From contig JAYZBV010000057.1 of assembly GCA_036338595.1 (NCBI GenBank), positions 1 to 58,750 of the forward strand: 58,750 nt of DNA, written 5' to 3'. This document shows positions 1 through 58,750 of the stretch, piece after piece. Source of the DNA: Planctomycetota bacterium (GTDB lineage: Bacteria; Planctomycetota; UBA8108; UBA1146). Numbering within the stretch: the first letter of the stretch is position 1; each line of letters begins with the position of its first letter. Below the pieces are notes generated by a model, which worked only from the letters and a program-made list of their open reading frames with translations, had not been told where the DNA came from and did no database searches. The position numbers and the translations under genes were made by a program.

Positions 1-441
1 GGCATAGGGCCACGCGAAAGCGCCACTGAAGGTGACCATCGAGGTGAGTCCGAGATGCTGACTTGCCTTGAGGCAGTTTTTGACCTGTTCGATGGCCCAC
101 TCGGTGCGTGCGGTCGGATTGCCTTTTACCTCGTCGGCAGCGAAACCATCGAACACGACATCGTATGCGGGGTGGACCGCGACCAGTTGGCCCTGGAGGT
201 GGGTCGAGAGTTCCGTGACGGCGATGCCCTTCTGCTCCAGCTGACCCTTCCAGTCCTGGCAGTATTGAGCAGAGGAAGCGGCTTTATCGAGATCGATACA
301 ACGAGAATCCCAGGTCGGGATCTGGACACCGATGTATCCCAGGTCCCGGCACCAGTCAGTGATGGTGTCGAGGTTGTTGAAGGGAGCCTCATCTCCCATG
401 TATTGCGCCAAAAATAGCGCGGGTCCCTGGATGGACGCCAC
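1..441 (-). CDS. Sugar phosphate isomerase/epimerase (xylose-isomerase-like TIM barrel); C-terminal part runs off the window edge
   Basis: Not in the ORF track. Manual translation from GTG at 441 (GGAGG RBS upstream) gives MASIQGPALFLAQYMGDEAPFNNLDTITDWCRDLGYIGVQIPTWD...ELSTHLQGQLVAVHPAYD...TFSGAFAWPY, open to position 1. Confidence 0.85.
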   Translation of the reverse strand, partial: MASIQGPALFLAQYMGDEAPFNNLDTITDWCRDLGYIGVQIPTWDSRCIDLDKAASSAQYCQDWKGQLEQKGIAVTELSTHLQGQLVAVHPAYDVVFDGFAADEVKGNPTARTEWAIEQVKNCLKASQHLGLTSMVTFSGAFAWPYA

Positions 442-645
442 GGGTCACCTCCTCCGGAAAGAACTGTTTCGGGCCAGGGGGGCTTCCCCTGTAAGGGATC
501 AGATTCGTCGGGAGAGCGGGGAGTGTCAAGTATGAGTGATGCTGTGACTTGCCGAGTCGCCTGTCTGCGGTGATCTTTCTGATGTGCCGAAGGAACTCCC
601 GAGGGCCGGGAAGCGGCGAGGGAGACCAATCGAGGAGGTCACAGG

Positions 646-1413
646 GTGCGTGTATTGCTCTTCATTCCCTGTCTGGCGGATCAATTTGCTCCCGCTGCTG
701 CGGAGGCGACCGCGCTGCTTCTCGAGCATCTCGGATGCGATGTGGTGTATCCCGAGGATCAGACCTGTTGTGGTCAGGCGCATCGCAATTCAGGGGATGA
801 AGCCGCGGCAAGATCGCTCGTCACACGGATGGCGAAGGTCTTTACGGGGGATGAGCCGATCGTGACTCCATCCGGCTCCTGTGCTGCGATGATTCAGCGC
901 CACGCGCTCGGACTCTTTTCCCCATCCGATCCACCTCCCGATTCGGTGCGGTCCCTCGTGCAACGAACCCGAGAACTGGTGCAGTTCATCGAGCAAGACC
1001 TGGGCCTCGCACCCGACGAGATTGTCGAGTCACCAGGTGAAGCGGCTGCAACGGTGGCATGGCATCCATCCTGCCACCTACGAGATCTGGGTCGTTTCGA
1101 TGCCTCCGGTCGCTTCCTCGAATCGATTCCAGGTCTGGAAGTGAAGAGGTTGCGACAGGAGGAGCAGTGCTGTGGCTTTGGCGGCACCTTCGCCAGCAAG
1201 TTCGGATCGATCTCTGCGGCGCTGGCAGAGGATCGCTGTTCAGCCCTGGAAGAGACTTCCGCTCCAGTATTGATCTGTAACGACACGGGGTGCTCGATGA
1301 ACATCGAAGGCAGGTTGTCGCGGCGCGGTACGCAGGTCGAGGTGCAACACATCGCCCAGTGGTTCTGTCATGCACTCGGACTGATGACGGATCAACCCGA
1401 GGCCACATCGTGA
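646..1413 (+). CDS. lutA: L-lactate utilization protein A (CCG-domain Fe-S oxidoreductase)
   Basis: Two CCG domains (QTCCGQ, EQCCGFGGTF), PSGSC and WHPSCH motifs; first gene of a lutABC-like operon. Confidence 0.9.
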   Translation: MRVLLFIPCLADQFAPAAAEATALLLEHLGCDVVYPEDQTCCGQAHRNSGDEAAARSLVTRMAKVFTGDEPIVTPSGSCAAMIQRHALGLFSPSDPPPDSVRSLVQRTRELVQFIEQDLGLAPDEIVESPGEAAATVAWHPSCHLRDLGRFDASGRFLESIPGLEVKRLRQEEQCCGFGGTFASKFGSISAALAEDRCSALEETSAPVLICNDTGCSMNIEGRLSRRGTQVEVQHIAQWFCHALGLMTDQPEATS

Positions 1414-2879
1414 AGCCAACTTCCACGCCCAGAAGCGTCGATGGCGAGCCGACCCTGTTTCCAACCGGAGTTCATGACATCCGGACCAGGGCTGATCTGT
1501 TTCTACAGGACCACGATCTCCAGGGTGCGGTGCGAGAGGCCACAACGCTCAAGGATCAGGCGCGCAGGGATGCGCTGGGCGAGGCGTTTGGCAACGATGT
1601 CGACAAACTCCGATCGATCGCGTCAGAGATCAAGCGCCACACCATCGACCACCTGGATCACTATCTTGATCAATGGATCAGCAACGCCCAGGCGGCAGGT
1701 ACGCAAGTCCATCTCGCCATCGATGCAGAGGAAGCAAACCGGATCGTGGTCGAGATCGCTCGTGAGAAAAATGCGAAATTATGCGTCAAATCGAAAAGTA
1801 TGGTGACTGAAGAGACGCATCTTGTCCCCCAGTTGCAGGCAGCAGGAGTCGAAACGGTCGAAACGGATCTCGGAGAGTTCATCATCCAGATCGATGACGA
1901 TGCTCCCAGTCATATCGTGATGCCGATGATTCACAAGGATCGTAAATCCGTGGCGCGCGCATTCGAGCGGGAACTCGGAGCCATATACACCGAGGAGCCG
2001 GAAGAATTGACCCGCATCGCCAGGGAGCACCTGCGAGAGAAGTACCGCCAGGCTGATCTTGGAATCTCTGGCGGTAACTTTCTCGTCTCCGAGAGTGGTT
2101 CGGTGGTGATCTGCACCAACGAGGGAAATGGACGATTCTGTACATCCGCACCCAGCACGCACATCGCAGTGGTGGGAATCGAGAAGGTCGTCCCCGGATT
2201 TGACGACCTGTCCTTGCTGCTGCACTTGCTGGCGCGCTCGGCGACAGGTCAGCCTCTGACCTGCTATACGCAGATCCTGACGGGGCCTCGACGCGACGGA
2301 GAACTCGATGGTCCGACCGAGATGCATGTTGTTCTCGTGGATGCTGGGCGAACGAGGATCCTCGCAGATCCGGAATTCAGGGAATCCCTCAGTTGCATTC
2401 GCTGTGGCGCTTGCCTCAATGCCTGTCCTGTGTACCGCAAGGCGACCGGACACGCCTATGGCTCGGTTTACAGTGGACCCATCGGTGCTGTGATCACTCC
2501 CTTGCTCCAGGGGCTCGATAAAAATCCGACCCTTCCAGAGGCATCGAGCCTCTGTGGCGCTTGTCACGAGGCCTGTCCCGTCGACATCGATCTTCCGCGA
2601 ATGCTCGTCGCACTGCGTGCAAGAACTCGTAAGAGACGCGGGACCCTTGGCGAGCGATTGGGGCTGACTCTTTTGCGCTGGGCCTTTTCTTCTGCTTTTC
2701 TGTATCGCCTCTCCTCATGTCTCCAGGCATTTTTCATGCGCTGTATCTCTGGAAAATCGGATCGACTGAGGTCAGCCCCGGGACCCTTCTCAGGCTGGAC
2801 AAAGGAGCGGGATCTCCTGATTCCAGATCGGCGCAGTTTCCGGCAGCGTTGGCGAGAGAGGGGAGGGACCACCCGATGA
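1410..2879 (+). CDS. lutB: L-lactate utilization protein B (LutB/LldF Fe-S protein)
   Basis: KSKSM..EE, ETDLGEFI.Q, TNEGNG, CIRCGACLNACP and SSLCGACHEACP motifs; GTG start overlaps the lutA stop (GTGA). Confidence 0.92.
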   Translation: MKPTSTPRSVDGEPTLFPTGVHDIRTRADLFLQDHDLQGAVREATTLKDQARRDALGEAFGNDVDKLRSIASEIKRHTIDHLDHYLDQWISNAQAAGTQVHLAIDAEEANRIVVEIAREKNAKLCVKSKSMVTEETHLVPQLQAAGVETVETDLGEFIIQIDDDAPSHIVMPMIHKDRKSVARAFERELGAIYTEEPEELTRIAREHLREKYRQADLGISGGNFLVSESGSVVICTNEGNGRFCTSAPSTHIAVVGIEKVVPGFDDLSLLLHLLARSATGQPLTCYTQILTGPRRDGELDGPTEMHVVLVDAGRTRILADPEFRESLSCIRCGACLNACPVYRKATGHAYGSVYSGPIGAVITPLLQGLDKNPTLPEASSLCGACHEACPVDIDLPRMLVALRARTRKRRGTLGERLGLTLLRWAFSSAFLYRLSSCLQAFFMRCISGKSDRLRSAPGPFSGWTKERDLLIPDRRSFRQRWRERGGTTR

Positions 2880-3574
2880 AAGGCACAGCACGGGGTGTAT
2901 TTTTCGAGCGAATCAGAGATGCATTGAATCGATCTCAGCAGAATGTCCGCGAACCTCTTGTCGTGGACCACGACCTCATTCGCCGTGGAAAGAACGCTGT
3001 CCCAGAGGATCCGGCTGCTCGATCATCTCTGTTCAAGGAAAGAGCCATCGCTGTTGGAATGGAAGTGAGTCGCTGCGATAAAAACACACTCAACCAGTCG
3101 ATACTGAAACGTTTGAGTCGAGCGGGCATATCATCGGTGTTGCTTCCCGATGATCCGCTGCTGGACAACGATTCGGCACGGTTGATCCAAGATGCAGGGA
3201 TCGCCATTCACGACAATGGTATCGACATCGACCAGCTCTATACGGATGTCGAATGTGGAGTCACGGTGGCGACCGTTGCTGTCGCCAGTACAGGGAGCGT
3301 GGTGGTCGCATCATCGGATCGAGAACGGCGTCTTGCATCGCTGGTGCCTCCCAATCACCTGGTGTTGCTTCCGGAATCGAGGATCGTGCCGGATCTGATT
3401 GATCTGAGCCGATCCGGCGGCGGGCCAACGGCTCCACTCGGTGGTACCGAGGCACTGCCGTCTTGCCTGACAGTCGTGACCGGACCCTCGAAAACTGCCG
3501 ATATCGAGGGCGTTCTCATCACCGGAGTTCATGGGCCTGGAAGAGTCGATATCTTGCTGCTGGAGGGGTGCTAG
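2876..3574 (+). CDS. lutC: L-lactate utilization protein C (LUD domain)
   Basis: RLASLVPP.H and GPSKTADIEG.L..GVHGP signature; ATGA overlap with lutB. Confidence 0.9.
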   Translation: MKGTARGVFFERIRDALNRSQQNVREPLVVDHDLIRRGKNAVPEDPAARSSLFKERAIAVGMEVSRCDKNTLNQSILKRLSRAGISSVLLPDDPLLDNDSARLIQDAGIAIHDNGIDIDQLYTDVECGVTVATVAVASTGSVVVASSDRERRLASLVPPNHLVLLPESRIVPDLIDLSRSGGGPTAPLGGTEALPSCLTVVTGPSKTADIEGVLITGVHGPGRVDILLLEGC

Positions 3575-3761
3575 CCACTTTATTGGAAATTCCTCCAGTT
3601 CTCTCGGGATCCAGGATCTGAAGTGGATCCAGAGGCGTTCTGCTGCTGTGGACCAGTTCGTCCGAGGGGGCAGAGTGCCGATCCAACTCGGGATTGCACA
3701 CCCTTCCGACATGTTGTCAACGGCTTCAGATCTCTCTGGGGCATTGAAAGGGAATGCGCAG

Positions 3762-4373
3762 ATGTCTGATGTTGAAAAAACGGCCCTGGTGCTGATTGGG
3801 TTTCAGAATGACTACATGGATCCCGAGGGCATCCTCCAGGAAGCGATCGAGGACAGCGAGGGTCGCAGCAAGATGCTCCAGAATGTGTTGAATATCCTCG
3901 ATGTAGTCGAAGATGAACCAGTAGTGGTCATTCACACTCCGATCATCTTCACAGAGGATTACGAAGAACTCGTCGAGCCGACCGGCATCTTGAAATTGAT
4001 CAAGGACACCGGAGCATTCAAGGCTGGTTGTTCGGGATCCGAGACGATCCAGGAGTTCGACAAGTACGGAAACAATATTGTTGTGGTTCCCGGTAAGCGT
4101 GGGCTCAACGCATTTTCCAATACCAATTTGCAGGACATTCTCCAGAAAGAAGGAGTGACCCGTGTTGTTCTGGCAGGAGTGGTCACATCCATCTGCATCG
4201 ATTCTGCGGGACGTGCAGCTCATGATTACGGCTACAAGGTGACGGTACTCTCAGATGCCACCTGTGGAAGAAATGTCTTCGAACAGAAGTTTTACTGCGA
4301 GAACATCTTCCCGTTGTATGCAGATGTGTGCGAAACCCAGCAGTTCCTGGAGTCAGTCGGGGTATCCGTGTGA
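3762..4373 (+). CDS. Isochorismatase/cysteine hydrolase family protein (atypical: Gly at the usual catalytic Asp)
   Basis: TALVLIGFQNDY, K..LNAFSNTNL, AGVVTSICIDS..R.A.D.GY.V.VLSDAT. Confidence 0.85.
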   Translation: MSDVEKTALVLIGFQNDYMDPEGILQEAIEDSEGRSKMLQNVLNILDVVEDEPVVVIHTPIIFTEDYEELVEPTGILKLIKDTGAFKAGCSGSETIQEFDKYGNNIVVVPGKRGLNAFSNTNLQDILQKEGVTRVVLAGVVTSICIDSAGRAAHDYGYKVTVLSDATCGRNVFEQKFYCENIFPLYADVCETQQFLESVGVSV

Positions 4374-5920
4374 GTGCTGCCGGTTCCCCTCAAGATGTAG
4401 AAATTCACATCCAGGCTCATAACAAGCTGGTGGAGAAACTTGTTGCCTCTGTCAACAGGTACAGGGATCTCGTGGATTCGATGCCCAACATCCTCTTCGT
4501 CTGCGATGAGTCCGGGGAACTATCATTCGTCAACAGGGCCTGGCAACAGATTCTCGGCGGCGACGAAGCGGAAGCTCTGGTCGGAAGGAATCTAGAAGAG
4601 TTCATCCATGTCGAAGACATGGAACAGGTCCTGCCGATCGGAGAGATATCGACACCCCGTGAAATCCGAGTTCTGGACTCTGGTGGAAACTATCGCTGGA
4701 TGAAGATTCAGGCCAGAAAGCGCAATGAGAAGCATTTCCAGGGCCTTCTCGTCGATGTCTCTGAAGCCCGGAAACTGGAAGAGATGCTTCGAAACTCGCA
4801 CCGGATGGAGGCGATCGGACGCCTTTCCGGGTGGATGGCGCACGAGTTCAACAATCTCCTGACGGTCATTCTCGGAGGTGCGGACCGGCTCATGAGGGCC
4901 GAGAAGCAAGAGAGCCGTGATTGGCAGCGAGAAGCGAGCAGAATCCACAAGGCTGCGACTCAGGGAGCGATACTGACATCGCAGTTGTTGACCTTCAGCA
5001 GTCAGCAGATGATGAGTTATTCGGTGGTGAATCTGGCAGACGGGATCAGGAGTTCGATTTCGCTGCTCGAAGGCCTGGTGGCATCGAAACGCATTAGCAT
5101 TCATATGCTCGGGTTTGATGACCAGGATCTTGTGGTTCGAGTGGATTCGAACCAGTTGGTTCAGGTTGTCATGAATCTAGTTCTCAACTCACGCGATGCC
5201 TTGCACTATCAGGGGAATCTCTGGTTTGAACTCAGTTCTAGATTTGTAGACGGTGAAGATGGAGAAGCCCTTGAACTGGAGGCCGGAGAATATGCTGTGT
5301 TCGCTGTCGAGGACGACGGATGCGGCATCGATGAATCGATCCAGGATCAGATTTTTGAGCCTTTTTTCACGACCAAGGAACCGGGTCGTGGAACTGGATT
5401 TGGCCTCGCAGGAGTGCACGGGATTGTCAAGCAAAGCAATGGGGCAATTACCGTTCAAAGTACGCTGGGAGTGGGCAGTCGTTTCGAAGTATACTTGCCA
5501 CTGGTTTCCAGAGCGGTAGGAGCAAAGAACTTGGAATCGCAGAGCAACGCAGCGGGACAAGCTAGCAGGATCCTGTTCGTGGAAGATGAGGAATCTATTC
5601 TCGAGATGTCTTCGGAGGCGCTGCGCGAGTCGGGATTCATTGTGGATACGGCCTGTTCAGGGCAAGACGCTATCCAGATGATCGAGACCGAAGGTGTCCA
5701 CTATGACCTCGTTGTGACGGATGTGATCATGCCCCAGGAGGGGGGCAAGATGCTCCTTCATTATCTATCTGCGATTGACAATAGCCCCGAGATCATCGCG
5801 GTGTCAGGATTTGATCGTGCCATCCTGGACGATACTGCCCCTGATGTACCTTTCCTGCAGAAGCCTTATCGAATTCATGATCTGATCCAGAAGGTCGAGG
5901 AGATCCTCTCCGTCCGCTGA
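4370..5920 (+). CDS. Cytoplasmic hybrid sensor histidine kinase (PAS-HisKA-HATPase-receiver)
   Basis: PAS region; H-box AHEFNNLL; N-box QVVMNLVLNSRDA; DDGCGI, FEPFFTTK, GTGFGL; receiver ILFVEDE..TDVIMP..KPY; GTGA overlap with upstream gene. Confidence 0.92.
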   Translation: MSAAGSPQDVEIHIQAHNKLVEKLVASVNRYRDLVDSMPNILFVCDESGELSFVNRAWQQILGGDEAEALVGRNLEEFIHVEDMEQVLPIGEISTPREIRVLDSGGNYRWMKIQARKRNEKHFQGLLVDVSEARKLEEMLRNSHRMEAIGRLSGWMAHEFNNLLTVILGGADRLMRAEKQESRDWQREASRIHKAATQGAILTSQLLTFSSQQMMSYSVVNLADGIRSSISLLEGLVASKRISIHMLGFDDQDLVVRVDSNQLVQVVMNLVLNSRDALHYQGNLWFELSSRFVDGEDGEALELEAGEYAVFAVEDDGCGIDESIQDQIFEPFFTTKEPGRGTGFGLAGVHGIVKQSNGAITVQSTLGVGSRFEVYLPLVSRAVGAKNLESQSNAAGQASRILFVEDEESILEMSSEALRESGFIVDTACSGQDAIQMIETEGVHYDLVVTDVIMPQEGGKMLLHYLSAIDNSPEIIAVSGFDRAILDDTAPDVPFLQKPYRIHDLIQKVEEILSVR

Positions 5921-6073
5921 TTTCTTACCGACTGCAATTCCGTTTATCCAGAGTACCGTTGCACCATCACAACTCCTTTGCCACACTTCGGTCCCGAAGA
6001 ACTCGGTGGTTTCAATGGCCATACTGCATCATCCTGGATCATCTCATCCCAGCAACTGTGAGGAGCAGAGCCG

Positions 6074-8149
6074 ATGTCGTCGAAGTATCTCACCACGCCC
6101 CCCCTGACGACCGCGGTCCCGAAGGGGATCCCTTACATCATCGGTAACGAAGCGGCGGAACGGTTCAGTTTTTACGGCATGAAGGGGATCCTGGTCGTCT
6201 TCATGACGCAGTTCCTCTTCTTGATGCCTGGGGCTGTTGGCGGCGATCCGATGGCCAGAGCCACGGCGGTCGAGAATTACCACCTGTTCACCACTGCGGT
6301 CTATTTCACTCCCATCTTCGGGGCGTTGATCGCAGACATCTTCCTCGGCAAGTATCTGACCATCATGTCGCTGAGCATGGTCTACTGCGCAGGCCATGGA
6401 GTGCTCGCCCTGATGGGCGTCAACGCTTCCCTCGATCCCTTCCAGACGCTGTGGATCGGGCTGATCCTGATCTCCCTCGGCTCCGGGGGAATCAAGCCGT
6501 GTGTTTCAGCCCATGTCGGCGATCAGTTCGGCATCAAGAACTCTTACCTGCTGACCAAGGCTTTTGGCTGGTTCTATTTCTCCATCAATACAGGTGCCTT
6601 CCTGTCGACCTTGCTCACCCCCTGGCTGCTGGAGTGGTACGGCCCACACCTCGCCTTCGGGATTCCCGGCATCCTGATGGCGATTGCCACCGTCGCCTTC
6701 TGGATGGGCCGAAATGTCTTTGTCCACATTCCTGCGGGGGGAGAAGCCTGGTTCCGGGAGACCTTCAGCGCTGTCGGCATCAAGTCGCTGCTCAAGGTCA
6801 GCGTCATTTTCATCTTCATTGCCGTCTTCTGGGCGCTCTTCGATCAGACCGGTTCTTCCTGGGTACTGCAGGCGCAGGATATGGATCGCAACTGGCTAGG
6901 GGTGACGTGGCTGGCATCGCAGATCCAGGCGGTCAACCCGGTGATGATCCTGATCTTGATCCCTACCTTTCAGTTCCTGGTCTACCCCGCCATCGACCGG
7001 GTGTGGAAGTTGACTCCGGTAAGGAAAATTTCTCTCGGGTTGTTCGTGATGGTCGGTGGCTTCGCCATGGTGGCGATGGCCCAGGGGCTCATCGATGCAG
7101 GGGAACGCCCCTCCATCGGCTGGCAGATTCTCGCCTATGCGATCCTCACCGCTGCCGAGGTGATGGTCTCCATCACCGGGCTGGAGTTTGCTTACACCCA
7201 GGCACCGAAGACGATGAAGTCGGTGATCATGGCGCTCTTCTTGATGAGCGTTTCTCTGGGCAACCTCTTCACTGCCGTGGTCAATCACAACATTGTCGTG
7301 CCCGATACCATCGTCGGGGCGATCGAAGTGGCTAATGGATTCGATGAAGATCAATCGACAACAGAGAGAATGAAACTCGCCACGGACTCCAAGATGACCT
7401 ACTCCCAGAGAGAAGGTGGAGGTTTCGTATTGCTCATGCAGGGAGTGTCCGCCGAGAATACAACCGATGACATCCAGGTTCTCTTCGATAGCAGTGGCAA
7501 CAAGCAGGGCCTGGTGCTGGCAGAGACGCCGGTCCTCGAGGAAGCCCTGGGCCTCATCGATAATTACTGGAATGAGCAGGATCGGTTGCCACTGACAACG
7601 GATGGCGTTGCCATCGTCGGTACGTTGAAGGACCCCTGGGGGGGGGCAATACGCTACCAGTTGATCAACCAGCAGAACTTCACCCTCTCCAGCGATGGCC
7701 CTGATCGGATGCAGAACACGCCATTCGATGCGTGGTTCGGGGTCGAGGTCACCAGCCTGTCGGTGGCATCGCAGGAGGAAGTGGCCAGTCGCCAGAGTAA
7801 CGCGGACGCCGATGCCACCCCCAGGTACACCTGGATCGAGCGGCGTAAGGCCCAGATCGAGCTGGAAAAGGCGAGTGGCACGGAGGGATCAGCTGAACTA
7901 TCGATCGATGACTATCTGCCCATTCGCACACCGATCGTGGCTGCCAATATTGCACCCCAGCCCTTCAAGGGGCAGGTGCTCGCCCACGTCGGGGGAGCGA
8001 CCACTCTCCAGGGTGCACCTTACTTCTGGTTCTTCACCCGGTTGATGCTCGGCACCGCCTTCGCCTTCATGGTGGTGGCGTACCTCTACAAGCCCAAGGA
8101 CTACATCCAGGGCGAGGATGCACAGCCCGAGGAACAGGCCGAGGAATGA
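6074..8149 (+). CDS. POT/PTR2 family proton-dependent oligopeptide transporter with a large soluble insertion
   Basis: EAAERFSFYG (ExxERF), GSGGIKPCVSAHVGDQF, FWALFDQ.GS.W, LEFAYTQAP..MKS; ~240 aa hydrophilic insert before the last TM helix. Confidence 0.9.
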   Translation: MSSKYLTTPPLTTAVPKGIPYIIGNEAAERFSFYGMKGILVVFMTQFLFLMPGAVGGDPMARATAVENYHLFTTAVYFTPIFGALIADIFLGKYLTIMSLSMVYCAGHGVLALMGVNASLDPFQTLWIGLILISLGSGGIKPCVSAHVGDQFGIKNSYLLTKAFGWFYFSINTGAFLSTLLTPWLLEWYGPHLAFGIPGILMAIATVAFWMGRNVFVHIPAGGEAWFRETFSAVGIKSLLKVSVIFIFIAVFWALFDQTGSSWVLQAQDMDRNWLGVTWLASQIQAVNPVMILILIPTFQFLVYPAIDRVWKLTPVRKISLGLFVMVGGFAMVAMAQGLIDAGERPSIGWQILAYAILTAAEVMVSITGLEFAYTQAPKTMKSVIMALFLMSVSLGNLFTAVVNHNIVVPDTIVGAIEVANGFDEDQSTTERMKLATDSKMTYSQREGGGFVLLMQGVSAENTTDDIQVLFDSSGNKQGLVLAETPVLEEALGLIDNYWNEQDRLPLTTDGVAIVGTLKDPWGGAIRYQLINQQNFTLSSDGPDRMQNTPFDAWFGVEVTSLSVASQEEVASRQSNADADATPRYTWIERRKAQIELEKASGTEGSAELSIDDYLPIRTPIVAANIAPQPFKGQVLAHVGGATTLQGAPYFWFFTRLMLGTAFAFMVVAYLYKPKDYIQGEDAQPEEQAEE

Positions 8150-9003
8150 TCGCGGGGCCAAGGCAACCGCTCCGCTTCGTGGCATGTGGAGTCATTTTCT
8201 TGACGCTGCTCGGGGGGGCAACACCGAGCCTTCTAACAGACCTACGCATCGAAGTTGCCGAAGAGGGGTGGGGGGACGCCTCCGTTGCAGATGTCGAGGC
8301 GGTTCTACGGTCCGCTGCCCATCAGTTGTCGAGTGCGGCGGGATCACCTCAACTTCCCGTTCTCCGGGTCGAAGCTTCGGGAGGGCCGATCGTTCTTCAT
8401 CGTAGAGATCCCGATGGGGCCATCCGGGTTCGCCTTGCAGTTCAGGGCAGGCGCTGGGCCCAGATGTCCTACCAGTTCGGTCACGAGATGGGACACATCC
8501 TGTGCGCTTTCGATGAGGATCCCGATCCCCACCACTGGCTGGAGGAGGCGGCGTGTGAGGCGGCCAGTCTCTTCACTCTCAGGAAAATGGCAAGGAAATG
8601 GAAACGTGACCCACCCTATGCCAACTGGAGCTCCTATTCTGAACATCTCGAAGAGTACGCCCAGAAGTTGATCGATAAGGGGGCACTACCCGAGGGAGCG
8701 ACCATCGAGAGTTACTACAGGCAGCATCGAGTGGCTGTTGAGTCCTCGCCGGTAAAGCGCGACAAGTTACTTGTCATTGCCGTGGGCTGGTTGCATCTGA
8801 TGGAGCAGGATCCTGGAGTCTGGCGCGCGCTGCGGCACCTCAATCAAGGTGTTCCTGAGTCGGGTGAACTCATCGACGCAGCCCTTCGCCGCTGGAAAAC
8901 GAACTGTCCCGATGAACTACGAGAGCAGGTCGATCGGGTGGCGGAGATGCTGGGAGTTGCCATCGATGATATCGGTGGTGAAGTCGAAGATGTAGATGAC
9001 TAG
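8146..9003 (+). CDS. Exported putative zinc metallopeptidase (HExxH)
   Basis: Hydrophobic N-terminus; FGHEMGH followed by WLEEAACE (candidate third Zn ligand); ATGA-coupled to the POT gene. Confidence 0.55.
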   Translation: MIAGPRQPLRFVACGVIFLTLLGGATPSLLTDLRIEVAEEGWGDASVADVEAVLRSAAHQLSSAAGSPQLPVLRVEASGGPIVLHRRDPDGAIRVRLAVQGRRWAQMSYQFGHEMGHILCAFDEDPDPHHWLEEAACEAASLFTLRKMARKWKRDPPYANWSSYSEHLEEYAQKLIDKGALPEGATIESYYRQHRVAVESSPVKRDKLLVIAVGWLHLMEQDPGVWRALRHLNQGVPESGELIDAALRRWKTNCPDELREQVDRVAEMLGVAIDDIGGEVEDVDD

Positions 9004-10082
9004 GTGCGAGACTTTTCTCGAGTCAAGCCGACAGAGTCCAGAAGCCCATCGGGAACATTGACATCACCAACAAGGAACAGGTGTTCAGTGTTCTTGAGGT
9101 GTGAGACATGACCGACTTTCTTTCCCTTCGGATCATGAATTCCGATCTTCGCTCCGACATAACGAGGGTGAGGGCGAGATAGAGTCTGAACCGGTCCTCT
9201 TCTTGACAGGATCTCCTCCAACTCACTGCGATCGAGGTAGCCCTCGTCATTGAAGGAAACCAGCAGGTACCGGACGTCGAGTTGCTCAACCATCTGCTCC
9301 ATCGCTTTACGAATCCCCGGGCGTGAGTTGAAGTCGCTTTTTCGCTCTCGACACTCGACTCTCTTGCAGGCGACTCCATACACCTCTGGTTGGTCCCACA
9401 GCACCAGCGTCTCCCAGATGTGGTAGTTTCCGAGGTACTTGTGCTGGTTGTAGGGGGGGTCGAGGTATGCCACATCAGCCTGGAGTCTGGTCGCGGCCTC
9501 TCTCGCCTCGAAGCGGTGCGCCTCGGCCTTCCCGTGCCTGCTTCTCGGCAGCGGTTCAGGGTCTCGCAGGCCGAGGGGCTGGAGTGCTCTGGGGGCCCAC
9601 TTCTTGAGGTATGCCATCTGGACTCCGACCGTCGAATCGACGCGGTCTGCCGCTTCCATCAGAGAGGTGAGGGCCACGCACCGGAGTTCGTCGTCGAGGT
9701 CCATCTGGTCAATCTGCTCCCGGATGCCTTCGATTCTTGCGCCGTTTTCAGGAGTGAAGTAGCGACTGTTCAGGCAGTAGTTTTCGGTGAACCAGCCAGC
9801 AGATGGGGGTACCGATCGAAGGTGGCCGAGCAGGCGCCTGGCTTCCGGGAGGCGGTCCTCATCGAAGACGACATGAGAAACAGCGAGTGTTCTGGCGTAG
9901 TGATTCCAATCGTTGCAAAGAACCTTCCAGCCTTCAGATTTGAGAGCAATCCCCACGCGAGATGTTCCGCTGAACAGATCGATGACACTATTGCTATCAG
10001 GAATGGCTGAGATGAGTGCAGAAATTGCCGGAACCAGCACGCGCTTCGACCCGAGGTACTTGATCAATAGAGGACTTCCCAT
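9000..10082 (-). CDS. DNA adenine methyltransferase (Dam/D12-like class)
   Basis: IKYLGSKR, DLFSGT (SAM binding), YLDPPY (catalytic); start could be as far up as 10139. Confidence 0.88.
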   Translation of the reverse strand: MGSPLLIKYLGSKRVLVPAISALISAIPDSNSVIDLFSGTSRVGIALKSEGWKVLCNDWNHYARTLAVSHVVFDEDRLPEARRLLGHLRSVPPSAGWFTENYCLNSRYFTPENGARIEGIREQIDQMDLDDELRCVALTSLMEAADRVDSTVGVQMAYLKKWAPRALQPLGLRDPEPLPRSRHGKAEAHRFEAREAATRLQADVAYLDPPYNQHKYLGNYHIWETLVLWDQPEVYGVACKRVECRERKSDFNSRPGIRKAMEQMVEQLDVRYLLVSFNDEGYLDRSELEEILSRRGPVQTLSRPHPRYVGAKIGIHDPKGKKVGHVSHLKNTEHLFLVGDVNVPDGLLDSVGLTREKSRT

Positions 10083-10271
10083 TCGTGACGAAGAGGCCAG
10101 TCTCGGCCTGGAAGTGACATTTGTGGGCAGATCATCCACCTGTCTCGGGTATAGTAAAGAATGCTGCCCGGTTTTCAGGTTCTTTCCTGATGATTGTTCA
10201 TGGTAGTTGCGTATGACCGAGGAGGAGCCTTGAAAGAGGAAACAGGCGCCAGTACAGAGCCTTTTCCAGGG

Positions 10272-12755
10272 ATGGCTCTGATGAATATGTTGGCGCTGGT
10301 ACTCTCACTGGTTCTGGCAGCGGAAGCGATTTCCGCCCAGTGCTTGCCCACCTCCTGGGTCATCTCGGGAGTTGTCGTCGACTCGAATGGTGACGGGGTT
10401 GCCGGTGTTGATGTCGACATCATTTCCCTGTCTACAGGTCAGCCGCTGGCTCTGAGCCAGGACTTCACCTTGTTTGACGGTAGTTTTTCGCTCGCGATCT
10501 GCGAGACGGTGGCGCCTGGTTTCTTCGATGTCATCTTCCAGGTGAGTCCAGCCGATCCATTTTTTGACCTGTCGCTTCAGACCGTGAGCCTTTCGGGGAA
10601 CAGCGATCTGGGAACCGTGGTCCTGGACGATGCAGGGATCGTTTCCGGCACTGTCGTCAACGAGGTGGGCGTCCCTCTGGAGTTCGTCGATCTGGATTTC
10701 TTCGATCCTGTCTCGGGTCAGCCGACCGTTTTCTCGGGTGATACCACCGATTCAAATGGCAACTTCTCGGTAAAGGTGACCCCTGAGTTCTGGGATGTCC
10801 GGTTCACAGCCGATCCGGCGAGCAGTCCTGTTGACCTTGTGCCGGTTCTCCGCTCCGATCTTGCTGTGTTTGGATCGACTCCTCTGGGAAACGTGGTGCT
10901 GCGAAACGGATACACGCTCAGCGGAACCGTGCTGGATGGTTCTGGTTCTCCCGTGGTGGATGGGGACGTCGATGTCCGAGATCCAGTAACCGGCGATAAG
11001 TTGCTCACACCTGGGGACAACACCGATGGTTCCGGAGTGTTCAGTGTGCTGGCTCCTTCAGGGGACTGGCAGCTGGAAGTGGACCCACCTCAGGGTTCGA
11101 TGCTGGTGTCGAGTCTGACGGCGATCTCGATCCCTGTTGGCGGCATCAATCTAGGAGTCTTGACTCTCCCCGATGGTTTCTCGGTCAGTGGCAGCGTGGT
11201 GAACTCCTCGGGTCAGGTGGTCCCTGAAACCGATCTCGATTTCTACATCTCTGCAACCGGTGTAGAAATTCCAACCGCCCATGATAACGCCAACTCTTCC
11301 GGCGTATTTTCAGTTCAGGTGGTTCCCGATACCTACGACATTGCATTCAGACCTCGGTTCATCAGTGGTGCTGCACCTGTCGTGCTTGAAGATGTGGTCG
11401 TTGCAGGGAATACCGATCTTGGAAGCGTGTTGGTGCCCCCAGGATTTGCGCTGACCGGCACGGTAGTGGCAGGGTCCACTCCGGTGGCGGAAGTTGAGAT
11501 CACACTCACTGATAGCAGCACCGGGGTGCCGGCGTATACCTTTGGAAATGACACGGATGGACTGGGAGGATTTGCCCTGCGCCAGGTAGCCGGCACCTAT
11601 GATGTGACTGCCACACCTCTTGTCGCAACCGGATTGAATCCTGTCGTGGTCCTGGATCTGGTACTCGGTCCGGATGTCAACATTGCGATCGATCTACTGG
11701 GGGGTGGCACACCAATTCCTCCTGACCCGGTCGTCGCTCTCGAGTGCGTGCTCAATTCTGGATCCGTGCAACTCGATTGGACGCTGGGAAACCTCGATTA
11801 TGACCAGATTCAACTCACCCGAGGTGGAAGCATCCTTGCTGATCTGCCTGGAGATATTACTGGTTATCTCGATGTCAATGCGCCGCAATCGCTGCTCGAA
11901 TATTCGGTGATTGCGATCCGCGGTGGACTCACCAGCCCTCCGGAATCGTGTCTGGTCGACAACACACCTGTTGTTACTCCGCCGCCGCCAGTGGTGGCCC
12001 TGGTGTGTGAAGTTGTCGCGTCAGGCGTCGATTTGCTGTGGACCCTCGGCGCCCCGGACTACGATCTCATCCAGGTGACACGAAATGGAGTCTTCGTCAG
12101 TAACCTCGGCGGCAGCGTGACCCAGTATTCAGATCTCTTTGCTCCTGCTGCGATCCTCGAGTACTCGCTGACGGCGATCCGAAACGGCCTGGTCAGCACG
12201 CCTGAACTGTGTACCGTCGACAATACTTCTCCTGTTCCGAGTCCGTCTCCGGTGACAGATCTCCAGTGCGAGCAAGTCTCTGGAGGGGTCTCCCTTGCCT
12301 GGCAAAATGCAGATCCGGATTACGACAACATTGAAATCTGGATCGATGGCACGCTGCTGACGATTCTTGCGGGACAGGAAACCACCTTTCTGGATGCCAA
12401 CGTCGCGGTGGGGTCGCATCAGTACCAGTTGATCGCATGGAGAAATGGCCTGGAGTCCGGTCTGACCAGCTGCGATGTCGATGTCACCTCGGTCGGCCTC
12501 ACCTTCCTCAGAGGTGACGCAAATGAGGACCTGGTCATCAATCTCGGCGATGTGATCTCGATACTCTCCTATCTGTTCGCATCCGGGCCGGCCCCGGATT
12601 GTGTCGATGCCCTCGACACCAATGACTCTGGCGGTGTTAACATTGCCGATGCCATCAATGAACTGAGTTATCTCTTCAGCGGTGGCCCTCCGCCTGCGCC
12701 TCCCTTCCCTGATGTGGGAGTCGATCCGACACCCGATTCCCTTCCCTGTCCCTGA
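10272..12755 (+). CDS. Secreted repeat protein: 5 carboxypeptidase-regulatory-like beta-sandwich repeats, 3 FN3-like repeats, C-terminal dockerin-like module
   Basis: Signal peptide; repeats SG.V.D..G.PV...D.D; repeats L.C......V.L.W....DYD.I...R.G; FLRGDAN...DTNDSG tail. Confidence 0.75.
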   Translation: MALMNMLALVLSLVLAAEAISAQCLPTSWVISGVVVDSNGDGVAGVDVDIISLSTGQPLALSQDFTLFDGSFSLAICETVAPGFFDVIFQVSPADPFFDLSLQTVSLSGNSDLGTVVLDDAGIVSGTVVNEVGVPLEFVDLDFFDPVSGQPTVFSGDTTDSNGNFSVKVTPEFWDVRFTADPASSPVDLVPVLRSDLAVFGSTPLGNVVLRNGYTLSGTVLDGSGSPVVDGDVDVRDPVTGDKLLTPGDNTDGSGVFSVLAPSGDWQLEVDPPQGSMLVSSLTAISIPVGGINLGVLTLPDGFSVSGSVVNSSGQVVPETDLDFYISATGVEIPTAHDNANSSGVFSVQVVPDTYDIAFRPRFISGAAPVVLEDVVVAGNTDLGSVLVPPGFALTGTVVAGSTPVAEVEITLTDSSTGVPAYTFGNDTDGLGGFALRQVAGTYDVTATPLVATGLNPVVVLDLVLGPDVNIAIDLLGGGTPIPPDPVVALECVLNSGSVQLDWTLGNLDYDQIQLTRGGSILADLPGDITGYLDVNAPQSLLEYSVIAIRGGLTSPPESCLVDNTPVVTPPPPVVALVCEVVASGVDLLWTLGAPDYDLIQVTRNGVFVSNLGGSVTQYSDLFAPAAILEYSLTAIRNGLVSTPELCTVDNTSPVPSPSPVTDLQCEQVSGGVSLAWQNADPDYDNIEIWIDGTLLTILAGQETTFLDANVAVGSHQYQLIAWRNGLESGLTSCDVDVTSVGLTFLRGDANEDLVINLGDVISILSYLFASGPAPDCVDALDTNDSGGVNIADAINELSYLFSGGPPPAPPFPDVGVDPTPDSLPCP

Positions 12756-13031
12756 GTAGCTCAGTCCCACCTCTGAAGTGATTTCGCCCTGGCGAATGTT
12801 AGTTTTACTTCCGAACGATACATCGTTTCTCTCGGCCTCGTTTCCGTTGCCATCGTTGCAAGTGTCCACTTGATGGAACTCGATTTCCTCGATCTACTGC
12901 CGGGGCATCGGGGGCTCCATGGCGGGCTTCCGCATCCGTTTGCGCCCACGGACCAGGGATCCGACCGTAGTTCCACTGGATTGAGAGACAAATCCAAACT
13001 GCCTATCAACCTGGGAAGGTGTACCTGGCCC

Positions 13032-15287
13032 GTGCGTACCACTCCCATAATCATTCTCGGAACATTGCTGTTGCAGTTCACATCACTTCTACATGCAGAC
13101 ACCCTTACATTTCAGGCGGGGGTTTTTAGCCACAGTCAGACCACCGATACATGGTTACAGGGTGCGGTGGGAAATGCAGATCACGACACCAATTCGGTCA
13201 TCGAATGGGACGGCTCCGATGCGGGGGGACAGAACTTCCTGATCATCAGGTTTGATGACATCTTCGGGTCGCTGCCGGGGCAGATTCAGTCTTCAGACGT
13301 GATCACATCCGCCACTCTCTCTTATACCTCGATCGACCCCGGTGATGCGGCGACGGTCAACGAGATCGAGATCGACTGGTCTCCACCATCTCCGACAACA
13401 TTCAATAACTTTGGAGCCACTGCTGGAGTGCAATCGGAAGATTATGGATTTGAGGTCGGATCCGCGCTCGGTGCTACCGGGCCGCAGTCCATCGATGTTC
13501 GGCACAGTATCGAACAGTGGGCGATCACCCCTGTCAGCAACCGTGGTTGGATATTCCGGCCGACCGGTGGAACTAATGGAGCGGTGTTGCGAAGTAGCGA
13601 GGCGACTCAGACATCAGAGCGACCGAAACTCACGGTCGTCATCAACGAAGGTGCGCCACCTCCCGCATCGGTGCTGCGTGGTCCGTATCTTCAAAGGGTC
13701 ACGCCTGAGTCGATCACGGTTCGCTGGAGAACTGACACGGCAACGACCAGTGGCGTGCGCTTCGGGGTCGATGCAGGCTCATTGACTGGATTCGTATCTA
13801 CATCGACCACAACGAGCGACCATGAGGTTGCGCTGACTGGCTTGATGCCAGATACCCGCTACTACTATGCCATCGGTACGGCAGACCAGGACCTGGCCGG
13901 AGATTCCTCAAATCACTTCTTCGAAACCTCTCCCATCTCGGGATCTTCGACCCCCTTTCGTGTGTGGACGATTGGAGATTTCGGAACTGCAAATAGCAGT
14001 CAGGCACTTGTGCGAGATGCTTACTATTCCTATTCGGGTTCGACATACACTGATCTGTGGCTATTGCTGGGGGATAACGCCTATCTCTCTGGCACCGAGT
14101 CCGAGTATCAGGCTGCGTTCTTCAATGTTTACCAGCAGATGATGATCCAGACACCGTTTGCCTCGACACGTGGAAACCACGAAACGATGCCATCGGTCTA
14201 TTACGGACTGGTCACCAATCCGACCGATGGACTCTCCGGAGGAGTCGCTTCCGGGACCGAAGCGTTCTATTCCTTTGATTTTGGCAATGCGCACTTCATC
14301 TGTCTCGACTCGGAAGGGTCGGACCTATCCCCAACCGCGCCGATGTTGACCTGGCTCGAACTCGACCTCGCCAGTACTGCTCAGGATTGGATCGTCACTT
14401 TCTTTCATCATCCTCCCTATACCAAGGGAACCCACGATTCGGACAACGTGGCTGACAGTGGCGGCCGGATGAGAGATATGAGAGAGAACGCATTACCGAT
14501 CCTCGAGGCGGGAGGTTGTGACCTGGTGCTGTCGGGCCATAGCCATGTCTACGAAAGATCGTATCTGATCGACGGACACGATGGCGACAGCGGAACCTGG
14601 AACCCCGCAATCCACCTCGTTGATGGCGGTAACGGAGATCCGGACGGAGACGGGGGATACCAGAAGGACTCGTCGCCGAATCAGGGCACCGTGTACATCG
14701 TCATGGGATCGAGCGGCACGGTGGGAAGCGGATCGCTGGATCACCCGGCAATGTACTACTCAGGATCGGTACTCGGGTCTTTGGCACTCAACTTTTCTGG
14801 CCCCAACCTCGATGCCACGATGGTCCGAAGCGATGGGAGCTACGAGGATGTATTCAGTATCTCCAAGGGGCCACCGCCCGACTGCAATAGCAATGGCGTT
14901 GCCGATTCGGTGGACCTGGCCTCGGGTACCTCAACTGATTGTAATCTCGACGGTGTTCCAGACGAGTGCCAGGGGCCTGACGACAACGGCGATGGGGTTC
15001 TTGACGTCTGTCAGGGCAGTGCTTTCATTCGAGGTGATGCCAATCAGGATGGCGGCCTGGATATTTCCGACCCGGTCTGGATGCTGGAGTATCTGTTTGC
15101 CACTGCTCAGGTCAGTTGCCTGGCAGCCCTCGATTTCAATGATGACGATCTGCTGGATCTATCGGATGTGATGGGGGAGTTGATCTTCGTCTTCCAGGGG
15201 GGAGTACCACCAGGGTTTCCCTACCCCGACTGTGGCATTCCTGCGGGAACCATCGGCGGTTGCGACTCATTTTCTATCTGCCCCTGA
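13032..15287 (+). CDS. Secreted purple-acid-phosphatase-type metallophosphoesterase (DNRLRE-like, FN3, phosphoesterase, DCNxNG repeats, dockerin-like)
   Basis: GTG start MRTTPIIILG..LHA signal; RPKLTV; RGPYLQ; GDFG, GDNAY, GNHE, HHPPY, GHSHVYER; FIRGDAN tail. Confidence 0.85.
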   Translation: MRTTPIIILGTLLLQFTSLLHADTLTFQAGVFSHSQTTDTWLQGAVGNADHDTNSVIEWDGSDAGGQNFLIIRFDDIFGSLPGQIQSSDVITSATLSYTSIDPGDAATVNEIEIDWSPPSPTTFNNFGATAGVQSEDYGFEVGSALGATGPQSIDVRHSIEQWAITPVSNRGWIFRPTGGTNGAVLRSSEATQTSERPKLTVVINEGAPPPASVLRGPYLQRVTPESITVRWRTDTATTSGVRFGVDAGSLTGFVSTSTTTSDHEVALTGLMPDTRYYYAIGTADQDLAGDSSNHFFETSPISGSSTPFRVWTIGDFGTANSSQALVRDAYYSYSGSTYTDLWLLLGDNAYLSGTESEYQAAFFNVYQQMMIQTPFASTRGNHETMPSVYYGLVTNPTDGLSGGVASGTEAFYSFDFGNAHFICLDSEGSDLSPTAPMLTWLELDLASTAQDWIVTFFHHPPYTKGTHDSDNVADSGGRMRDMRENALPILEAGGCDLVLSGHSHVYERSYLIDGHDGDSGTWNPAIHLVDGGNGDPDGDGGYQKDSSPNQGTVYIVMGSSGTVGSGSLDHPAMYYSGSVLGSLALNFSGPNLDATMVRSDGSYEDVFSISKGPPPDCNSNGVADSVDLASGTSTDCNLDGVPDECQGPDDNGDGVLDVCQGSAFIRGDANQDGGLDISDPVWMLEYLFATAQVSCLAALDFNDDDLLDLSDVMGELIFVFQGGVPPGFPYPDCGIPAGTIGGCDSFSICP

Positions 15288-15339
15288 TTCTCCATCAGGA
15301 ACAGGAAACTGCATCGGCTCCGGGTTGTCAGTTTCGTGA

Positions 15340-16323
15340 TCAGCAGGCGTTGTAAAGAGCGCAGAAGAGCGTGTCGATGTTGGTTTCATCCCAACCGCAG
15401 GAACCTGGCGTGGGAGGAGCGGGCATCGTGCCTCCGCTGAACAATGCAGCGAGGGTGAAGATCGCATCGGCAATATTGATGCTCCCATCATCGTTTGAAT
15501 CGCATGCATCGCCGCAACTACCTGAAACTCCACCGCCAAAGAGCGAATCCAGTGAAAAGATGGCATCTGCGATGTTGAAAGAGCCATCGGTGTTGCAATC
15601 CCCGCGCTGGAATTCTGGTCCCAGAGGATCCGCCAGGGGGAACACTTCATCGAATGAGACAACAGCACCCGTTGTGGATGTGAAGATGGTAGTGACACCA
15701 AGGTCTCCACCCGCCGGCGAGTGTCGATAAATCGGCTCGGTGGTCCAGATCAGCGGGACATCGAAATCCAGAATTCCAGTGAGCGGCAGGCTGCCCGCAT
15801 CCGTGACACTCATGGTGCCGCCCGTGTCATCCGGAAGGTCAGCGAAGAGTACATCAAATGCTATCTGACCTGTCGGGTTGGGGAATCCCAGCAGGGCGAG
15901 ACCCGCCGCAACATTTCCGGTGATCTCCGTGACCATTGCAACAGCCTCCATCGTGTCGGAGCTGACAGCACTGATCTGAACCTCGGCGATGATCTGTCCG
16001 GCGACGATGACGACAGGAGTTTGAATGAAGATGTCGAAGACAGCACCGCCGACCTGCTGACCGGGAACGAAGCCGACGAAATCAAAGGAGCCTCGATCGA
16101 ACTGAACCACGAGGCTCGAGGGGCCTTCACTGCCCTCGGGAAAGAGCACATCCTGACTGAACCCACTTGCGAAGCCGCCCTGCAGGTTATCGAAGGAAGT
16201 GGTCACCGATGGGTCGAACTGTGCAGAACAGGGGGTGGCTATCGCCAGTGTTGCGAGCAGCAACCCATGGCACAGGATCGTTGAGACTGATCGAGAATGT
16301 TCGATACTCACCTCCCCATGCAC
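15340..16323 (-). CDS. Secreted protein: unknown ~200 aa domain + dockerin-like module (paralog of 16330-17301)
   Basis: Signal peptide ..PCSAQF; FQRGDCN..DSNDDG tail. Confidence 0.75.
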   Translation of the reverse strand: MHGEVSIEHSRSVSTILCHGLLLATLAIATPCSAQFDPSVTTSFDNLQGGFASGFSQDVLFPEGSEGPSSLVVQFDRGSFDFVGFVPGQQVGGAVFDIFIQTPVVIVAGQIIAEVQISAVSSDTMEAVAMVTEITGNVAAGLALLGFPNPTGQIAFDVLFADLPDDTGGTMSVTDAGSLPLTGILDFDVPLIWTTEPIYRHSPAGGDLGVTTIFTSTTGAVVSFDEVFPLADPLGPEFQRGDCNTDGSFNIADAIFSLDSLFGGGVSGSCGDACDSNDDGSINIADAIFTLAALFSGGTMPAPPTPGSCGWDETNIDTLFCALYNAC

Positions 16324-16329
16324 GATGTT

Positions 16330-17301
16330 TCAGGGACAGTTGTTGTTCAACTGGAGACAGGTCAGCAATCCCGGAGTTGGATCTTCGCCACACACACCAT
16401 GGGGCGCAGGAGGCGCAGCTCCGCTGCCGAAGAGTCCACTCAGGCAGAAGACCGCATCCGCAATGTCGACACTGTTGTCGTCATTGGCATCGCAGGCCAG
16501 TACGCAAGGAACCGAGCCGTTGCTGAACAAGAAGCCGAGCATGGTGATCGGATCGCTGATATCAAAACCACCATCTTGGTTGGCGTCGCCTCGATTGAAC
16601 TGATCCGGAGAAGCGCCCCCATTGAGCGGGAAGACCTCGTTGAAGGAGGCCTCGATGCCAGTCGTCGAGGTGAGTAGCGTTTCGACGACGAGATCTCCTC
16701 CCAAGGGGGAGTGAGTGAGAATGGGAGCAGTTGTCCAGGTCAGTGGAATGTCAAAATCGAGATTGCCACTCAGCGGCAGAGTCCCTGCATCGGTGACATT
16801 CATGGTGGCTCCGGTGTCTCCGGGAAGATCGGTATAGAGGACATTGAATGCGGTATCGCCGATGTTGAGATCAATCCCGAGCAGCGAAAGGCCTGACGAA
16901 ACATTTCCCGTGATGTCGGTGATGACTGCGATCGCCTGCATCGTATCGGGACCGACCGAGGTCACCTGAACATCCGCAATGATGTCCCCTGAGATGGTGA
17001 CGAAAATTACACTGACGAAGACCTCGACGACCAGACTTCCCACCAGTTGTCCTGGAGCATATCCGGAGAAATCAAAGGAGCCGCGGTCGAATTGAATCAG
17101 CATCGAAGAGGGTCCCTCTTGACCCTCGAAGAAGAATCCATCCTGGATGAACCCACTCGCTTGCCCCGAATCGAGATTGTCGATACTGGTCGACAGGGTC
17201 GGATTGAATTGCGCCTGGCAGGGAGTGGGGATGGCGAGGAACACCAGCAACCAGCATCCGCACAGCAATAAGAGCGATGATCGGGAGAACGGAACTGGCA
17301 C
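16330..17301 (-). CDS. Secreted protein: unknown ~200 aa domain + dockerin-like module (paralog of 15340-16323)
   Basis: Signal peptide ..PCQAQF; shares EGPSS..QFDRGSFDF and DAG.LPL.G.LDFD.PL.WTT with its neighbour; FNRGDAN tail. Confidence 0.75.
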   Translation of the reverse strand: MPVPFSRSSLLLLCGCWLLVFLAIPTPCQAQFNPTLSTSIDNLDSGQASGFIQDGFFFEGQEGPSSMLIQFDRGSFDFSGYAPGQLVGSLVVEVFVSVIFVTISGDIIADVQVTSVGPDTMQAIAVITDITGNVSSGLSLLGIDLNIGDTAFNVLYTDLPGDTGATMNVTDAGTLPLSGNLDFDIPLTWTTAPILTHSPLGGDLVVETLLTSTTGIEASFNEVFPLNGGASPDQFNRGDANQDGGFDISDPITMLGFLFSNGSVPCVLACDANDDNSVDIADAVFCLSGLFGSGAAPPAPHGVCGEDPTPGLLTCLQLNNNCP

Positions 17302-17413
17302 GATGACCTCCTTGGCCCCTACCAGCGATGATACTGCTGTTCACAGCGCTACAACAGCGCCCGCTGACTGTCCATACCTGTACCACAATCAAATCGGGGA
17401 AGACTCCCGTTGC

Positions 17414-18892
17414 TCACGAGATCGCTTTCCAGATCGGTTGCGCACCTTCTACGCCGACCAGTTTCTGTTCGAGACCAGCATGGAAGTAGGTCAGGTTGTT
17501 CGGTTCCAGGCCCATCAGTTGGAGCACCGTTGCGTGTAGATTCTTGACGTGAAGTGGCTCCTCGACCGCTGCGGCACCCAGTTCGTCGGTGGTTCCGATG
17601 CTGGTTCCTCCTCGGATTCCCCCGCCTGCCATCCACATCGTGAATCCGTACGAGTTGTGATCGCGTCCCGTGCCCTCGGCGTACTCGGCGGTGGGTTGAC
17701 GACCGAACTCACCCCCCCAGATCACGAGAGTTTCATCGAGCAATCCTCTTCGCTTGAGATCCTTGAGAAGCCCTGCGATCGGTAGGTCAGTAGCTCCGGC
17801 GTGCTTGTCGTGATTGAACTTCAGATCCCCGTGGGCATCCCAGTTGTTGTCGTTGTGGTTTCCGCCCGAATAAATCTGTACGAAGCGAACCCCTCGCTCG
17901 ACCAATCTACGAGCCATCAGGCACTTTCGACCGAAGTCCTGGGTCTGGTCACGATCGATTCCGTAGAGGGATTTTGTCTCCTCATCTTCGGCATTGATGT
18001 CGACCGCCTCGGGAGCCGTGCTTTGCATCTGGTAGGCCAGTTCGTAACTGGCGATGCGTGCGGCAAGATCGGGGTTTCCGACCCTTGCTGCGGCATGGGC
18101 TTCGTTTTCGCCACGCAGGTGATCGAGCACGGATCTCTGGATCCCACCCCCCAGGAACTCGGGCGGTTCCAGGTCGAGAATCGGTGGCCCCTGCGAACGG
18201 AGAACGGTGCCCTGGTACTGTGCGGGCATGTAGCCACTCGACCAGTTCTTTGCTCCTGAGATCGGGCCACCGGTATTGTCGAGCATGACGACAAATCCGG
18301 GCAGATTCTCGTTGAGGGTTCCCAGGCCGTAGTTTGCCCACGATCCCAGACAAGGGGCACCGCTCAACAGCTTTCCGGAGTTCATCATCAACATTGCGGA
18401 GCCATGGAGTGGCGAATCTGCAGTCATCGAGTGAAGAAAGGTGATGTCGTCAACCATCGATCCGACATTGGGGAACAGATCGCTGACATGCTTTCCGCAT
18501 TCGCCGTATTGTTTGAAGTTCCACTTGGGGCCAACTACACGGCCCTTCTTTCGATGACCCCCGCGGCCAAATGTCGTGACCTCGATGTCCTGACCGTCTA
18601 GCGGGTAGAGCTTCGGTTTATAATCAAAGGTATCGACGTGACTGGGTCCACCGTACATGAACAGGAAGATCACCGACTTTGCCCTCGCAGGAATCATCGA
18701 AATCTTCGGAGCCATCGGATTCACGAATTCCGTGGCTCCGTCTGCAGCGAGACCTTGACTGGAGAAGAAACTGTTGCCGAGCATGCCGCTCAGTGCCAGG
18801 GAGGTGAATCCAGCCCCAGCTTCCCACAGGAACTCCCTGCGAGTTCTACCGCAGAAGTCTCTTCCTTTTTCGGAACCCTTGCGATCTTTCAC
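17414..18892 (-). CDS. DUF1501 domain protein (Tat-exported)
   Basis: TRREFL Tat motif; AKSVIFLFMYGGPSHVDTFDYKP; ARRLVERGVRFVQ; WGGEFGR.P; GRDHN. Confidence 0.92.
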   Translation of the reverse strand: MKDRKGSEKGRDFCGRTRREFLWEAGAGFTSLALSGMLGNSFFSSQGLAADGATEFVNPMAPKISMIPARAKSVIFLFMYGGPSHVDTFDYKPKLYPLDGQDIEVTTFGRGGHRKKGRVVGPKWNFKQYGECGKHVSDLFPNVGSMVDDITFLHSMTADSPLHGSAMLMMNSGKLLSGAPCLGSWANYGLGTLNENLPGFVVMLDNTGGPISGAKNWSSGYMPAQYQGTVLRSQGPPILDLEPPEFLGGGIQRSVLDHLRGENEAHAAARVGNPDLAARIASYELAYQMQSTAPEAVDINAEDEETKSLYGIDRDQTQDFGRKCLMARRLVERGVRFVQIYSGGNHNDNNWDAHGDLKFNHDKHAGATDLPIAGLLKDLKRRGLLDETLVIWGGEFGRQPTAEYAEGTGRDHNSYGFTMWMAGGGIRGGTSIGTTDELGAAAVEEPLHVKNLHATVLQLMGLEPNNLTYFHAGLEQKLVGVEGAQPIWKAIS

Positions 18893-18904
18893 GGCATTGC
18901 TCCA

Positions 18905-21649
18905 TCAATCGATGTGGATGAACTCGTTCAGATTAAATGTCATCACGCAGAAGACATCGAGAGCCTGTTTTTCATCGAGATCGTACTTGGATCGAAGTTC
19001 CAAGATGAATGCGACATTGTCTCGAATCCGCTCTTCAGTGGGTTTGTGCTGCGTGATGAGGAAAAGGGCCCTGTTGACCTGGGCAGGTAATGATTCGGTC
19101 TCGTTGCGGAGTTGTTGGGCAAAGATCCTCGCCTGATTTCCGGTCAAGTCACTGTTGAGCATCGTCAACGCCTGAGTCGGTTGGACCGTGTTGAAGCGTA
19201 CCGGGCAAGATGAATCGGTATCGGCCATGTCAAAGGCCAGCAGCATCGGATGGAGCAGCGATCTCTTGACGTGAATGTAAAGGCTTCGTCGAGCTGAGTC
19301 CTCGGCACTGGAGCGGCCCCATGCGGCACCGGGACGCGACGAGGTCGCGAGCACCTCGGCGGGCATCGGAGGGTAAACTCCCGGTCCTCCGAGGGTGCGG
19401 TTGAGATTTCCGCTGACGGCCAGTACCGAATCACGCAGTTCCTCGGCCGACAGCCGCCGTCCTCGAAAACGCCACATGTACAGGTTCTCGGGATCTTTCT
19501 GATCCGCAACAGCATCGTAGCGGGAGGACATCTTGAACACGGATGAGGTGACCAGCCGGCGAATCAGTCCCTTGATGCTCCAGCGTTGATCGAGCAGTTC
19601 GAGAGCGACCTGATCGAGCAGTGCCGCATCCTTGGGCGGAAGTCCCAGTTCTCCAAAATCATTGGGAGTCGGAACGATCGGCGCACCGAATAGATGTTGC
19701 CAGATCCGATTGGAGATCACCCGAGCAGTGCGAGGATTCTCTGGATCGGTGATCCAGCGAGCCAATGCGAGCCGACGACCAGATGAGTCTCCGTCTCGTG
19801 GCGATGTGATCAACGCATCGCCACCGCCGAGGATCTCCGGGAAACCGGGCTGGACCTCAGCACCGGGACTGGATGCAGTGCCCCGGATTCGGATGTGGCT
19901 GGTGGGCGGATCTCTCCGTTCCTGCGCCGAGAGAACCTGGACCATCTGGCGATCGGGCCGCTTCAACTGACCGATCCGTTCGATGGCCAGTGCGAGTCGA
20001 TCGCCTTCCGCTTCCCCGAGCCGTTCTGAGACCAGTTGGCGGTGTGCCGGAAGGGCACCCCCGCCGATGTTCAGATCGATCACCTCGAAACCATCGAGAA
20101 CCCGGTTCCAGATGCGAACCTCGTCGAGGTTGCCCTGCAGGGTGTGACGGTCGGGGAACATACGGCCGATGCTCAGACGCTCCGGTGCATCGAGTGCCTG
20201 CTTGCCGCCGGTAGCGGAAGCGACCTGGGCTCCGTCGACCCACAGAACGACATGACCGCTTTCGCGTTCTCTGGTGAAAACGACATGGTGCCACTGACCA
20301 TCGGCCATGCCCCCGGGGCCATGAATGAAGGTCTCCGGCTGGCCCACTCCGGCGCAGACATGCTGGCCGACCAGCGAGATGCCGTAATCGGCGACCACTC
20401 CGCCAATCTCACCGTCGACGAGTCCGGTGCCCCGGAACCAGCGCAGGTCATCGTTGCCTCCGGCTCCTTCATGCTCGGTGCGAAACCACAGGGAGATGGA
20501 GAAATCATCCTGGACCGGTCGGTCGATGAGGATCCGATCATTCTGGTCCAGTTGAAGAGCCTTCCCCCGATAACCCTCGCCACGTTCTGTTTCTCGATCT
20601 TCGGCGATGGATGGGTTCTGCTGTTCGAAGTCGAGATGCAAGACCTGCCCTTGCCAGAGATCTGATCGTGCTACCTCGAGCACCTCTGCACCCCAGCGTT
20701 CTCGGATCTCCTCGTTGAGATGACGAACCTCGGCCAGTCGTTCCGTTCTTTCGCGGCGCCAATCCTCGAGGGAGCGCCCGAAATCATCAGAGCCGAGATC
20801 CATCGGCAACTTGCGGACGAAGTTACCGGTATTGATGCCATTTCCTCCACCGCTCTTGTAGGGCTTCAGGCCCTCGAAGAAGGACAGCATCCGGTAGTAG
20901 TCTCGTGCCGGGATCGGATCGCCCTTGTGATCATGGCAGCGGGCACATCCCATGCTGATGCCAAGCATTGTACGACAGGTGGTATCGAGCATGCCGTCGA
21001 GATCGTCAAACACCGCCTGTAACGGATCAGCCGGTTCGTCATCGCGGATTCCCAGATGAAGGAAGCCGGTCGCCACGTGATGATCGAGACTCTCCTCGTC
21101 CAGTTCGTCTCCAGCGAGTTGCATCGTCAGGAAGCGGTCGTAGGGCATATCGGAGTTGAAGGCTTCCACCACCCAGTCTCTATAGCGCCAGGCCCCCGGC
21201 TTGAGTCGATCCCGTTCATAGCTGTCGGTCTCGGCCCAGCGAACCAGATCGAGCCAGTGACGACCCCAGTGAACACCGAACTGAGGGCTGGCGAGCAACT
21301 GATCGACTCGAGTTTGCCAGCGGTCTGGAGCGGGGTCGGCGAGGTAGCTCTCCACCTGTTCGGGAGTGGGAGGGAGTCCCGTGATGACATAGTGCAATCT
21401 TCTCAGCAGGGTAACTGGTTCGGCCTCGGCTGCGGGTTCGATGCCCAGTTGTTCGAGACGGCTGAGCCAGAAGTGATCGATGTTGCTGTGGGCACGATTC
21501 TTCAGCGCCGCCAGTTCGGGGATCTGGCTCGAGGTGAGGGGGAGATCACACCAGCGGCGGCTTTCGGAATCGTTGTCTCCTCCTGCGGAACCGGAAGAGG
21601 AGAAGATCAGCAACAAGCTGACGAGCAGTCCTGGAACGATCATCCGCAT
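18905..21649 (-). CDS. DUF1549/DUF1553 (PSCyt2/PSD1) planctomycete cytochrome-like protein with LamG-like insert
   Basis: LLRRL...TGLPPT, WGRHWLDLVR, CARCHDHK (CxxCH), GRRLALARWI...NPRTARV; WHHVVFT..LWVDG..GNLDEVRIW LamG; GGAGG RBS before ATG 21649. Confidence 0.9.
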   Translation of the reverse strand: MRMIVPGLLVSLLLIFSSSGSAGGDNDSESRRWCDLPLTSSQIPELAALKNRAHSNIDHFWLSRLEQLGIEPAAEAEPVTLLRRLHYVITGLPPTPEQVESYLADPAPDRWQTRVDQLLASPQFGVHWGRHWLDLVRWAETDSYERDRLKPGAWRYRDWVVEAFNSDMPYDRFLTMQLAGDELDEESLDHHVATGFLHLGIRDDEPADPLQAVFDDLDGMLDTTCRTMLGISMGCARCHDHKGDPIPARDYYRMLSFFEGLKPYKSGGGNGINTGNFVRKLPMDLGSDDFGRSLEDWRRERTERLAEVRHLNEEIRERWGAEVLEVARSDLWQGQVLHLDFEQQNPSIAEDRETERGEGYRGKALQLDQNDRILIDRPVQDDFSISLWFRTEHEGAGGNDDLRWFRGTGLVDGEIGGVVADYGISLVGQHVCAGVGQPETFIHGPGGMADGQWHHVVFTRERESGHVVLWVDGAQVASATGGKQALDAPERLSIGRMFPDRHTLQGNLDEVRIWNRVLDGFEVIDLNIGGGALPAHRQLVSERLGEAEGDRLALAIERIGQLKRPDRQMVQVLSAQERRDPPTSHIRIRGTASSPGAEVQPGFPEILGGGDALITSPRDGDSSGRRLALARWITDPENPRTARVISNRIWQHLFGAPIVPTPNDFGELGLPPKDAALLDQVALELLDQRWSIKGLIRRLVTSSVFKMSSRYDAVADQKDPENLYMWRFRGRRLSAEELRDSVLAVSGNLNRTLGGPGVYPPMPAEVLATSSRPGAAWGRSSAEDSARRSLYIHVKRSLLHPMLLAFDMADTDSSCPVRFNTVQPTQALTMLNSDLTGNQARIFAQQLRNETESLPAQVNRALFLITQHKPTEERIRDNVAFILELRSKYDLDEKQALDVFCVMTFNLNEFIHID

Positions 21650-21751
21650 TATTGTGCGTTCCCTCCCATGAGCCTTGTGAAGCGGCGATGTCGTGCCGAC
21701 CCTCACGATTCCAGGGTACCACGCGATATCGACTCGTAGGAGCGGGGGCCT

Positions 21752-22291
21752 CTAGACGATGACCTCATTCTCGAAGGGGCGAAGGGCCTCGATGATGAAG
21801 CGGATGTGATCATCCATGTCCACTTCCAGCAATTCGATCCCGATCCGCACTTCATCCCTGTCGACCCCCTTGGCGAAGTTCTTGTCCTTGAACTTCTTCT
21901 TGACCGATTTCGGAGCCATGTCCTGCAATCGGTTGGGGCGTAGTCTGGCCACGGCGATCACCAGGCCGGTCAACTCATCACAGGCGAGCAGGGCCTTGTC
22001 GAGCAAGTTTTCGCAGCTGTAACCCCATTTCGTGTAGTGACAATGGATGGCGTGCGCGATCTCCTGCTCACCTTGTTCCTCAAGGATCGCGGTGATGATC
22101 TTCGGATGCTCGTCGGGGTGTTTCTCGTAATCGGCGTCGTGCAGCAAGCCGGTGATGGCCCACTGATCACGATCCTCGCCGAACTTGTCGGCATAGGCTT
22201 CCATGACGATTTCCACCGAACGCACATGTGCGCGCAGTGCGGGGGACTCCATCATCGAATCCAGGATCGATCTCGCTTCTTCTCGATTCAC
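21752..22291 (-). CDS. HD-domain metal-dependent phosphohydrolase
   Basis: H..SVE, GLLHDADYE..P.EH, ACDELTG, KSVKKKFKDK.FA.GVDR. Confidence 0.88.
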   Translation of the reverse strand: MNREEARSILDSMMESPALRAHVRSVEIVMEAYADKFGEDRDQWAITGLLHDADYEKHPDEHPKIITAILEEQGEQEIAHAIHCHYTKWGYSCENLLDKALLACDELTGLVIAVARLRPNRLQDMAPKSVKKKFKDKNFAKGVDRDEVRIGIELLEVDMDDHIRFIIEALRPFENEVIV

Positions 22292-22312
22292 CGACGGACC
22301 TCCACTTCTCGA

Positions 22313-23545
22313 TCAGGTCTGGCAGCTCGCCATCGCAGATTCGATTTCTTCGACTGTTTTCGGGATGGAGCCGGTCAGATTCACTGACCCTGTTGCTGTG
22401 ACCAGGATGTCATCCTCGATGCGAACTCCGAACCCCTCGTCCGGGAGGTAGATACCGGGCTCGATGGTGATGACGGCTCCCTCCGGTACCGTCGGGTCTG
22501 GCTGTACGTCATGTACTTCGAGACCGATCGGGTGGCCGACGCCGTGAGGGTAGTGATCTCCATGGCCAGCGTCCGTGATCACCTTGCGAGATACAGCGTC
22601 GAGCTGAGAGTAAGCGACTCCCGCCTTGACGCTAGCGATGGTGGTCTCGAGAGATTCGAGAACGATCTGGTAGATCTCCTTCTGTCGGCTGGAGAAGATG
22701 CCGCTTGCCGGATAGGTTCGCGTGACATCGGAACCGTAACCACACGCGCCCTTTCCATATCTTGCACCGCTATCGATCACGACCAGATCATTTTCTCCGA
22801 TCGTCTCGCAGTTGGCGCGGTAATGCAGGATGGTGCCGTTGAATCCTGTGCCCACGATGGTTCCGTAGAAAGGGCCCCTGGATCCGTGCTCTCTGTAGCC
22901 GTGTTCTGCCGCTTCCTGAACATCGAATTCCGAAACCCCCGGTTTCAGCATGGCGAGGATCGCACTGTAGCCTTCCTGCGTGATCTCGGCAGATTTCTTG
23001 ATCATGGCGAGTTCATCTTCCGATTTCACGGCACGCAGCCGCCCGATGATGAGACTGCCATCGCCGATCTGAAATCCAGGGATTCGCTGCTGCAGTTTTT
23101 GAAGGACCTCGAGATCGGGGCCCACCGGGCTGTCATGATTGGCGATCGGATGCAGGCACATCGATTTTTTCGATTTCTTGCAGCACTGCAGGAGCACGTT
23201 TGCGAAGTGAGTGGTTCGCATGACAGTCTTGAAGCCAAATTTTTCCTTGAGCTTTGTATCGATCGGCCCACGCCAACCATCCCATCGTTCCACCTCGGGC
23301 TGGTGAGGCGATAGAAACAGGATCTGCTGACGGATCTTCTGGGGAGCGCCAGGATCGAGCAATAGTATGGCACCCGGTTCGTCGACGATCCCTGTCAGGT
23401 ACTCGAAGTTCAGATCTGGACGAAAGTCCTCCTCGAGTCCTCCACCGCTTCCGGCAAGAACCAGTGCCGTGCAGCCATCCAGTTCGGCGAGAACTCGTTG
23501 GCGGCGGTCGGCATGTTCCTCTGGCGTGATAGCAGGCTGGTTCAT
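22313..23545 (-). CDS. pepP: Xaa-Pro aminopeptidase (M24B)
   Basis: NFEYLTG N-domain; LR.VKS..E; metal ligands D, D (SDVTRT), H (HGVGH.IGLEVHD), E (TIEPGIY), E (VRIEDD). Confidence 0.88.
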   Translation of the reverse strand: MNQPAITPEEHADRRQRVLAELDGCTALVLAGSGGGLEEDFRPDLNFEYLTGIVDEPGAILLLDPGAPQKIRQQILFLSPHQPEVERWDGWRGPIDTKLKEKFGFKTVMRTTHFANVLLQCCKKSKKSMCLHPIANHDSPVGPDLEVLQKLQQRIPGFQIGDGSLIIGRLRAVKSEDELAMIKKSAEITQEGYSAILAMLKPGVSEFDVQEAAEHGYREHGSRGPFYGTIVGTGFNGTILHYRANCETIGENDLVVIDSGARYGKGACGYGSDVTRTYPASGIFSSRQKEIYQIVLESLETTIASVKAGVAYSQLDAVSRKVITDAGHGDHYPHGVGHPIGLEVHDVQPDPTVPEGAVITIEPGIYLPDEGFGVRIEDDILVTATGSVNLTGSIPKTVEEIESAMASCQT

Positions 23546-23831
23546 CGGGTCGCCTCCGGGTCTTCTCTGATGCTGCCTGGTGTGTTCAGTTCACGGGTAT
23601 CCGCACTGAAGGAGCAAGATTGTCCTGTATGGCGGGAACGATGGGAAGAGACCGGATCTGGTGCGTTGTTGTGGAGTTGACTCTTGCATGGATGAAAGGG
23701 AGAATTGCGATGTGAACCGCGCTGCCACACTTGAAGTTGTGGCATGGAAGCTGAAATTCAGGACGCTCGATGGGCTGATCTCCATCCCGAAGTGATCCTG
23801 ATGCGTGCGAAATTTCGCTTACAGGAGTTTC

Positions 23832-26741
23832 ATGAGATCAGGTGCATTGCTACTTCTACTGCCGCTCGTGGTCGTGATGGCTGGAGCGACTCCGGTCGCT
23901 GCCCAGGTCGGTAACCTGATCGTCGAGCCGTACCTGCAATCGCCCGCTCCGACCTCGATGGTGGTGGGGTGGGAGACTGCGGCGGGCAATGGCAGCGAGG
24001 TGGAGTATGGTCTCGATGCTTCTCTGGGACAGTCCGCAACGGGAAGCAGCATCGCCAGCGGTGGCGGCGCCTTCATCCACCATGTGCAGTTGACCGCACT
24101 CAGCCCAGATACGCGTTACTACTACAGGGTGATCACCGGCACTACCGTCAGCGCTACTCATTTCTTCAGGACGCCGCCTCCCTTGACCGAGGAACTTCCG
24201 TTTCACTTCATCGCCTATTCCGATTGCCAGTACGGCAGTAACGGCGTCAAGCATCAGGAAGTGATCAATGAGGGTGTGATCCCCTTCTGTTCCCAGCAGT
24301 TCGGAGTCCCCATCGATGAGAGCCTTTCCTTCTCGCTGGTGCCTGGCGATCTTGTCTCGACAGGATCGAATCACTCTCACTGGCAGGACCATTTCTTTTC
24401 CCAGGCAAAACTTCTCTATAGACATGTTCCGCTGATTCCTGCACTGGGAAATCATGAGGCAGACGCCCAGTATTATTTCGATTACCTGCAATTACCCACC
24501 AACGGCACGCCAGGTTACGAGGAGCACTGGCATTACCACGACCACCAGAATGTCAGGGTCATCACCCTCGATACCAATCCCGCCTACCGGATTCAGGCGC
24601 AGATCGACTGGCTGGCGCTGGTTCTCGAAGATGCGGTGCAAGATGATTCCATCGACTTCGTCTTTGCCCAGTTTCATCACCCTCACAAGTCGGAAATCTG
24701 GACACCGGGTGAGACCACCTTCAGCACCCAGGTGGTCAGCATGGTCGAGCAGTTCAGCACAGTGACCGGCAAGCCATCGATCCACTTCTTCGGCCACACT
24801 CACGGGTATTCCCGAGGGCAGAGTCGAGATCACCAGCACACGATGGTCAATGTGGCCAGCGCCATGGGGTCGCTTGACTACTGGGGCCTCTATCCCAACG
24901 CCGATTACGAGGAGTTCGAGTTCAGCGTTCCGGAGTGGGGATTCGTGCTGATGGATGTGGAGGCGGGGGCCGACCCGTCCTTCCGATTGCGCCGGGTCAG
25001 CCGCGGTAACGATTACATCTTTCGCAACAATGAGGTCATCGATGACATCACCGTGCGTCGCTACAACCTGGCCCCTGAAACTCCGGTGGCACTCTTTCCC
25101 GGACCGACTTCAGGGACGGTCCTGGGAGATGATGTGACTCTGACCGCCAGTACCTACCTCGACGCAGATGGCGATGCCCACATCGAGAGTCAGTGGCAGG
25201 TGACGACGATCTCGGGAGATTACAGCGATCCGGTGGTGGACGAGTGGCGACGCTTTCAGAACTGGTACCGGACACCGGCGGTCGATCCAGGCATCAGCAT
25301 CGACACCGTGACTGATCCCGACATGACTCATGTTTGCCTGGAAACACCCCTTCCCGGCTGCGTCACCGTCTACTGGCGAGTTCGTTACCGGGATCGCAGT
25401 CTCGGCTGGAGTGAATGGTCGCTGGAGGAGTCGTTTCAGGTCGGCAACTCCAGTGCCGGAGCCACCGCTCCGGTGCCACCCGACGCTGCCACCCATGTTT
25501 CCTATTCACCGCTATTGCAGTGGTTCCCCTGTGACCCGGGCGACTCCTACGATGTGTACCTGGGCAGCAGCCCAACCCTGGGTGCCGGCGACTTCCAGGG
25601 CAATCAACTGACGACCACTTTCGATCCCGGTCTCCTCGATGAGATGACCGTCTACTTCTGGCGCATCGATTCGCATCTCGGCACCCAGGTGACCGAGGGT
25701 CCGACGTGGAGTTTCACCACCGATCTGAGTTATCCGACCCGGTTCACCGCCGAATGGAGATTCGATGATGCGTTGCCCGACGATGACCAGGCGCTGGTGG
25801 CGCAACTGGGCACATCGGTGATGACGCCACGAGGGATGTTTCACGATGTGGAGTGGGGAACCGGAATCAGCGATGGCACCGAGGTACCCCACATCGATCA
25901 GCAACCGGTGGACTACCTCTGGCTCGACAACGTCTTCGGATCGGGGCGAGGTCTCGAGACCTTCTTCAACGCACCCGGCAATGGTGGGGGAGGTTGCTGT
26001 GACGCCTATCACTTCACGCTGATCTTCGATGTGTTTCTCGATAGCAGCCAGACCCAGTTGCAGGCTCTCTGGCAGGGCAACGCTTCCAATAGCAATGATG
26101 CGGAGTTGTTTCTCCGATGTAGCGATGGAGCCTTCTATAACTCGGGAAATGGATATGTCGGTGCGGGCTCCTGGAACCTCGGAGAGTGGGTTCGCATCGC
26201 CCATCGCGTCGACTACCAGAACAACACCTCGGCGCTGTTCGTCAACGGTGTCAAGGTACTGGGAGATGATGTACTGGCCGCCCCCGACTGGCTCTACTCG
26301 CAAGGAAGCGGCCTGCCCGTCTGGATGCTGAGCGACAACGGGCCCGATTCCGATGTGTCACTGGTGCGCTGCGCCAACCTCGCCATCGTCGATGCGCGGA
26401 TGGGAGACGAGGCGATCGCGGCACTTGGTGGTCCCGATGCTGCGGGCATCTTTGTCGATGATCCGATCGAGCAGTTTGTCCGCGGCGATGCCAATGGCGA
26501 CGGTTCCCTCGATATCTCGGATCCGGTCGGGATGCTCACCTATATGTTCGGAGGAGGAGTCAGCAGCTGTCTCGATTCCATCGACGCCAACGATGACGGA
26601 TCGATCGACATCTCCGATCCGGTCTACCTGCTCGGGTTCCTCTTCAGCGGCGGCAATCCGCCTACGGCTCCCTTCCCCGTCTGTGGACCAGACCCCACAA
26701 CGGACGGGCTGGACTGCATCGGCCTGAGCGGTTGCCCCTGA
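23832..26741 (+). CDS. Secreted metallophosphoesterase (PAP-type FN3 + calcineurin-like), further FN3 and LamG-like domains, dockerin-like tail
   Basis: Signal peptide; EPYLQ; SDCQ, GDLV, GNHE, HHPH, GHTH; YWRVRY and YFWRID FN3 ends; FVRGDAN..DANDDG tail. Start 23805 or 23832. Confidence 0.85.
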   Translation: MRSGALLLLLPLVVVMAGATPVAAQVGNLIVEPYLQSPAPTSMVVGWETAAGNGSEVEYGLDASLGQSATGSSIASGGGAFIHHVQLTALSPDTRYYYRVITGTTVSATHFFRTPPPLTEELPFHFIAYSDCQYGSNGVKHQEVINEGVIPFCSQQFGVPIDESLSFSLVPGDLVSTGSNHSHWQDHFFSQAKLLYRHVPLIPALGNHEADAQYYFDYLQLPTNGTPGYEEHWHYHDHQNVRVITLDTNPAYRIQAQIDWLALVLEDAVQDDSIDFVFAQFHHPHKSEIWTPGETTFSTQVVSMVEQFSTVTGKPSIHFFGHTHGYSRGQSRDHQHTMVNVASAMGSLDYWGLYPNADYEEFEFSVPEWGFVLMDVEAGADPSFRLRRVSRGNDYIFRNNEVIDDITVRRYNLAPETPVALFPGPTSGTVLGDDVTLTASTYLDADGDAHIESQWQVTTISGDYSDPVVDEWRRFQNWYRTPAVDPGISIDTVTDPDMTHVCLETPLPGCVTVYWRVRYRDRSLGWSEWSLEESFQVGNSSAGATAPVPPDAATHVSYSPLLQWFPCDPGDSYDVYLGSSPTLGAGDFQGNQLTTTFDPGLLDEMTVYFWRIDSHLGTQVTEGPTWSFTTDLSYPTRFTAEWRFDDALPDDDQALVAQLGTSVMTPRGMFHDVEWGTGISDGTEVPHIDQQPVDYLWLDNVFGSGRGLETFFNAPGNGGGGCCDAYHFTLIFDVFLDSSQTQLQALWQGNASNSNDAELFLRCSDGAFYNSGNGYVGAGSWNLGEWVRIAHRVDYQNNTSALFVNGVKVLGDDVLAAPDWLYSQGSGLPVWMLSDNGPDSDVSLVRCANLAIVDARMGDEAIAALGGPDAAGIFVDDPIEQFVRGDANGDGSLDISDPVGMLTYMFGGGVSSCLDSIDANDDGSIDISDPVYLLGFLFSGGNPPTAPFPVCGPDPTTDGLDCIGLSGCP

Positions 26742-26750
26742 TCGAAAACC

Positions 26751-27590
26751 CTATCGATCGTTGTCCAATCTGTAAAAGCGACGCGCATTTTCGCCCTCGA
26801 TAGCGGCTCGTTCCGTCGGCGATAGGGTCGCGAGGTACGGTTCGATGAGGCTTTTGACCTGTGGGTACTCCGCAGCCAGTCGGCACACCGGCCAGTCACT
26901 GCCCAGCATCAACCGGTCTGGCCCGAACGCCTCGATGGCGCTTTCGATGTAGGGGGCCACATCGGCAGCGGTCCATTCGAGCCAGTTGGCCTCGGTCACG
27001 ATGCCGGAGAGCTTGCACATCAGATGGGGAGCCCGGGCCAGTTCCTGGATCTGACTCGACCACGGTTCCAGCACTGCGTCTGCGATTCTCGGCTTGGCGA
27101 TGTGATCGAGCACCATCGGAACATCGGGTAACGCCCGCACGAAATCGATGGCCGCAGGGAGCTGGCGCTCGTAAATGAGCAGATCAAAGGTCAGCTTTCT
27201 CGCCGGCAGTGACTTCACCCCACGGCGGAAGGCGACTCCATCGAGAAAGCGATCATCCGGTTCATCCTGGACGATGTGACGCACTCCGACCGCTCTGGAG
27301 TGCTGGCACAACTGATCGAGCTGGGATTCTATCTGATCGGACTGAAGGTCGACCCAACCGACCACTCCCAGGATCCAGGGGTGATCTGCAGCGAGACCGA
27401 GAAGGAAGTCATTTTCTCGCCAGGAAGAATCGGCCTGGACTGCCACGCAGCCGTCGATCTGCTGTGCTTGCAGCAGCGGTAGCAACTGATCCGGCAGGTA
27501 GTCGCGTTGCAGGATTTGCATCCGGTGGTCCATCCAGGTGTGGATGGCCGGGTCGTGGCGCCAGAAATGCTGGTGGGCATCGATCTTCAA
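26751..27590 (-). CDS. Amidohydrolase_2 family, L-fucono-1,5-lactonase-like
   Basis: IDAHQHFW, VAVQA, GVRHIVQDEPD, LDHIAKP, CKLSG, GSDWPVC. Confidence 0.85.
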   Translation of the reverse strand: MKIDAHQHFWRHDPAIHTWMDHRMQILQRDYLPDQLLPLLQAQQIDGCVAVQADSSWRENDFLLGLAADHPWILGVVGWVDLQSDQIESQLDQLCQHSRAVGVRHIVQDEPDDRFLDGVAFRRGVKSLPARKLTFDLLIYERQLPAAIDFVRALPDVPMVLDHIAKPRIADAVLEPWSSQIQELARAPHLMCKLSGIVTEANWLEWTAADVAPYIESAIEAFGPDRLMLGSDWPVCRLAAEYPQVKSLIEPYLATLSPTERAAIEGENARRFYRLDNDR

Positions 27591-27662
27591 GGCAGATCCC
27601 TTCCGTCCGAGATCTTCACCTGCTTCCAGGTTGCCGTCGAGAGGCGCGTCTTGATGAAGTGA

Positions 27663-28940
27663 ATGGAAATCGACACACTGATGCTACGGAGGTTGCTGAT
27701 GAAGTCCAAAAAGCATCTGGTCTGGGTCGCGGGAGTGCTGGCGCTGATCGCAGCCTGGACCAGCGGCTCGCTACTGCTACTCCATGCCGAGAAAGATGCC
27801 GACCTTGGACTGCTGGCAGCGATCTGCTCCGCAACCGAGGACGGCTGCGCCTCGGTGGTCAACAGTCGCTGGGGAGTGTTGCCTCCGGGGGATAAGGGGT
27901 CTGATGGACCCCACGATGGTTTTCCGGTCGCAGCACTGGGTTTTCTCTACTATGCGCTTCTGGCGAGCTGGTACCTGCTGATCGGTATTCCCGACCCGGG
28001 GCGAATGTGGTTGTCTCGGATGGTGCTCTACCTCAACGCCCTCGGTGTCGTGGGGTCGATCATCTACACCGCACTCATCTTCTTTGCCATCGGAACGGCC
28101 TGTTTTCTGTGCCTTCTCACGCACGCCTGCAATATCGGGATTTTCATCGTCTCGTGGTTATTGAGGCCGAGGCAAAAAGAGCCCCGTGGTGGCGGATCGC
28201 CTTCGAATCGGTTGCTGGCGGCGAGTGCAGCGACGCTGCTGCTGGCATGCGTGGCCCAGTGGGGGGTCTTCGAGGCTGGCCAGGAGCGCGCCCGGTTCCA
28301 GTCACTGGAAGAGGAAGTTCTCGAACTGAGGGTATTCGCCAGCGATGTTGAAAAAGTGGAGACGGTGCACCGGATCCAGAAAAAGAACGACATCGAAGTT
28401 CGAAGCGATGATCCCACCATCGATGCTGTGGGTGGGTTGCACTACGGACTGGTGATCTTTTCCGATGTGGAGTGTCCCAATTGCGCGCGCTTCGATGAAT
28501 ATCTCAAGCAGACGATTCTTCCCATCTGGAGCGGCCATCTGAAGGTGATCTGGAAGCACTACCCCAACACCTCCGAGCATCCGAATTCGATGCAGGGAGC
28601 CAGAGCACTCGAAGCTGCGCGATTACAGGGCAAGTTCTGGCAGTTGAGGGACTGGCTGCTGCCGCGGCGCGAATCGCTGGGGGTCGTCAACTGGAGCCAG
28701 GCGGCCACCGAACTGGCGATGGATCCCGATCGATTCCTGAAGGATATGCAAAGTGCCCAGGTCACGAGGAGAATCGGGCAGGATATTTCTCTGGCTCGCA
28801 AGTTAGGGGTCAAGGGCACGCCTGGCGTCTACCTCAATGGGCGCCTGGTGAGCCGACTGATGCGACGCAGTGCCGGGTTCTGGGAGCTCCAGAGCGACAG
28901 TTTGAGGGAGATCCGCGACAGTCGAGGCCAGGATTGGTGA
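27663..28940 (+). CDS. VKOR (vitamin K epoxide reductase-like) - DsbA/thioredoxin fusion
   Basis: C(SATEDG)C..V..S.W loop, TM helices, CFLC redox motif; C-terminal FSDVECPNC, WKHYP, GVKGTP. Start may be 27681 or 27699. Confidence 0.85.
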   Translation: MEIDTLMLRRLLMKSKKHLVWVAGVLALIAAWTSGSLLLLHAEKDADLGLLAAICSATEDGCASVVNSRWGVLPPGDKGSDGPHDGFPVAALGFLYYALLASWYLLIGIPDPGRMWLSRMVLYLNALGVVGSIIYTALIFFAIGTACFLCLLTHACNIGIFIVSWLLRPRQKEPRGGGSPSNRLLAASAATLLLACVAQWGVFEAGQERARFQSLEEEVLELRVFASDVEKVETVHRIQKKNDIEVRSDDPTIDAVGGLHYGLVIFSDVECPNCARFDEYLKQTILPIWSGHLKVIWKHYPNTSEHPNSMQGARALEAARLQGKFWQLRDWLLPRRESLGVVNWSQAATELAMDPDRFLKDMQSAQVTRRIGQDISLARKLGVKGTPGVYLNGRLVSRLMRRSAGFWELQSDSLREIRDSRGQDW

Positions 28941-29216
28941 TGGAGAGTGCCCTCGTTCAGGATAGACACATTCTCTGAATCGGCTCCGCGTTGAGGCGCT
29001 GCGAGGATGACGGTATCCTGGAGTATTGGGTCGGGGGTGTCGTGATCCTGTCAGGCAGGATCTGTCTTCCTACTCGATGAAAATGCTCGCCGTAGTCTGT
29101 GATGGTATTCAAGGGGTTGAATTCCGGATATTCCACTGCATCCCGCGCCAGGGGCTGAAATTCTCTGGCAAACAACGGTGGATGAGCGGCGCTCAATGCC
29201 AGGAAGAGGTGTGTCG

Positions 29217-30587
29217 ATGCGTATTTGTAATTATTTTCTGCTCGTGATGTTGGCCCTGTTTCTGTCGGGGTCGATGGCGTCCGGTCAGACCTTTGAGATC
29301 TCGTCTCCGGATCAGACTCATGCAGCGGGAGCCGGTGCGATTCCCTTCACGGCGACCTTCAGTATCGAACAGGTCACGGGAGCGCTCGAGGATACAAAGG
29401 GATTCTCATTCGCCTACCGTCACGATGATTCGTTGATGGAAGTTCTTGGAGCCAATCCATACGTGCCCGCAGCAGTAGGGGAACTCGCTGCAGTGAATGC
29501 CAATGATGGCCCTGATTTCATCCAGGGAGAGGTGTTTGTAGACGGATTCACCATCGGAGTGATCTACGCATTTGTCGATCAGTCGCAAGTGATCACCTTC
29601 GAGGTTCCCAAGCCGATGATCGAGGTGGAATACGCAACCCTCCCCGGCGCCCTCTCCGGGGCCAGTGGTGATGTGGTTTCCAACATCATCCCAGCGTCGG
29701 ACCTGGGAGTCCCGCCGACCTCGACCGTCGTGGTCATCGGAGCAGGAACTTCAGCTGCCACGACCGCATATCCATTTTCCATCACATTTCTGGCAGCGCC
29801 TCCGCTCACCTTTGTCGTCGAGTGCGCCGATCAGTCCGCCAACTTCAATGCTGCATCGGGAGAAGGTAATTTCACCGGCAGCATCCTGATCGATCAAGAT
29901 GTGACCCCCGGCGATACCGCTGCCGAAACCCAGGGATTTTCGTTCGGGATCGGCCATGATTCAGCTGTGCTCAGCGCCATCGGAGTGGACTACGGTTCAG
30001 CACTGGGCGGTCTCGAGGGCGGCCAGGGACCGGAGTACTTCCAGGTCGGGATCTACAGCGATGGAATCACCGTCGGTTGTATCTACGATTTCCAGGGTGC
30101 CTCGACCTATGCCTTCGGTTCTCCCACCGAGGCGACAACGGTCGACTACGAGACTCAATCAGGCGCTCTGGCTGGATCGACACCGGGCTCATCCGTGGTC
30201 ACAACTCTGACTCCGACGGAGGGTCTGGGTCCCAGTGGAGTCACGTTGGTGATGGTGGTCGATGGACAGTCGGTGATCATGTCGGGGCAGTCTGGTTCCG
30301 TCACCTTGACGGCAACAGGTGGATTTGACCGCGGCGATTGCAATGACGACGGCGGCTTCAACATCGGAGATCCCATCACTCTGCTGGATGCTCTGTTCCT
30401 CGGAGGCAGTGTCAATTGCGATAATGCCTGTGACGCGAATGACGATGAGAACAAGGACATCGCAGATGGCGTCTACATGCTCTCGGCGCTCTTCATCAAC
30501 GGCCCGATGCCTCCCGGCACGGGAACATGCGTTCCGGATCCGACGCCGGGCACTCTCGCCTGCTTGGTTTTCAATTCCTGTTCCTAG
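29217..30587 (+). CDS. Secreted adaptor-like protein: two cohesin-like domains + dockerin-like module
   Basis: Signal peptide; two repeats T.GFSF...HD..L.......G.L....GP.[FY]......DG.T.G.IY; FDRGDCN tail. Confidence 0.7.
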   Translation: MRICNYFLLVMLALFLSGSMASGQTFEISSPDQTHAAGAGAIPFTATFSIEQVTGALEDTKGFSFAYRHDDSLMEVLGANPYVPAAVGELAAVNANDGPDFIQGEVFVDGFTIGVIYAFVDQSQVITFEVPKPMIEVEYATLPGALSGASGDVVSNIIPASDLGVPPTSTVVVIGAGTSAATTAYPFSITFLAAPPLTFVVECADQSANFNAASGEGNFTGSILIDQDVTPGDTAAETQGFSFGIGHDSAVLSAIGVDYGSALGGLEGGQGPEYFQVGIYSDGITVGCIYDFQGASTYAFGSPTEATTVDYETQSGALAGSTPGSSVVTTLTPTEGLGPSGVTLVMVVDGQSVIMSGQSGSVTLTATGGFDRGDCNDDGGFNIGDPITLLDALFLGGSVNCDNACDANDDENKDIADGVYMLSALFINGPMPPGTGTCVPDPTPGTLACLVFNSCS

Positions 30588-30637
30588 ATGGGTGCCACTG
30601 GGCTGACAAGCCGATGACCCAACGATGACCAGGCCTG

Positions 30638-30676
30638 GGGCTGTGAATCGCGACCGATTCACAGCCCTTTTCTTTC
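30638..30676 (+). terminator. Rho-independent terminator
   Basis: GGGCTGTGAATCG-cgac-CGATTCACAGCCC, a perfect 13-bp stem, followed by TTTTCTTT. Confidence 0.85.
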
Positions 30677-30989
30677 GCTTCGACCGGGATGCCGATCCGA
30701 CTACCGAGGTGCGCCGCGAATTCCGGCATCCGTTCCCGAATTTGCCGATGGCAGCAGTTCCCGGGTCCCCAGTCGAATAAGACCCTCGTTGCGGTCTGAG
30801 CCCTCTGTGGCTAACATCGGAGAAGTAGGGTGGGTGCCATCGTCAGCCGATCTGAGCAGACCTCAGCACCCTCTCGACGGGCTTTTTCTGATATTTCCGA
30901 GATGGTCCTCTCGAGTTCCTGTGCATCTGCATCAGGGCGATGGGATCAGGTCTGACCTGCTGTTGCAGGTCCGTGGGGAAGGGACACCA

Positions 30990-33900
30990 ATGCGAGCAGT
31001 CTTCGCAGTGGCAGTTCTCTGGATACAGTTCGCCGTTGTCGGCACAGCCTTCAGCCAGTCCATCACGGATGGAGTGGTCGAAAGTCGGACTCCCATCGAT
31101 GGCAAGATCCACATGGTCGCGGGGGTAGGAGGAGCCGCTCTTCCACTTCCCGAGGGCGTGAAGCCGGACCTGGGTGACCCATTTCAGGCATTGCGATATC
31201 ACGGTGAATCCTTCGGCATTCGTTTTCCGGAACGCGAACTGGCGATCACCAGGACCGAGCGTTGCTCGCTGGGGATGATTCATCACACATTCGAGCAGGT
31301 TCATCTGGGTGTGAAGGTGTTTTCTGGTGTGATCAAGGTTCACCTGTCTCCCGATGGTACTCCTCGCTCGATCAATGGAGACTTTTACAGGCTGCCCAAG
31401 AAACTATCAGTGACACCATCCGTGTCGCTGGATGAGGCGCTGATCCTTGCTGAAGCCCATCTCGATCAGCAGCTACTGGTTCAAACTGCCGATGCCGAAC
31501 TGGCCATCGTGAACCCGGGATGGTGGGGGGATCCGTTTCTCCCTGCGCCGGTTCTTGCCCATCACCTTGTCGTCGAGGGATCAGAGATGCTCGCAGAGCA
31601 TGTGCTGATCGATGCCGCCAGTGGCGATCTCCTCGACCACTGGCCGGCAGTGCACAGCGCTCGCTTTCGCGAGGTCTACGACGGTAGTGGCGGTGGACTT
31701 CCTGGAAGCCTTGCCCGATCGGAAGGCTCGGCCGCCAGTGGCGATACCGATATCGATGAGGCGTACGACACTGCTGGAGATTTCTACCGGTTACTGTTCG
31801 ACGGTCTCGGGCGCGATTCTCTTGATGGCAGTGGTAGCACATTGACCGCCACCGTGCACTGGAATGACCCCATCTGCCCCAATGCCATCTGGAATGGGAA
31901 TCAGATTGCGTTGTGCAACGGACTCGCCACTGACGATGTGATCGCTCATGAGTTCGCCCATGGCCTCACACAGTTCACTGCCAACCTGATCTATCAGAAT
32001 CAGCCCGGGCAATTGAACGAGTCGTACTCCGATATCCTTGGAGAAACGATAGATCTGTGGAATGGCAATACATCCGTTGTCGGCACACCTGGAGGAACCC
32101 CCTGGCCCGGCGGCACCACTGGTGGAGGACAGGATACTCCCAACTCCGCGCGAACCGGCTGCAATGATGGATCGACACGCTGGCGCATGGGAGAGCAGAC
32201 CAGTCTCAACGCCATCCGCGACCTGTGGTTTCCCGAGTGTTTCAACGATCCCCCCAGTACCACCGATCCGCTCTACAACCAGAACGCCTGTGGACCCTTC
32301 GATAACGGTGGTGTCCACATCGGTAGTGGAGTTTTCAATCACTCCTACAGCATGCTCGTGGATGGCAAGACCTATAACGGGCAGACCGTGTCGCCGATCG
32401 GCTTGACCAAGGCGGCCGCGGTGTATTTCCGTGCCCTGACGGTATACATGACCTCGGGCACCGCCTTTCCGCAGGCAGAGACCTTCATCAATCAGGCTGC
32501 GGCAGACCTGCTCAACTCGAGTCCAAACGATCCACGTACAGGCAGTCCCGGTGACGTCTTCACGCAGAGCGATGCGGACCAGGTGGCCGCCGCCATGATC
32601 GCCGTTGGAATGTCAGAACTGGTTTGTGGTCAGGCTCCTCCCGGACCTCCGCCCTCCAATGATGACTGTGCGGGATCAGTTCTGGTATTCGTTGGGCTCA
32701 ACGACATCAACAGCAACAACGCCACGACGGGTGGACCTCCTGGCGATTCAGGACAGTGCAGCGGAACTTTTCTGGGCGATGTCGGCAACGACATCTGGTA
32801 CTCGTACGTACCGCCAGAAGATGGACTTCTCTCCGTCAGTACCTGTGATATCGCCAGCTGGGATACGGATCTTCTCGTCTACGAGGGAGACTGCGGATCC
32901 CTGCTGCAGATCGCCTGTAACGGCGATACCGGTGGTTGCGGAAACTTCACATCGGTCATCAATGACATTCCCGTGAGTGGCGGATTGACCTACCAGATCA
33001 GGGTTGCTTCCTGGAGTGAAGGCACCACCGGGTCGGGTCAGATGGATGTGGCCTTCGTCGGAGGCGGCGGTGGAGCAGTGGAGAACTGCACCAACGGTGT
33101 CGATGATGATGGGGACGGTCTGATCGATTGTGCGGACCCGGAGTGCGCCGCCGACCCGAACTGTATTCCGGCGCCGCCAGGAGACGAGTGTGAGGCAGCC
33201 TCGGTAGCAGTGTTTGGTTCGAATCCTGTCGATACCACTACTGCCACGCAAAGCGCAGATCCGTTCGATTCAGATACTTGCCCGGGAACTTTCATGGGAC
33301 AGATGACCAGCGACATCTGGTTCAGTTACACTCCCGTCGAGAATGGCGATTACACCATCAGTACCTGCGACAGCATCGACTTCGATTCTGACATTGTCGT
33401 CTATTCGGGCAATTGTGATTCGTTGACCCAGGTCGCCTGTAATGGCGATGCGGCCGGCTGTGGTGGTTTTACCAGTCTGGTCGAGATGACGATGACCGCA
33501 GGCACGGGATACTACATCCGGCTCGGAGGCTGGAATGATACGGCATCGGGCACGGGCACGCTCGATATCGGTGCCACCACTCCTCCACCTCCTCCCGAGA
33601 ACTGCTCCAACGGCACCGATGATGATCTCGACGGTCTCACGGACTGCGAGGATCCGGACTGTATCGGTGATCCGGCTTGCGTCTGTGAACCGATTTCGGG
33701 ACTCGGGTGTAGCCAGGGTGCTGGCACCGAGGTCGTACTCTCGTGGGTCAATGGTGAGTCCTACACCCTGATCTCCCTGTATCGAGATGGAGTCGTGATC
33801 GATTCGCTGCCGGGAACCGCAACGGGATATGTCGACAGTTCTACATTTCCTGGCACCTATTCCTATGCCGTGGTTCCTTTCTGCGATGCCACTCAGCAGG

Positions 33901-35225
33901 CAGCCGGAGTGATTTGTGCCGTGAATGTGGAACTCAATGGCGGGTTCAGTCTCGTGGCTTCCGATGTTGCCGGAGGATATAGCGGATCAGGAGCAGAGTT
34001 CGAGACGATGATCTCGGCGACCGAGTTCACTGATAACCCCGGATTCCCGACCAGTACCGCGGGCTTCTCGTTTGGTCTCGGTCATGATCCCGATCTGTTC
34101 GCAGCCATCGGCGCTGCCCCGGCGGGTGCGGTAGCTGCCCTCGACGGAGGTGCTGGACCGCAGTTCTTCGAAGCGTCCAGTTTCCCCAACGGCATCACCG
34201 TCGGATGCGTCTACAGCTTCACCTTCGCAGAAACGATCCAGATGATCACCGAGACATCGCTTTCGACGATCAACTACGAGTCCTTGCCGGGCGTATTTTC
34301 CAGTACAACCGGCACCGTGACGAGTGCGCTGGATTTCACAGAAACACTCGGCAATCCGGTGGTGCAGTCGATCATCTCCACCGATGCGGGAGTAGCGATC
34401 GGTGTGATTCCCACGGGAGCGGTCGTGACCCTCACTCCTACCGGGTTCATCCTCACTGCAGTGGATCAGACGGTGGCATTCCCGCCATCGACCGGAGCCG
34501 CCACCGTCATGGCTTCCTTCACGCTGGAGGAGGATGCGACCAATGCGGGCTATCCAAACGACACTCAGGGTTTCTCGTTCGGCGTTTCGCACGATCCGGC
34601 GGTACTGACAGTGACAGGCGGTGTCGGTGCACAGGTCATCGATGACCTCAACAACGGCACCGGTGCTGACTTCCTCGATGTGGGACTGTTCACAGATGGA
34701 TTCACCTGTGGCTGCGTTTACAGTTTCCTGGGTATCCAGACGATTCAGTTCGCTTCTCCCATCGAACTGGCCATCGCCAGTTACGACACGGTTCCAGGTG
34801 CTCTGATCGGATCGACTTCAGACGTGAACACGATCCTGTCCATCTCGAACAGCCTGGGTAGTCCCCCCGTGGAGATTGTCGTGGTGGTGAACTCTCAGGC
34901 TCTTGGTGCTACGGGGGTCGCTGGACTCATCACACTCACACCGGTTGTGGGTGGATTTGTGCGTGCGGATGTCAACGACGACGCACTCGTCAATCTGGCC
35001 GATGCCATCACGGTGCTGGATGCGCTGTTCCTCGGTGGAGTGATCAATTGCATGGATGCTGCCGATACCAATGACGATGAACTGACCAACATTGCAGATG
35101 GCGTATTCCTGCTCACTTACCTCTTCTCGGGCGGATCCGCTCCTCCTGCGCCTTTTGGTGGCGGTTGCGGTGCAGATCCGGCCGGTACAGCACTGGATTG
35201 TGCCGAGTACCTGTCATGTAACTGA
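30990..35225 (+). CDS. Secreted M4 (thermolysin-like) metallopeptidase with accessory repeats, two cohesin-like domains and a dockerin-like tail
   Basis: Signal peptide; FTP/PepSY-like propeptide; NAIWNG, DVIAHEFAHG, GQLNESYSD, GGVHIGSG; 2x NC.NG.DDD.DGL.DC.DP.C; 2x GFSFG..HDP repeats; FVRADVN tail. Confidence 0.88.
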   Translation: MRAVFAVAVLWIQFAVVGTAFSQSITDGVVESRTPIDGKIHMVAGVGGAALPLPEGVKPDLGDPFQALRYHGESFGIRFPERELAITRTERCSLGMIHHTFEQVHLGVKVFSGVIKVHLSPDGTPRSINGDFYRLPKKLSVTPSVSLDEALILAEAHLDQQLLVQTADAELAIVNPGWWGDPFLPAPVLAHHLVVEGSEMLAEHVLIDAASGDLLDHWPAVHSARFREVYDGSGGGLPGSLARSEGSAASGDTDIDEAYDTAGDFYRLLFDGLGRDSLDGSGSTLTATVHWNDPICPNAIWNGNQIALCNGLATDDVIAHEFAHGLTQFTANLIYQNQPGQLNESYSDILGETIDLWNGNTSVVGTPGGTPWPGGTTGGGQDTPNSARTGCNDGSTRWRMGEQTSLNAIRDLWFPECFNDPPSTTDPLYNQNACGPFDNGGVHIGSGVFNHSYSMLVDGKTYNGQTVSPIGLTKAAAVYFRALTVYMTSGTAFPQAETFINQAAADLLNSSPNDPRTGSPGDVFTQSDADQVAAAMIAVGMSELVCGQAPPGPPPSNDDCAGSVLVFVGLNDINSNNATTGGPPGDSGQCSGTFLGDVGNDIWYSYVPPEDGLLSVSTCDIASWDTDLLVYEGDCGSLLQIACNGDTGGCGNFTSVINDIPVSGGLTYQIRVASWSEGTTGSGQMDVAFVGGGGGAVENCTNGVDDDGDGLIDCADPECAADPNCIPAPPGDECEAASVAVFGSNPVDTTTATQSADPFDSDTCPGTFMGQMTSDIWFSYTPVENGDYTISTCDSIDFDSDIVVYSGNCDSLTQVACNGDAAGCGGFTSLVEMTMTAGTGYYIRLGGWNDTASGTGTLDIGATTPPPPPENCSNGTDDDLDGLTDCEDPDCIGDPACVCEPISGLGCSQGAGTEVVLSWVNGESYTLISLYRDGVVIDSLPGTATGYVDSSTFPGTYSYAVVPFCDATQQAAGVICAVNVELNGGFSLVASDVAGGYSGSGAEFETMISATEFTDNPGFPTSTAGFSFGLGHDPDLFAAIGAAPAGAVAALDGGAGPQFFEASSFPNGITVGCVYSFTFAETIQMITETSLSTINYESLPGVFSSTTGTVTSALDFTETLGNPVVQSIISTDAGVAIGVIPTGAVVTLTPTGFILTAVDQTVAFPPSTGAATVMASFTLEEDATNAGYPNDTQGFSFGVSHDPAVLTVTGGVGAQVIDDLNNGTGADFLDVGLFTDGFTCGCVYSFLGIQTIQFASPIELAIASYDTVPGALIGSTSDVNTILSISNSLGSPPVEIVVVVNSQALGATGVAGLITLTPVVGGFVRADVNDDALVNLADAITVLDALFLGGVINCMDAADTNDDELTNIADGVFLLTYLFSGGSAPPAPFGGGCGADPAGTALDCAEYLSCN

Positions 35226-35251
35226 AGAGGTGTGTGTTCAGGTGAATCATC

Positions 35252-35291
35252 TCGGGTGGATGCGGGAGTTCCGCACCCACCCGATTTTCTT
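35252..35291 (+). terminator. Rho-independent terminator
   Basis: TCGGGTGGaTGCGG-gagtt-CCGCAcCCACCCGA stem (one mismatch) followed by TTTTCT. Confidence 0.7.
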
Positions 35292-35359
35292 GCGCTCCAG
35301 TAGTGGATGCTTCCTGGATCGTCATGACAACTTGAGCGGATTCGAGGAGGGAGAGGACG

Positions 35360-35689
35360 ATGCGGCGCTTTGGACAGGTGATCGGAATCGATCCTTCATC
35401 GGTAGCGGAGTATCGCCGCCATCACGAGAAGATCTGGCCACAGATCGAGTCGGCGATTCGAGAGGCGGGGATTCGCAATTACTCGATCTTTCTCGACGGG
35501 GATCAGCTGTTTGGCTACTTCGAGTATCACGGTCCGGATGAGGAGCTTACGCAGCGGATGCAGTCACTCGCCGCTTCACCCCGTATGCGGGAATGGTGGG
35601 ACATCATCGAGCCGATGCAGCGTCCTCGCACCGGTGGTGCAGATGGGGACTGGTGGCTGAATCTGGAGGAGGTATTCCACCAGGATTGA
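35360..35689 (+). CDS. L-rhamnose/L-fucose mutarotase family protein
   Basis: EY.RHHEKIWP, GIRNYSIFL, LFGYFEY, WW...EEVFH.D. Confidence 0.88.
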   Translation: MRRFGQVIGIDPSSVAEYRRHHEKIWPQIESAIREAGIRNYSIFLDGDQLFGYFEYHGPDEELTQRMQSLAASPRMREWWDIIEPMQRPRTGGADGDWWLNLEEVFHQD

Positions 35690-35738
35690 CCTGCTCTGCG
35701 AAAGCGCAGAGCAGGAAACGGCTTCGGTGGATGAATTT

Positions 35739-36593
35739 CTATTCGAGGGAATGGACGGCTTGCTTCTGTGTGCCGAGTCCCTCGATGCAAAGTTCCATCA
35801 CATCCCCTGCCTTGAGGAACCGTGGCGGATCGAGACCCAGCCCGACACCTGCTGGCGTACCGGTAGAGATGATATCGCCTGGAAGCAGCGTCATGTATTG
35901 GCTGACACTCGACAGGATCTCCGGAACATCGAAGTGCAACTCCCTCGTGTTCGATCTCTGCAACTCTTCCCCGTTGACCGTGAGCCACATGTCGAGGTGT
36001 AGTGGATCGGGCAGTTCGTCGGGGGTGACCAGTTCGGGTCCGAGGGGTGCAAAGGTATTGCAGGACTTGCCCTTGACCCACTGTCCACAACGTTCCAGCT
36101 GAAACTCCCGTTCCGAGAGATCGTTGTGGAGACAGTATCCAGCGATTCCATCCGATGCCGTCTGTCGGTCTGCATAACTGAGGGTGTTTCCAACCACCAC
36201 GGCCAGTTCCACTTCCCAGTCCGATTTGGTACTCGCAGGGGGGAGTAGCACGTCATCATGGGGCCCCACGATTGCAGTGGTCGATTTGAAGAAGATCACC
36301 GGTTCAGCAGGAAGTTCGGCTCCTGTTTCAGCGGCATGATCTCGATAGTTGAGTCCGATGCAGACGATCTTGCTCGGTCGGCATACGGGCGGGCCCAGAC
36401 GAACATCTGCTGCTACCTCGGGGGCAGAGGGACCCTCCTGTTCGAGCCAGCTGGCCAGTCTTGCAAGACCACCACTTGCGAAGAACGCTTCATTCCAGTC
36501 CTCTCCAGAGGCGGAACAGTCGATCCTTCTACCATCGGGAAGAACAGCTGCTGGAGATTCCTGACCCGGATCACCAAAGCGAAACAGTCTCAT
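35739..36593 (-). CDS. Fumarylacetoacetate hydrolase family protein (possible 2,4-diketo-3-deoxy-fuconate hydrolase)
   Basis: KIVCIGLNY.DHA.E, DWEVEL, NDLSER, QWVKGKS, PGDIISTGTPAGVG. Confidence 0.9.
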   Translation of the reverse strand: MRLFRFGDPGQESPAAVLPDGRRIDCSASGEDWNEAFFASGGLARLASWLEQEGPSAPEVAADVRLGPPVCRPSKIVCIGLNYRDHAAETGAELPAEPVIFFKSTTAIVGPHDDVLLPPASTKSDWEVELAVVVGNTLSYADRQTASDGIAGYCLHNDLSEREFQLERCGQWVKGKSCNTFAPLGPELVTPDELPDPLHLDMWLTVNGEELQRSNTRELHFDVPEILSSVSQYMTLLPGDIISTGTPAGVGLGLDPPRFLKAGDVMELCIEGLGTQKQAVHSLE

Positions 36594-36601
36594 CGATCCT
36601 C

Positions 36602-37381
36602 CTAGATCACCATCACGCCACCATCGACGGGAAACGAGTGACCCGTGATGAAAGCAGATTCATCGCTACAGAGAAAGAGAGCCAGGTCTGCCACCTCTTC
36701 GGGACGCACCATCCGTCCCATCGGCTGATAGGCCGACAACTCATCGAACTTCTCCTGCTCGTGGCCAGGATAGTTGTCGCGGATGAAGCCATCGACAAAG
36801 GGTGTGTGGACCCTGGCGGGGGCGACGCAGTTGCAGCGAATTCCTTGCTTCATGTAGTCCGTCGCGATGGAGCGAGTCATGGTGAACACCGCCCCCTTCG
36901 TCATCGAGTAGGCGAAGCGATCCTCGAGGCCGATGTGGCTGGCGATGGATGCGAGGTTGAGAATCACGCCCCCGGAACGCTCCAGCATTCTTTGCACACT
37001 TTCACGTGCGCAAAATGCAACCCCCTTGATGTTGACGGCATAGAGCCGGTCCAGATCTTCTTCCTCGGTATTCTGGACATTTCCGACATGGGCGATGCCT
37101 GCATTATTGACGAGAATCTGAGGACTGCCGATGGTGTCGTCGATCCTGCGAAACGCCTCGGCAACGGAGTCCTTACTCGCTACATCGCAGACGATCGCCT
37201 CGACCGTGGCCCCTTCGCTGGTAAACCGCTCTCTTGCCGCATCCAGACTCTCGGGATTGATATCGAGCAGTGCCAGATGGGCACCCTGCTCGGCGAAGCG
37301 GCCAGCGATGGCGAGGCCGATTCCTGAGCCCGCTCCGGTGATGACAGCGTTTCTACCTGCCAGACGACCAGCGTGTGCCAT
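36602..37381 (-). CDS. Short-chain dehydrogenase/reductase (2-keto-3-deoxy-L-fuconate dehydrogenase-like)
   Basis: TGAGSGIG, NNAG, DRFAYSMTKGAV (YxxxK), PARVHTPFVDG; GGAGG RBS upstream of ATG 37381. Confidence 0.85.
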   Translation of the reverse strand: MAHAGRLAGRNAVITGAGSGIGLAIAGRFAEQGAHLALLDINPESLDAARERFTSEGATVEAIVCDVASKDSVAEAFRRIDDTIGSPQILVNNAGIAHVGNVQNTEEEDLDRLYAVNIKGVAFCARESVQRMLERSGGVILNLASIASHIGLEDRFAYSMTKGAVFTMTRSIATDYMKQGIRCNCVAPARVHTPFVDGFIRDNYPGHEQEKFDELSAYQPMGRMVRPEEVADLALFLCSDESAFITGHSFPVDGGVMVI

Positions 37382-37524
37382 CGGGGCTCCTTCCTCCAGG
37401 ATGATTCGAAGCAGGGAGGATATCACGCATCTCGGTGCTCGGGGAGCGGGCCCACCTTGACCGGCGGCAGACCTCAGGCAGGATACTCGGGGGGCAGATT
37501 CGACCTTCAGTGAGGAGCCAGCCA

Positions 37525-38517
37525 GTGAGTTCTCGAACATTATTTTTCAGGCATCTCGGGCTCCTGCTGGCACTGCTCGTCGCCGGGTGCACGGCGAAGG
37601 TGACCAGTGCGATGCCGCAGATTGCCGTGATTCCCAAGGGCACCAGCCACGAGTTCTGGAAATCGATCCATGCCGGAGCCGAAAAAGCTCGTCAGGAGAT
37701 CGGCGGATTCGAGGTGGTGTGGCGCGGGCCAGAGAGGGAGAACGACAAGAGTCAGCAGGTAGACCTGGTGCAGAACTTTGTCGCCTCGGGAATCAGCGCC
37801 ATCGTCATCGCCCCCGCCGACGACCGCGCACTCGCTTCTCCCATCGCTGCAGCCAGTAGAGGGGGAACACCCGTCATCGTCATCGATAGTGGGGTCCAGG
37901 GGATTGCAGGAACTGATTACGCATCCTACATCGCTACGGACAATGTCGAGGGGGGAAGGATCGCCGGGCGGCGCATGGTGGAGTTGACCGGTGGAAAGGG
38001 AAGGGTGCTGGTGTTGCGGTACCAGGAAGGCTCCGGTAGCACGACCCAGCGAGAGCAGGGATTTGTCGAGATTCTCGAGTCCGCACAGGGGATCGAAGTG
38101 GTGGACCCCGGACGTTACGCCGGATCGACGCGGGAAAGCGCACGAGATGCGGCAGAGAACCTTCTCGAGGCGGACAGTGAATATGTCGGCATCTTCTGCT
38201 CCAACGAATCTGCGACCTTCGGGATGCTGCTGGCTCTGCGCGCCCGGCAGATGGCAGGTGAGGTGTTCCTGGTCGGTTTCGACGCCAGCGATGGTCTGAT
38301 CGAGGGGATGCGAGCCGGCGAGATCCACGGGCTGGTCGTTCAGGATCCTGTCGCGATGGGGGAACTGGGGGTCAAGACGGCGCTCGCGGTTCTACGTGGT
38401 GAAGAGGTCGAAACACTGGTCGATACAGGTGCCAAGCTCGTCACCGGCGAAAACATCGATGATCCACAGATCGTCGATCTGCTCTCTCCTCCCCTGAAGA
38501 AGTATCTCGGCGAGTGA
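37525..38517 (+). CDS. Sugar ABC transporter substrate-binding lipoprotein (RbsB-like)
   Basis: Lipobox LVAGC; IAVIPKG..HEFW, ATDN..GG, VGFD, QDP..MG; GAGGAG RBS before GTG 37525. Confidence 0.88.
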   Translation: MSSRTLFFRHLGLLLALLVAGCTAKVTSAMPQIAVIPKGTSHEFWKSIHAGAEKARQEIGGFEVVWRGPERENDKSQQVDLVQNFVASGISAIVIAPADDRALASPIAAASRGGTPVIVIDSGVQGIAGTDYASYIATDNVEGGRIAGRRMVELTGGKGRVLVLRYQEGSGSTTQREQGFVEILESAQGIEVVDPGRYAGSTRESARDAAENLLEADSEYVGIFCSNESATFGMLLALRARQMAGEVFLVGFDASDGLIEGMRAGEIHGLVVQDPVAMGELGVKTALAVLRGEEVETLVDTGAKLVTGENIDDPQIVDLLSPPLKKYLGE

Positions 38518-40013
38518 CACGATCTCCACTACTGGAGATGGCAGCCGTCGATAAGGCGTTCGGGGCGACCGTTGCACTGTCCGGTGCTCACCTGCGCGTC
38601 GAGGCGGGAGAGGTCCGAGCCTTGATCGGAGAAAATGGTGCCGGCAAGTCGACGCTGATGCGGATCCTCAGTGGCGTAGAAAAAGCGGATTCGGGCTCCA
38701 TCCAGATCTCGGGACAACCCTTCTCACCGGCGAACCCACAGCAGGCAAGAGACGGTGGCATCGCCATGGTTCACCAGGAACTTGCGGTGGTGGAAGACCT
38801 CACGGTGGAGGAAAATCTGCTGCTGGGCGCAGAGCCTTCCGTACTGGGTGTGTTTCTACCTGCACGGATGAGAGACCGGGTCATCTCATCCTTGTCGCTG
38901 CTGGGGCGCAACGATATCCAGCCCGCCACTGCGGTGGCCAAGTTGTCGGTGGCTGACCGACAACTCGTCGAGATCGCCAGAGCTCTGGTACACGATGCCC
39001 CCGTCATCGTATTCGATGAGCCGACAAGTAGTCTCGGAGCACAGGATATCGAGCACCTGTTCGAGGTGATCGATCGTTTGCGCAAGGACGGTCGCGCGGT
39101 GGTCTACATCTCCCACTTCCTCGAAGAGGTGCAGAGGGTGGCAGATACCTGGACCGTGTTGAGAGATGGCGAGGTGGTCGGAGAGGGTGATATCTCCGAT
39201 ACAACCACGGAGCAACTGGTCAGCCACATGATCGGCCGCCGCCTCGAGGAGATGTATCCACGGATTGCCAGGGACAGGGGCGAGGCGCTGATCGAAGTGG
39301 AGGGACTCGCCACGAGATCGGGAGTGAAGGGTGCGCAACTGACCCTGCACGGGGGCGAGGTTCTGGGCATCGCAGGCCTGGTCGGGTCGGGCAGATCGGA
39401 GTTGCTGAGGGGGATCTATGGACTCGATAGCCTCGCGTCTGGATCGGTTCGTTTCGATGGTCAGACTCATCGACCTGATCCCGCCCGAAGCATCCGGGCA
39501 GGGATCGGATTCGCCAGCGAGGATCGAAAAAAAGAGGGACTCGCCACTGATCTTTCGGTGGCCACCAATCTGACTCTGGGTGCATCTTCCGGGCGTCACT
39601 TCTTCTCGATTCTTGGCTTGAAGAAGGAACGCACGGACGTCGAGGTGCAGATCAAGCAGTTCGGAATTCGCACCAGTGGACCGGAGCAGCCGATTCGATC
39701 ACTCAGCGGTGGCAATCAGCAAAAAGTGGCGTTGGCCAGGTTGGTGCATCTGGATGTCGATGCAGTGCTTCTCGATGAACCGACGCGTGGCATCGATGTG
39801 GGCTCCAAGACGGAGGTCTATCGCTGGATCGGCGAACTGGCAGCGGCGGGAAAGGGTGTGCTGGTGGTTTCCTCATCGATGCAGGAGTTGCTGGGAATCT
39901 GCGATCGGATCCAGGTGATGCACCGCGGGGAGCTCGGGCCAACACGTGCCGTTGACCAGTGGGACGAACATTCATTGATGGTCAGTGCCGTGGGTGGAGA
40001 GGATGCAGCATGA
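38514..40013 (+). CDS. Sugar ABC transporter ATP-binding protein (RbsA-like, two NBDs)
   Basis: GENGAGKST, FDEPTSSL, LSGGNQQKV, LDEPTRGIDVG. Confidence 0.93.
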   Translation: MTRSPLLEMAAVDKAFGATVALSGAHLRVEAGEVRALIGENGAGKSTLMRILSGVEKADSGSIQISGQPFSPANPQQARDGGIAMVHQELAVVEDLTVEENLLLGAEPSVLGVFLPARMRDRVISSLSLLGRNDIQPATAVAKLSVADRQLVEIARALVHDAPVIVFDEPTSSLGAQDIEHLFEVIDRLRKDGRAVVYISHFLEEVQRVADTWTVLRDGEVVGEGDISDTTTEQLVSHMIGRRLEEMYPRIARDRGEALIEVEGLATRSGVKGAQLTLHGGEVLGIAGLVGSGRSELLRGIYGLDSLASGSVRFDGQTHRPDPARSIRAGIGFASEDRKKEGLATDLSVATNLTLGASSGRHFFSILGLKKERTDVEVQIKQFGIRTSGPEQPIRSLSGGNQQKVALARLVHLDVDAVLLDEPTRGIDVGSKTEVYRWIGELAAAGKGVLVVSSSMQELLGICDRIQVMHRGELGPTRAVDQWDEHSLMVSAVGGEDAA

Positions 40014-40987
40014 AGATATCACTGCCGCGTCACTGGATTGGTACCCTAGCTCCGTTCCTGGCGGTGGTCGTTGTGGTGCTGTTGTTCTGGGTCTATGCCC
40101 CGGACCAGCCGATGACATTCCAGACCTGGCAATTCGTGGCTTCCCAGACGGTCGTGGTCGGCCTCGCTGCAGTGGGGATGACCTGGGTGATCATCTCTGC
40201 GGGCATAGACCTGTCGGTGGGATCGGTGATCGCCCTCTCCGGGGTCAGTGCAGCGCTGGCAGTGGAAGCGGGATGGGGAGCCATCGGTGGCGTGCTTGCC
40301 GCTCTGGTAACGGGAGCACTCTGCGGAGCCTACAACGGGGTTCTCATCGTCGGTCTGCGACTGCCACCCTTCATCGCCACTCTCGGGACGATGGGTTTTT
40401 ACCGGGGCGTTTCCAAGTGGGTTGCTGCCAATGAATCGGTACGCCCGGAGGATGAAACGGGGATGTCCTTCACCGCCGGGATTGCTGACTGGGTGATGCC
40501 AGTTGCGGAGGGACAGTGGCTCGCACCTGCTGTGTGGCTACTTCTTGCGGCCACGGTGCTGGGAGCCTGGGCGCTCCGCTGGACGGTGCTGGGGCGACAC
40601 ACCCTTGCGATCGGATCCAACGAGTTGACCGCTCGTCTGTGCGGTGTTCGGATCGAGCAGACCAAGGTTGTCATCTACGCACTTGCTGGACTGTTGGCAG
40701 GATTGGCCGGTGTGATGCTATTTGGAAGATTGACGGTGGGGGATCCGACCAGTGCCGTGGGAATAGAACTCGATGTGATTGCAGCCGTCGTCATCGGCGG
40801 TGCCAGTCTTGCAGGCGGGCAGGGTTCCGTGACGGGAGCACTGGCAGGAGCACTACTGATGGCGGTGCTGAGAAACCGCTGTACTGCTGTCGGGTGGCCC
40901 AACTTTGTTCAGGAGATGATCGTAGGGCACATCATCATTCTGGCGGTCGCCATCGACCAGTGGAGAATCAGGAAATCCAATCGTTGA
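40010..40987 (+). CDS. Sugar ABC transporter permease (RbsC-like)
   Basis: GIDLSVGS, PPFIATLG, ELDVIAAVVIGGASL.GG.G; ATGA overlap. Confidence 0.92.
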   Translation: MKISLPRHWIGTLAPFLAVVVVVLLFWVYAPDQPMTFQTWQFVASQTVVVGLAAVGMTWVIISAGIDLSVGSVIALSGVSAALAVEAGWGAIGGVLAALVTGALCGAYNGVLIVGLRLPPFIATLGTMGFYRGVSKWVAANESVRPEDETGMSFTAGIADWVMPVAEGQWLAPAVWLLLAATVLGAWALRWTVLGRHTLAIGSNELTARLCGVRIEQTKVVIYALAGLLAGLAGVMLFGRLTVGDPTSAVGIELDVIAAVVIGGASLAGGQGSVTGALAGALLMAVLRNRCTAVGWPNFVQEMIVGHIIILAVAIDQWRIRKSNR

Positions 40988-40996
40988 GGAGGTCTC

Positions 40997-41551
40997 TTGC
41001 GAGTTGCAGTCTACTGTTCTTCCAGCGATGAAGCCCACCAGAGTTTCCGCGATGATGCCGCGGCACTCGGGACCGCCATCGGTGTCGCTGGTCATGAACT
41101 GGTATACGGCGGCGGTAACATCGGGTCGATGGGGGCGCTCGCCATCGCTGCCCAGGATGCGGGTGCTCGTGTGGTTTCGGTGATCCCTCACTTTTTCCAT
41201 GAAAGAGGACTCACTTACGAGAAATCGGACGAGATTCATATTACCCAGGATATGCAAGAACGTCGGAAGATGATGTGGGAGCGCTGCGACGGTGTGATCA
41301 CCTTGCCGGGCGGATTCGGGTCGCTGGAGGAAGTGTCCGAGATGCTGGTGCTCAACCAACTCGATCTGGTCAAGAAGCCGGTAGTGTTGGCGAACCTGGC
41401 AGGATTCTGGGATCCACTGTGGCAGCAGTTCGAGATGATGGACGCAAACAAGATGCTCCCCGCTGGATTCAAGAAACTGGTTTCTCGGGCTGCCGATGGT
41501 CCATCAGCACTCGAACGGCTGGGTGTTTTGCTGAAGGGAGAGCAGCGATGA
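40997..41551 (+). CDS. LOG family (TIGR00730-like) nucleotide phosphoribohydrolase
   Basis: VYCSSS, LVYGGG..GSMG, MQERR, LPGGFGSLEE. Confidence 0.88.
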   Translation: MRVAVYCSSSDEAHQSFRDDAAALGTAIGVAGHELVYGGGNIGSMGALAIAAQDAGARVVSVIPHFFHERGLTYEKSDEIHITQDMQERRKMMWERCDGVITLPGGFGSLEEVSEMLVLNQLDLVKKPVVLANLAGFWDPLWQQFEMMDANKMLPAGFKKLVSRAADGPSALERLGVLLKGEQR

Positions 41552-42066
41552 GTTCAGTGCATCCACTTCAAGAAGTTGCAGCGGCGCAACTGGCAAGGAG
41601 TTTTGGTGCAATCACCGCCATGGTCGAAGGGATCTCTGATGAGGATGCGCAGGTGCGCCACGATGCCGACCGCTGGTCCTTGACGGAGATTCTCGGCCAC
41701 TTGCTCGATGAAGAGCGAGAGGACTTTCGCGCCCGGATCGAACTCTTGCTCGATGATCCATGTGCAGAGTGGCCCGCCATCGATCCCGAGGGTTGGGTCG
41801 AGGAGCGTGGACATCGCGCCAGACCCCTGCAGGAGTTGTTACGTCTCTTTCAGGATGAACGGCAACGCTCACTCAGTTGGTTGCGTGCCCTCGACGATCC
41901 GGATTGGCACAGCGAAAAGGACCACCCGCAGGGAGCGTTGCGAGCCGGGGATCTACTGCTGGCGTGGGTTGCCCACGATCTGGCGCACCTGTCGCAGATC
42001 GCCAACTGGCATCGCGACCATGCCGCGAAGACGCTGGAACCCTTTCACGACGATTACGCCTACTGA
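41548..42066 (+). CDS. DinB family protein
   Basis: WSL.EILGHL.DEE..DF..R, W.AHDL.HL.QI; ATGA overlap. Confidence 0.85.
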   Translation: MSSVHPLQEVAAAQLARSFGAITAMVEGISDEDAQVRHDADRWSLTEILGHLLDEEREDFRARIELLLDDPCAEWPAIDPEGWVEERGHRARPLQELLRLFQDERQRSLSWLRALDDPDWHSEKDHPQGALRAGDLLLAWVAHDLAHLSQIANWHRDHAAKTLEPFHDDYAY

Positions 42067-42072
42067 ACCGTG

Positions 42073-43098
42073 CTATGGCCGGCTTCGACCTCCTGGCGGT
42101 GCGGTTCCTGGATCGGTGACCGGGATCTCCGTATCCCAGCTCTTGCCGAGTCGGCGCCCCTGTCGAACATGTGAGCGTGTGTTCTTCTGCGTCGGTCGCC
42201 TCGTCTCGAGCGCCTGATCGAGAGCCTTGCGGATGGTATCAGCGTCTGCATCGGCGGCCAGTTTTGCAATCACCTCGACCTGGAGTCCGTAATTGTCTGG
42301 CTGTACGACCCAGATTCCAGAAGCGGGCTTGTCGATCCCCACAGCCTTCAATTGCGACGGCTCGGTGGTGGATGCCCAGCTCAAGCGGCCGATGTAGGGT
42401 TCCGTCCAGCCGATGGCTGCGAGCGATTGGAGCTGTTCATCATCGAGTCCGCCGCTGATCACGAGGGGTAGTCGATCACAGGCCGCGATGTTGACGGCGC
42501 GACGAACATCCTTGGCCACTGGCAGCGCAGGACCTGTTGAAGCCTCGGGCTTCTTTGACGGTGGGTGACTCTTTGCGAGGTGTTCCATCTCGAGGGCGAG
42601 AACGGTTCCTTCCCAGCCGGTGGCACCACCGAATACCATCCTCGGGGTGCGGCCCGAGGCACTCAGCCGGGTTTTTCCATCGGGAGCGAGCATCACAAAA
42701 ACCGTGTTCTCCAGCTGCCCAGAGCGACCCCGATAGATCCCTTCCAGCAATTTGCCCTCGACGGCATCTTCGTAAGTGGCCAGTCGGACACAGACAAATT
42801 TTCGAGATGCGTCGATGACGAGTGGGTCGGACCAGAGACTCCGGTCCATCTCCTGCTTGCCGGGTCACCAGATTCCAGGCACGCCATGGCACTGGGGGGC
42901 TGCCGAGAGCAGCAGGATCGGCTTTCCGCTGCGGCTGGCTTCCGCCCTGGCACCTTCCCATGTACCCCACCAGGCGACCCCTGCGGGATAGTTGATGCTG
43001 CCCATGACAGGTGCGATTTCGAGGTCAGCGGCCGGTTTAGCACCACTGCCGAGGATCAGAACCACAATCATGAGTGGATAAAGGGGTAGGTGGATCAT
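42073..43098 (-). CDS. Exported thioredoxin-like protein, probable selenoprotein (in-frame TGA 42865-42867 read as Sec; 341 aa)
   Basis: Track ORFs 42865-43098 and 42073-42849 share a frame, joined by TGG TGA CCC GGC AAG CAG GAG ATG. The fused sequence gives a continuous Trx pattern W..A.AEA..SGKPILL...W-U-PGK.EMD...SDP.V...SRKFVCVRL. Confidence 0.75.
42829..42847 (-). promoter_or_regulatory. Candidate bacterial SECIS hairpin
   Basis: mRNA GGACCGGA-GUC-UCUGGUCC stem-loop starting 18 nt after the UGA, with GU in the apical loop. Confidence 0.6.
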
Positions 43099-43254
43099 CG
43101 GACTCCTTCTGCTGACAAGATAACCCCGCTAACCGAGTCGAGGTGTAACAATTGATGCGGCTTCTGAGTCGAATACCATTCAGGGGTGTGACGCAGTTGA
43201 GGAACAGAGCTGATTTCGCAACGAAGTTCGATCGCCAATGGAGGTGAAGTGCTC

Positions 43255-45156
43255 ATGGATAATTCACGGTGGCTCCCGCTTTTCTTTGTGTGGATCATCG
43301 GCTGTATGCTGACTCCATCGCCCTCGGATGCTGCTGATCATCCGGTAGCCGATCTTCGCTGGGATTTCAGGGATGGATTTGTTTCTTCATCCGGCGCTGT
43401 CAAGGCGGCCGCTGGAGGTCTTGACGGTCAACTTTCCGGGGATCTTGTCCTGGCCGATGCAGGATCCGGCCCGCTTTTATTTGGAGGCGGAGCCAATGGG
43501 ATGTTGATGGTCGCGAAGGATTACAAGCCGGTTTCCCGTCATCTGCCGACTCAGGATTTTACGATCAGTTGCTGGGTAGTACTCGAAGAGTTGATGCCGT
43601 GGGATTCTCTCCTTTGCTGTCTTCAGGACAACGGCGGATTCGAGAAGGGTTGGTTACTCGGTACTCGAAACGGTAAACCATGTGTGGCTGTCTCCAGTAA
43701 AGGCTCCGATGATGGCGACGGAGCGATGACCTACCTCGATGGTTCCAGGTTGATGACGCTGGGAAAGTGGCACCACATCGCCGGCAGTTACGACGGCAAA
43801 ACCATGAAAGTCTACCTCGATGGAGAAATGGTGGGTGAGAGCGGAGCACAGTCCGGGCCGATTCTATATCCCGAGAAAGCGTCGCTGGTGATTGGCTCAT
43901 ACGTCGATGACGACGAAAATCACCCCCATATCGGAGCCGTCCAGGATCTTCGCCTGTGGAGGACTGATCTGTCGGCAGCCGAGATGAGAGCCGTGGCGAG
44001 TCAGGAACCCGGCTGTACCCGGTCGGCGCCACCACGACCTCCGCTAGCGATGGTCGTGGCTCCGTATTTGCAGTGGGGTACCACCGATGGAATCACGGTC
44101 TGTTTTGAATCCAATCGGCCCACCGTGGCGATGGTCGAATACGGGGCGACAGCAAATCTGGGAAACTCGGTAGTGAGCGATGAGCCGGCCAAACTCCACC
44201 ACGTTCGGATCGAGGGGTTAGAGACGGGAACTCCCTACTTCTATCGCGTCACGGTTCACCAAGACGGGAATCCGGAAGCAGGAGTCGAGGGGATGGAAAC
44301 GGGGATCCTCACATTTCAGACTGCAGCGGATGCCGACACCGCATTCGGTTTCCTGGTGGTGGGGGACACCCAGAACAATCCGAAAGTGACCAGATCAGTA
44401 AGTGACCTGGCATGGGGACACCGTCCTAATTTCATCGTGCATTGTGGCGATCTGGTGGGGACCGGCAGTAACAAGCGAGAATGGGTGCACCAGTTCTTCG
44501 CCGAGGCAGCGGATATTCTCTGTCGCTACTCGATGTTCCCGACTCTGGGAAACCATGAGCAGAATGCGGCACTGTACTATCAGTATTTCACCATGCCGGA
44601 GCCGGAGTATTACTACCAGTACAGCTGGGGGAATACTGATTTCTTCGTGGTCGATACCAACAAGCGGATCGCTTCCGATACCGATCAGGTGAAATGGCTC
44701 GAAGCGGCTCTGGCAGCGAGCAAGTCGACCTGGAAGGTCGTCTATCATCACCATCCAGCGTGGACTTCCGATGAGAATGATTACGGAAACACCTGGAAGG
44801 GTGGGTCCGACCAGGGCTATCCCCCGGTACAGAAGACATTGGTCCCTCTGTATGAGAAGTACGGTGTGGACGTGGTGTTCAACGGTCACATCCACGTTTA
44901 TGAGCGAACCTGGCCGATCAGAAACGGCAAAACAGTAGAAGCTGGAGAAGGAGTGGTCTACATCACCACCGGCGGTGGCGGAGGTAGTCTGGAGAATTTC
45001 GCTCCCAATCGAACCTGGTTCAGTTCCAACAAGAGGATCGGACACCATTTCATGATGGTGAACGTAAATGGACCCGAGATGGAGATTTCCGCCTTTGATA
45101 TCGAAGGGCGACTGTTCGATCGAACCGTAATGAAAAAGGAGAACACGGACCGTTGA
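43255..45156 (+). CDS. Secreted LamG + PAP-type FN3 + metallophosphoesterase (no dockerin)
   Basis: Signal peptide; WHHIAGSYDG..MKVYLDG LamG; APYLQ; GDTQ, GDLV, GNHE, HHP, GHIHVYER. Start 43249 or 43255. Confidence 0.85.
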   Translation: MDNSRWLPLFFVWIIGCMLTPSPSDAADHPVADLRWDFRDGFVSSSGAVKAAAGGLDGQLSGDLVLADAGSGPLLFGGGANGMLMVAKDYKPVSRHLPTQDFTISCWVVLEELMPWDSLLCCLQDNGGFEKGWLLGTRNGKPCVAVSSKGSDDGDGAMTYLDGSRLMTLGKWHHIAGSYDGKTMKVYLDGEMVGESGAQSGPILYPEKASLVIGSYVDDDENHPHIGAVQDLRLWRTDLSAAEMRAVASQEPGCTRSAPPRPPLAMVVAPYLQWGTTDGITVCFESNRPTVAMVEYGATANLGNSVVSDEPAKLHHVRIEGLETGTPYFYRVTVHQDGNPEAGVEGMETGILTFQTAADADTAFGFLVVGDTQNNPKVTRSVSDLAWGHRPNFIVHCGDLVGTGSNKREWVHQFFAEAADILCRYSMFPTLGNHEQNAALYYQYFTMPEPEYYYQYSWGNTDFFVVDTNKRIASDTDQVKWLEAALAASKSTWKVVYHHHPAWTSDENDYGNTWKGGSDQGYPPVQKTLVPLYEKYGVDVVFNGHIHVYERTWPIRNGKTVEAGEGVVYITTGGGGGSLENFAPNRTWFSSNKRIGHHFMMVNVNGPEMEISAFDIEGRLFDRTVMKKENTDR

Positions 45157-46028
45157 TCTCCATCGTCCCCTTGAAGAGCGCAAGCAAACCTGAGGATCAC
45201 GAAATCGGTGATTTGATTCGTGGTCTTCTGGGTGAAGACACCATCGTTCGGCTCGCTGACGGCGGCAAGACCACCGTTGCGGAGGTGGCCGATGTGGTGG
45301 TGAAAGTCTCCCGCAAGGATCACACCATCCCGGAAGATCTCCTCGATGGCCCTCTCTCGGAAGCCTGGTACTGGCCGGAAGCTGAAGAGGTGCTGGGAGA
45401 ACACCAGACACACCTCATCGTCATCGTCGAGGACTCAAGACAGGAGACTGCCGAGGAAACAAGTGTCCAGCAGTATGCATCGTTGGATGAAGGAGATGAC
45501 GATTCCGGCGGGAGTTTGTCGCCTGCGCAGAAGGAAAAGCCACCGCATCTCGATACCGAGAAGATTCGTTTCAGGGTTCAGAGTGCTCTGCTCTTGACGA
45601 GAATCACCCAGGTACTCGGGTCCGCTCTGGGCGCAGTGGCAGTGTACTGGGATGCTTCCACCACCATTCATTCCTGGAGTGCTTTCAACGATTCTTGTGA
45701 GCAGATGTCACCGGAAAATCTGCCCATCCGGATCTGGGTCGATTTTCGCCTGTGGGAAGCCACCGATGGGACACGTGGTCTCGTTACTCGAGGACTTTCG
45801 GCACTGGGCCAGAGAGAACTGGAGGTGATCGGTTCTTCCAGCAGTGCCGAACAGATTCGCGCATGGTGCTACACCGTTGCCCATTATTGCCTGGAGAAGT
45901 GTGAGATCCTGGTGCACGGCCAGGCGGTGGGAATTTCCCAGAAGGAATGGATCCGCGCATGGGTCGTGGAAAGCCGCCTGGATCCGGGGAACTGGGCCAC
46001 CTGGCTCGATCTCGAGGCAGAAGAATGA
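45153..46028 (+). CDS. DUF4261-like hypothetical protein
   Basis: H.THLIV, AVYW, P..IWVDF..T.GL.ALG.RELEV pattern; overlaps both neighbours by 4 nt. Confidence 0.6.
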   Translation: MISIVPLKSASKPEDHEIGDLIRGLLGEDTIVRLADGGKTTVAEVADVVVKVSRKDHTIPEDLLDGPLSEAWYWPEAEEVLGEHQTHLIVIVEDSRQETAEETSVQQYASLDEGDDDSGGSLSPAQKEKPPHLDTEKIRFRVQSALLLTRITQVLGSALGAVAVYWDASTTIHSWSAFNDSCEQMSPENLPIRIWVDFRLWEATDGTRGLVTRGLSALGQRELEVIGSSSSAEQIRAWCYTVAHYCLEKCEILVHGQAVGISQKEWIRAWVVESRLDPGNWATWLDLEAEE

Positions 46029-47254
46029 CGGCGATTCCGCGACGCATCCTCGCCTTGACCACCAGTCGGGCGGACTGGGGTCATCTCTCCTCGCCGTTGA
46101 AGCAACTATCGCTTCGACCAGAGATTCAACTCTCCCTGGCTGCCATGGGATCCCATCTCTCCCCGGAGTTCGGCATGACGGTCGATCAGATCGAGTCCGA
46201 CGGATTCACCGTCGACCACCGGATCGAGTGTCTTCTCAGTAGCGATAGCGATGTGGGGATGGCGAAGACGATCGGTCTTGCCACCTTGTCCCTGGCCGAA
46301 CTGCTCGACCGGGAAAGGCCTGATCTGTTGCTCTTGATCGCTGATCGGTACGAGATGCTGGCTCCCGCCTCGGCGGCACTGGCGCTGAGAATCCCGATCG
46401 CTCACATCGAGGGGGGAGAGGTCTCCGAGGGTGCGATCGATCATGCCGTGAGGCATGCGGTCACGGCCGTTTCTCATGTCCATCTGGTGCCGACAGAGAC
46501 AGCGCGGCTTCGAGTCCTGCAAACCGGCGAGGAACCGTGGCGTGTTCACACGGTGGGAGCCCCGAGTATCGACCATCTGCATGCCGGAACGATCGCGCAA
46601 AGAGACGAGGTAGAGCAAGCCCTGGGAGTTTGCCTCGATCCCGCTCCGCTGGTGGTGGGATGGCATCCAGTGACCCTCGATGAGCAACTCTGCCGTGAGA
46701 CCGATCCCTTCTTCGAGGCTCTGGAGCAAGCGGAAGGCCCCATCGTCTTTTGTTTTCCCAATGCCGATGCGGGTAGTCGGGTGATCAGGGACCGGGCAGA
46801 GAACTTTTGCAGCAAGAGAAAAGACTCACACCTCTTCGTCAATCTGAGCCATCAGATTTACTGGGGGGTCTTGAAGCATGCAGTGGCCATCATCGGCAAC
46901 TCATCGAGCGGCATCATGGAGGCTCCTGCCATACCACTTCCGTGTCTCAACGTCGGCAGACGTCAGCAGGGCCGCGAACGAAGTCGTTGCATCATCGATG
47001 TTTCCGCACAAAGGGATGCCATCACGGAAGGTATCGAACAGGTTCGAAGCCCGGAGTTCCGGGAGTCCCTGGCCGGAATGGAAAATCCCTATGGCGATGG
47101 GCAAGCCGGGCAGCGGATTGCCGAGATCCTGTCGAGTCTCGATCTGGGGCCGCGCTTGCTCGAGAAGAGATCACTTCCTGCTGACTGGATTCCCGAGCCG
47201 CCGCAATGGCCCGAGGGAGAGTTCTCCGGCGCGGGATTGTTTGAACCGGGTTAA
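46025..47254 (+). CDS. neuC: UDP-N-acetylglucosamine 2-epimerase (hydrolysing, NeuC-type)
   Basis: TSRADWG, GSHLSPEFG.T, DRYE, HIEGGE.SEGAID..VRHA, HPVTL, PNADAG, GNSSSGI.EAP, NVG.RQ.GR, NPYGDG. Confidence 0.85.
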   Translation: MTAIPRRILALTTSRADWGHLSSPLKQLSLRPEIQLSLAAMGSHLSPEFGMTVDQIESDGFTVDHRIECLLSSDSDVGMAKTIGLATLSLAELLDRERPDLLLLIADRYEMLAPASAALALRIPIAHIEGGEVSEGAIDHAVRHAVTAVSHVHLVPTETARLRVLQTGEEPWRVHTVGAPSIDHLHAGTIAQRDEVEQALGVCLDPAPLVVGWHPVTLDEQLCRETDPFFEALEQAEGPIVFCFPNADAGSRVIRDRAENFCSKRKDSHLFVNLSHQIYWGVLKHAVAIIGNSSSGIMEAPAIPLPCLNVGRRQQGRERSRCIIDVSAQRDAITEGIEQVRSPEFRESLAGMENPYGDGQAGQRIAEILSSLDLGPRLLEKRSLPADWIPEPPQWPEGEFSGAGLFEPG

Positions 47255-48867
47255 GGCTGACGTCGCAACCTGAAGGCGGAAGTCAGCAGTTTCTGCAGTG
47301 ACTGCACTTCTCCCGATCGGACCGCTCGTCCGACCAAGATGGCAATCCCCAGCCCAGCAGGTGCACTGGCAACCACCAGCACCAGATCGGCAATCCACCC
47401 GTTATCGATGAGTTGGCGGATCACGAAGGTGACCAGCAGGGCCCAGCAAGCGACGGCGCTGGTGACAGCCAAATTAGTCAGCACGGCAGCGCTTCGGGGT
47501 TTTGGCAATGCCAGGTACCGTCTCAATCCGATTTCAAGTACTACCCAGCTGCACAGCGTCGAGGTCACCGATGCAGCCGCCAGGCCCGAGATTCCGAAAG
47601 CACCATCCAGAAGCAAGATCATGGTCAGGTTCACCGCAACTCCGATGGCGGCGGAAAGGAAGATCAGAGGTCTTTTTTTCATCGCCAGTGCTGTGCGCAA
47701 CAGAGCCGGAAGCAAGCACGAGAAGGGAATCGCCAGACAGTAGATTCTGAGCGTCTCGATGGTCTGCTGGGCGTCCTGGGCATTGAACTTACCGTGTTGC
47801 AAAATGAGTCGGATCAGTGGTGCCGACAAGATGGCGAGTCCGGCTGCAGCCGGCAGGGCTATGAACAGAGTGGTACGCTGGTTGCGACCGATGCGCCGTG
47901 CCAATGCTCGCCACCACGAACGGCTCACCAGTCGCGCAGCATCGACTCCGGCAACGGTTCCCAGGGCCACTCCGATGAGGCCGATCGGTAAAAAGTGGAA
48001 ACGGAATGCGTTTTCGAGTTGGGTGATGCTGCCGGCCCCCAGGTCGGAGGCAAAACGCATCGCGATGAGCGAATTGAGGTAGGTCAATCCCGATGCCAGC
48101 ACCAGCAACCCCAGATCACAGATGAGTCTGCCGATCCCTGGACCCCAGATCCTCCAGGTCGGAAGTGGCAACTTTTCGGCGCCTCGCGAAGCCCATCCGA
48201 GCAGCAAAAGACCCGCGATGGATCCCGCCAGGAACGCCCTGGCCCAGGCGCTGGCAGATTCGCCCAGCGGTAGGCCCTTGTAGACCAGAACAAGCCCCAC
48301 AAGCACCAGAACGGCGTTCTGGAGCGTCTGAGAAGCCGCTGCGGCGCGATTCCGGTCAGCACCGAGCAAGATCCCCCGTAGTACCGCCAAAAAAGGCACG
48401 ACGAGCAGGTATGGCAGCAATTGAGTCAGTAGCGTCGTGGCCTGGGCCTGGTTCTCCAGTCCGGGGGCCAGTTGCCCGATCACCTCCGGTGCCCACCACC
48501 AGAATACTGCAACCAGCAGCGAGCAGAGCAACAGCAAGAGGGTGACCACGGAACGGGAGTAGCGATGGGCGGCAGCGATTCCAGCGCGGATTTTCTGGTC
48601 CTGATGAGCGGGAATGAAGGCCGCAGAAATCGATCCTTCTGACAGCAGGTCGCGAATCGTTGCAGGAATTTTAAGGGCTGCCCGAAGGGCGTCGGCGGCG
48701 GGGGTCGCACCGAGTAGGGCAGTCAACAGGGCATCTCTGGCAACTCCGAGGATCCGTGAGATGAAGAGCATCCCGGTCATCGCTCCGGCGCGGCTTGCAC
48801 CATCACCGGTGCTCTCCGCATTCAACTCTTCGTTCGTCGTCACGGTTCGCCCACCTCCGTCCGTCAT
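47251..48867 (-). CDS. murJ: MurJ/MviN lipid II flippase family protein
   Basis: SRILG.ARD, ADA...A.KIP..IR.L.SEG.ISAAFIP, A.R...LPIGLIG, L.HGKF...D. Start 48867 or GTG 48843. Confidence 0.8.
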   Translation of the reverse strand: MTDGGGRTVTTNEELNAESTGDGASRAGAMTGMLFISRILGVARDALLTALLGATPAADALRAALKIPATIRDLLSEGSISAAFIPAHQDQKIRAGIAAAHRYSRSVVTLLLLLCSLLVAVFWWWAPEVIGQLAPGLENQAQATTLLTQLLPYLLVVPFLAVLRGILLGADRNRAAAASQTLQNAVLVLVGLVLVYKGLPLGESASAWARAFLAGSIAGLLLLGWASRGAEKLPLPTWRIWGPGIGRLICDLGLLVLASGLTYLNSLIAMRFASDLGAGSITQLENAFRFHFLPIGLIGVALGTVAGVDAARLVSRSWWRALARRIGRNQRTTLFIALPAAAGLAILSAPLIRLILQHGKFNAQDAQQTIETLRIYCLAIPFSCLLPALLRTALAMKKRPLIFLSAAIGVAVNLTMILLLDGAFGISGLAAASVTSTLCSWVVLEIGLRRYLALPKPRSAAVLTNLAVTSAVACWALLVTFVIRQLIDNGWIADLVLVVASAPAGLGIAILVGRAVRSGEVQSLQKLLTSAFRLRRQP

Positions 48868-48882
48868 GGTACAGGAAAATAT

Positions 48883-48920
48883 AAAAAAGTGGGCGAGGCC
48901 TTTTTGGACCTCGCCCACTT
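48883..48920 (-). terminator. Rho-independent terminator after the 48958-52221 gene
   Basis: AAGTGGGCGAGG...CCTCGCCCACTT inverted repeat followed by a U-run on the minus strand. Confidence 0.8.
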
Positions 48921-48957
48921 GAAATCATCTCTGCTCAACGAACCGACTCAGGGTCGA

Positions 48958-51900
48958 TCAGGGGCAGTTGTTGTACTCGGCGCAGTCGAGATTGTCCGCA
49001 GTTGGATCCTCACCGCAATCTCCGAATGGATCCGGAGGATTGTTACCACCGCTGAAGAGGGTGCCGAGGATGAAAATGGCATCGGCGATGTTGATAGAAC
49101 CGTCGTCGTTGGCATCACAGGCGTCGACACAGGTGCTGTCAGGACCTCCCGAGAAGAGGTTTCCGAGCAAGAAGATGGCATCAGCGATGTTGAAGCCGCC
49201 ATCGGCGTTGCAGTCACCGCGCTGGAATCCAAGCGTGGGAGGAGACCCTCCACCGGCCAGGAAATCATGATATGCGGCGATGAGAGCATTCTGATCACCC
49301 TGGTAGCCACCCAGTTCGAAACTGGCGCAGATCACTCTAGCCCCGTTATCGGGGATGTAGGCGGTGGTGGTGCCTTGATCGACACCGAGGGCATCATCGT
49401 AACGCCACACCAGTCCGGCAGATCCTCCGGCCAGTTCAGCAGTGGCAGGAATCAGGTTGTCAGTGAAGTCATTGGCATTGCCAGTGGCTGCCTGGTTGTC
49501 CTGATTGTAGGCCACGTTCTGCAAACTCGACATGTCGAGGCCCATTCCGGAGTCGACCCCGTCGAGAGAAGTGAGCAGGTCGTTGTCATCCTGAGAGTAG
49601 GGCTCGGCAACTCCGTCTCGATCGTCGAAAGAAGAGATCGGATGGTTGAAGCTCCAGTGGTCAGTGCTCTCGAAGTAAATGGCAACACCGGCTGATGCAA
49701 GATCAGCGATGACGTTGGCCTCGTCCGAGTTGAGCAGGAAATTGGTCGGCCAGGTACCGCAGGCGATCCACACCTGGCTGACTCCGCCAGAGTTGATACA
49801 AGCGTAATCATCGATCTGCATTCGGATCAACTTGGCGTTGGCACCGCCAGCCAGAAGCCCGGCCAGCATCGTTGCTCCTGAATCATTGCTGCCCGTATCA
49901 CCACCGCTGAACAGGCCTTCCATGGCGACCACAATTGTATCTTCGCCGTTGTAACTGAAGTGATCGACGAAGCCGATGGCCTCAGCAGCGCCGACAGCGC
50001 AGATACCGCGTACGGTGTAATCGTGGAGGCCATCGCTGGGGCCACCATCGGAATAGGTCGTATCCGTGCCCGCGACGGTGGCCACAACGACTCCATCCCG
50101 TTCGATCTCGATACTGTTGTAAGTCGCGCTGTTGATCCAGGAGAGTTCTACGGTGTTGGTATTGCAGTCGCTGGTGATGATCAGATCGCCAGGTGCATCA
50201 CACTGGGCCGGGCAAACCTGGATTGCCCAGTTACTAATGATGCCGCCGGTACCAGGCACCGTGTCCGCGACGGTCAACGTCCAGTCTCCTCCGATGCTTT
50301 CGCCATCGAAGTCGGCGAGTGAACCGGGTCCTGAGGGGATCAGAGTGCCGAAACCGTCATTGTTGCCGGTGGCATCGTCGTAGCGACCGAACAGGTCAGT
50401 TCCTGCTCCATGGTCGTGCAAGCGGACCGAGGTTCCCTGTGGGGAGAGCAAATCCACTTCCAGGTCGGATGTGTCGTTATGGGCGACATCGATGTCCACA
50501 TCCAGATCGTTGATCCCGGTCAAGTCAGCGGGATCGACAGAGATCACATGGTCGCTTGCAGAAGTTCCATCGGGAATGTCCTGTGGTTGGCTGATGAATA
50601 GCCCCCAGGACTCGAGGGTTCCTCCTGCGGATCCACTGAAAGTATCGGCGATGACTATCGCCCAGACCCCGTCAACAGGCTCACCATTAAAATCGGCGAG
50701 GCTTGCGGTGCCCTGTGAAAGATCATAGGGCTGCATTCGTTCACCGCTGTAGGTCGTTACGCTACCGTAGGGTTGTCCGTCATCATCGAAGATCAGCAAC
50801 ATGTCGTCGTCTGAATTCGTTTCATTCTGATAGAGGCGGATTTGCGTCTGGGACGGTCCGATCAGGTCGATGTCCAGGTTTCCGATGAAGGCATGGGAGA
50901 TGTCGATGGCGACATCCAGATCCGCGATGTCACCTGAAGCTCCGCTGAGATCGATGAAGTCAAAGTCCGGCACCGGGGGATCACCGACGTAGTCGATGGG
51001 CATTCCGGGTGAACTACTGGCGGTTGTTCCGACAAATCCAAGCAGTTCGATGTTTGGATTCGGGAACTGGTGACAGTCAGCGGGGGGACAAAGGATGGTG
51101 AGAGTTGCATTGCCACGCTCTCCGTTGAAGCCGCCAAACTGGATCAGATAGTCCTCTCCGGCGATGGCGTCGAGCAAGATCTCCGGTTCTCCCGATCCGG
51201 TGCAACTGCCCGCATCACAAGCGATTTCTGAACCGGTAGCAGGTGGACATTGACCACTGCCGGGGTAGATCGCCATCTGGGGATTGAAGTCTGCGCTGCC
51301 ACAAGTCGTCACGGTCACGATGCCACTGCAGGTGGCGCTGTAGAGTACCCACACATCGTTGAGAAGGCTGCCGCCACAAGTGGTCGGGCCATCGGTGGAG
51401 GCACCGAGAGTGGTCAGGTTGTAGGCACCTTCGATAACGTTGGTGGCATTGGTGCAGTCGTCATTGGCAGGAGGGGGGGCGCAACTCGGATCGCCGGCAC
51501 AGTCACTGTCGGCGCAGTCGACATCTCCATCGCCATCATCGTCGGTACCGTTATCACAATCCTCCGGGCAAGTATTGGAGGAGCCGGGAGTATCAAAGGG
51601 CTGGCCAAGATCTGCAAAGGGGAGAATCTCCCAGGAGCCGTTTGCATCGGGACAACGCACGATATGTGCCGGAACGAAGGTCCCATCGGGGCCGATGGTA
51701 TTGGGGCTGTAGATCAGTTCTCCCGCGCTGGTATTGCCAGTAATGGGATCGATGGGATCCTCGAGAAGTGCGATGGAATCGACGATAGAAGTCCACGGGG
51801 TGCTGTCGAGGTTGCCATCGTCGTCGGTGTCCAGGTCATCCCCTACAGCTCCGCTGAATCCCTCCACCAGCATGTGGGTCACGTTGTCACCGTTCTCGAA

Positions 51901-52221
51901 GTTGAGATCTGTCGTCAAGTCGGCCAGGCCGATCGTGAAGGTGGATTCGGCCGCTACGAACAGGCCACTGGGGGGGACGATCACACCAAACAGACCGACG
52001 ACAGCTTCGACGGTTCCGCTACCTGTGGATCCATCTCCGATCACTATGTAAGTGAGCGTCGAGATCGAACTACCCGCGGGGACTGACAGTTCAAAATACT
52101 CATCATTATCAGTACTCGATTGATCGATACGAATCTCATTGATCGTGACCTGACCGTCGAGCAGAGCAGGGCTCAGAATGAGCGACAACAATAGTATCGA
52201 TGCAAAAAATGGACTCTTCAT
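48958..52221 (-). CDS. Secreted multidomain protein: lamin-tail-like, Cys/Asp metal-binding repeat, PPC-like, 2 proprotein-convertase P-domains, FN3-like, alpha/beta domain, dockerin-like
   Basis: Signal peptide; INEIRID..EYFEL; DCDNGTDDDGDGDVDCADSDC; 2x DLDV.IDI.H....L.IDL..P.GT..RL..LADF.GE...G.W; FQRGDCN tail. Confidence 0.8.
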   Translation of the reverse strand: MKSPFFASILLLSLILSPALLDGQVTINEIRIDQSSTDNDEYFELSVPAGSSISTLTYIVIGDGSTGSGTVEAVVGLFGVIVPPSGLFVAAESTFTIGLADLTTDLNFENGDNVTHMLVEGFSGAVGDDLDTDDDGNLDSTPWTSIVDSIALLEDPIDPITGNTSAGELIYSPNTIGPDGTFVPAHIVRCPDANGSWEILPFADLGQPFDTPGSSNTCPEDCDNGTDDDGDGDVDCADSDCAGDPSCAPPPANDDCTNATNVIEGAYNLTTLGASTDGPTTCGGSLLNDVWVLYSATCSGIVTVTTCGSADFNPQMAIYPGSGQCPPATGSEIACDAGSCTGSGEPEILLDAIAGEDYLIQFGGFNGERGNATLTILCPPADCHQFPNPNIELLGFVGTTASSSPGMPIDYVGDPPVPDFDFIDLSGASGDIADLDVAIDISHAFIGNLDIDLIGPSQTQIRLYQNETNSDDDMLLIFDDDGQPYGSVTTYSGERMQPYDLSQGTASLADFNGEPVDGVWAIVIADTFSGSAGGTLESWGLFISQPQDIPDGTSASDHVISVDPADLTGINDLDVDIDVAHNDTSDLEVDLLSPQGTSVRLHDHGAGTDLFGRYDDATGNNDGFGTLIPSGPGSLADFDGESIGGDWTLTVADTVPGTGGIISNWAIQVCPAQCDAPGDLIITSDCNTNTVELSWINSATYNSIEIERDGVVVATVAGTDTTYSDGGPSDGLHDYTVRGICAVGAAEAIGFVDHFSYNGEDTIVVAMEGLFSGGDTGSNDSGATMLAGLLAGGANAKLIRMQIDDYACINSGGVSQVWIACGTWPTNFLLNSDEANVIADLASAGVAIYFESTDHWSFNHPISSFDDRDGVAEPYSQDDNDLLTSLDGVDSGMGLDMSSLQNVAYNQDNQAATGNANDFTDNLIPATAELAGGSAGLVWRYDDALGVDQGTTTAYIPDNGARVICASFELGGYQGDQNALIAAYHDFLAGGGSPPTLGFQRGDCNADGGFNIADAIFLLGNLFSGGPDSTCVDACDANDDGSINIADAIFILGTLFSGGNNPPDPFGDCGEDPTADNLDCAEYNNCP

Positions 52222-52414
52222 CACAACCTCCAACGAAGAGACGAACCCAGGCACGCAGTAAAAACTGACAGGCCGAATTCGATTGAAATAGGCAGACCTC
52301 CAACAACTCCCATCCTAAGGCTCACTCCGGAGACTCGCAACGCGGGGAAGTCCGAATCTCGCGGGGATCGTTGGGGACAAGAGAGAGATCCTTGGCTTGT
52401 AAATGTACAGACAG

Positions 52415-52463
52415 AGAAAAGATCGAAGGGTGGCAGGAGCATTGGCTCCCACCACCCCTCGAT
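52415..52463 (-). terminator. Rho-independent terminator after the 52487-55885 gene
   Basis: Minus-strand AUCGAGGGGUGGUGGGAGC-CAAU-GCUCCUGCCACCCUUCGAU, a 19-bp stem with GU pairs, followed by CUUUU. Confidence 0.75.
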
Positions 52464-52486
52464 ATCAAACTTACGACAACTAGCCT

Positions 52487-55400
52487 CTAGCAAGCGCCGT
52501 AGTCACACTCATCCAGACCATCGTCGGATGGGTCTGGGCCACAGTTCGTCGGTCCCGGATCCCCGGGGGCGGGTCCGCCCGAGAAGAGAGCGGCCAGGCC
52601 GTAGATGGCATCGGCGATGTTTACGCCACCGTCATCGTTCTGGTCGCAAGAGTCGGGACAGAGACATGGATCTCCACCGGAGAACAGTGCAGCGAGCAGG
52701 AAGATCTGGTCAGCGATGTTGAAGCCACCATCTTGGTTGGCATCACCACGCCTGAAGACAATCTGACTCGCCCCAAATGCATCGTGGTAGCGCTGGGCGA
52801 GAATCGTCTGATCCCCACCGAAGCCGCCGAATTCCCAGCTGGTACTGATGGTCTTTCCGCCGGAATCGGTGTTGTAGAAGATACCCGTGACGTAGTTGGT
52901 TTCCGGTGCCGGCGAAGGAATACTACCGCCGAAGACGCCATCCGGATTGTTTTCCCAGATCGCTCCCGCATTCGGTCCAGCAGCATCGCTGGTGGCCGGG
53001 GTCAGGATATCGGTCCAGTCATCACCGAGACCGAAGTCCTGGGTGTAGGCCGCTCCAGCGAAATCACTGGTATCGAGTCCGAAGCCACTATCGAGGCCGT
53101 TCATCGAGGTGTAACTGTCATCTCCGTCACCTGTGTCGTAAGTCGAATCGTCGTTGCCGTCACGCGAATCGAACAGTGATGCAACGTGGGCGAAGCCGAA
53201 GTGGTCGCCACCTTCGAAGTAAACGTTTTTACCGTCGATGTTGGCCTGCCCGATGGCATCACCTTCTGCTTGGTCGATGCGGTAATCGGTCGGAACCGTT
53301 CCGGTCATCACCCACAAGTTGGCGACACCGGCATCGTTGGCGCAGGGGTAATCGGCAATCGAAGCGCGGACCATTCCGACATCGGCGCCGATAGAGGTCA
53401 GGGCAGCCAGCATGGCGCTACCACTGTCGATGTCACCAAAGTCGCCGTTTTGCTGCAGACCTTCCATCGCCAAGACGATGTCGGTCTGACCGCTGTAGGT
53501 CAGTACGGAAACAGGCACCACGACAGGATTCGGGCCGCTTCCACAGTCACCGATGATCTCATAGACGTGATCACCGTCAGCTACGCCGAGGTCGACATAA
53601 GAGGAATCTGTGGCTGGAGGATTGGCGATGGAGACACCGTCTCTGGTGATTTCCATCGATGCATAGTTCGGGTTCGCAGTCCAACTAAGGGTTACGTCAC
53701 CGTTGGTGCAGTCTGCCGAACCACCAGCGCCTGCCGGAGGAATGCAGTCATTGATGGTCAAAGTTCCATCACCGAGACCCGCCTGGTTGAAGGTACCGAC
53801 ACGGATCATGTAACTCTGTCCGGCGATTGCGGGGAACAGGAGTTGCGCGGCAAACCCGCACAGCGGGTTGCCAGCAGGAGGCGCAGTTCCACCAGGTGTG
53901 GTGGCACCGGTTTCCGCGTCGTCGTTACACATGATGACGTTTGCGGAGTCGTCGCTGTTGCAATCGCTGTAGACCGCGAGGCGGGTATCAAAGATGGTTC
54001 CACCGCAGGTCGAGACCAGCACGTCGCCGGTGCTTCCAGCGGTGTAGCAGTAGTAAAGGTCGTTGAAGATGCCATCGTTACCGATGTTCATGGCGCAGAC
54101 GGCCGGATCAAGATTGGGTCCGGTGGTCAGAACCGCGTTGGTGATACTGAAATCGGTGTCACCGACTGCGATCGCCTCAGCACCCTCGAACCAACTGTTT
54201 GCCGGAGCGGTGTTGAAATCACAACCGGCGTAGTTGATCTGTGCTCCACCTCCCGTGGATCCTCCGGGAGCATCGTAAGCGGCGATGAAACACTGCTGTA
54301 TCTCATAAGCAGTTTGGGGATCGGTCTGGAAAGTGGTTGCCGTGCCATCCAGGGTTGCGACGATATCACCGTCGACTTCAACCTCGTAGGAGCCGATGGG
54401 ACCAACCGGGTCCCAGTTCAGATCCCACTGGGTGGTTCCGGGAGTCTGCTGACAGGTCAGGTTTGAAACTCCACCTCCACAGGTGCAAGGACCAGCACTA
54501 TCCCAGGCGATATCCATGATCCACATGTTGGTCGGGAATCCGAGCCCCACCATGTCGATGGGATTCGTCAGTCCACAGGCCGGAGCGAGAATGTAACTGC
54601 CACCGATCTGGTCGGCCGTGGTGGTCGTAGCAGGATCGGGCATCCCCATGAACAGGCTGTGGCCGGCGGCTTGTCCGTCAGGAGTGAAGATCTCGACGAC
54701 AAGGGTTTCCCCATCGAGACAACCGATGACGGTCGAAGCGGAACCCGCGAGGGTTCCATCCGGATCCACCACGCCAGTTCCGAGAACGAAGTTGTAGAGT
54801 TCATTGGCGACCACGGGGACCTGGAACAGTTCCTCGTAGACCATGGTCATCGAAGTCAAAGGCCCGACGGCGCCACCGTTGGCATCGATGTTCAGACGCA
54901 CGCGCACCGGTTGGGTGGTGCCTGCAGCCGGGTTCGAATTGAAGACGGTCGTGACGCACTTGACATCGATGTTCTCGACGACCGAGTAGTTGTTACAGAG
55001 ATCGTAGGCGCGGTAGTAGTGGTTATCAGCATGCAGTCCACCAGCGTTACAGGAGACGGCTCCGCCAAAGGGTTGGTTAGAAGGTACGGGTACCAGAGTG
55101 GCCCCGGAGGTGGCGGGACATGGAGTCGAGAAGAAGTAAGAGCATGTCGTAGTCGGAGCAGTTGACCCTCCCGATTCGCCAACGGCAATCAGGGTGTGCC
55201 CACCATCGGCCGCAGGTGAGTAGAGGAAACTGTTGTTTCCACCGGCGCCAACACCAGCAACGGTGGTGATCAGATTTGCCGGATCGACGGCATCGAGATA
55301 AATATTGACGTTGTCGTAGAAAACGTCCTCGGTCCACTCCATCAACACTTCGTTGGTTCCAGTGCTTTGGTCAGGTGTACAAGCAAGGTTGCTCACCGGG

Positions 55401-55885
55401 ATCAGACTGCTGAATTCGATCGTCAGATTTCCGGTTCCGACGGAGGCTGCATCCCAGCCACCGATACGGATGTAGTAATCAGTGTTGGCTTGAACGGGGA
55501 AAATGTCGACGAAGGAAGAGAAACCCGCACAACCGGCTCCGTCACCGTTGCAAGCGACAGTCGTTTGAGCGCCGCAAGCACCGGTGCTAATCAGGATGTC
55601 TGTATCAAAGGTGACATCGTTGCAGGTTGACATCGTCACTATGCCATCTTGGGCGGGGTTCCAGACGAACCAGATGTCAGATTCGCAGGTTCCTATGGCT
55701 GTGCCAGCACATGCTGCATCGTCGATAGGATCTGCGCTGGTTGTTGCCGCAGTGTTGTCAATCGGGGTAACGGAAGTACCGCTCACGAATGGAATCGCCA
55801 CTGCACTTGCACACTCGTCCTGGGCCAACGCTACGGTTGGCATCACAAACGAAAACACAACTCCCATGATAATAAGAAAACGCAT
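52487..55885 (-). CDS. Secreted multidomain Cys-rich protein (PPC-like x2, FN3-like repeats, unknown domains, dockerin-like)
   Basis: Signal peptide ..ALAQD; STC..FDT..ACN.D repeats; FRRGDAN tail. Confidence 0.8.
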   Translation of the reverse strand: MRFLIIMGVVFSFVMPTVALAQDECASAVAIPFVSGTSVTPIDNTAATTSADPIDDAACAGTAIGTCESDIWFVWNPAQDGIVTMSTCNDVTFDTDILISTGACGAQTTVACNGDGAGCAGFSSFVDIFPVQANTDYYIRIGGWDAASVGTGNLTIEFSSLIPVSNLACTPDQSTGTNEVLMEWTEDVFYDNVNIYLDAVDPANLITTVAGVGAGGNNSFLYSPAADGGHTLIAVGESGGSTAPTTTCSYFFSTPCPATSGATLVPVPSNQPFGGAVSCNAGGLHADNHYYRAYDLCNNYSVVENIDVKCVTTVFNSNPAAGTTQPVRVRLNIDANGGAVGPLTSMTMVYEELFQVPVVANELYNFVLGTGVVDPDGTLAGSASTVIGCLDGETLVVEIFTPDGQAAGHSLFMGMPDPATTTTADQIGGSYILAPACGLTNPIDMVGLGFPTNMWIMDIAWDSAGPCTCGGGVSNLTCQQTPGTTQWDLNWDPVGPIGSYEVEVDGDIVATLDGTATTFQTDPQTAYEIQQCFIAAYDAPGGSTGGGAQINYAGCDFNTAPANSWFEGAEAIAVGDTDFSITNAVLTTGPNLDPAVCAMNIGNDGIFNDLYYCYTAGSTGDVLVSTCGGTIFDTRLAVYSDCNSDDSANVIMCNDDAETGATTPGGTAPPAGNPLCGFAAQLLFPAIAGQSYMIRVGTFNQAGLGDGTLTINDCIPPAGAGGSADCTNGDVTLSWTANPNYASMEITRDGVSIANPPATDSSYVDLGVADGDHVYEIIGDCGSGPNPVVVPVSVLTYSGQTDIVLAMEGLQQNGDFGDIDSGSAMLAALTSIGADVGMVRASIADYPCANDAGVANLWVMTGTVPTDYRIDQAEGDAIGQANIDGKNVYFEGGDHFGFAHVASLFDSRDGNDDSTYDTGDGDDSYTSMNGLDSGFGLDTSDFAGAAYTQDFGLGDDWTDILTPATSDAAGPNAGAIWENNPDGVFGGSIPSPAPETNYVTGIFYNTDSGGKTISTSWEFGGFGGDQTILAQRYHDAFGASQIVFRRGDANQDGGFNIADQIFLLAALFSGGDPCLCPDSCDQNDDGGVNIADAIYGLAALFSGGPAPGDPGPTNCGPDPSDDGLDECDYGAC

Positions 55886-56128
55886 CTACCTTTTCCCTTC
55901 GGTGCGGACATGGAGAGAACCCCACCCCTCACAGGTGAGAATCCGCAAAAATTGAATCAAAATTTCTGGTACAGGAACCCGTTACAGATGGCCGAAACTC
56001 CCATCGGGAATCACTGACCTTCGTATCGGAACCATCCAGCCCAACATTGCAAATTTACCCAAGGGATGGCGTGGGTCAAGTGGCCGAGAACCCAATAACA
56101 GCCACCTTTGGAGCAGAATCCCGACAAA

Positions 56129-58138
56129 TCAGGGGCAGCCGGGAAAAATGCCACACTCCAGGGCGTCAGAAGGGGTCAAATCGACCCCGCAGCGCTCCGG
56201 AGGTGGCGGCTGTGGGGAATCCGGGATGAACAGGTAAGAGAGCAGAAAAATAGGGTCAGCCAGGTTCAGTCCGCCGTCGTCATTGCAGTCGCCGCTGTCG
56301 GAGCATTCCAGCGCAGTATTTCCTGGCAGAAACAGGGCCTGCAGCAGCCAGATGGCATCGGTCAGGTTGCGGACGGAATCTCCGTTGGTGTCTGCTCTTA
56401 TGAAGAGAGTGCCGAGCGGATCTCCGATCAGGTCGATCCCGATATGAGCCCCTGAATATCCGAGATCAGAGAACGGGGTCGGTTGGCCGATGCCGCAGGA
56501 GGGGGCCGAGTGCCAGGCTTCTGCAGTTTCGGCCGCTGAGTTCGACCCCAGCACCAGCAGGTGCTCTTCGACGGTCGCATCCAGGAGAGCGATTTCCACC
56601 ACCAGGGTCGTATCGCAATCAACTTCGAGGGGCGGGATGAGATTCAGACACATATGTTGGCTCGCCAGTTGAGGTACCTCGAACGATTGCTCGTGAAGTA
56701 ACTGCAGTGAACTGACCGGGTTGATAGATCCGCCATCGACATCCGAGTGCAGTCGAAGCAAAAGCGGCAGAGTGGCCGACCCCGGCCCGGGGTCAGATTC
56801 CTCGATGGCGATCCGAATCGCCTTCAGTTCGAGACCGGCAGGAAGATCGAAGGGAGGCTGGCATGGATCATAGATGCGCCAGTAAGACTGTGCCGCATGT
56901 CCGCTACCGGCGGCGCAAACCGCTACACCATCGTTGATGGTGTCGGGGTCACTCAGATGGGAGAGGTGATATACACCCTCGTCACAACCCGGGATCAGCA
57001 GTTCGCAACTACTAGTGGGCGTCCATTGCTGGTTCGTATGCCCACACGCCTGCACCAGGATGACATCGGGGAAGTTAGGAGACGCTCCGACCCATTGTCC
57101 CGCAGATCCCGAGGCGGTCCCGGCGAGTAACCCATCGATGCGGATCTCCACGATCTCGAGGCCTGGATTGACATCCCAGCTCACCTGGATATTTCCCGAG
57201 ACGTCTGCACGGCAACTGAAGCCGACCATCGGCGGCAGTTCTTCGGGGCATTGAGAGCGTCCTTCGATGGCATAGAGGTTGTTTGACGAGTTGTCGACGA
57301 TCCATATCGAGTAGACACCGAAGGGGTCTGCTGTGGGAGCAACTGCCGGACGCGAACTCTCGATGCCGTTGATGAAGAAACCAATCGAAGCCACTTCCAG
57401 CGGGGCCAGGGGTACATCGGTGAGCGGATTGACGGTCGAGATGGTCGTGACACGTCCGGCGAAGTCGCTGCCGTGAGGGATCTCCAGATGTCCACAATCA
57501 CTGCGAAAAGCCACGCCGTTTCCCGCCCCCGCAGTGTCGGGATGGAGTACGCTTGGCCCCAGATAACTGCCATCTTCGATGGAGATCCGATCATATTGTT
57601 CGCCAGCGATATCGACGGCCCAGATGCCGTCAGTTCCATCCCAGGCCATTCCCCCGACAAAACTGGTCACCTGCAGGCCCATCGAACCTAGCAGTGTCGG
57701 ATTCGATCCGTTCAGGTCGGTTTGCCACAACTGACTGGGTCCCGGAGGAGCAAGGACGCCCCAGTAGAGTGAATCGCCATCGGTCGTGATGCCTGTTGTG
57801 GTGAATCCGGGAGCAGGATGCCCAATCGTGCCGATCGGTTCGAGGGTGAGCGAGTCGTAGACCCAACTCTCGGGGCTGAACAACTCGACAACGATCACCG
57901 CTGCGGTTCCCCAGGGGTTTGGTGTCGGAATGTAACAACATCCCAGAGCACTTGAGCCTTGCAGGGGAGCCGGGCCGGCCAGGATGTCACCGGGGATCAC
58001 CGAGGAGCCAAGATTGGGTCCCGGGGGTGCTGTCGGCACTGAACTCAGAACCGACTGAGCCGGGCAGAGCGAGCCGTACAGCCACATCACTGCCACGCAC
58101 ATACAAGTTGTCAGGATACCTGAAAATCGGAGCAACAT
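56129..58138 (-). CDS. Secreted protein: beta-propeller-like N-terminus, FN3-like, unknown domain, dockerin-like
   Basis: Signal peptide; repeats TGITTDGDSLYW / GGMAWDGTDGIW; FIRADTN..DCNDDG tail. Confidence 0.72.
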   Translation of the reverse strand: MLLRFSGILTTCMCVAVMWLYGSLCPAQSVLSSVPTAPPGPNLGSSVIPGDILAGPAPLQGSSALGCCYIPTPNPWGTAAVIVVELFSPESWVYDSLTLEPIGTIGHPAPGFTTTGITTDGDSLYWGVLAPPGPSQLWQTDLNGSNPTLLGSMGLQVTSFVGGMAWDGTDGIWAVDIAGEQYDRISIEDGSYLGPSVLHPDTAGAGNGVAFRSDCGHLEIPHGSDFAGRVTTISTVNPLTDVPLAPLEVASIGFFINGIESSRPAVAPTADPFGVYSIWIVDNSSNNLYAIEGRSQCPEELPPMVGFSCRADVSGNIQVSWDVNPGLEIVEIRIDGLLAGTASGSAGQWVGASPNFPDVILVQACGHTNQQWTPTSSCELLIPGCDEGVYHLSHLSDPDTINDGVAVCAAGSGHAAQSYWRIYDPCQPPFDLPAGLELKAIRIAIEESDPGPGSATLPLLLRLHSDVDGGSINPVSSLQLLHEQSFEVPQLASQHMCLNLIPPLEVDCDTTLVVEIALLDATVEEHLLVLGSNSAAETAEAWHSAPSCGIGQPTPFSDLGYSGAHIGIDLIGDPLGTLFIRADTNGDSVRNLTDAIWLLQALFLPGNTALECSDSGDCNDDGGLNLADPIFLLSYLFIPDSPQPPPPERCGVDLTPSDALECGIFPGCP

Positions 58139-58300
58139 AGCGACTCGCAGCCCTCGGGGGTGCACGAAGTGGACCAATAGACTCGTTTGCAAATAGCGCC
58201 TGCAAAAGAAGATAACCACACCGCAAGCGTGACGCGAATGTCAGGATAGTTCCAGGACAGGAAAGACAGGAAAGACAGGTGAAACCAGAATGGTCATCCT

Positions 58301-58340
58301 GAAAGAACAGGGGCGCCCTCTCCTATCGAGAGAGCGCCCC
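58301..58340 (-). terminator. Rho-independent terminator after the truncated last gene
   Basis: Minus-strand GGGGCGCUCUCUC-GAUAG-GAGAGGGCGCCCC followed by UGUUCUUUC. Confidence 0.7.
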
Positions 58341-58365
58341 CGCTCCATCACACCCGCTTTGCTTT

Positions 58366-58750
58366 TTAGCAAGCGTTGTATGTCACGCAGTCGAGGGGAT
58401 CCGTATCGGTTCCATCTTCACCGCAGTTACCCGGACTGGGCGGAGCCGGTGGTGGGCCGCCACTGAAGAGAGCAGCCAGGGTGTAGATGGCATCAGCGAT
58501 ATTGAGTCCGCCGTCATCATTTGAGTCGCACGAATCGGCGCACGGCCCGGCGGGGCCGCCGCTAAAGAGCGAGGCGAGGGTGTAGATGGCATCGGCGATG
58601 TTGAAGGAGCCGTCGGCGTTGCAATCGCCACGCTGGAACTCCGGTCCTGAAGGGCTGCCACCACCACCAAGGGCCGCGATGTATCGCGCTGCCAGGTCGG
58701 CCTGATCGCCGCCAAATCCACCAAACTCCCACGACTGTGAGATGGTGTTG
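58366..58750 (-). CDS. C-terminal fragment of another dockerin-like protein (gene starts beyond the window)
   Basis: Not in the ORF track. Manual translation: NTISQSWEFGGFGGDQADLAARY...GPEFQRGDCNADGSFNIADAIYTL...CVTYNAC*. Confidence 0.85.
   Translation of the reverse strand, partial: NTISQSWEFGGFGGDQADLAARYIAALGGGGSPSGPEFQRGDCNADGSFNIADAIYTLASLFSGGPAGPCADSCDSNDDGGLNIADAIYTLAALFSGGPPPAPPSPGNCGEDGTDTDPLDCVTYNAC

Follow-up and report, generated by a model that had tools for sequence, protein, structure and literature searches.

A candidate cohesin-dockerin surface assembly without recognisable cellulases across a class of Planctomycetota

A planctomycete genome bin of 2.9 Mb encodes a dockerin module in 143 open reading frames (ORFs). 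About 120 of the exported proteins probably plug into about 67 predicted cohesins, forming a branched surface assembly on lipoprotein stalks. The outcome would be a general-purpose coat for attachment and scavenging, not a cellulosome. Support for such a network comes from the class-wide presence of both partners, a conserved cohesin face, multi-cohesin adaptors and lipoprotein anchors. In the accessible parts of the literature, cohesin-dockerin assemblies this large are otherwise described from anaerobic cellulose degraders. In this marine diderm with its small genome, dockerin-tagged proteins without recognisable cellulases take up about 9% of the DNA (after removal of duplicate contigs), and the same pattern holds for every sampled member of the class.

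A shared tail in eleven genes

The window is the whole analysed stretch of 58,750 nucleotides. The first-pass annotation had described a double-loop tail shared by eleven of its genes, and both a six-frame motif scan of the window and an alignment bear this out. The double Ca-loop motif forms the C-terminus of eleven ORFs and the common tail is one 90-residue module in 11/11 genes. The dockerin genes and one neighbour are as follows.

10272..12755 (+), secreted Ig-like repeat protein with three or more CarboxypepD_reg domains; dockerin 12495-12752
13032..15287 (+), purple-acid-phosphatase-type metallophosphoesterase with a DNRLRE domain; dockerin 15015-15284
15340..16323 (-), secreted protein with a domain of about 200 aa of no known family; dockerin 15343-15621
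16330..17301 (-), paralogue of 15340, 55% identical; dockerin 16333-16608
23832..26741 (+), second purple-acid-phosphatase-type metallophosphoesterase; dockerin 26466-26738
27663..28940 (+), VKOR-DsbA fusion (disulfide formation), likely accessory, a link that we infer
29217..30587 (+), non-catalytic adaptor with signal peptide; cohesins 29292-29801 and 29817-30320, dockerin 30315-30584
30990..35225 (+), M4 (thermolysin-family) peptidase, also an adaptor; cohesins 33948-34445 and 34452-34949, dockerin 34947-35222
48958..52221 (-), secreted multidomain protein with two proprotein-convertase P-domains; dockerin 48961-49236, used for the structure model
52487..55885 (-), secreted multidomain protein without Pfam family; dockerin 52490-52765
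56129..58138 (-), secreted protein without Pfam family; dockerin 56132-56413
58366..58750 (-), 3' end of a gene truncated by the contig end; dockerin 58369-58647

A twelfth ORF in the same scan has a single loop-like match only and lies antisense to 15340. The alignment of the eleven tails spans 96 columns with 59% mean column identity; Cys36 and the acidic positions in each loop are among its 15 invariant columns. The consensus initially proposed stands for the eleven genes overall but not in every detail, as the tail of 10272 lacks two of the cap cysteines and that of 13032 lacks DPT. A hidden Markov model (HMM) of the eleven tails gave 0 matches to reversed ORFs of the genome. Signal peptides had been called on all ten complete genes, in agreement with the Sec-type N-terminus found in 10/10 by a hydrophobicity rule and reading by eye; for 13032 the rule had chosen a stretch further upstream and the signal peptide was read by eye. 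The cargo had likewise been recognised correctly: the two phosphoesterases are of the purple-acid-phosphatase type and keep their motifs intact, the M4 peptidase has HEFAH, repeats of the Ig-like and P-domain kinds are present, and the Pfam scan of the window cargo shows no glycoside hydrolase.

An assembly artefact is ruled out by the recurrence of positions 23000-36000 in contigs of two other studies (30/30 and 27/30 bins covered), long stretches of which are about 99% identical or more. In one study, two metatranscriptome runs yielded short contigs that overlap the adaptor and peptidase genes in part, mostly with 90-95% identity. These contigs were rejected as evidence of expression because such identity indicates a relative as their source, and they are possibly DNA. 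An ESM Atlas search with the domain of 15340 returned no match, and the pre-dockerin domain of 52487 gave only unnamed or DUF4960-like leads. A third window phosphoesterase (43249-45156) carries no dockerin.

The tail as a predicted dockerin

The tail had been described as dockerin-like, which was correct according to the predicted model, structural matches and profile matches to PDB dockerins. The model of the copy at 48961-49236 (pLDDT 87.9) predicts that the tail folds as a dockerin and has dockerins as its best matches (Z 10.3, rmsd 1.6 Å over 70 residues; ranks 1-14 all dockerins). The Foldseek E-value of the model is only 0.015, and the tail profile matches PDB dockerins down to E 3e-6. 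The defining features of a dockerin are two Ca-binding loops (positions 1, 3, 5, 9 and 12), each followed by a helix. Among 142 copies, both repeats have D or N at positions 1, 3 and 5 in 86-98% and D at position 12 without exception (100%), and the modelled helices lie at 17-29 and 50-62. Cysteines co-occur across the copies at 9/40 (p 2e-20) and 75/92 (p 2.5e-13). As modelled, the tail is likely a Ca2+-binding dockerin stapled by disulfides. The structurally nearest dockerins and cohesins are type I and R. flavefaciens group 1 modules. Dockerins of cohesin-bearing ORFs (44 copies) and of other ORFs (98 copies) showed no clear split into two types, which does not in itself prove a single specificity.

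Comparison with Pfam Dockerin_1 showed that 0/11 window tails reach the PF00404 cut-off (best 20.2 vs 22.9 bits), as against 8/91 other dockerin proteins. With 8/102 dockerins and one cohesin above the Pfam cut-off, standard annotation overlooks the system.

Cohesins, adaptors and anchors

A genome-wide HMM count placed the module in 143 ORFs, or 124 without duplicate contigs. Cohesins number 71 in 45 ORFs, or 67 in 41 ORFs without duplicates. The preferred counts leave out 23 duplicate contigs (197 kb), and raw counts were rejected; the bin is 88% complete with 7.2% contamination. The ratio of dockerins to cohesins is about 2 to 1. Nearly all cohesin ORFs (39 of 41) have a dockerin of their own, and the adaptors comprise 16 two-cohesin and 5 three-cohesin ORFs (duplicates removed), most of them non-catalytic. 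The count across Planctomycetota revealed a class-wide distribution (dockerins in 41/41 genomes, cohesins in 59/59), with few of either in Planctomycetota outside the class.

Two of the eleven window genes also encode cohesins, which Pfam missed. The model of one cohesin (pLDDT 96.3) has the nine-stranded beta-sandwich of the family and matches cohesins at ranks 1-20 (Z 15.9, rmsd 2.1 Å, 137 residues aligned; Foldseek E 4.8e-8); the remaining 70 domains were called by HMM. Cohesins average only 22% identity among themselves. Known cohesins bind through a conserved flat face on strands 8-3-6-5. Here, on the strands that contact dockerin in solved complexes, outward positions show higher conservation (mean 0.40) than on the other sheet (0.20; p 1.7e-4), based on 13 vs 16 hand-assigned positions with in and out taken from alternation, not coordinates. 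The C84-type anchor cohesin deviates from the consensus face at some positions. Complex prediction with the cohesin at 29817-30320 and the dockerin at 48961-49236, both supplied as alignments, scored 0.07 and 0.06 against a mark of 0.32; as this is a single pairing out of thousands that are possible, the scores count neither for nor against docking.

Among complete cohesin ORFs, just one lacks a dockerin, and it encodes a lipoprotein. The anchor (G000:C84:4357-5811) combines a lipobox, three He_PIG repeats and a terminal cohesin and has no dockerin. In relatives, a conserved operon encodes lipoprotein stalks that bear 3 and 9-30 Ig repeats. A short and a long anchor stand in tandem ahead of a cohesin-X-dockerin gene in 10/12 relatives' regions, which were chosen for an anchor match. 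The tandem anchor operon was not found in this 88% complete bin, and an anchor query matched 0/10 genomes of other orders of the class.

The module might now serve as a stand-alone Ca2+-binding or stabilising cap, with cohesin-fold domains acting as spacers or adhesins that rarely bind. The excess of dockerins over cohesins and the low cohesin identity would suit such a role. However, both modules co-expanded in a single class with few outside it, the outer face of one cohesin sheet is conserved and the sole complete dockerin-free cohesin ORF encodes a lipoprotein, which makes the stand-alone cap improbable.

A lineage-specific sorting or anchoring signal at the C-terminus had also been proposed by analogy with the T9SS CTD; such an export signal would be read, and might be cleaved, at the outer membrane. 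The CTD is a beta-sandwich removed on export. Like the CTD, the module is shared by many unrelated secreted proteins and is mostly C-terminal: 137/145 copies are no more than 30 residues away from the C-terminus, and 123/127 carriers have a signal-peptide-like N-terminus. In contrast to the CTD, it is predicted to be helical with two Ca loops, and it also occurs N-terminally. A C-terminal sorting tag is argued against because eight of the 145 copies are N-terminal or internal; two proteins carry one at each end. The copy on an inner-membrane anti-sigma factor, the predicted dockerin fold and the cohesins in the same genome leave the sorting signal unsupported and very improbable. T9SS machinery (PorP/SprF, Por_Secre_tail) was matched in 0/5 genomes, although no control genome matched either.

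Cargo

The Pfam scan covered 102 of the 143 dockerin ORFs and found no glycoside hydrolase among them. Neither GH5 (control matched in 6/14) nor LPMO by PF03067 (control matched in only 1/14) matched in this genome. No family besides dockerin was assigned to 41/102 scanned ORFs, while 15/102 carry FG-GAP repeats and 3/102 beta-helix-type domains. The scanned set includes seven di-haem proteins, five of the di-haem peroxidase family and two DHOR. HYR adhesins of 2,300-2,800 aa and an MnxG-like oxidase are part of the cargo; giant HYR adhesins and MnxG-like oxidases are protein types with extracellular functions. Cadherin, PKD, lectin and FG-GAP domains make up other adhesin-type cargo. Outside the window, dockerins also occur with a second M4, an M12B peptidase, endonuclease I, an amidase, P-domains and a lamin-tail domain, so that dockerin-bearing zinc peptidases amount to two M4 and one M12B among the scanned ORFs. 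Plant-type glutaminyl cyclase (PF05096) was absent in 5/5 genomes.

A cohesin-docked complex for P and N scavenging had been suggested initially. The parts of a docked complex were found, namely predicted cohesins and lipoprotein anchors, and docking itself is likely. The P and N scope is too narrow, since most of the cargo across the genome consists of adhesin-like repeats, oxidoreductases with haem or copper, and domains of unknown kind. A dedicated P and N complex, close to the peptide-degrading 'planctosome' proposed for freshwater Phycisphaerae, would fit the two phosphoesterases and M4 peptidase of the window and the hydrolases, P-domains and lamin-tail domain elsewhere, families that also appear in the accessible part of PMC6461901. 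Yet such hydrolases are a minority of the 102 scanned ORFs and one window phosphoesterase is dockerin-free, and we regard a dedicated complex as rather improbable.

The location of the network is a separate question. A zinc-finger anti-sigma factor that has a membrane helix carries one of the dockerins, which would face the periplasm; the anti-sigma gene adjoins its ECF sigma gene, and sigma is present in 22/24 loci. The same network could instead be periplasmic, where it would keep the two membranes apart and serve as a scaffold for redox and hydrolytic enzymes within the enlarged periplasm of planctomycetes. The anti-sigma dockerin, CxxCH haem motifs in 9/143 dockerin ORFs and anchors that are plain lipoproteins, which could face inward, favour this reading. 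Di-haem peroxidase-family and DHOR cargo are usually periplasmic types, which counts against a surface placing. However, haem proteins can mature in the periplasm before their export, the adhesin cargo and MnxG-like oxidase point outward, stalks reach 30 Ig repeats and the genome has a T2SS-like cluster (secretin, GspE, GspF, pseudopilins). Overall, a periplasmic scaffold seems unlikely.

Proposed surface assembly

In the preferred surface assembly, proteins would cross the inner membrane by Sec and be oxidised by VKOR-DsbA, whose gene lies immediately upstream of the adaptor gene in 16/17 related loci. Oxidation would close Cys36-Cys86 and Cys75-Cys92, and Cys9-Cys40 in a quarter of the copies, before a T2SS-like machine takes the proteins out. 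Lipoproteins with 3 to 30 Ig repeats may each present one terminal cohesin at differing heights, and adaptors, each combining a single dockerin with two or three cohesins, would multiply docking sites at every step. Branches would be capped by dockerin-only cargo such as adhesins, lectins, peptidases, phosphoesterases, nuclease and haem and copper oxidoreductases. More tentatively, the class might share an undescribed envelope layer in the form of a hyperbranched, open-ended polymer with graded lipoprotein stalks, single-specificity adaptors and more than 100 interchangeable cargo proteins, in which the anti-sigma dockerin senses free periplasmic cohesin and tunes supply.

If the modules bind, diderms would have a new way to organise their surface, and the 'planctosome' idea becomes directly testable with small recombinant domains. 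Binding would also provide cohesin-dockerin pairs that are stapled by disulfides and probably orthogonal to those of clostridia used in enzyme-display engineering.

Comparison with known systems

Bacillota cellulosomes (C. thermocellum, A. cellulolyticus, R. flavefaciens, P. cellulosolvens) share the two predicted folds and the logic of anchor, adaptor and cargo. At the gene level, non-catalytic multi-cohesin scaffoldins and a candidate surface anchor are present here, as adaptors and lipoprotein-Ig-cohesin anchors. In contrast to the cellulosomes, the host is diderm and marine, no dockerin-bearing glycoside hydrolase was found (102/143 ORFs scanned), scaffoldins have at most three cohesins in this bin (four in one relative, L142) and anchoring is by lipoprotein, not SLH or sortase. 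The cysteine cap and the lack of a clear two-type dockerin split between adaptors and cargo are further differences. The scale is comparable to P. cellulosolvens, for which the accessible part of PMC6507058 gives 32 scaffoldins, 79 cohesins and 212 dockerin ORFs.

The closest precedent is the 'planctosome' of Nemodlikiaceae, freshwater Planctomycetota, itself put forward as a hypothesis with one anchor, one adaptor, two peptidase kinds and a lamin-tail domain as tether, according to the accessible part of PMC6461901. Both systems have cohesins and dockerins without cellulases, an anchor, an adaptor and peptidase cargo including dockerin-bearing zinc peptidases, and the P-domain, HYR, lamin-tail and M12B families recur here. 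The present system comes from a different lineage and comprises about 124 ORFs with dockerins and 41 with cohesins, along with multi-cohesin adaptors and anchors of the lipoprotein-Ig type; the proposed assembly is far larger than the 'planctosome' as described there. A planctosome-type anchor (lamin-tail, P-domains and cohesin) was not among the scanned proteins, and one dockerin ORF has a lamin-tail domain.

Docking beyond cellulose breakdown has precedents in C. perfringens NagJ/NagH (PDB 2ozn) and, including some diderms, in Ca. Stygibacter (PMC8542988), Limihaloglobus sulfuriphilus (PMC11557425) and Saccharophagus degradans (PMC2386152). The accessible parts of these three reports describe small systems: one scaffoldin with 13 dockerin proteins, 2 dockerin and 6 cohesin ORFs, and one large scaffoldin. 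Compared with these systems as described there, the planctomycete case alone combines expansion throughout a class with a share of about 9% of the genome.

A predicted class-wide cohesin-dockerin system

Sequence and predicted folds point to a real, non-cellulolytic cohesin-dockerin system of unusual scale, which spans the class and has a new type of anchor. In a six-frame scan of the window, the double Ca-loop motif ends eleven ORFs (starting at 10272, 13032, 15340, 16330, 23832, 29217, 30990, 48958, 52487, 56129 and 58366), recovering the shared C-terminal module described in the first-pass annotation. The aligned tails have 59% mean column identity and 15 invariant columns. The reported signal peptides also held, with a Sec-type start in 10/10 complete genes (called from visual inspection plus a hydrophobicity rule rather than with a predictor). 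A Pfam scan bore out the proposed cargo: the phosphoesterases are two purple-acid-phosphatase-type enzymes, the thermolysin is an M4 peptidase, and the adhesin-like repeats are of Ig-like and P-domain types. None of the eleven proteins matched a glycoside hydrolase family. Comparison with Dockerin_1 was less clear-cut, with similarity in 2/11 proteins (17.5 and 20.2 bits) but none reaching the 22.9 cut-off. The window DNA is real, since 68-95% of its sampled words recur in 18 of 24 listed runs from seven studies (those with a label are marine or seawater metagenomes), and two DNA runs cover 30/30 and 27/30 bins of the stretch compared. Other features of the window are:

17414-21706 (-), DUF1501 and DUF1549/DUF1553 (PSCyt2/PSD1) gene pair between dockerin genes, typical of planctomycetes
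43249-45156 (+), third purple-acid-phosphatase-type enzyme (LamG and Metallophos), without dockerin
48958-58750 (-), region in which 48958, 52487 and 58366 share a pre-dockerin domain of ~230 aa; Atlas searches point to unnamed clusters and DUF4960

Predicted dockerin fold and cysteines

The tail is a predicted dockerin. Its AlphaFold2 model (from 48958; pLDDT 87.9) superposes on solved dockerins with Z 10.3 and 1.6 Å rmsd over 70 residues, and dockerins fill ranks 1-14. Foldseek also placed dockerins on top, yet with an E of only 0.015. A 35-sequence profile matched PDB dockerins down to E 3.3e-6, which together with the model supports the dockerin reading first proposed from the motif. The Pro/Cys cap (last 20 residues) has low model confidence and lies outside most structural matches. 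Of 142 near-full copies, 140 have Cys36. Two cysteine pairs tend to occur together, Cys9 with Cys40 (p 2e-20) and Cys75 with Cys92 (p 2.5e-13); Cys86 is then left as the likely partner of Cys36 (124/140). This pattern suggests the disulfides Cys9-Cys40, Cys75-Cys92 and Cys36-Cys86. The window's adaptor gene is immediately preceded by a VKOR-DsbA gene, as are its counterparts in 16/17 related loci (the 17th is cut); this adjacency may be simple inheritance.

Gln follows the predicted signal cleavage site in 9/10 window genes. A crude pattern, applied to dockerin carriers alone, gives the same residue in 83/123 of them genome-wide, with Ser (39) or Thr (33) next. This resembles the pyroglutamate "Q-rule" of Bacteroidota; the PF05096 cyclase was not found in any of five genomes searched.

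Predicted cohesins, adaptors and anchors

ORF 29217 consists of a signal peptide, two 165-residue domains and a dockerin, and ORF 30990 has two further cohesin-type domains upstream of its dockerin. These domains are predicted cohesins, encoded in the same genes as dockerins. The model of 29817-30320 (pLDDT 96.3) matches cohesins by Foldseek (E 4.8e-8) and superposition (Z 15.9, 2.1 Å, 137 residues), with cohesins throughout ranks 1-20. Average identity is only 22%, and the Pfam Cohesin model touches 3/38 members and exceeds its cut-off once in the genome. Strands 3, 6 and 8 form the dockerin-binding face in solved complexes, and their outward positions keep small or apolar residues. Mean conservation is 0.40 on this face versus 0.20 on the other sheet (p 1.7e-4; 13 vs 16 positions, assigned by strand alternation).

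An iterated HMM from the four window domains found 71 cohesins in 45 ORFs of the genome bin (G000), 42 with dockerin. Without duplicate contigs, 67 cohesins remain in 41 ORFs, 39 with dockerin (18 with one cohesin, 16 with two, five with three). Cohesins occur in 59/59 genomes of the class, with counts per genome ranging from 10 to at least 63, and multi-cohesin-dockerin ORFs in 5/5 genomes checked from other orders. Related arrangements in the bin are:

G000:C15:21355-37220, nine-gene tandem array of non-catalytic cohesin-dockerin adaptors
G000:C19:45243-51118, four-gene array of the same kind
G000:C40:3041-4255 and 9116-10375, dockerin-cohesin-dockerin proteins, which could cross-link branches into a mesh

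Only three cohesin ORFs have no dockerin, and contig ends truncate two of these. The remaining one, G000:C84:4357-5811, codes for a lipobox followed by three He_PIG Ig repeats and ends in a cohesin. This putative anchor has matches in 31/41 genomes, all inside the order and many to Ig repeats alone, and in 0/10 genomes of other orders. Among 12 regions of relatives, fetched because they matched the anchor, 11 hold a complete three-repeat anchor and 11 a long anchor of 9-30 repeats (terminal cohesin detected in 9/11; one is cut, one under threshold). Anchors are followed by a cohesin-X-dockerin gene in 10/12 regions, and none of these anchors carries a dockerin. The tandem anchor operon was not found in G000 (88.3% complete, 7.2% contaminated), where two ORFs combine a lipobox-like start with a dockerin (C15:37328, C53:32395).

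Scale and spread

The proposed HMM of the eleven tails, run genome-wide on the 2.9 Mb bin, identified 145 domains spread over 143 ORFs. It matched none of the reversed ORFs, and a second round added no ORFs. Twenty-three contigs (197 kb), including C18, C22, C32 and C52, which mirror the window, duplicate others at about 69-89% identity. This ~197 kb comes from a related species (~70-80% DNA identity) and inflates gene counts. Without it, 124 dockerin ORFs occupy 9.4% of bases, measured stop to stop. Dockerins matched in 41/41 genomes sampled from genus to class level, with more than 100 matches in 40 and at least 127 in most. Across 221 genomes of Planctomycetota, with 23 candidates scored per genome, the proposed census gave at least 23 matches in 12/12 genomes of the class (UBA8108 in GTDB) and 1-5 in 5/209 outside it. 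Where relatives of the 29217 gene carry a name, they come from marine MAGs, most of them labelled "Planctomycetota" and among them "Planctomycetes bacterium UBA1146"; the nearest (92%) bears the title Bacillota, likely a mislabel.

A hypothetical planctomycete complex, the planctosome, has been published (PMC6461901). In a collection that lacks most subscription papers, no paper was found, judging by titles and abstract openings, to describe the present expansion. The literature consulted included cohesin-dockerin work (PMC11557425, PMC8542988, PMC2386152, PMC6507058) and 10.1101/2023.11.21.568195; the matched passages of PMC11131199 and 10.1101/817700 mention neither domain.

Cargo

Pfam was run on 102/143 dockerin carriers, leaving aside 29 near-pure adaptors or fragments, six ORFs on duplicate contigs and six paralogues. 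Adhesin-type cargo comprises 15 FG-GAP, three HYR, four PKD and six P-domain proteins, besides cadherin-like and lectin domains. Enzymes and haem proteins include two M4 and one M12B peptidases, two phosphoesterases, endonuclease I, arylsulfotransferase, penicillin amidase, five CCP_MauG and two DHOR proteins. The dockerin is the sole family in 41 carriers. No glycoside hydrolase was detected among the 102, and no GH5 was found in G000. NCBIfam, run on 30 proteins, matched an MnxG-like multicopper oxidase at 885 bits, below its own 3100 cut-off; this dockerin-tagged protein spans G000:C47:1689-7874 (2,061 aa stop to stop).

Proposed assembly and location

We suggest that dockerin and cohesin proteins would be exported by Sec, after which disulfides would close, and would pass through a T2SS-like cluster on C111. 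Dockerins would then dock onto anchor cohesins, adaptors would branch the assembly and cargo would cap the branches. At the recognition positions, the first and second dockerin repeats look similar (I/L/V and A/S/G at 10-11, L at 17, F at 21), and dockerins of cohesin-bearing ORFs resemble those of other ORFs. Most anchor cohesins keep to the consensus face; the C84 type is more divergent. If specificity is broad, adaptors would bind one another, resulting in branching without fixed size. The tail had alternatively been read as a C-terminal sorting or anchoring signal. That reading fails on position, as 8/145 copies are N-terminal or internal.

A periplasmic location of the proposed network is a less likely alternative. 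The haem cargo speaks for that location, as does a single-copy ECF sigma/zinc-finger anti-sigma pair in which the anti-sigma C-terminus is a dockerin. The pair occurs in 21/41 genomes, all within the family, and the genes adjoin in 22/24 loci. Two loci of note in the bin are:

G000:C33:5297-6157, zf-HC2 anti-sigma factor with membrane helix and C-terminal dockerin, beside an ECF sigma gene; it could sense free cohesin
G000:C100:68000-83500, two TPR-fused secretins clustered with PilM-like, TPR and ExbB/ExbD genes

The small G000 genome encodes five secretins above cut-off.

Follow-up and report, generated by a model that had tools for sequence, protein, structure and literature searches.

Two adjacent genes of a marine planctomycete encode predicted bivalent units of a non-cellulosomal cohesin-dockerin scaffold

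Introduction

Assembly through cohesin-dockerin pairs is textbook knowledge for the Gram-positive cellulose degraders, in whose cellulosomal scaffoldins the modules are separated by flexible linkers. The cohesin engages its dockerin with the 8-3-6-5 face, and the contact depends on Ca. The adaptor scaffoldins of these systems, such as those of Acetivibrio cellulolyticus (type II cohesin dyad 3l8q) and Ruminococcus flavefaciens (ScaC; 5lxv, 4uyp), are exported, enzyme-free and carry several cohesins together with one dockerin. A. cellulolyticus also has a catalytic scaffoldin, ScaA, with a GH9 module inside and seven cohesins, and in Clostridium thermocellum the proteins OlpA and OlpC (3ul4, 4dh2) present one cohesin on a cell-bound protein that is anchored by SLH domains to the Gram-positive wall. 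The non-cellulosomal cohesins and dockerins of Archaeoglobus fulgidus and Clostridium perfringens are not known to exceed single or few modules per genome. A survey of such non-cellulosomal cohesins and dockerins was reportedly made by Peer et al. in 2009.

The nearest published idea is the 'planctosome', a hypothesis put forward for freshwater Nemodlikiaceae (Andrei et al. 2019, ISME J, PMC6461901). It links the cohesin and dockerin modules of planctomycetes with zinc peptidases and with P-domains of proprotein convertases, proposes polypeptide degradation as the function, and rests on a model of one LTD-anchored cohesin protein and one Doc-HYR-Coh adaptor.

How closely does a marine planctomycete resemble these systems, and what do its modules carry? 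Here we describe two adjacent genes of an uncultured marine planctomycete, a diderm rather than a Gram-positive anaerobe as are the hosts of the adaptor scaffoldins, whose products probably attach to a large protein scaffold on the cell surface that has nothing to do with the breakdown of cellulose.

Two adjacent genes with a common cassette

The stretch of DNA that was analysed, hereafter the window, comprises 58,750 nucleotides from an assembly of 2.9 Mb that is 88% complete, and all features given below lie on its forward (+) strand. The original prediction placed two neighbouring genes with paired cohesin-like domains and a dockerin at positions 29217-35225, and this observation is confirmed. 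Gene A (29217-30587) is an open reading frame for an exported protein of 456 amino acids, consisting of a signal peptide (residues 1-23, 29217-29285; MRICNYFLLVMLALFLSGSMASG), the cohesin domains A1 (residues 23-195, 29283-29801) and A2 (residues 197-367, 29805-30317), and a dockerin tail (30324-30584). The AlphaFold model of A (pLDDT 92.4) resolves a signal helix (residues 3-19), a first (23-195) and a second (197-367) domain and the tail (370-456), and neither the model nor Pfam reveals anything else, as expected of the adaptor-like protein that had been envisaged. The homologues of A number 46, and all the named ones are Planctomycetota MAG proteins.

Gene B (30990-35225) encodes an exported M4 (thermolysin-like) zinc protease of 1411 amino acids, in agreement with the earlier assignment of this neighbour. 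Pfam identifies FTP, Peptidase_M4 and M4_C domains, namely an FTP propeptide motif (residues 83-132, 31236-31385; PF07504, E 2.4e-10) followed by the M4 catalytic and alpha-helical domains (residues 258-509, 31761-32516; PF01447, E 3.4e-9, and PF02868, E 6.4e-23), and the presence of HEFAH at residue 320 (31947) and NESYSD at residue 343 (32016) indicates that the protease is intact. Within 33078-33545 there follow an acidic double-disulfide repeat (residues 697-725; NCBIfam NF033662, E 1.7e-21) and a galactose-binding-like beta-sandwich (residues 732-852; PF23759, E 5.9e-10); a second copy of both is found nearby. The protein ends in a cohesin-cohesin-dockerin cassette, in which the cohesin domains B1 (33945-34445, collinear with A1) and B2 (34452-34949, 38% identical to A2) were located with a family HMM and the dockerin tail (34956-35222) with a tail HMM (103 bits).

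The cassette of A is collinear with the C-terminus of B (37% identity over 400 amino acids, E 8e-69). The four domains, each of about 170 amino acids, are 27-38% identical pairwise (A1 against A2 by BLASTP: 32%, E 2e-17), have boundaries close to those predicted originally, and share 22 invariant alignment columns that include T-x-GFSF-x3-HD and the other residues of the motif by which they had been recognised. Each pair is followed after 1-6 residues by a tail of 88-89 amino acids, and the two tails are 52% identical, each with two D-x-N-D-D...D loops. In its domain make-up A corresponds to a bivalent adaptor that lacks an enzyme; B is a protease that brings its own pair of cohesins. Like ScaA, B combines an enzyme domain, cohesins and a dockerin in one polypeptide, although the enzyme is a thermolysin-family protease rather than a cellulase and the cohesins number two. 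Unlike in the planctosome model, the protease itself here bears two cohesins.

A terminator-like hairpin (30637-30668; 14-bp stem with 8 G-C pairs and a T-rich tail) lies between A and B. In one sample, A and portions of B are matched by RNA-library contigs with roughly 92-94% identity; because these contigs derive from a related strain, with DNA carry-over possible, they give only a hint of expression of A and B, and the uncovered parts of B carry no meaning. These contigs stop at 30632-30639, near the hairpin, which hints weakly at a terminator.

Identity of the cohesin domains

The likeness to cohesins, which had been recognised by eye, is borne out by both fold and profile. Foldseek comparison of the model of A gave the cohesin dyad 3l8q as best match (E 4e-12), and on structural re-alignment in VIA the top 50 PDB entries were cohesin-containing structures without exception (50/50). 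A1 aligned over 153 of 173 residues with 2y3n_A (Z 13.7, rmsd 2.9) and is nearest to type II/III cohesins; A2 aligned over 140-141 of 144 residues with 6kgc_A and 4uyp_A (Z 16.5, rmsd 2.2-2.5), is nearest to type I cohesins, and also matched the OlpA/OlpC structures (4dh2_C, Z 16.3; 3ul4_A, Z 15.6). Against the cellulosome adaptor scaffoldins, the cohesin fold of A matches at Z 13-16.5. The model likewise matched cohesins of Clostridium perfringens glycosidases (2vo8, 2jh2, 2w1n; Z 13.3-14.0) and the non-cellulosomal cohesin of Archaeoglobus fulgidus (2xdh; Z 15.1), in which the cohesin fold likewise serves outside cellulose degradation. A generic Ig or CBM sandwich was considered and rejected because all of the top 50 re-aligned entries are cohesins, the integrin and adhesin matches of Foldseek having vanished on re-alignment.

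Profile comparison leads to the same assignment. A 24-sequence profile of the cohesin-like domains of this genome (A5), compared with the PDB, matched 3l8q_A (E 4.4e-7) and 5lxv_A (E 2e-5), and 19 of its 21 matches at E<=1 were cohesins. Scanning the domains and tails of the window in isolation with Pfam and NCBIfam gave nothing useful; Pfam Cohesin (PF00963) matched none of the four window domains even at E<=10, and the gathering score was not reached. One paralogue in this genome passes PF00963, and the full-length homologue P0039 passes both Pfam Cohesin (E 8e-8, 33 bits) and Dockerin_1 (E 1.7e-7). As modelled, A1 and A2 are therefore true cohesin folds, nine-stranded beta-sandwiches of about 140-170 amino acids, and the assignment of B1 and B2 follows from their homology to A1 and A2 in the alignment, the structure model being that of A.

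The dockerin tails

The tail of A has the sequence features of a divergent type-I dockerin, extended at the C-terminus by a segment with four cysteines. Both calcium-binding loops are intact (DCNDDGGFNIGD and DANDDENKDIAD), as they are in the tail of B, and in the model helices at residues 384-395 and 415-426 follow the arrangement of tandem dockerin repeats of about 22 residues, in which a Ca-binding loop (D-x-[ND]-x-D...D) precedes a helix; after them comes the cysteine-rich extension. A family profile (A3) searched against the PDB found dockerins as its best 11 matches (E 2.8e-6 to 0.012), which supports the earlier claim of a dockerin directly after each cohesin pair. Pfam Dockerin_1 (PF00404) does not match the tail of A and aligns with that of B over positions 2-55 of 57 at only E 2.5 and 8.8 bits (cut-off 22.9); across the genome it matches 55 tails at E<=0.01, 30 of which reach the curated cut-off.

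The gene directly upstream of A (27663-28940) encodes a VKOR-DsbA/thioredoxin fusion (Pfam VKOR, E 5e-17; Thioredoxin_4, E 1e-14) that would, we infer, oxidise the cysteine-rich dockerin tails. In related loci, which were sought with protein A as the single query, a homologue of this gene immediately precedes that of A in all 10 that have enough flank, a B homologue follows A in 11 of 11, and the order VKOR-DsbA, A, none to two extra cohesin genes, B is kept in all 11, with identity to A falling as low as 49%.

Genome-wide repertoire and the joins between modules

The assembly contains 145 dockerin tails in 143 open reading frames and, by the family HMM, 71 cohesin-like domains in 45. The repertoire of R. 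flavefaciens is similar in scale to the approximately 140 dockerins and tens of cohesins found here, whereas the non-cellulosomal systems with their isolated modules are not known to have anything comparable to some 70 cohesins, some 140 dockerins and polyvalent adaptors. Since 42 of the 45 cohesin-bearing proteins also have a tail, there are few clear 'receptor-only' proteins, namely one encoded on contig C84 and two open reading frames truncated at contig ends. A, B and about 20 paralogues bear two or three cohesin-like domains per tail. Thirteen proteins have the arrangement X-Coh-Doc, including a paralogue of B (M4, cohesin and dockerin; C73) and an M12B peptidase with cohesin and dockerin (C98), and many otherwise unrelated proteins terminate in exactly one cohesin-like domain and a tail.

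What kinds of protein bear these tails? The 11 tail-bearing open reading frames of the window contain, at Pfam E<=0.001, Metallophos/purple acid phosphatase (twice), P_proprotein (in a dockerin protein at 48958-52254), M4, CarboxypepD_reg/Big_1, or nothing. Unlike in the adaptor scaffoldin systems, none of these 11, out of the 143 in the assembly, has a glycoside hydrolase domain at that threshold. The M4 (B, C73) and M12B (C98) peptidases with cohesin and dockerin and the P_proprotein protein with a dockerin resemble what is proposed for the planctosome, whereas Coh2-3-Doc scaffold units in tens of copies set this genome apart.

Further differences from the cellulosomal adaptors are the near absence of linkers and the four-cysteine extension of the dockerin. 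In 36 of 42 proteins only 0-6 residues separate the tail from the cohesin-like domain before it, and neighbouring cohesins, in all 26 pairs, are spaced by -5 to 10 residues. Such near-linkerless joins could mean that the modules form one rigid structural unit with contact in cis, a matter on which the model of A (pTM 0.67) does not settle the inter-domain packing. Taken further, the cohesin-fold domain abutting the tail might act as does the X-module of type II/III X-dockerins, stabilising its own dockerin by packing against it, with the composite binding some other partner and A and B not being polyvalent scaffolds at all. Both the short joins and the many unrelated proteins that end in a single cohesin-like domain and tail would suit this reading, but the entirely cohesin composition of the VIA matches, in place of Ig-like X-modules, speaks against it, as do A, B and the paralogues with two or three domains per tail, of which only one can abut the tail, and we regard it as very unlikely.

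Distribution in relatives, candidate anchor and the role of the tail

Both modules are plentiful in every relative covered. A narrow four-sequence cohesin profile finds matches in 31 of 31 related genomes, as does the profile of the tail, and tails run from 60 to at least 150 copies per genome in all 31, scoring having been capped at 150, with up to 593 candidates; across the class there are at least 60 per genome. The broader profile A5 matched in 5 of 5 genomes. Outside the order to which the window belongs, the narrow profile gave 1-14 cohesin-like matches per genome, with tails abundant everywhere, from which a decoupling of the two modules there might have been argued; this argument was dropped because the broader profile recovered 25-53 matches in the same genomes.

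Neither A nor B has a visible membrane anchor or, in contrast to the cellulosomal systems, an SLH or sortase anchor, in accord with the original prediction, which saw no cell-anchoring domain in the window. A search of the wider genome for an anchored cohesin-like protein yielded the C84 protein, a lipoprotein whose lipobox is invariant in 9 of 9 orthologues and which has three He_PIG Ig-like domains and a lone C-terminal cohesin-like domain. The latter matches the window domains by hhalign (probability 99.4%, E 2.4e-21), and its assignment stands on profile homology because AlphaFold, given a nine-sequence alignment, left the cohesin-like part unmodelled (pLDDT <50 for residues 301-472). The C84 protein is a candidate cell anchor, comparable with OlpA and OlpC in having one cohesin on a cell-bound protein, but with a lipobox and Ig-like domains where those have SLH domains. 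Compared with the LTD-anchored protein of the planctosome model, the candidate anchor here is a lipoprotein, and the sole LTD protein of the assembly (match at C54:10129-10470) bears a tail and is not among the 45 cohesin-bearing open reading frames; the assembly being 88% complete, an LTD-cohesin anchor may lie outside it.

The abundance and position of the tails raise the question of whether they bind cohesins in the first place. The 88-residue calcium-binding, disulfide-stapled tail might chiefly be a C-terminal signal for export or surface retention, with a role like that of T9SS CTDs or PEP-CTERM, and be read by some machinery in which cohesins take no part. The domains of cohesin fold would in that case be spacers or ligand-binding beta-sandwiches. 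That 136 of the 145 tails end within 15 residues of the C-terminus, that there are 143 tailed proteins in a 2.9-Mb assembly and comparable numbers in all 31 relatives, and that the final 20 or so residues (C-G-x-D-P-T...C...C-P) are strongly conserved with four near-invariant cysteines would all fit such a signal. This interpretation nevertheless appears unlikely, given that the tails are homologous to dockerins, whose sole known role is to bind cohesins, that cohesin-fold domains have expanded in the same genomes, that a conserved lipoprotein bears a lone cohesin-like domain, and that 9 of the 145 tails are not C-terminal, including N-proximal copies in Doc-Coh-Doc proteins.

Which cohesins might the tails of A and B then bind? 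In a FastTree phylogeny of the 71 cohesin-like domains, read with support values left aside, all four window cohesins and the C84 domain fall in one clade, so that A and B tails able to bind the C84 anchor may also bind their own cohesins. The original prediction was that they could, giving an open-ended branched mesh, a protein matrix, instead of a finite hierarchy, and the co-occurrence of cohesin and tail in 42 of 45 proteins would accord with this. We consider this self-polymerisation doubtful, since A1 lies closer to the type II cohesins and A2 closer to those of type I, a hint of two specificities, and known adaptor scaffoldins avoid self-binding through type divergence. In a FastTree of 137 tails, proteins with cohesins have tails that group together (21 label changes, compared with 35.8 +/- 2.5 over 200 shuffles). 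This grouping was set aside as evidence because whole-gene duplication accounts for it no less well than does a distinct 'scaffoldin dockerin type'.

A proposed scaffold

From the folds, domain order, protease motifs, signal peptides, synteny and genome-wide repertoire described above we infer the rest of a scaffold model, in which A, with two cohesins and a dockerin, and B, with the same cassette on an M4 protease, are predicted, with somewhat better than even confidence, to be bivalent units of a non-cellulosomal cell-surface cohesin-dockerin network. The original interpretation is partly supported. After Sec export, the calcium-binding, disulfide-stapled dockerin tail of each protein would plug into a cohesin of another, and each molecule of A or B would then present two further sockets, so that one anchored socket would be amplified to 2, 4 and more positions. 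These sockets would hold some of the approximately 140 dockerin-tailed exported proteins, the cargo encoded in the window being phosphoesterases, a P-domain protein, peptidases and proteins without assigned function, and the tree would likely be rooted on the cell by the C84 lipoprotein through its single cohesin-like domain. B would put a thermolysin-like protease inside the scaffold, which fits a role in gaining peptides and organic phosphate, and not polysaccharide, from the surrounding seawater.

Within this scaffold the tails of A and B may bind either cohesins of their own kind, giving an open-ended mesh, or only those of other kinds, giving a finite hierarchy. The most far-reaching version, to which we attach a low probability, would have a marine diderm build an open-ended self-assembling mesh from over 40 cohesin-dockerin proteins that are rigid and without linkers. 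A lipoprotein socket would root this mesh, which would be a general platform for the display of roughly 140 exported proteins, with some proteases as scaffold nodes and disulfides made by the co-located VKOR-DsbA.

Significance

Cohesin modules, identified at the level of fold, and dockerin modules are among the most abundant domains of this small-genome oceanic planctomycete and of its order, and they are borne here by proteases and phosphatases, not cellulases. The planctosome idea gains concrete testable parts: a lipoprotein as candidate anchor, putative adaptors with two cohesins each, and a protease that would double as a scaffoldin. If the predicted pairs do bind, protein engineers could draw on them as an extensive natural collection of orthogonal cohesin-dockerin pairs stabilised by disulfides. 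Free-living marine heterotrophs would then keep a large share of the enzymes they secrete arranged at the cell surface, with a bearing on how they obtain organic nitrogen and phosphorus, dissolved or particulate, while sparing enzymes and products from diffusion loss; and were the open-ended mesh true, it would be the cellulosome principle turned into a surface organiser of the whole exoproteome.

Two genes with a common C-terminal cassette

Gene A (29217-30587, + strand) encodes a protein of 456 aa made up of a Sec-type signal peptide, two domains of ~170 aa and an 88-aa tail, while gene B (30990-35225, + strand) encodes a protein of 1411 aa in which a signal peptide, a fungalysin/thermolysin propeptide motif and an M4 peptidase precede a C-terminal cassette organised as in A. 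In B both Pfam domains of the M4 zinc peptidase are present and neither zinc motif, HEFAH or NESYSD, is disrupted. Between the peptidase and the cassette lie two galactose-binding-like sandwiches, accompanied by acidic double-disulfide repeats (Pfam, NCBIfam). The original prediction had seen in each gene a pair of homologous domains followed by a tail, and this is correct in every particular because the domain identities, the cassette collinearity and the tail identity all agree. Pairwise identity among the four domains is 27-38%, the two domains of A match each other at E 2e-17, the cassette of A is collinear along its full length with the C-terminal end of B, at 37% identity across 400 aa (E 8e-69), and the two tails are 52% identical. 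A strong terminator-like hairpin lies 3' of A (30637-30668), and A and B are therefore probably separate transcripts.

Identity of the domains and tails

The likeness of the domains to cohesins had been recognised by eye, and it is borne out by both structure and profile. Scans with Pfam and NCBIfam recognised none of the four window domains, and of the tails they registered that of B only, at E 2.5. The AlphaFold2 model of A, built on an alignment of 86 homologues, is confident (pLDDT 92.4), and among Foldseek matches it comes closest to 3l8q, a type II cohesin dyad (E 4e-12); once re-aligned with VIA-align, each of the top 50 entries is a cohesin structure. Domain 2 of A (residues 197-367) aligns with type I cohesins at Z 16.5 (rmsd 2.2-2.5, 140/144 residues) and domain 1 (23-195) with type II/III cohesins at Z 13.7, both by VIA-align. 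Built from 24 diverse cohesin-like domains of the genome, a profile searched against PDB sequences finds cohesins at E 4.4e-7 and 2e-5, with cohesins accounting for 19 of the 21 matches at E<=1. In addition, a full-length homologue (P0039, 27% identical) scores above threshold against two Pfam families, Cohesin and Dockerin_1.

The dockerin call for the tail holds as well. In a PDB search with the tail family profile, each of the 11 best matches is a dockerin (E 2.8e-6 to 0.012). Of the paralogous tails in the genome, 55 are matched by Pfam Dockerin_1, including 30 at the curated cut-off. Both calcium-binding loops are intact and the two expected dockerin helices are present in the model of A. 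Where the tail differs from canonical dockerins is in a C-terminal extension of ~25 residues, which contains four near-invariant cysteines. Together, the fold, the cohesin profile and the dockerin profile settle the identity of the cohesins and dockerins, and the feature is real.

Genomic setting and conservation

According to the tail HMM, the tail also closes nine other ORFs of the window (10194-12755, 12870-15287, 15340-16323, 16330-17301, 23805-26741, 48958-52254, 52487-55885, 56129-58219 and 58369-58749). Eight of them were scanned with Pfam: a pair of purple-acid-phosphatase-like phosphoesterases, one protein with a proprotein-convertase P-domain, one CarboxypepD_reg/Big_1 protein and four proteins that lack a Pfam match, of which two are large and two are paralogues of ~325 aa. 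The ninth ORF is cut by the contig end. No glycoside hydrolase domain was found by Pfam in this window cargo. Among the dockerin-tailed genes lies a DUF1501 and PSCyt2/PSD1 (with Laminin_G) gene pair (17414-21706, - strand), a pairing typical of Planctomycetes.

Adjoining A on its upstream side is a VKOR and DsbA/thioredoxin fusion gene (27663-28940, + strand), which may be the oxidant of the cysteine-rich dockerin tails and which is directly upstream of A in all 10 related loci with enough flank. The order phosphatase, amidohydrolase, VKOR-DsbA, A, 0-2 extra cohesin genes and B is kept in 11/11 related loci, in which the identity of A goes down to 49%. One related locus (L020) comes from a MAG record titled 'Bacillota bacterium', with proteins 81-97% identical to those of the window (PAP, amidohydrolase, VKOR-DsbA, A and B), so that the phylum label looks wrong or the contig mis-binned.

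More broadly, the family comprises 899 representative clusters at E<=0.001 of 1.84 billion searched, and the named homologues are from MAGs of Planctomycetota or 'Planctomycetia' from marine water. The narrow four-sequence cohesin profile (A1) and the tail profile each find a match in all 31 related genomes searched, and a broader cohesin profile (A5) does so in the 5/5 genomes on which it was run. The stretch is present in 18 DNA runs from 7 marine or seawater studies. In a single sample, RNA-library contigs cover A of a related strain, which is only a hint of its expression; these contigs end at 30632-30639, where the terminator-like hairpin starts.

Repertoire and candidate anchors

Within the assembly (2.9 Mb, 88% complete) the tail HMM finds 145 tails in 143 ORFs, 11 of these ORFs being in the window, and 136 of the tails lie at the extreme C-terminus. 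A tail so placed could chiefly be a sorting or retention tag, which we regard as unlikely. An iterated cohesin HMM finds 71 domains in 45 ORFs, of which 42 also carry a tail. The architectures include two or three cohesin-like domains followed by a dockerin (Coh2-Doc and Coh3-Doc), many encoded by genes arrayed in tandem on contigs C15 and C19, and a single cohesin-like domain flanked by dockerins in two proteins of contig C40 (3041-4174, - strand; 9125-10375, + strand), one of which contains the sole Pfam Cohesin match over cut-off in the genome. Pfam scans of the tail-bearing ORFs of the window and of 13 proteins joining another domain to a cohesin and dockerin, drawn from the 143, place an M4 paralogue of B and an M12B peptidase among the enzyme-cohesin-dockerin proteins. 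There are almost no linkers between modules. The cohesin abutting the tail might then stabilise its own dockerin in cis, in the manner of an X-module, a role that we consider improbable.

Three cohesin-bearing ORFs, as assembled, lack the tail. Two are paralogues cut by contig ends (C88, 12314-13522; C24, 1-1962), in each of which a signal peptide and a cohesin-like domain at the N-terminus accompany a long region lacking a Pfam match. The third, C84, is a candidate for the cohesin-like protein with a lipoprotein or TM anchor that the original prediction had suggested seeking. This protein of 472 aa has a lipoprotein signal, with a lipobox invariant in 9/9 orthologues. It also has three Ig-like domains of the He_PIG family and, at its C-terminus, a domain that shares homology with those of the window (hhalign 99.4%, E 2.4e-21) and is assigned as cohesin-like by profile homology and not by an AlphaFold model. 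A FastTree tree of the 71 domains places this C-terminal domain in one clade with all four window domains. A second lipobox-bearing protein (…LIVVGLAGC; C53, 32398-35022, - strand), in which a dockerin tail and a cohesin-like domain are combined with Big_5 and with FG-GAP repeats, is possibly another membrane-tethered node.

A probable non-cellulosomal network

The system is predicted, from sequence and model, to work like the adaptor and anchoring scaffoldins of the cellulosome. It departs from the cellulosome in both respects examined, namely flexible linkers and, within the window, CAZyme cargo. Among published ideas the nearest is the 'planctosome' proposed for freshwater Nemodlikiaceae (PMC6461901), which shares the association of peptidase and P-domain; its anchor differs, and it comprises far fewer parts. 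Full-text searches of literature outside subscription journals and supplements turned up no account of another planctomycete cohesin-dockerin machine, and none of a Coh2-Doc adaptor, of a protease acting as scaffoldin or of a cohesin on a lipoprotein.

From these folds, architectures and repertoire we infer the binding steps of a non-cellulosomal cohesin-dockerin network, of which A and B are rather likely to be parts. The open-ended self-polymer of the original prediction would be a special case inside such a network, and a doubtful one. In the network, A would be an adaptor and B a protease doubling as a scaffold node, each of them bivalent; the two would multiply the sockets of a lipoprotein anchor, and these sockets would hold dockerin-tailed enzymes on the cell surface.

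Follow-up and report, generated by a model that had tools for sequence, protein, structure and literature searches.

Two small open reading frames on the minus strand of the window (the whole 58,750-nucleotide stretch that was analyzed, which is contig C57 in a genome of 2.9 Mb and 88% completeness whose nearest named relatives are Planctomycetota) are almost certainly one gene for an exported thioredoxin-like protein, the internal stop of which is a selenocysteine (Sec) codon. The upstream frame (77 amino acids, 43098-42865, stop included) and the downstream frame (258 amino acids, 42849-42073) are in phase and are separated by the TGA at 42867-42865 and five sense codons (PGKQE), an arrangement described in the original prediction and borne out by the coordinates and the translation. 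Decoding of the TGA as Sec yields AAPQCHGVPGIW-U-PGKQEMD, a product of 341 amino acids with Sec as residue 78 (U78). Judged from the comparison of homologues, it can be held with very high confidence that this is one gene in which the UGA would be read as selenocysteine by SelB and tRNA-Sec with the help of the hairpin at 42847-42829. The features of the gene are collected in table 1.

Table 1. Features of the read-through gene and its predicted product (coordinates of the window).
Feature	Coordinates (strand)	Basis
Shine-Dalgarno-like AAGGAG (putative)	43103..43108 (-)	4 nt 5' of the ATG; read from sequence
Whole gene	43098-42073 (-)	ATG 43098 to TAG 42073, 341-aa read-through protein; Cys-bearing homologues run continuously over both halves
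Signal-peptide-like N-terminus, about residues 1-23	43030..43098 (-)	Hydropathy
Thioredoxin domain 1, residues 39-183, Thioredoxin_7/DsbD-gamma/DsbH-like, bears Sec	42550..42984 (-)	PF13899 E 7e-5, below cut-off; VIA Z 10.8, rmsd 2.6, 125 aligned to 3f9u
Eight-residue insertion P68-G75 before the active-site Trp	42874..42897 (-)	8-residue gap against ERp18 and AGR2; E 0.11-0.37, placement approximate
Cys70 on the inserted loop, putative resolving Cys for Sec78	42889..42891 (-)	TGC/TGT in 121/121 copies
In-frame TGA, Sec78	42865..42867 (-)	First-Cys position of the thioredoxin motif
Lys81 at the second-Cys place of CxxC	42856..42858 (-)	98/103 distinct copies; Tyr, Phe or Met in the others
ATG of Met84, false start chosen by gene callers	42847..42849 (-)	Homologue starts and DNA copies
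Bacterial SECIS hairpin, 8-bp stem, GUC loop	42829..42847 (-)	Covariation, frozen synonymous codons, fit to bSECIS constraints
Asn131-Thr132 at the X-cis-Pro place of thioredoxins	42703..42708 (-)	Asn 255/256, Thr/Ser 253/256, Pro 0/256 best homologues
Thioredoxin domain 2, residues 185-299, lacking a Cys at the active-site position	42202..42546 (-)	pLDDT mostly >90; VIA Z 9.1 to 6i19
Conserved C-terminal helix and tail	42109..42201 (-)	His310 232/255, Trp321 247/255, Asp329 239/251

The organization of the gene was compared with that of its homologues at the protein and the DNA level. The protein set (n = 256) combined the best 120 of 272 matches with the best 150 of 764, two overlapping samples, and includes the downstream frame of the window itself. 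Among these 256 best homologues, 247 start behind the Sec codon, one starts at it and only eight span the site; the spanning protein records carry Cys (seven) or Leu (one, P0018) at the Sec column. The original prediction had expected annotation pipelines to produce two hypothetical genes; 248 of the 256 are cut, and NCBI calls the truncated products either “thioredoxin family protein” or “hypothetical protein”. The DNA set consisted of 119 loci (nine, the best 30 of 58 with the window included, and the best 80 of 218) that gave 122 matches. All 121 gene copies that cover the site contain TGA at this column (the copy of the window included; 103 distinct copies), as do all 32 of a further group of divergent copies that were found in part with a Cys-form query, and neither TAA nor TAG occurs at the stop column in the 153 copies examined. 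The Cys/TGA pairs that had been proposed as a check are thus present at the column, and two hallmarks of a selenoprotein gene were found: a UGA that aligns with Cys in homologues and a UGA that is conserved among homologous genes.

A search of 301 genomes for Cys-codon genes with a Cys-form query returned 97 matches, of which 94 have the TGA and the remaining three fail to cover the site. A search with residues 38-95 for full-length annotated forms gave 26 candidates, none of which scored; as it missed the known Cys forms as well, it carries no weight either way. In a quick unrooted tree the Cys and Leu forms require four changes, two of them forced by strong branches, and two long branches are possibly misjoined; some Cys forms sit inside Sec clades, a hint that they derive from Sec forms. 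Matches with two TGAs were considered as double selenoproteins and rejected, as the extra TGA is the C-terminal stop wherever it could be placed (one copy was beyond placement). Two further copies (L156 in G113 and L160 in G321) carry a frameshift soon after the SECIS and represent broken genes or assembly errors.

The start of the downstream frame bears on the alternative that the TGA is a true stop between two coupled genes, one for an exported 77-amino-acid peptide and one for a cytoplasmic 258-amino-acid protein that begins at Met84. The downstream part stands in the databases as a protein, the Met84 position is the start of 193 of the 256 best homologues, and an ATG is found there in 86 out of 101 DNA copies. 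However, the other 15 copies lack that ATG, the cut would split a single thioredoxin domain at its active site (AlphaFold model), TAA and TAG are both absent from the column, fused Cys forms exist, and the hairpin downstream of the TGA covaries. Two separate genes are therefore a very improbable explanation.

The stem-loop GGACCGGA-GUC-UCUGGUCC starts at the 18th base past the TGA and its loop starts 25 nt past it. According to a recent survey, bacterial SECIS elements have a stem of 4-16 bp, a loop of 3-9 nt with a G in the first two places, a distance of 16-37 nt from the UGA and an energy of at most -7.5 kcal/mol (PMC13188914); the corresponding values here are 8 bp, GUC, 25 nt and -12.7 kcal/mol. 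The energy of the hairpin was rejected as evidence in its own right: the single 60-nt stretch folds no better than its shuffled versions (z 0.04; 102/200 as good), and the same SECIS-like filter is passed by about 2% of the genome's stop codons, whatever their type (TGA 813/41122, TAG 183/9190, TAA 100/4624). It is the comparison across copies that places the hairpin above chance, because the structure is conserved and covaries. In 78 distinct 45-nt stretches, which provide 624 cells (many from related sequences and not separate events), 93.8% of the cells are paired and five of the eight pairs show two-sided changes (0/500 shuffles). The two-sided changes amount to 37 cells, compared with 9.2 in shuffles and 0-7 in slid controls. 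The codons that overlap the stem are frozen at synonymous positions (loop Ser AGT 98/98, Arg AGG 70/76, Leu CTG 78/80), with a mean top-codon share of 0.91 in six stem codons versus 0.47 in 115 other columns. The SECIS-like element of the original prediction is thereby upheld in its 8-bp stem, the GU of its loop and its position, with covariation added, whereas the single hairpin taken alone is not significant.

The genome encodes the machinery for Sec insertion, as had been asked of it: selA, selD and the tRNA-Sec gene adjoin on contig C72 and selB is located on contig C108, each above its curated cut-off, so that selA, selB, selC and selD are all present. The selD gene carries an in-frame TGA of its own. 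Among the sampled genomes of the phylum, selA was found in 48 of the 49 that bear the family (the exception has selB) and in 240 of the 352 others, a comparison in which kin are not independent. Overall, 288 of the 401 sampled genomes of the phylum contain selA, a high share, and literature searches turned up little on selenoproteins there. That the TGA might be an assembly error is contradicted by bridging contigs from two other, independent studies (X2 record 13 and X6 record 23; contigs, not raw reads), in which it is unchanged. The genome encodes RF2, TGA closes 401 of the 613 frames of at least 500 codons, and the selA and selB genes have no internal stop. An artefact, a pseudogene or a code that reads TGA as Trp or Gly can accordingly be given next to no weight, since the two frameshifted copies elsewhere (L156, L160) are set against an identical codon in two other studies, a TGA that terminates in the presence of RF2 and homologues with Cys at the site, never Trp or Gly. 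The sequencing runs that contain the window sequence are mostly seawater metagenomes. A promoter scan returned 0 sites, and the four short contigs from one RNA run belong to a relative (20 differences in 228 nt across the site) and are not evidence of transcription of this gene.

The product is very probably exported by a signal peptide, as first proposed and as suggested by hydropathy: a hydrophobic stretch precedes domain 1 in 84 of the 87 copies that are not truncated at the 5' side (a further 14 are cut off by contig ends). An AlphaFold model based on 16 sequences (mean pLDDT 85) contains two thioredoxin domains, residues 39-183 and 185-299, and both display the thioredoxin topology (Z 9-11). 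In the model Sec78 caps the active-site helix, and it aligns with the first Cys of the ERp18 motif WCGAC (E 0.11, approximate); both observations agree with the earlier placement of the TGA at the first Cys of WCxxC, the alignment weakly. The proposed C-x7-U spacing is found in all 121 main-family copies and is not universal in the divergent paralogues. Among the 32 divergent copies, all of which keep the TGA, there are seven in which Cys70 has shifted or is missing, and one of these has no loop Cys at all. Cys70 is therefore not essential throughout, and Sec is the constant residue of the site, because the TGA stays where the loop Cys moves or disappears. The UxxK motif that had been suggested was recovered in most distinct copies, but the Tyr, Phe or Met found elsewhere indicates that residue 81 is not fixed within the site. 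Besides Cys70, Cys103 is equally conserved (250/251), and Arg105, Glu110, Glu114 and Arg150 are nearly invariant in the family. The register of the cis-Pro position was set by the Pro-to-Gly spacing of nine residues that is shared by three thioredoxin-type proteins encoded in this genome, and not by structural alignment. The divergent paralogues at L150-L155 have long insertions, VPGTW-U or CGVW-U motifs, an Arg-rich helix and a related hairpin.

Domain 2 resembles thioredoxin h1 (Z 9.1, rmsd 2.4, 98 residues aligned), and its Cys207 is present in only 218 of the 256 best homologues. No similarity between domain 1 and domain 2 was detected in a search for an internal repeat by sequence. The degenerate second thioredoxin-like unit of the original prediction is thus real by fold and undetectable by sequence. 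A few relatives (P0018, P0024, P0032 and L102) contain an additional N-terminal helical domain between the signal peptide and domain 1, or an EF-hand-like region there (P0186; weak match to a lanmodulin model, E 0.002).

The closest known relatives of domain 1 are proteins of the Thioredoxin_7 (PF13899), DsbD C-terminal, DsbH and ERp18-AGR2 type, which share the fold, the N-terminal helix-strand pattern and export. All 38 aligned members match PF13899 (best E 2e-9), although the whole protein (23.3 bits) and domain 1 (26.8 bits) remain below the 27-bit cut-off; one Cys homologue has the domain in its precomputed annotation. Domain 1 gave structural matches of Z 10-11 to 3f9u, 2lst, 2ju5 and 6dnu (DsbD-gamma, DsbH and UAS domains), and a sequence search of solved structures found nothing below E 0.17 with the full profile and E 0.11-1.3 with the domain-1 profile. 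In contrast to the Thioredoxin_7-type proteins, the protein described here replaces the first Cys by Sec and the second by Lys, lacks the cis-Pro, and carries an eight-residue Cys-bearing insertion, a second thioredoxin domain and a conserved tail. Since the +3 residue is Lys, Tyr, Phe or Met, there is neither CxxC nor UxxC, and Thr or Ser takes the cis-Pro place before the fourth strand (Pro 0/256, register by spacing), which sets the family apart from the classical dithiol oxidoreductases. Two selenoprotein models gave weak N-terminal matches. VPGUxxT (NF041382/NF041383) likewise represents a Thioredoxin_7-like selenoprotein with VPG shortly before Sec, but the match covers some 60 of its 287 positions and scores 13.3-15.2 bits (cut-off 275), and the motif here is VPG-I-W-U without Thr at +3. 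Trx7/PDZ (NF041199) was matched over its first 63 positions by 32 of the 38 members (best E 5e-4), at 11.4-18 bits against a cut-off of 300; its motif is given as CxxU in PMC13188914, and no PDZ domain is found here. TsoB (NF045694), a rhodanese/DsbD fusion, was not matched by the query, the best score being 14.2 bits against 805 in a homologue.

Further comparisons concern more distant thioredoxin-fold proteins. Sec thioredoxins and TlpA/ResA-like proteins with UxxC, several of which are encoded in this genome, have Sec at the same first-Cys position and a SECIS directly behind it; unlike them, the present protein has no resolving Cys at +3. The tandem a-b modules of PDI and QSOX, the top Foldseek rows, also combine a catalytic with a noncatalytic thioredoxin domain, but TM-scores of 0.2-0.3 and an rmsd of 15-20 show that the domain arrangement differs, and CxxC is missing here. 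Glutathione peroxidases (PF00255) have in common the thioredoxin fold, one Sec and the absence of xxC, and their tetrad (Sec/Gln/Trp/Asn) includes an Asn (PMC7409322). The distance from Asn131 to the Gly of the next turn is 10 residues, the same as for the WNF Asn in two glutathione peroxidase genes; this agreement in register, the only one found with the tetrad profile, provides a lead and may be coincidence. Homology to the glutathione peroxidases was rejected: there is no PF00255 match, the hhalign probability is 0.2%, WNF and UxxT are absent, and none appears among the 50 structural matches listed.

No NCBIfam model came near its cut-off (query best 13 bits against 275) in scans that covered the query, 15 full-length relatives, 38 domain-1 sequences and 11 further homologues. 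The accessible portion of the 2026 list of 119 selenoprotein families (PMC13188914), in which several rows are without a motif and of which the NCBIfam-modeled families were scanned, has no thioredoxin entry with C-x7-U or WUPGK. A paper describing the family did not appear among the results listed by full-text literature searches; the BSepDB tables were outside the comparison, and absence from print is not proven. The family is apparently an uncatalogued variant of the thioredoxin-fold selenoproteins that falls outside every selenoprotein family tested.

Sec at this position of thioredoxin-fold proteins is an established nucleophile. The product is most likely a periplasmic selenol oxidoreductase, in which the selenolate of Sec78, placed where the active-site helix begins, would act as the nucleophile. 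Because Lys replaces the second Cys, oxidized Sec78 would be resolved either by an external thiol or by Cys70 on the inserted loop, the latter giving a C-x7-U selenenylsulfide. A DsbD-type membrane domain is encoded in the genome, and this DsbD/CcdA-type membrane carrier would re-reduce Sec78. Domain 2 would be noncatalytic and, together with the tail, probably binds the substrate or a partner. The loss of cis-Pro and the invariant polar set Arg105, Glu110, Glu114, Asn131 and Arg150 suggest one specific substrate (a peroxide or another small oxidant, or else a single dedicated partner) more than they suggest general protein-disulfide shuffling, and this narrower proposal has somewhat less than an even chance of being right. 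A bolder reading, tentative and on balance doubtful, is that the family constitutes a separate class of periplasmic selenoenzymes in which the thioredoxin fold was rebuilt for a small substrate as an independent peroxidase-like solution. The same doubtful reading would include a resolving Cys on the inserted loop (C-x7-U), Asn-Thr in place of cis-Pro, a pocket formed by domain 2 and the tail, and a family that is known almost exclusively with Sec, its few Cys members having arisen from Sec ones.

The same selenoprotein might instead serve as an envelope protein-disulfide reductase or isomerase similar to DsbD-gamma/DsbH or the a-b modules of PDI, with domain 2 binding unfolded clients. The nearest folds are of the DsbD-gamma, DsbH and ERp18/AGR types, tandem-thioredoxin PDI and QSOX chains head the Foldseek results (at the low TM-scores given above), the protein is exported and the DsbD-type carrier is at hand. 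This function is nevertheless unlikely, as the second Cys of the xxC is missing, none of the 256 best homologues has Pro at the cis-Pro place, and so many invariant charged residues would be unusual for a broad-range catalyst. Less probable still, at roughly the level of an outside chance, Sec78 and Cys70 might bind or pass on a soft metal or metalloid without electron cycling. An exported protein that exposes a Cys/Sec pair on a loop would suit such a role, which has been proposed for SaoT, a thioredoxin-like selenoprotein with unusual motifs (10.1101/2022.07.06.499078); yet no metal transport or resistance gene occurs among the recurring neighbors listed, and one paralogue loses the loop Cys and keeps the TGA. 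Taken as a whole, an exported two-domain Sec oxidoreductase is in all likelihood the best explanation.

The family was identified in 49 of the 401 sampled genomes of the phylum and in 83 of 301 genomes of another order. It adds a widespread, apparently uncatalogued family to the roughly 119 prokaryotic selenoprotein families listed, and its active site, a C-x7-U that lacks both xxC and cis-Pro, is absent from the accessible part of that list (PMC13188914). Most of its members are misread as cytoplasmic hypotheticals, since the 248 best homologues that are cut just behind the Sec codon lack both the signal peptide and the active site. According to PMC12013277, deep-Sep requires, among the top ten hits, a known homologue with Sec or a minimum of two with Cys; because Cys forms are rare (7/256), the family may have been overlooked under this requirement. 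If the reading as a separate class were true, the family would exemplify abundant selenoprotein families that are overlooked by searches for Cys/Sec pairs. As a thioredoxin-fold selenoprotein the protein nonetheless belongs to the commonest class, and its function is a proposal. The covarying SECIS set lends itself to a clean natural test of the rules for bacterial SECIS elements.

Additional candidate selenoproteins were encountered. Six more in-frame TGAs are located at UxxC thioredoxin-type sites of the same genome, G000 (C12:2449(-), C28:3132(+), C38:9208(-), C77:15103(+), 20236(+) and 30010(+); loci L165-L170), each with a SECIS-like hairpin and five with signal-like N-termini, and all six score below the NCBIfam cut-offs. 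Further unlisted subfamilies may be represented by the C12/C28 pair (FTRSY-x-P-U-x-PC) and by C77:20236 (EAPG-U-LGC). At C79:335(+) of G000 a TGA is immediately followed by Cys (SGCLSGG-U-CISEY) and by a hairpin with a stem that resembles the SECIS described here, which makes it a candidate selenoprotein gene. A glutathione peroxidase gene with a TGA at the active site was found at L164 (G183).

Among the neighbors listed, no gene that would indicate a substrate is conserved across the family, and a conserved operon was not found, as neighbors recur among close kin only (metallophosphoesterase, DinB-like and LOG-like genes at this locus, a sulfatase-like gene in another group). At three loci (L063, L065 and L089) the gene is present twice, and a sulfatase-like gene follows at a short distance. 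The locus L014 belongs to a record titled Bacillota and carries an 88% identical gene in the gene order of the Planctomycetota loci; the contig is probably mislabeled or misbinned. In the window, the divergent neighbor (43249-45156 (+)) has a signal-like start and encodes a LamG-like domain with a purple-acid-phosphatase-type metallophosphoesterase, and it is kept adjacent in close kin. Two large secreted proteins (30789-35225 (+) and 48958-52254 (-)) have Cys/Asp-rich repeats and a similar C-terminal domain, and the first of them contains what we take to be an HExxH peptidase-like motif.
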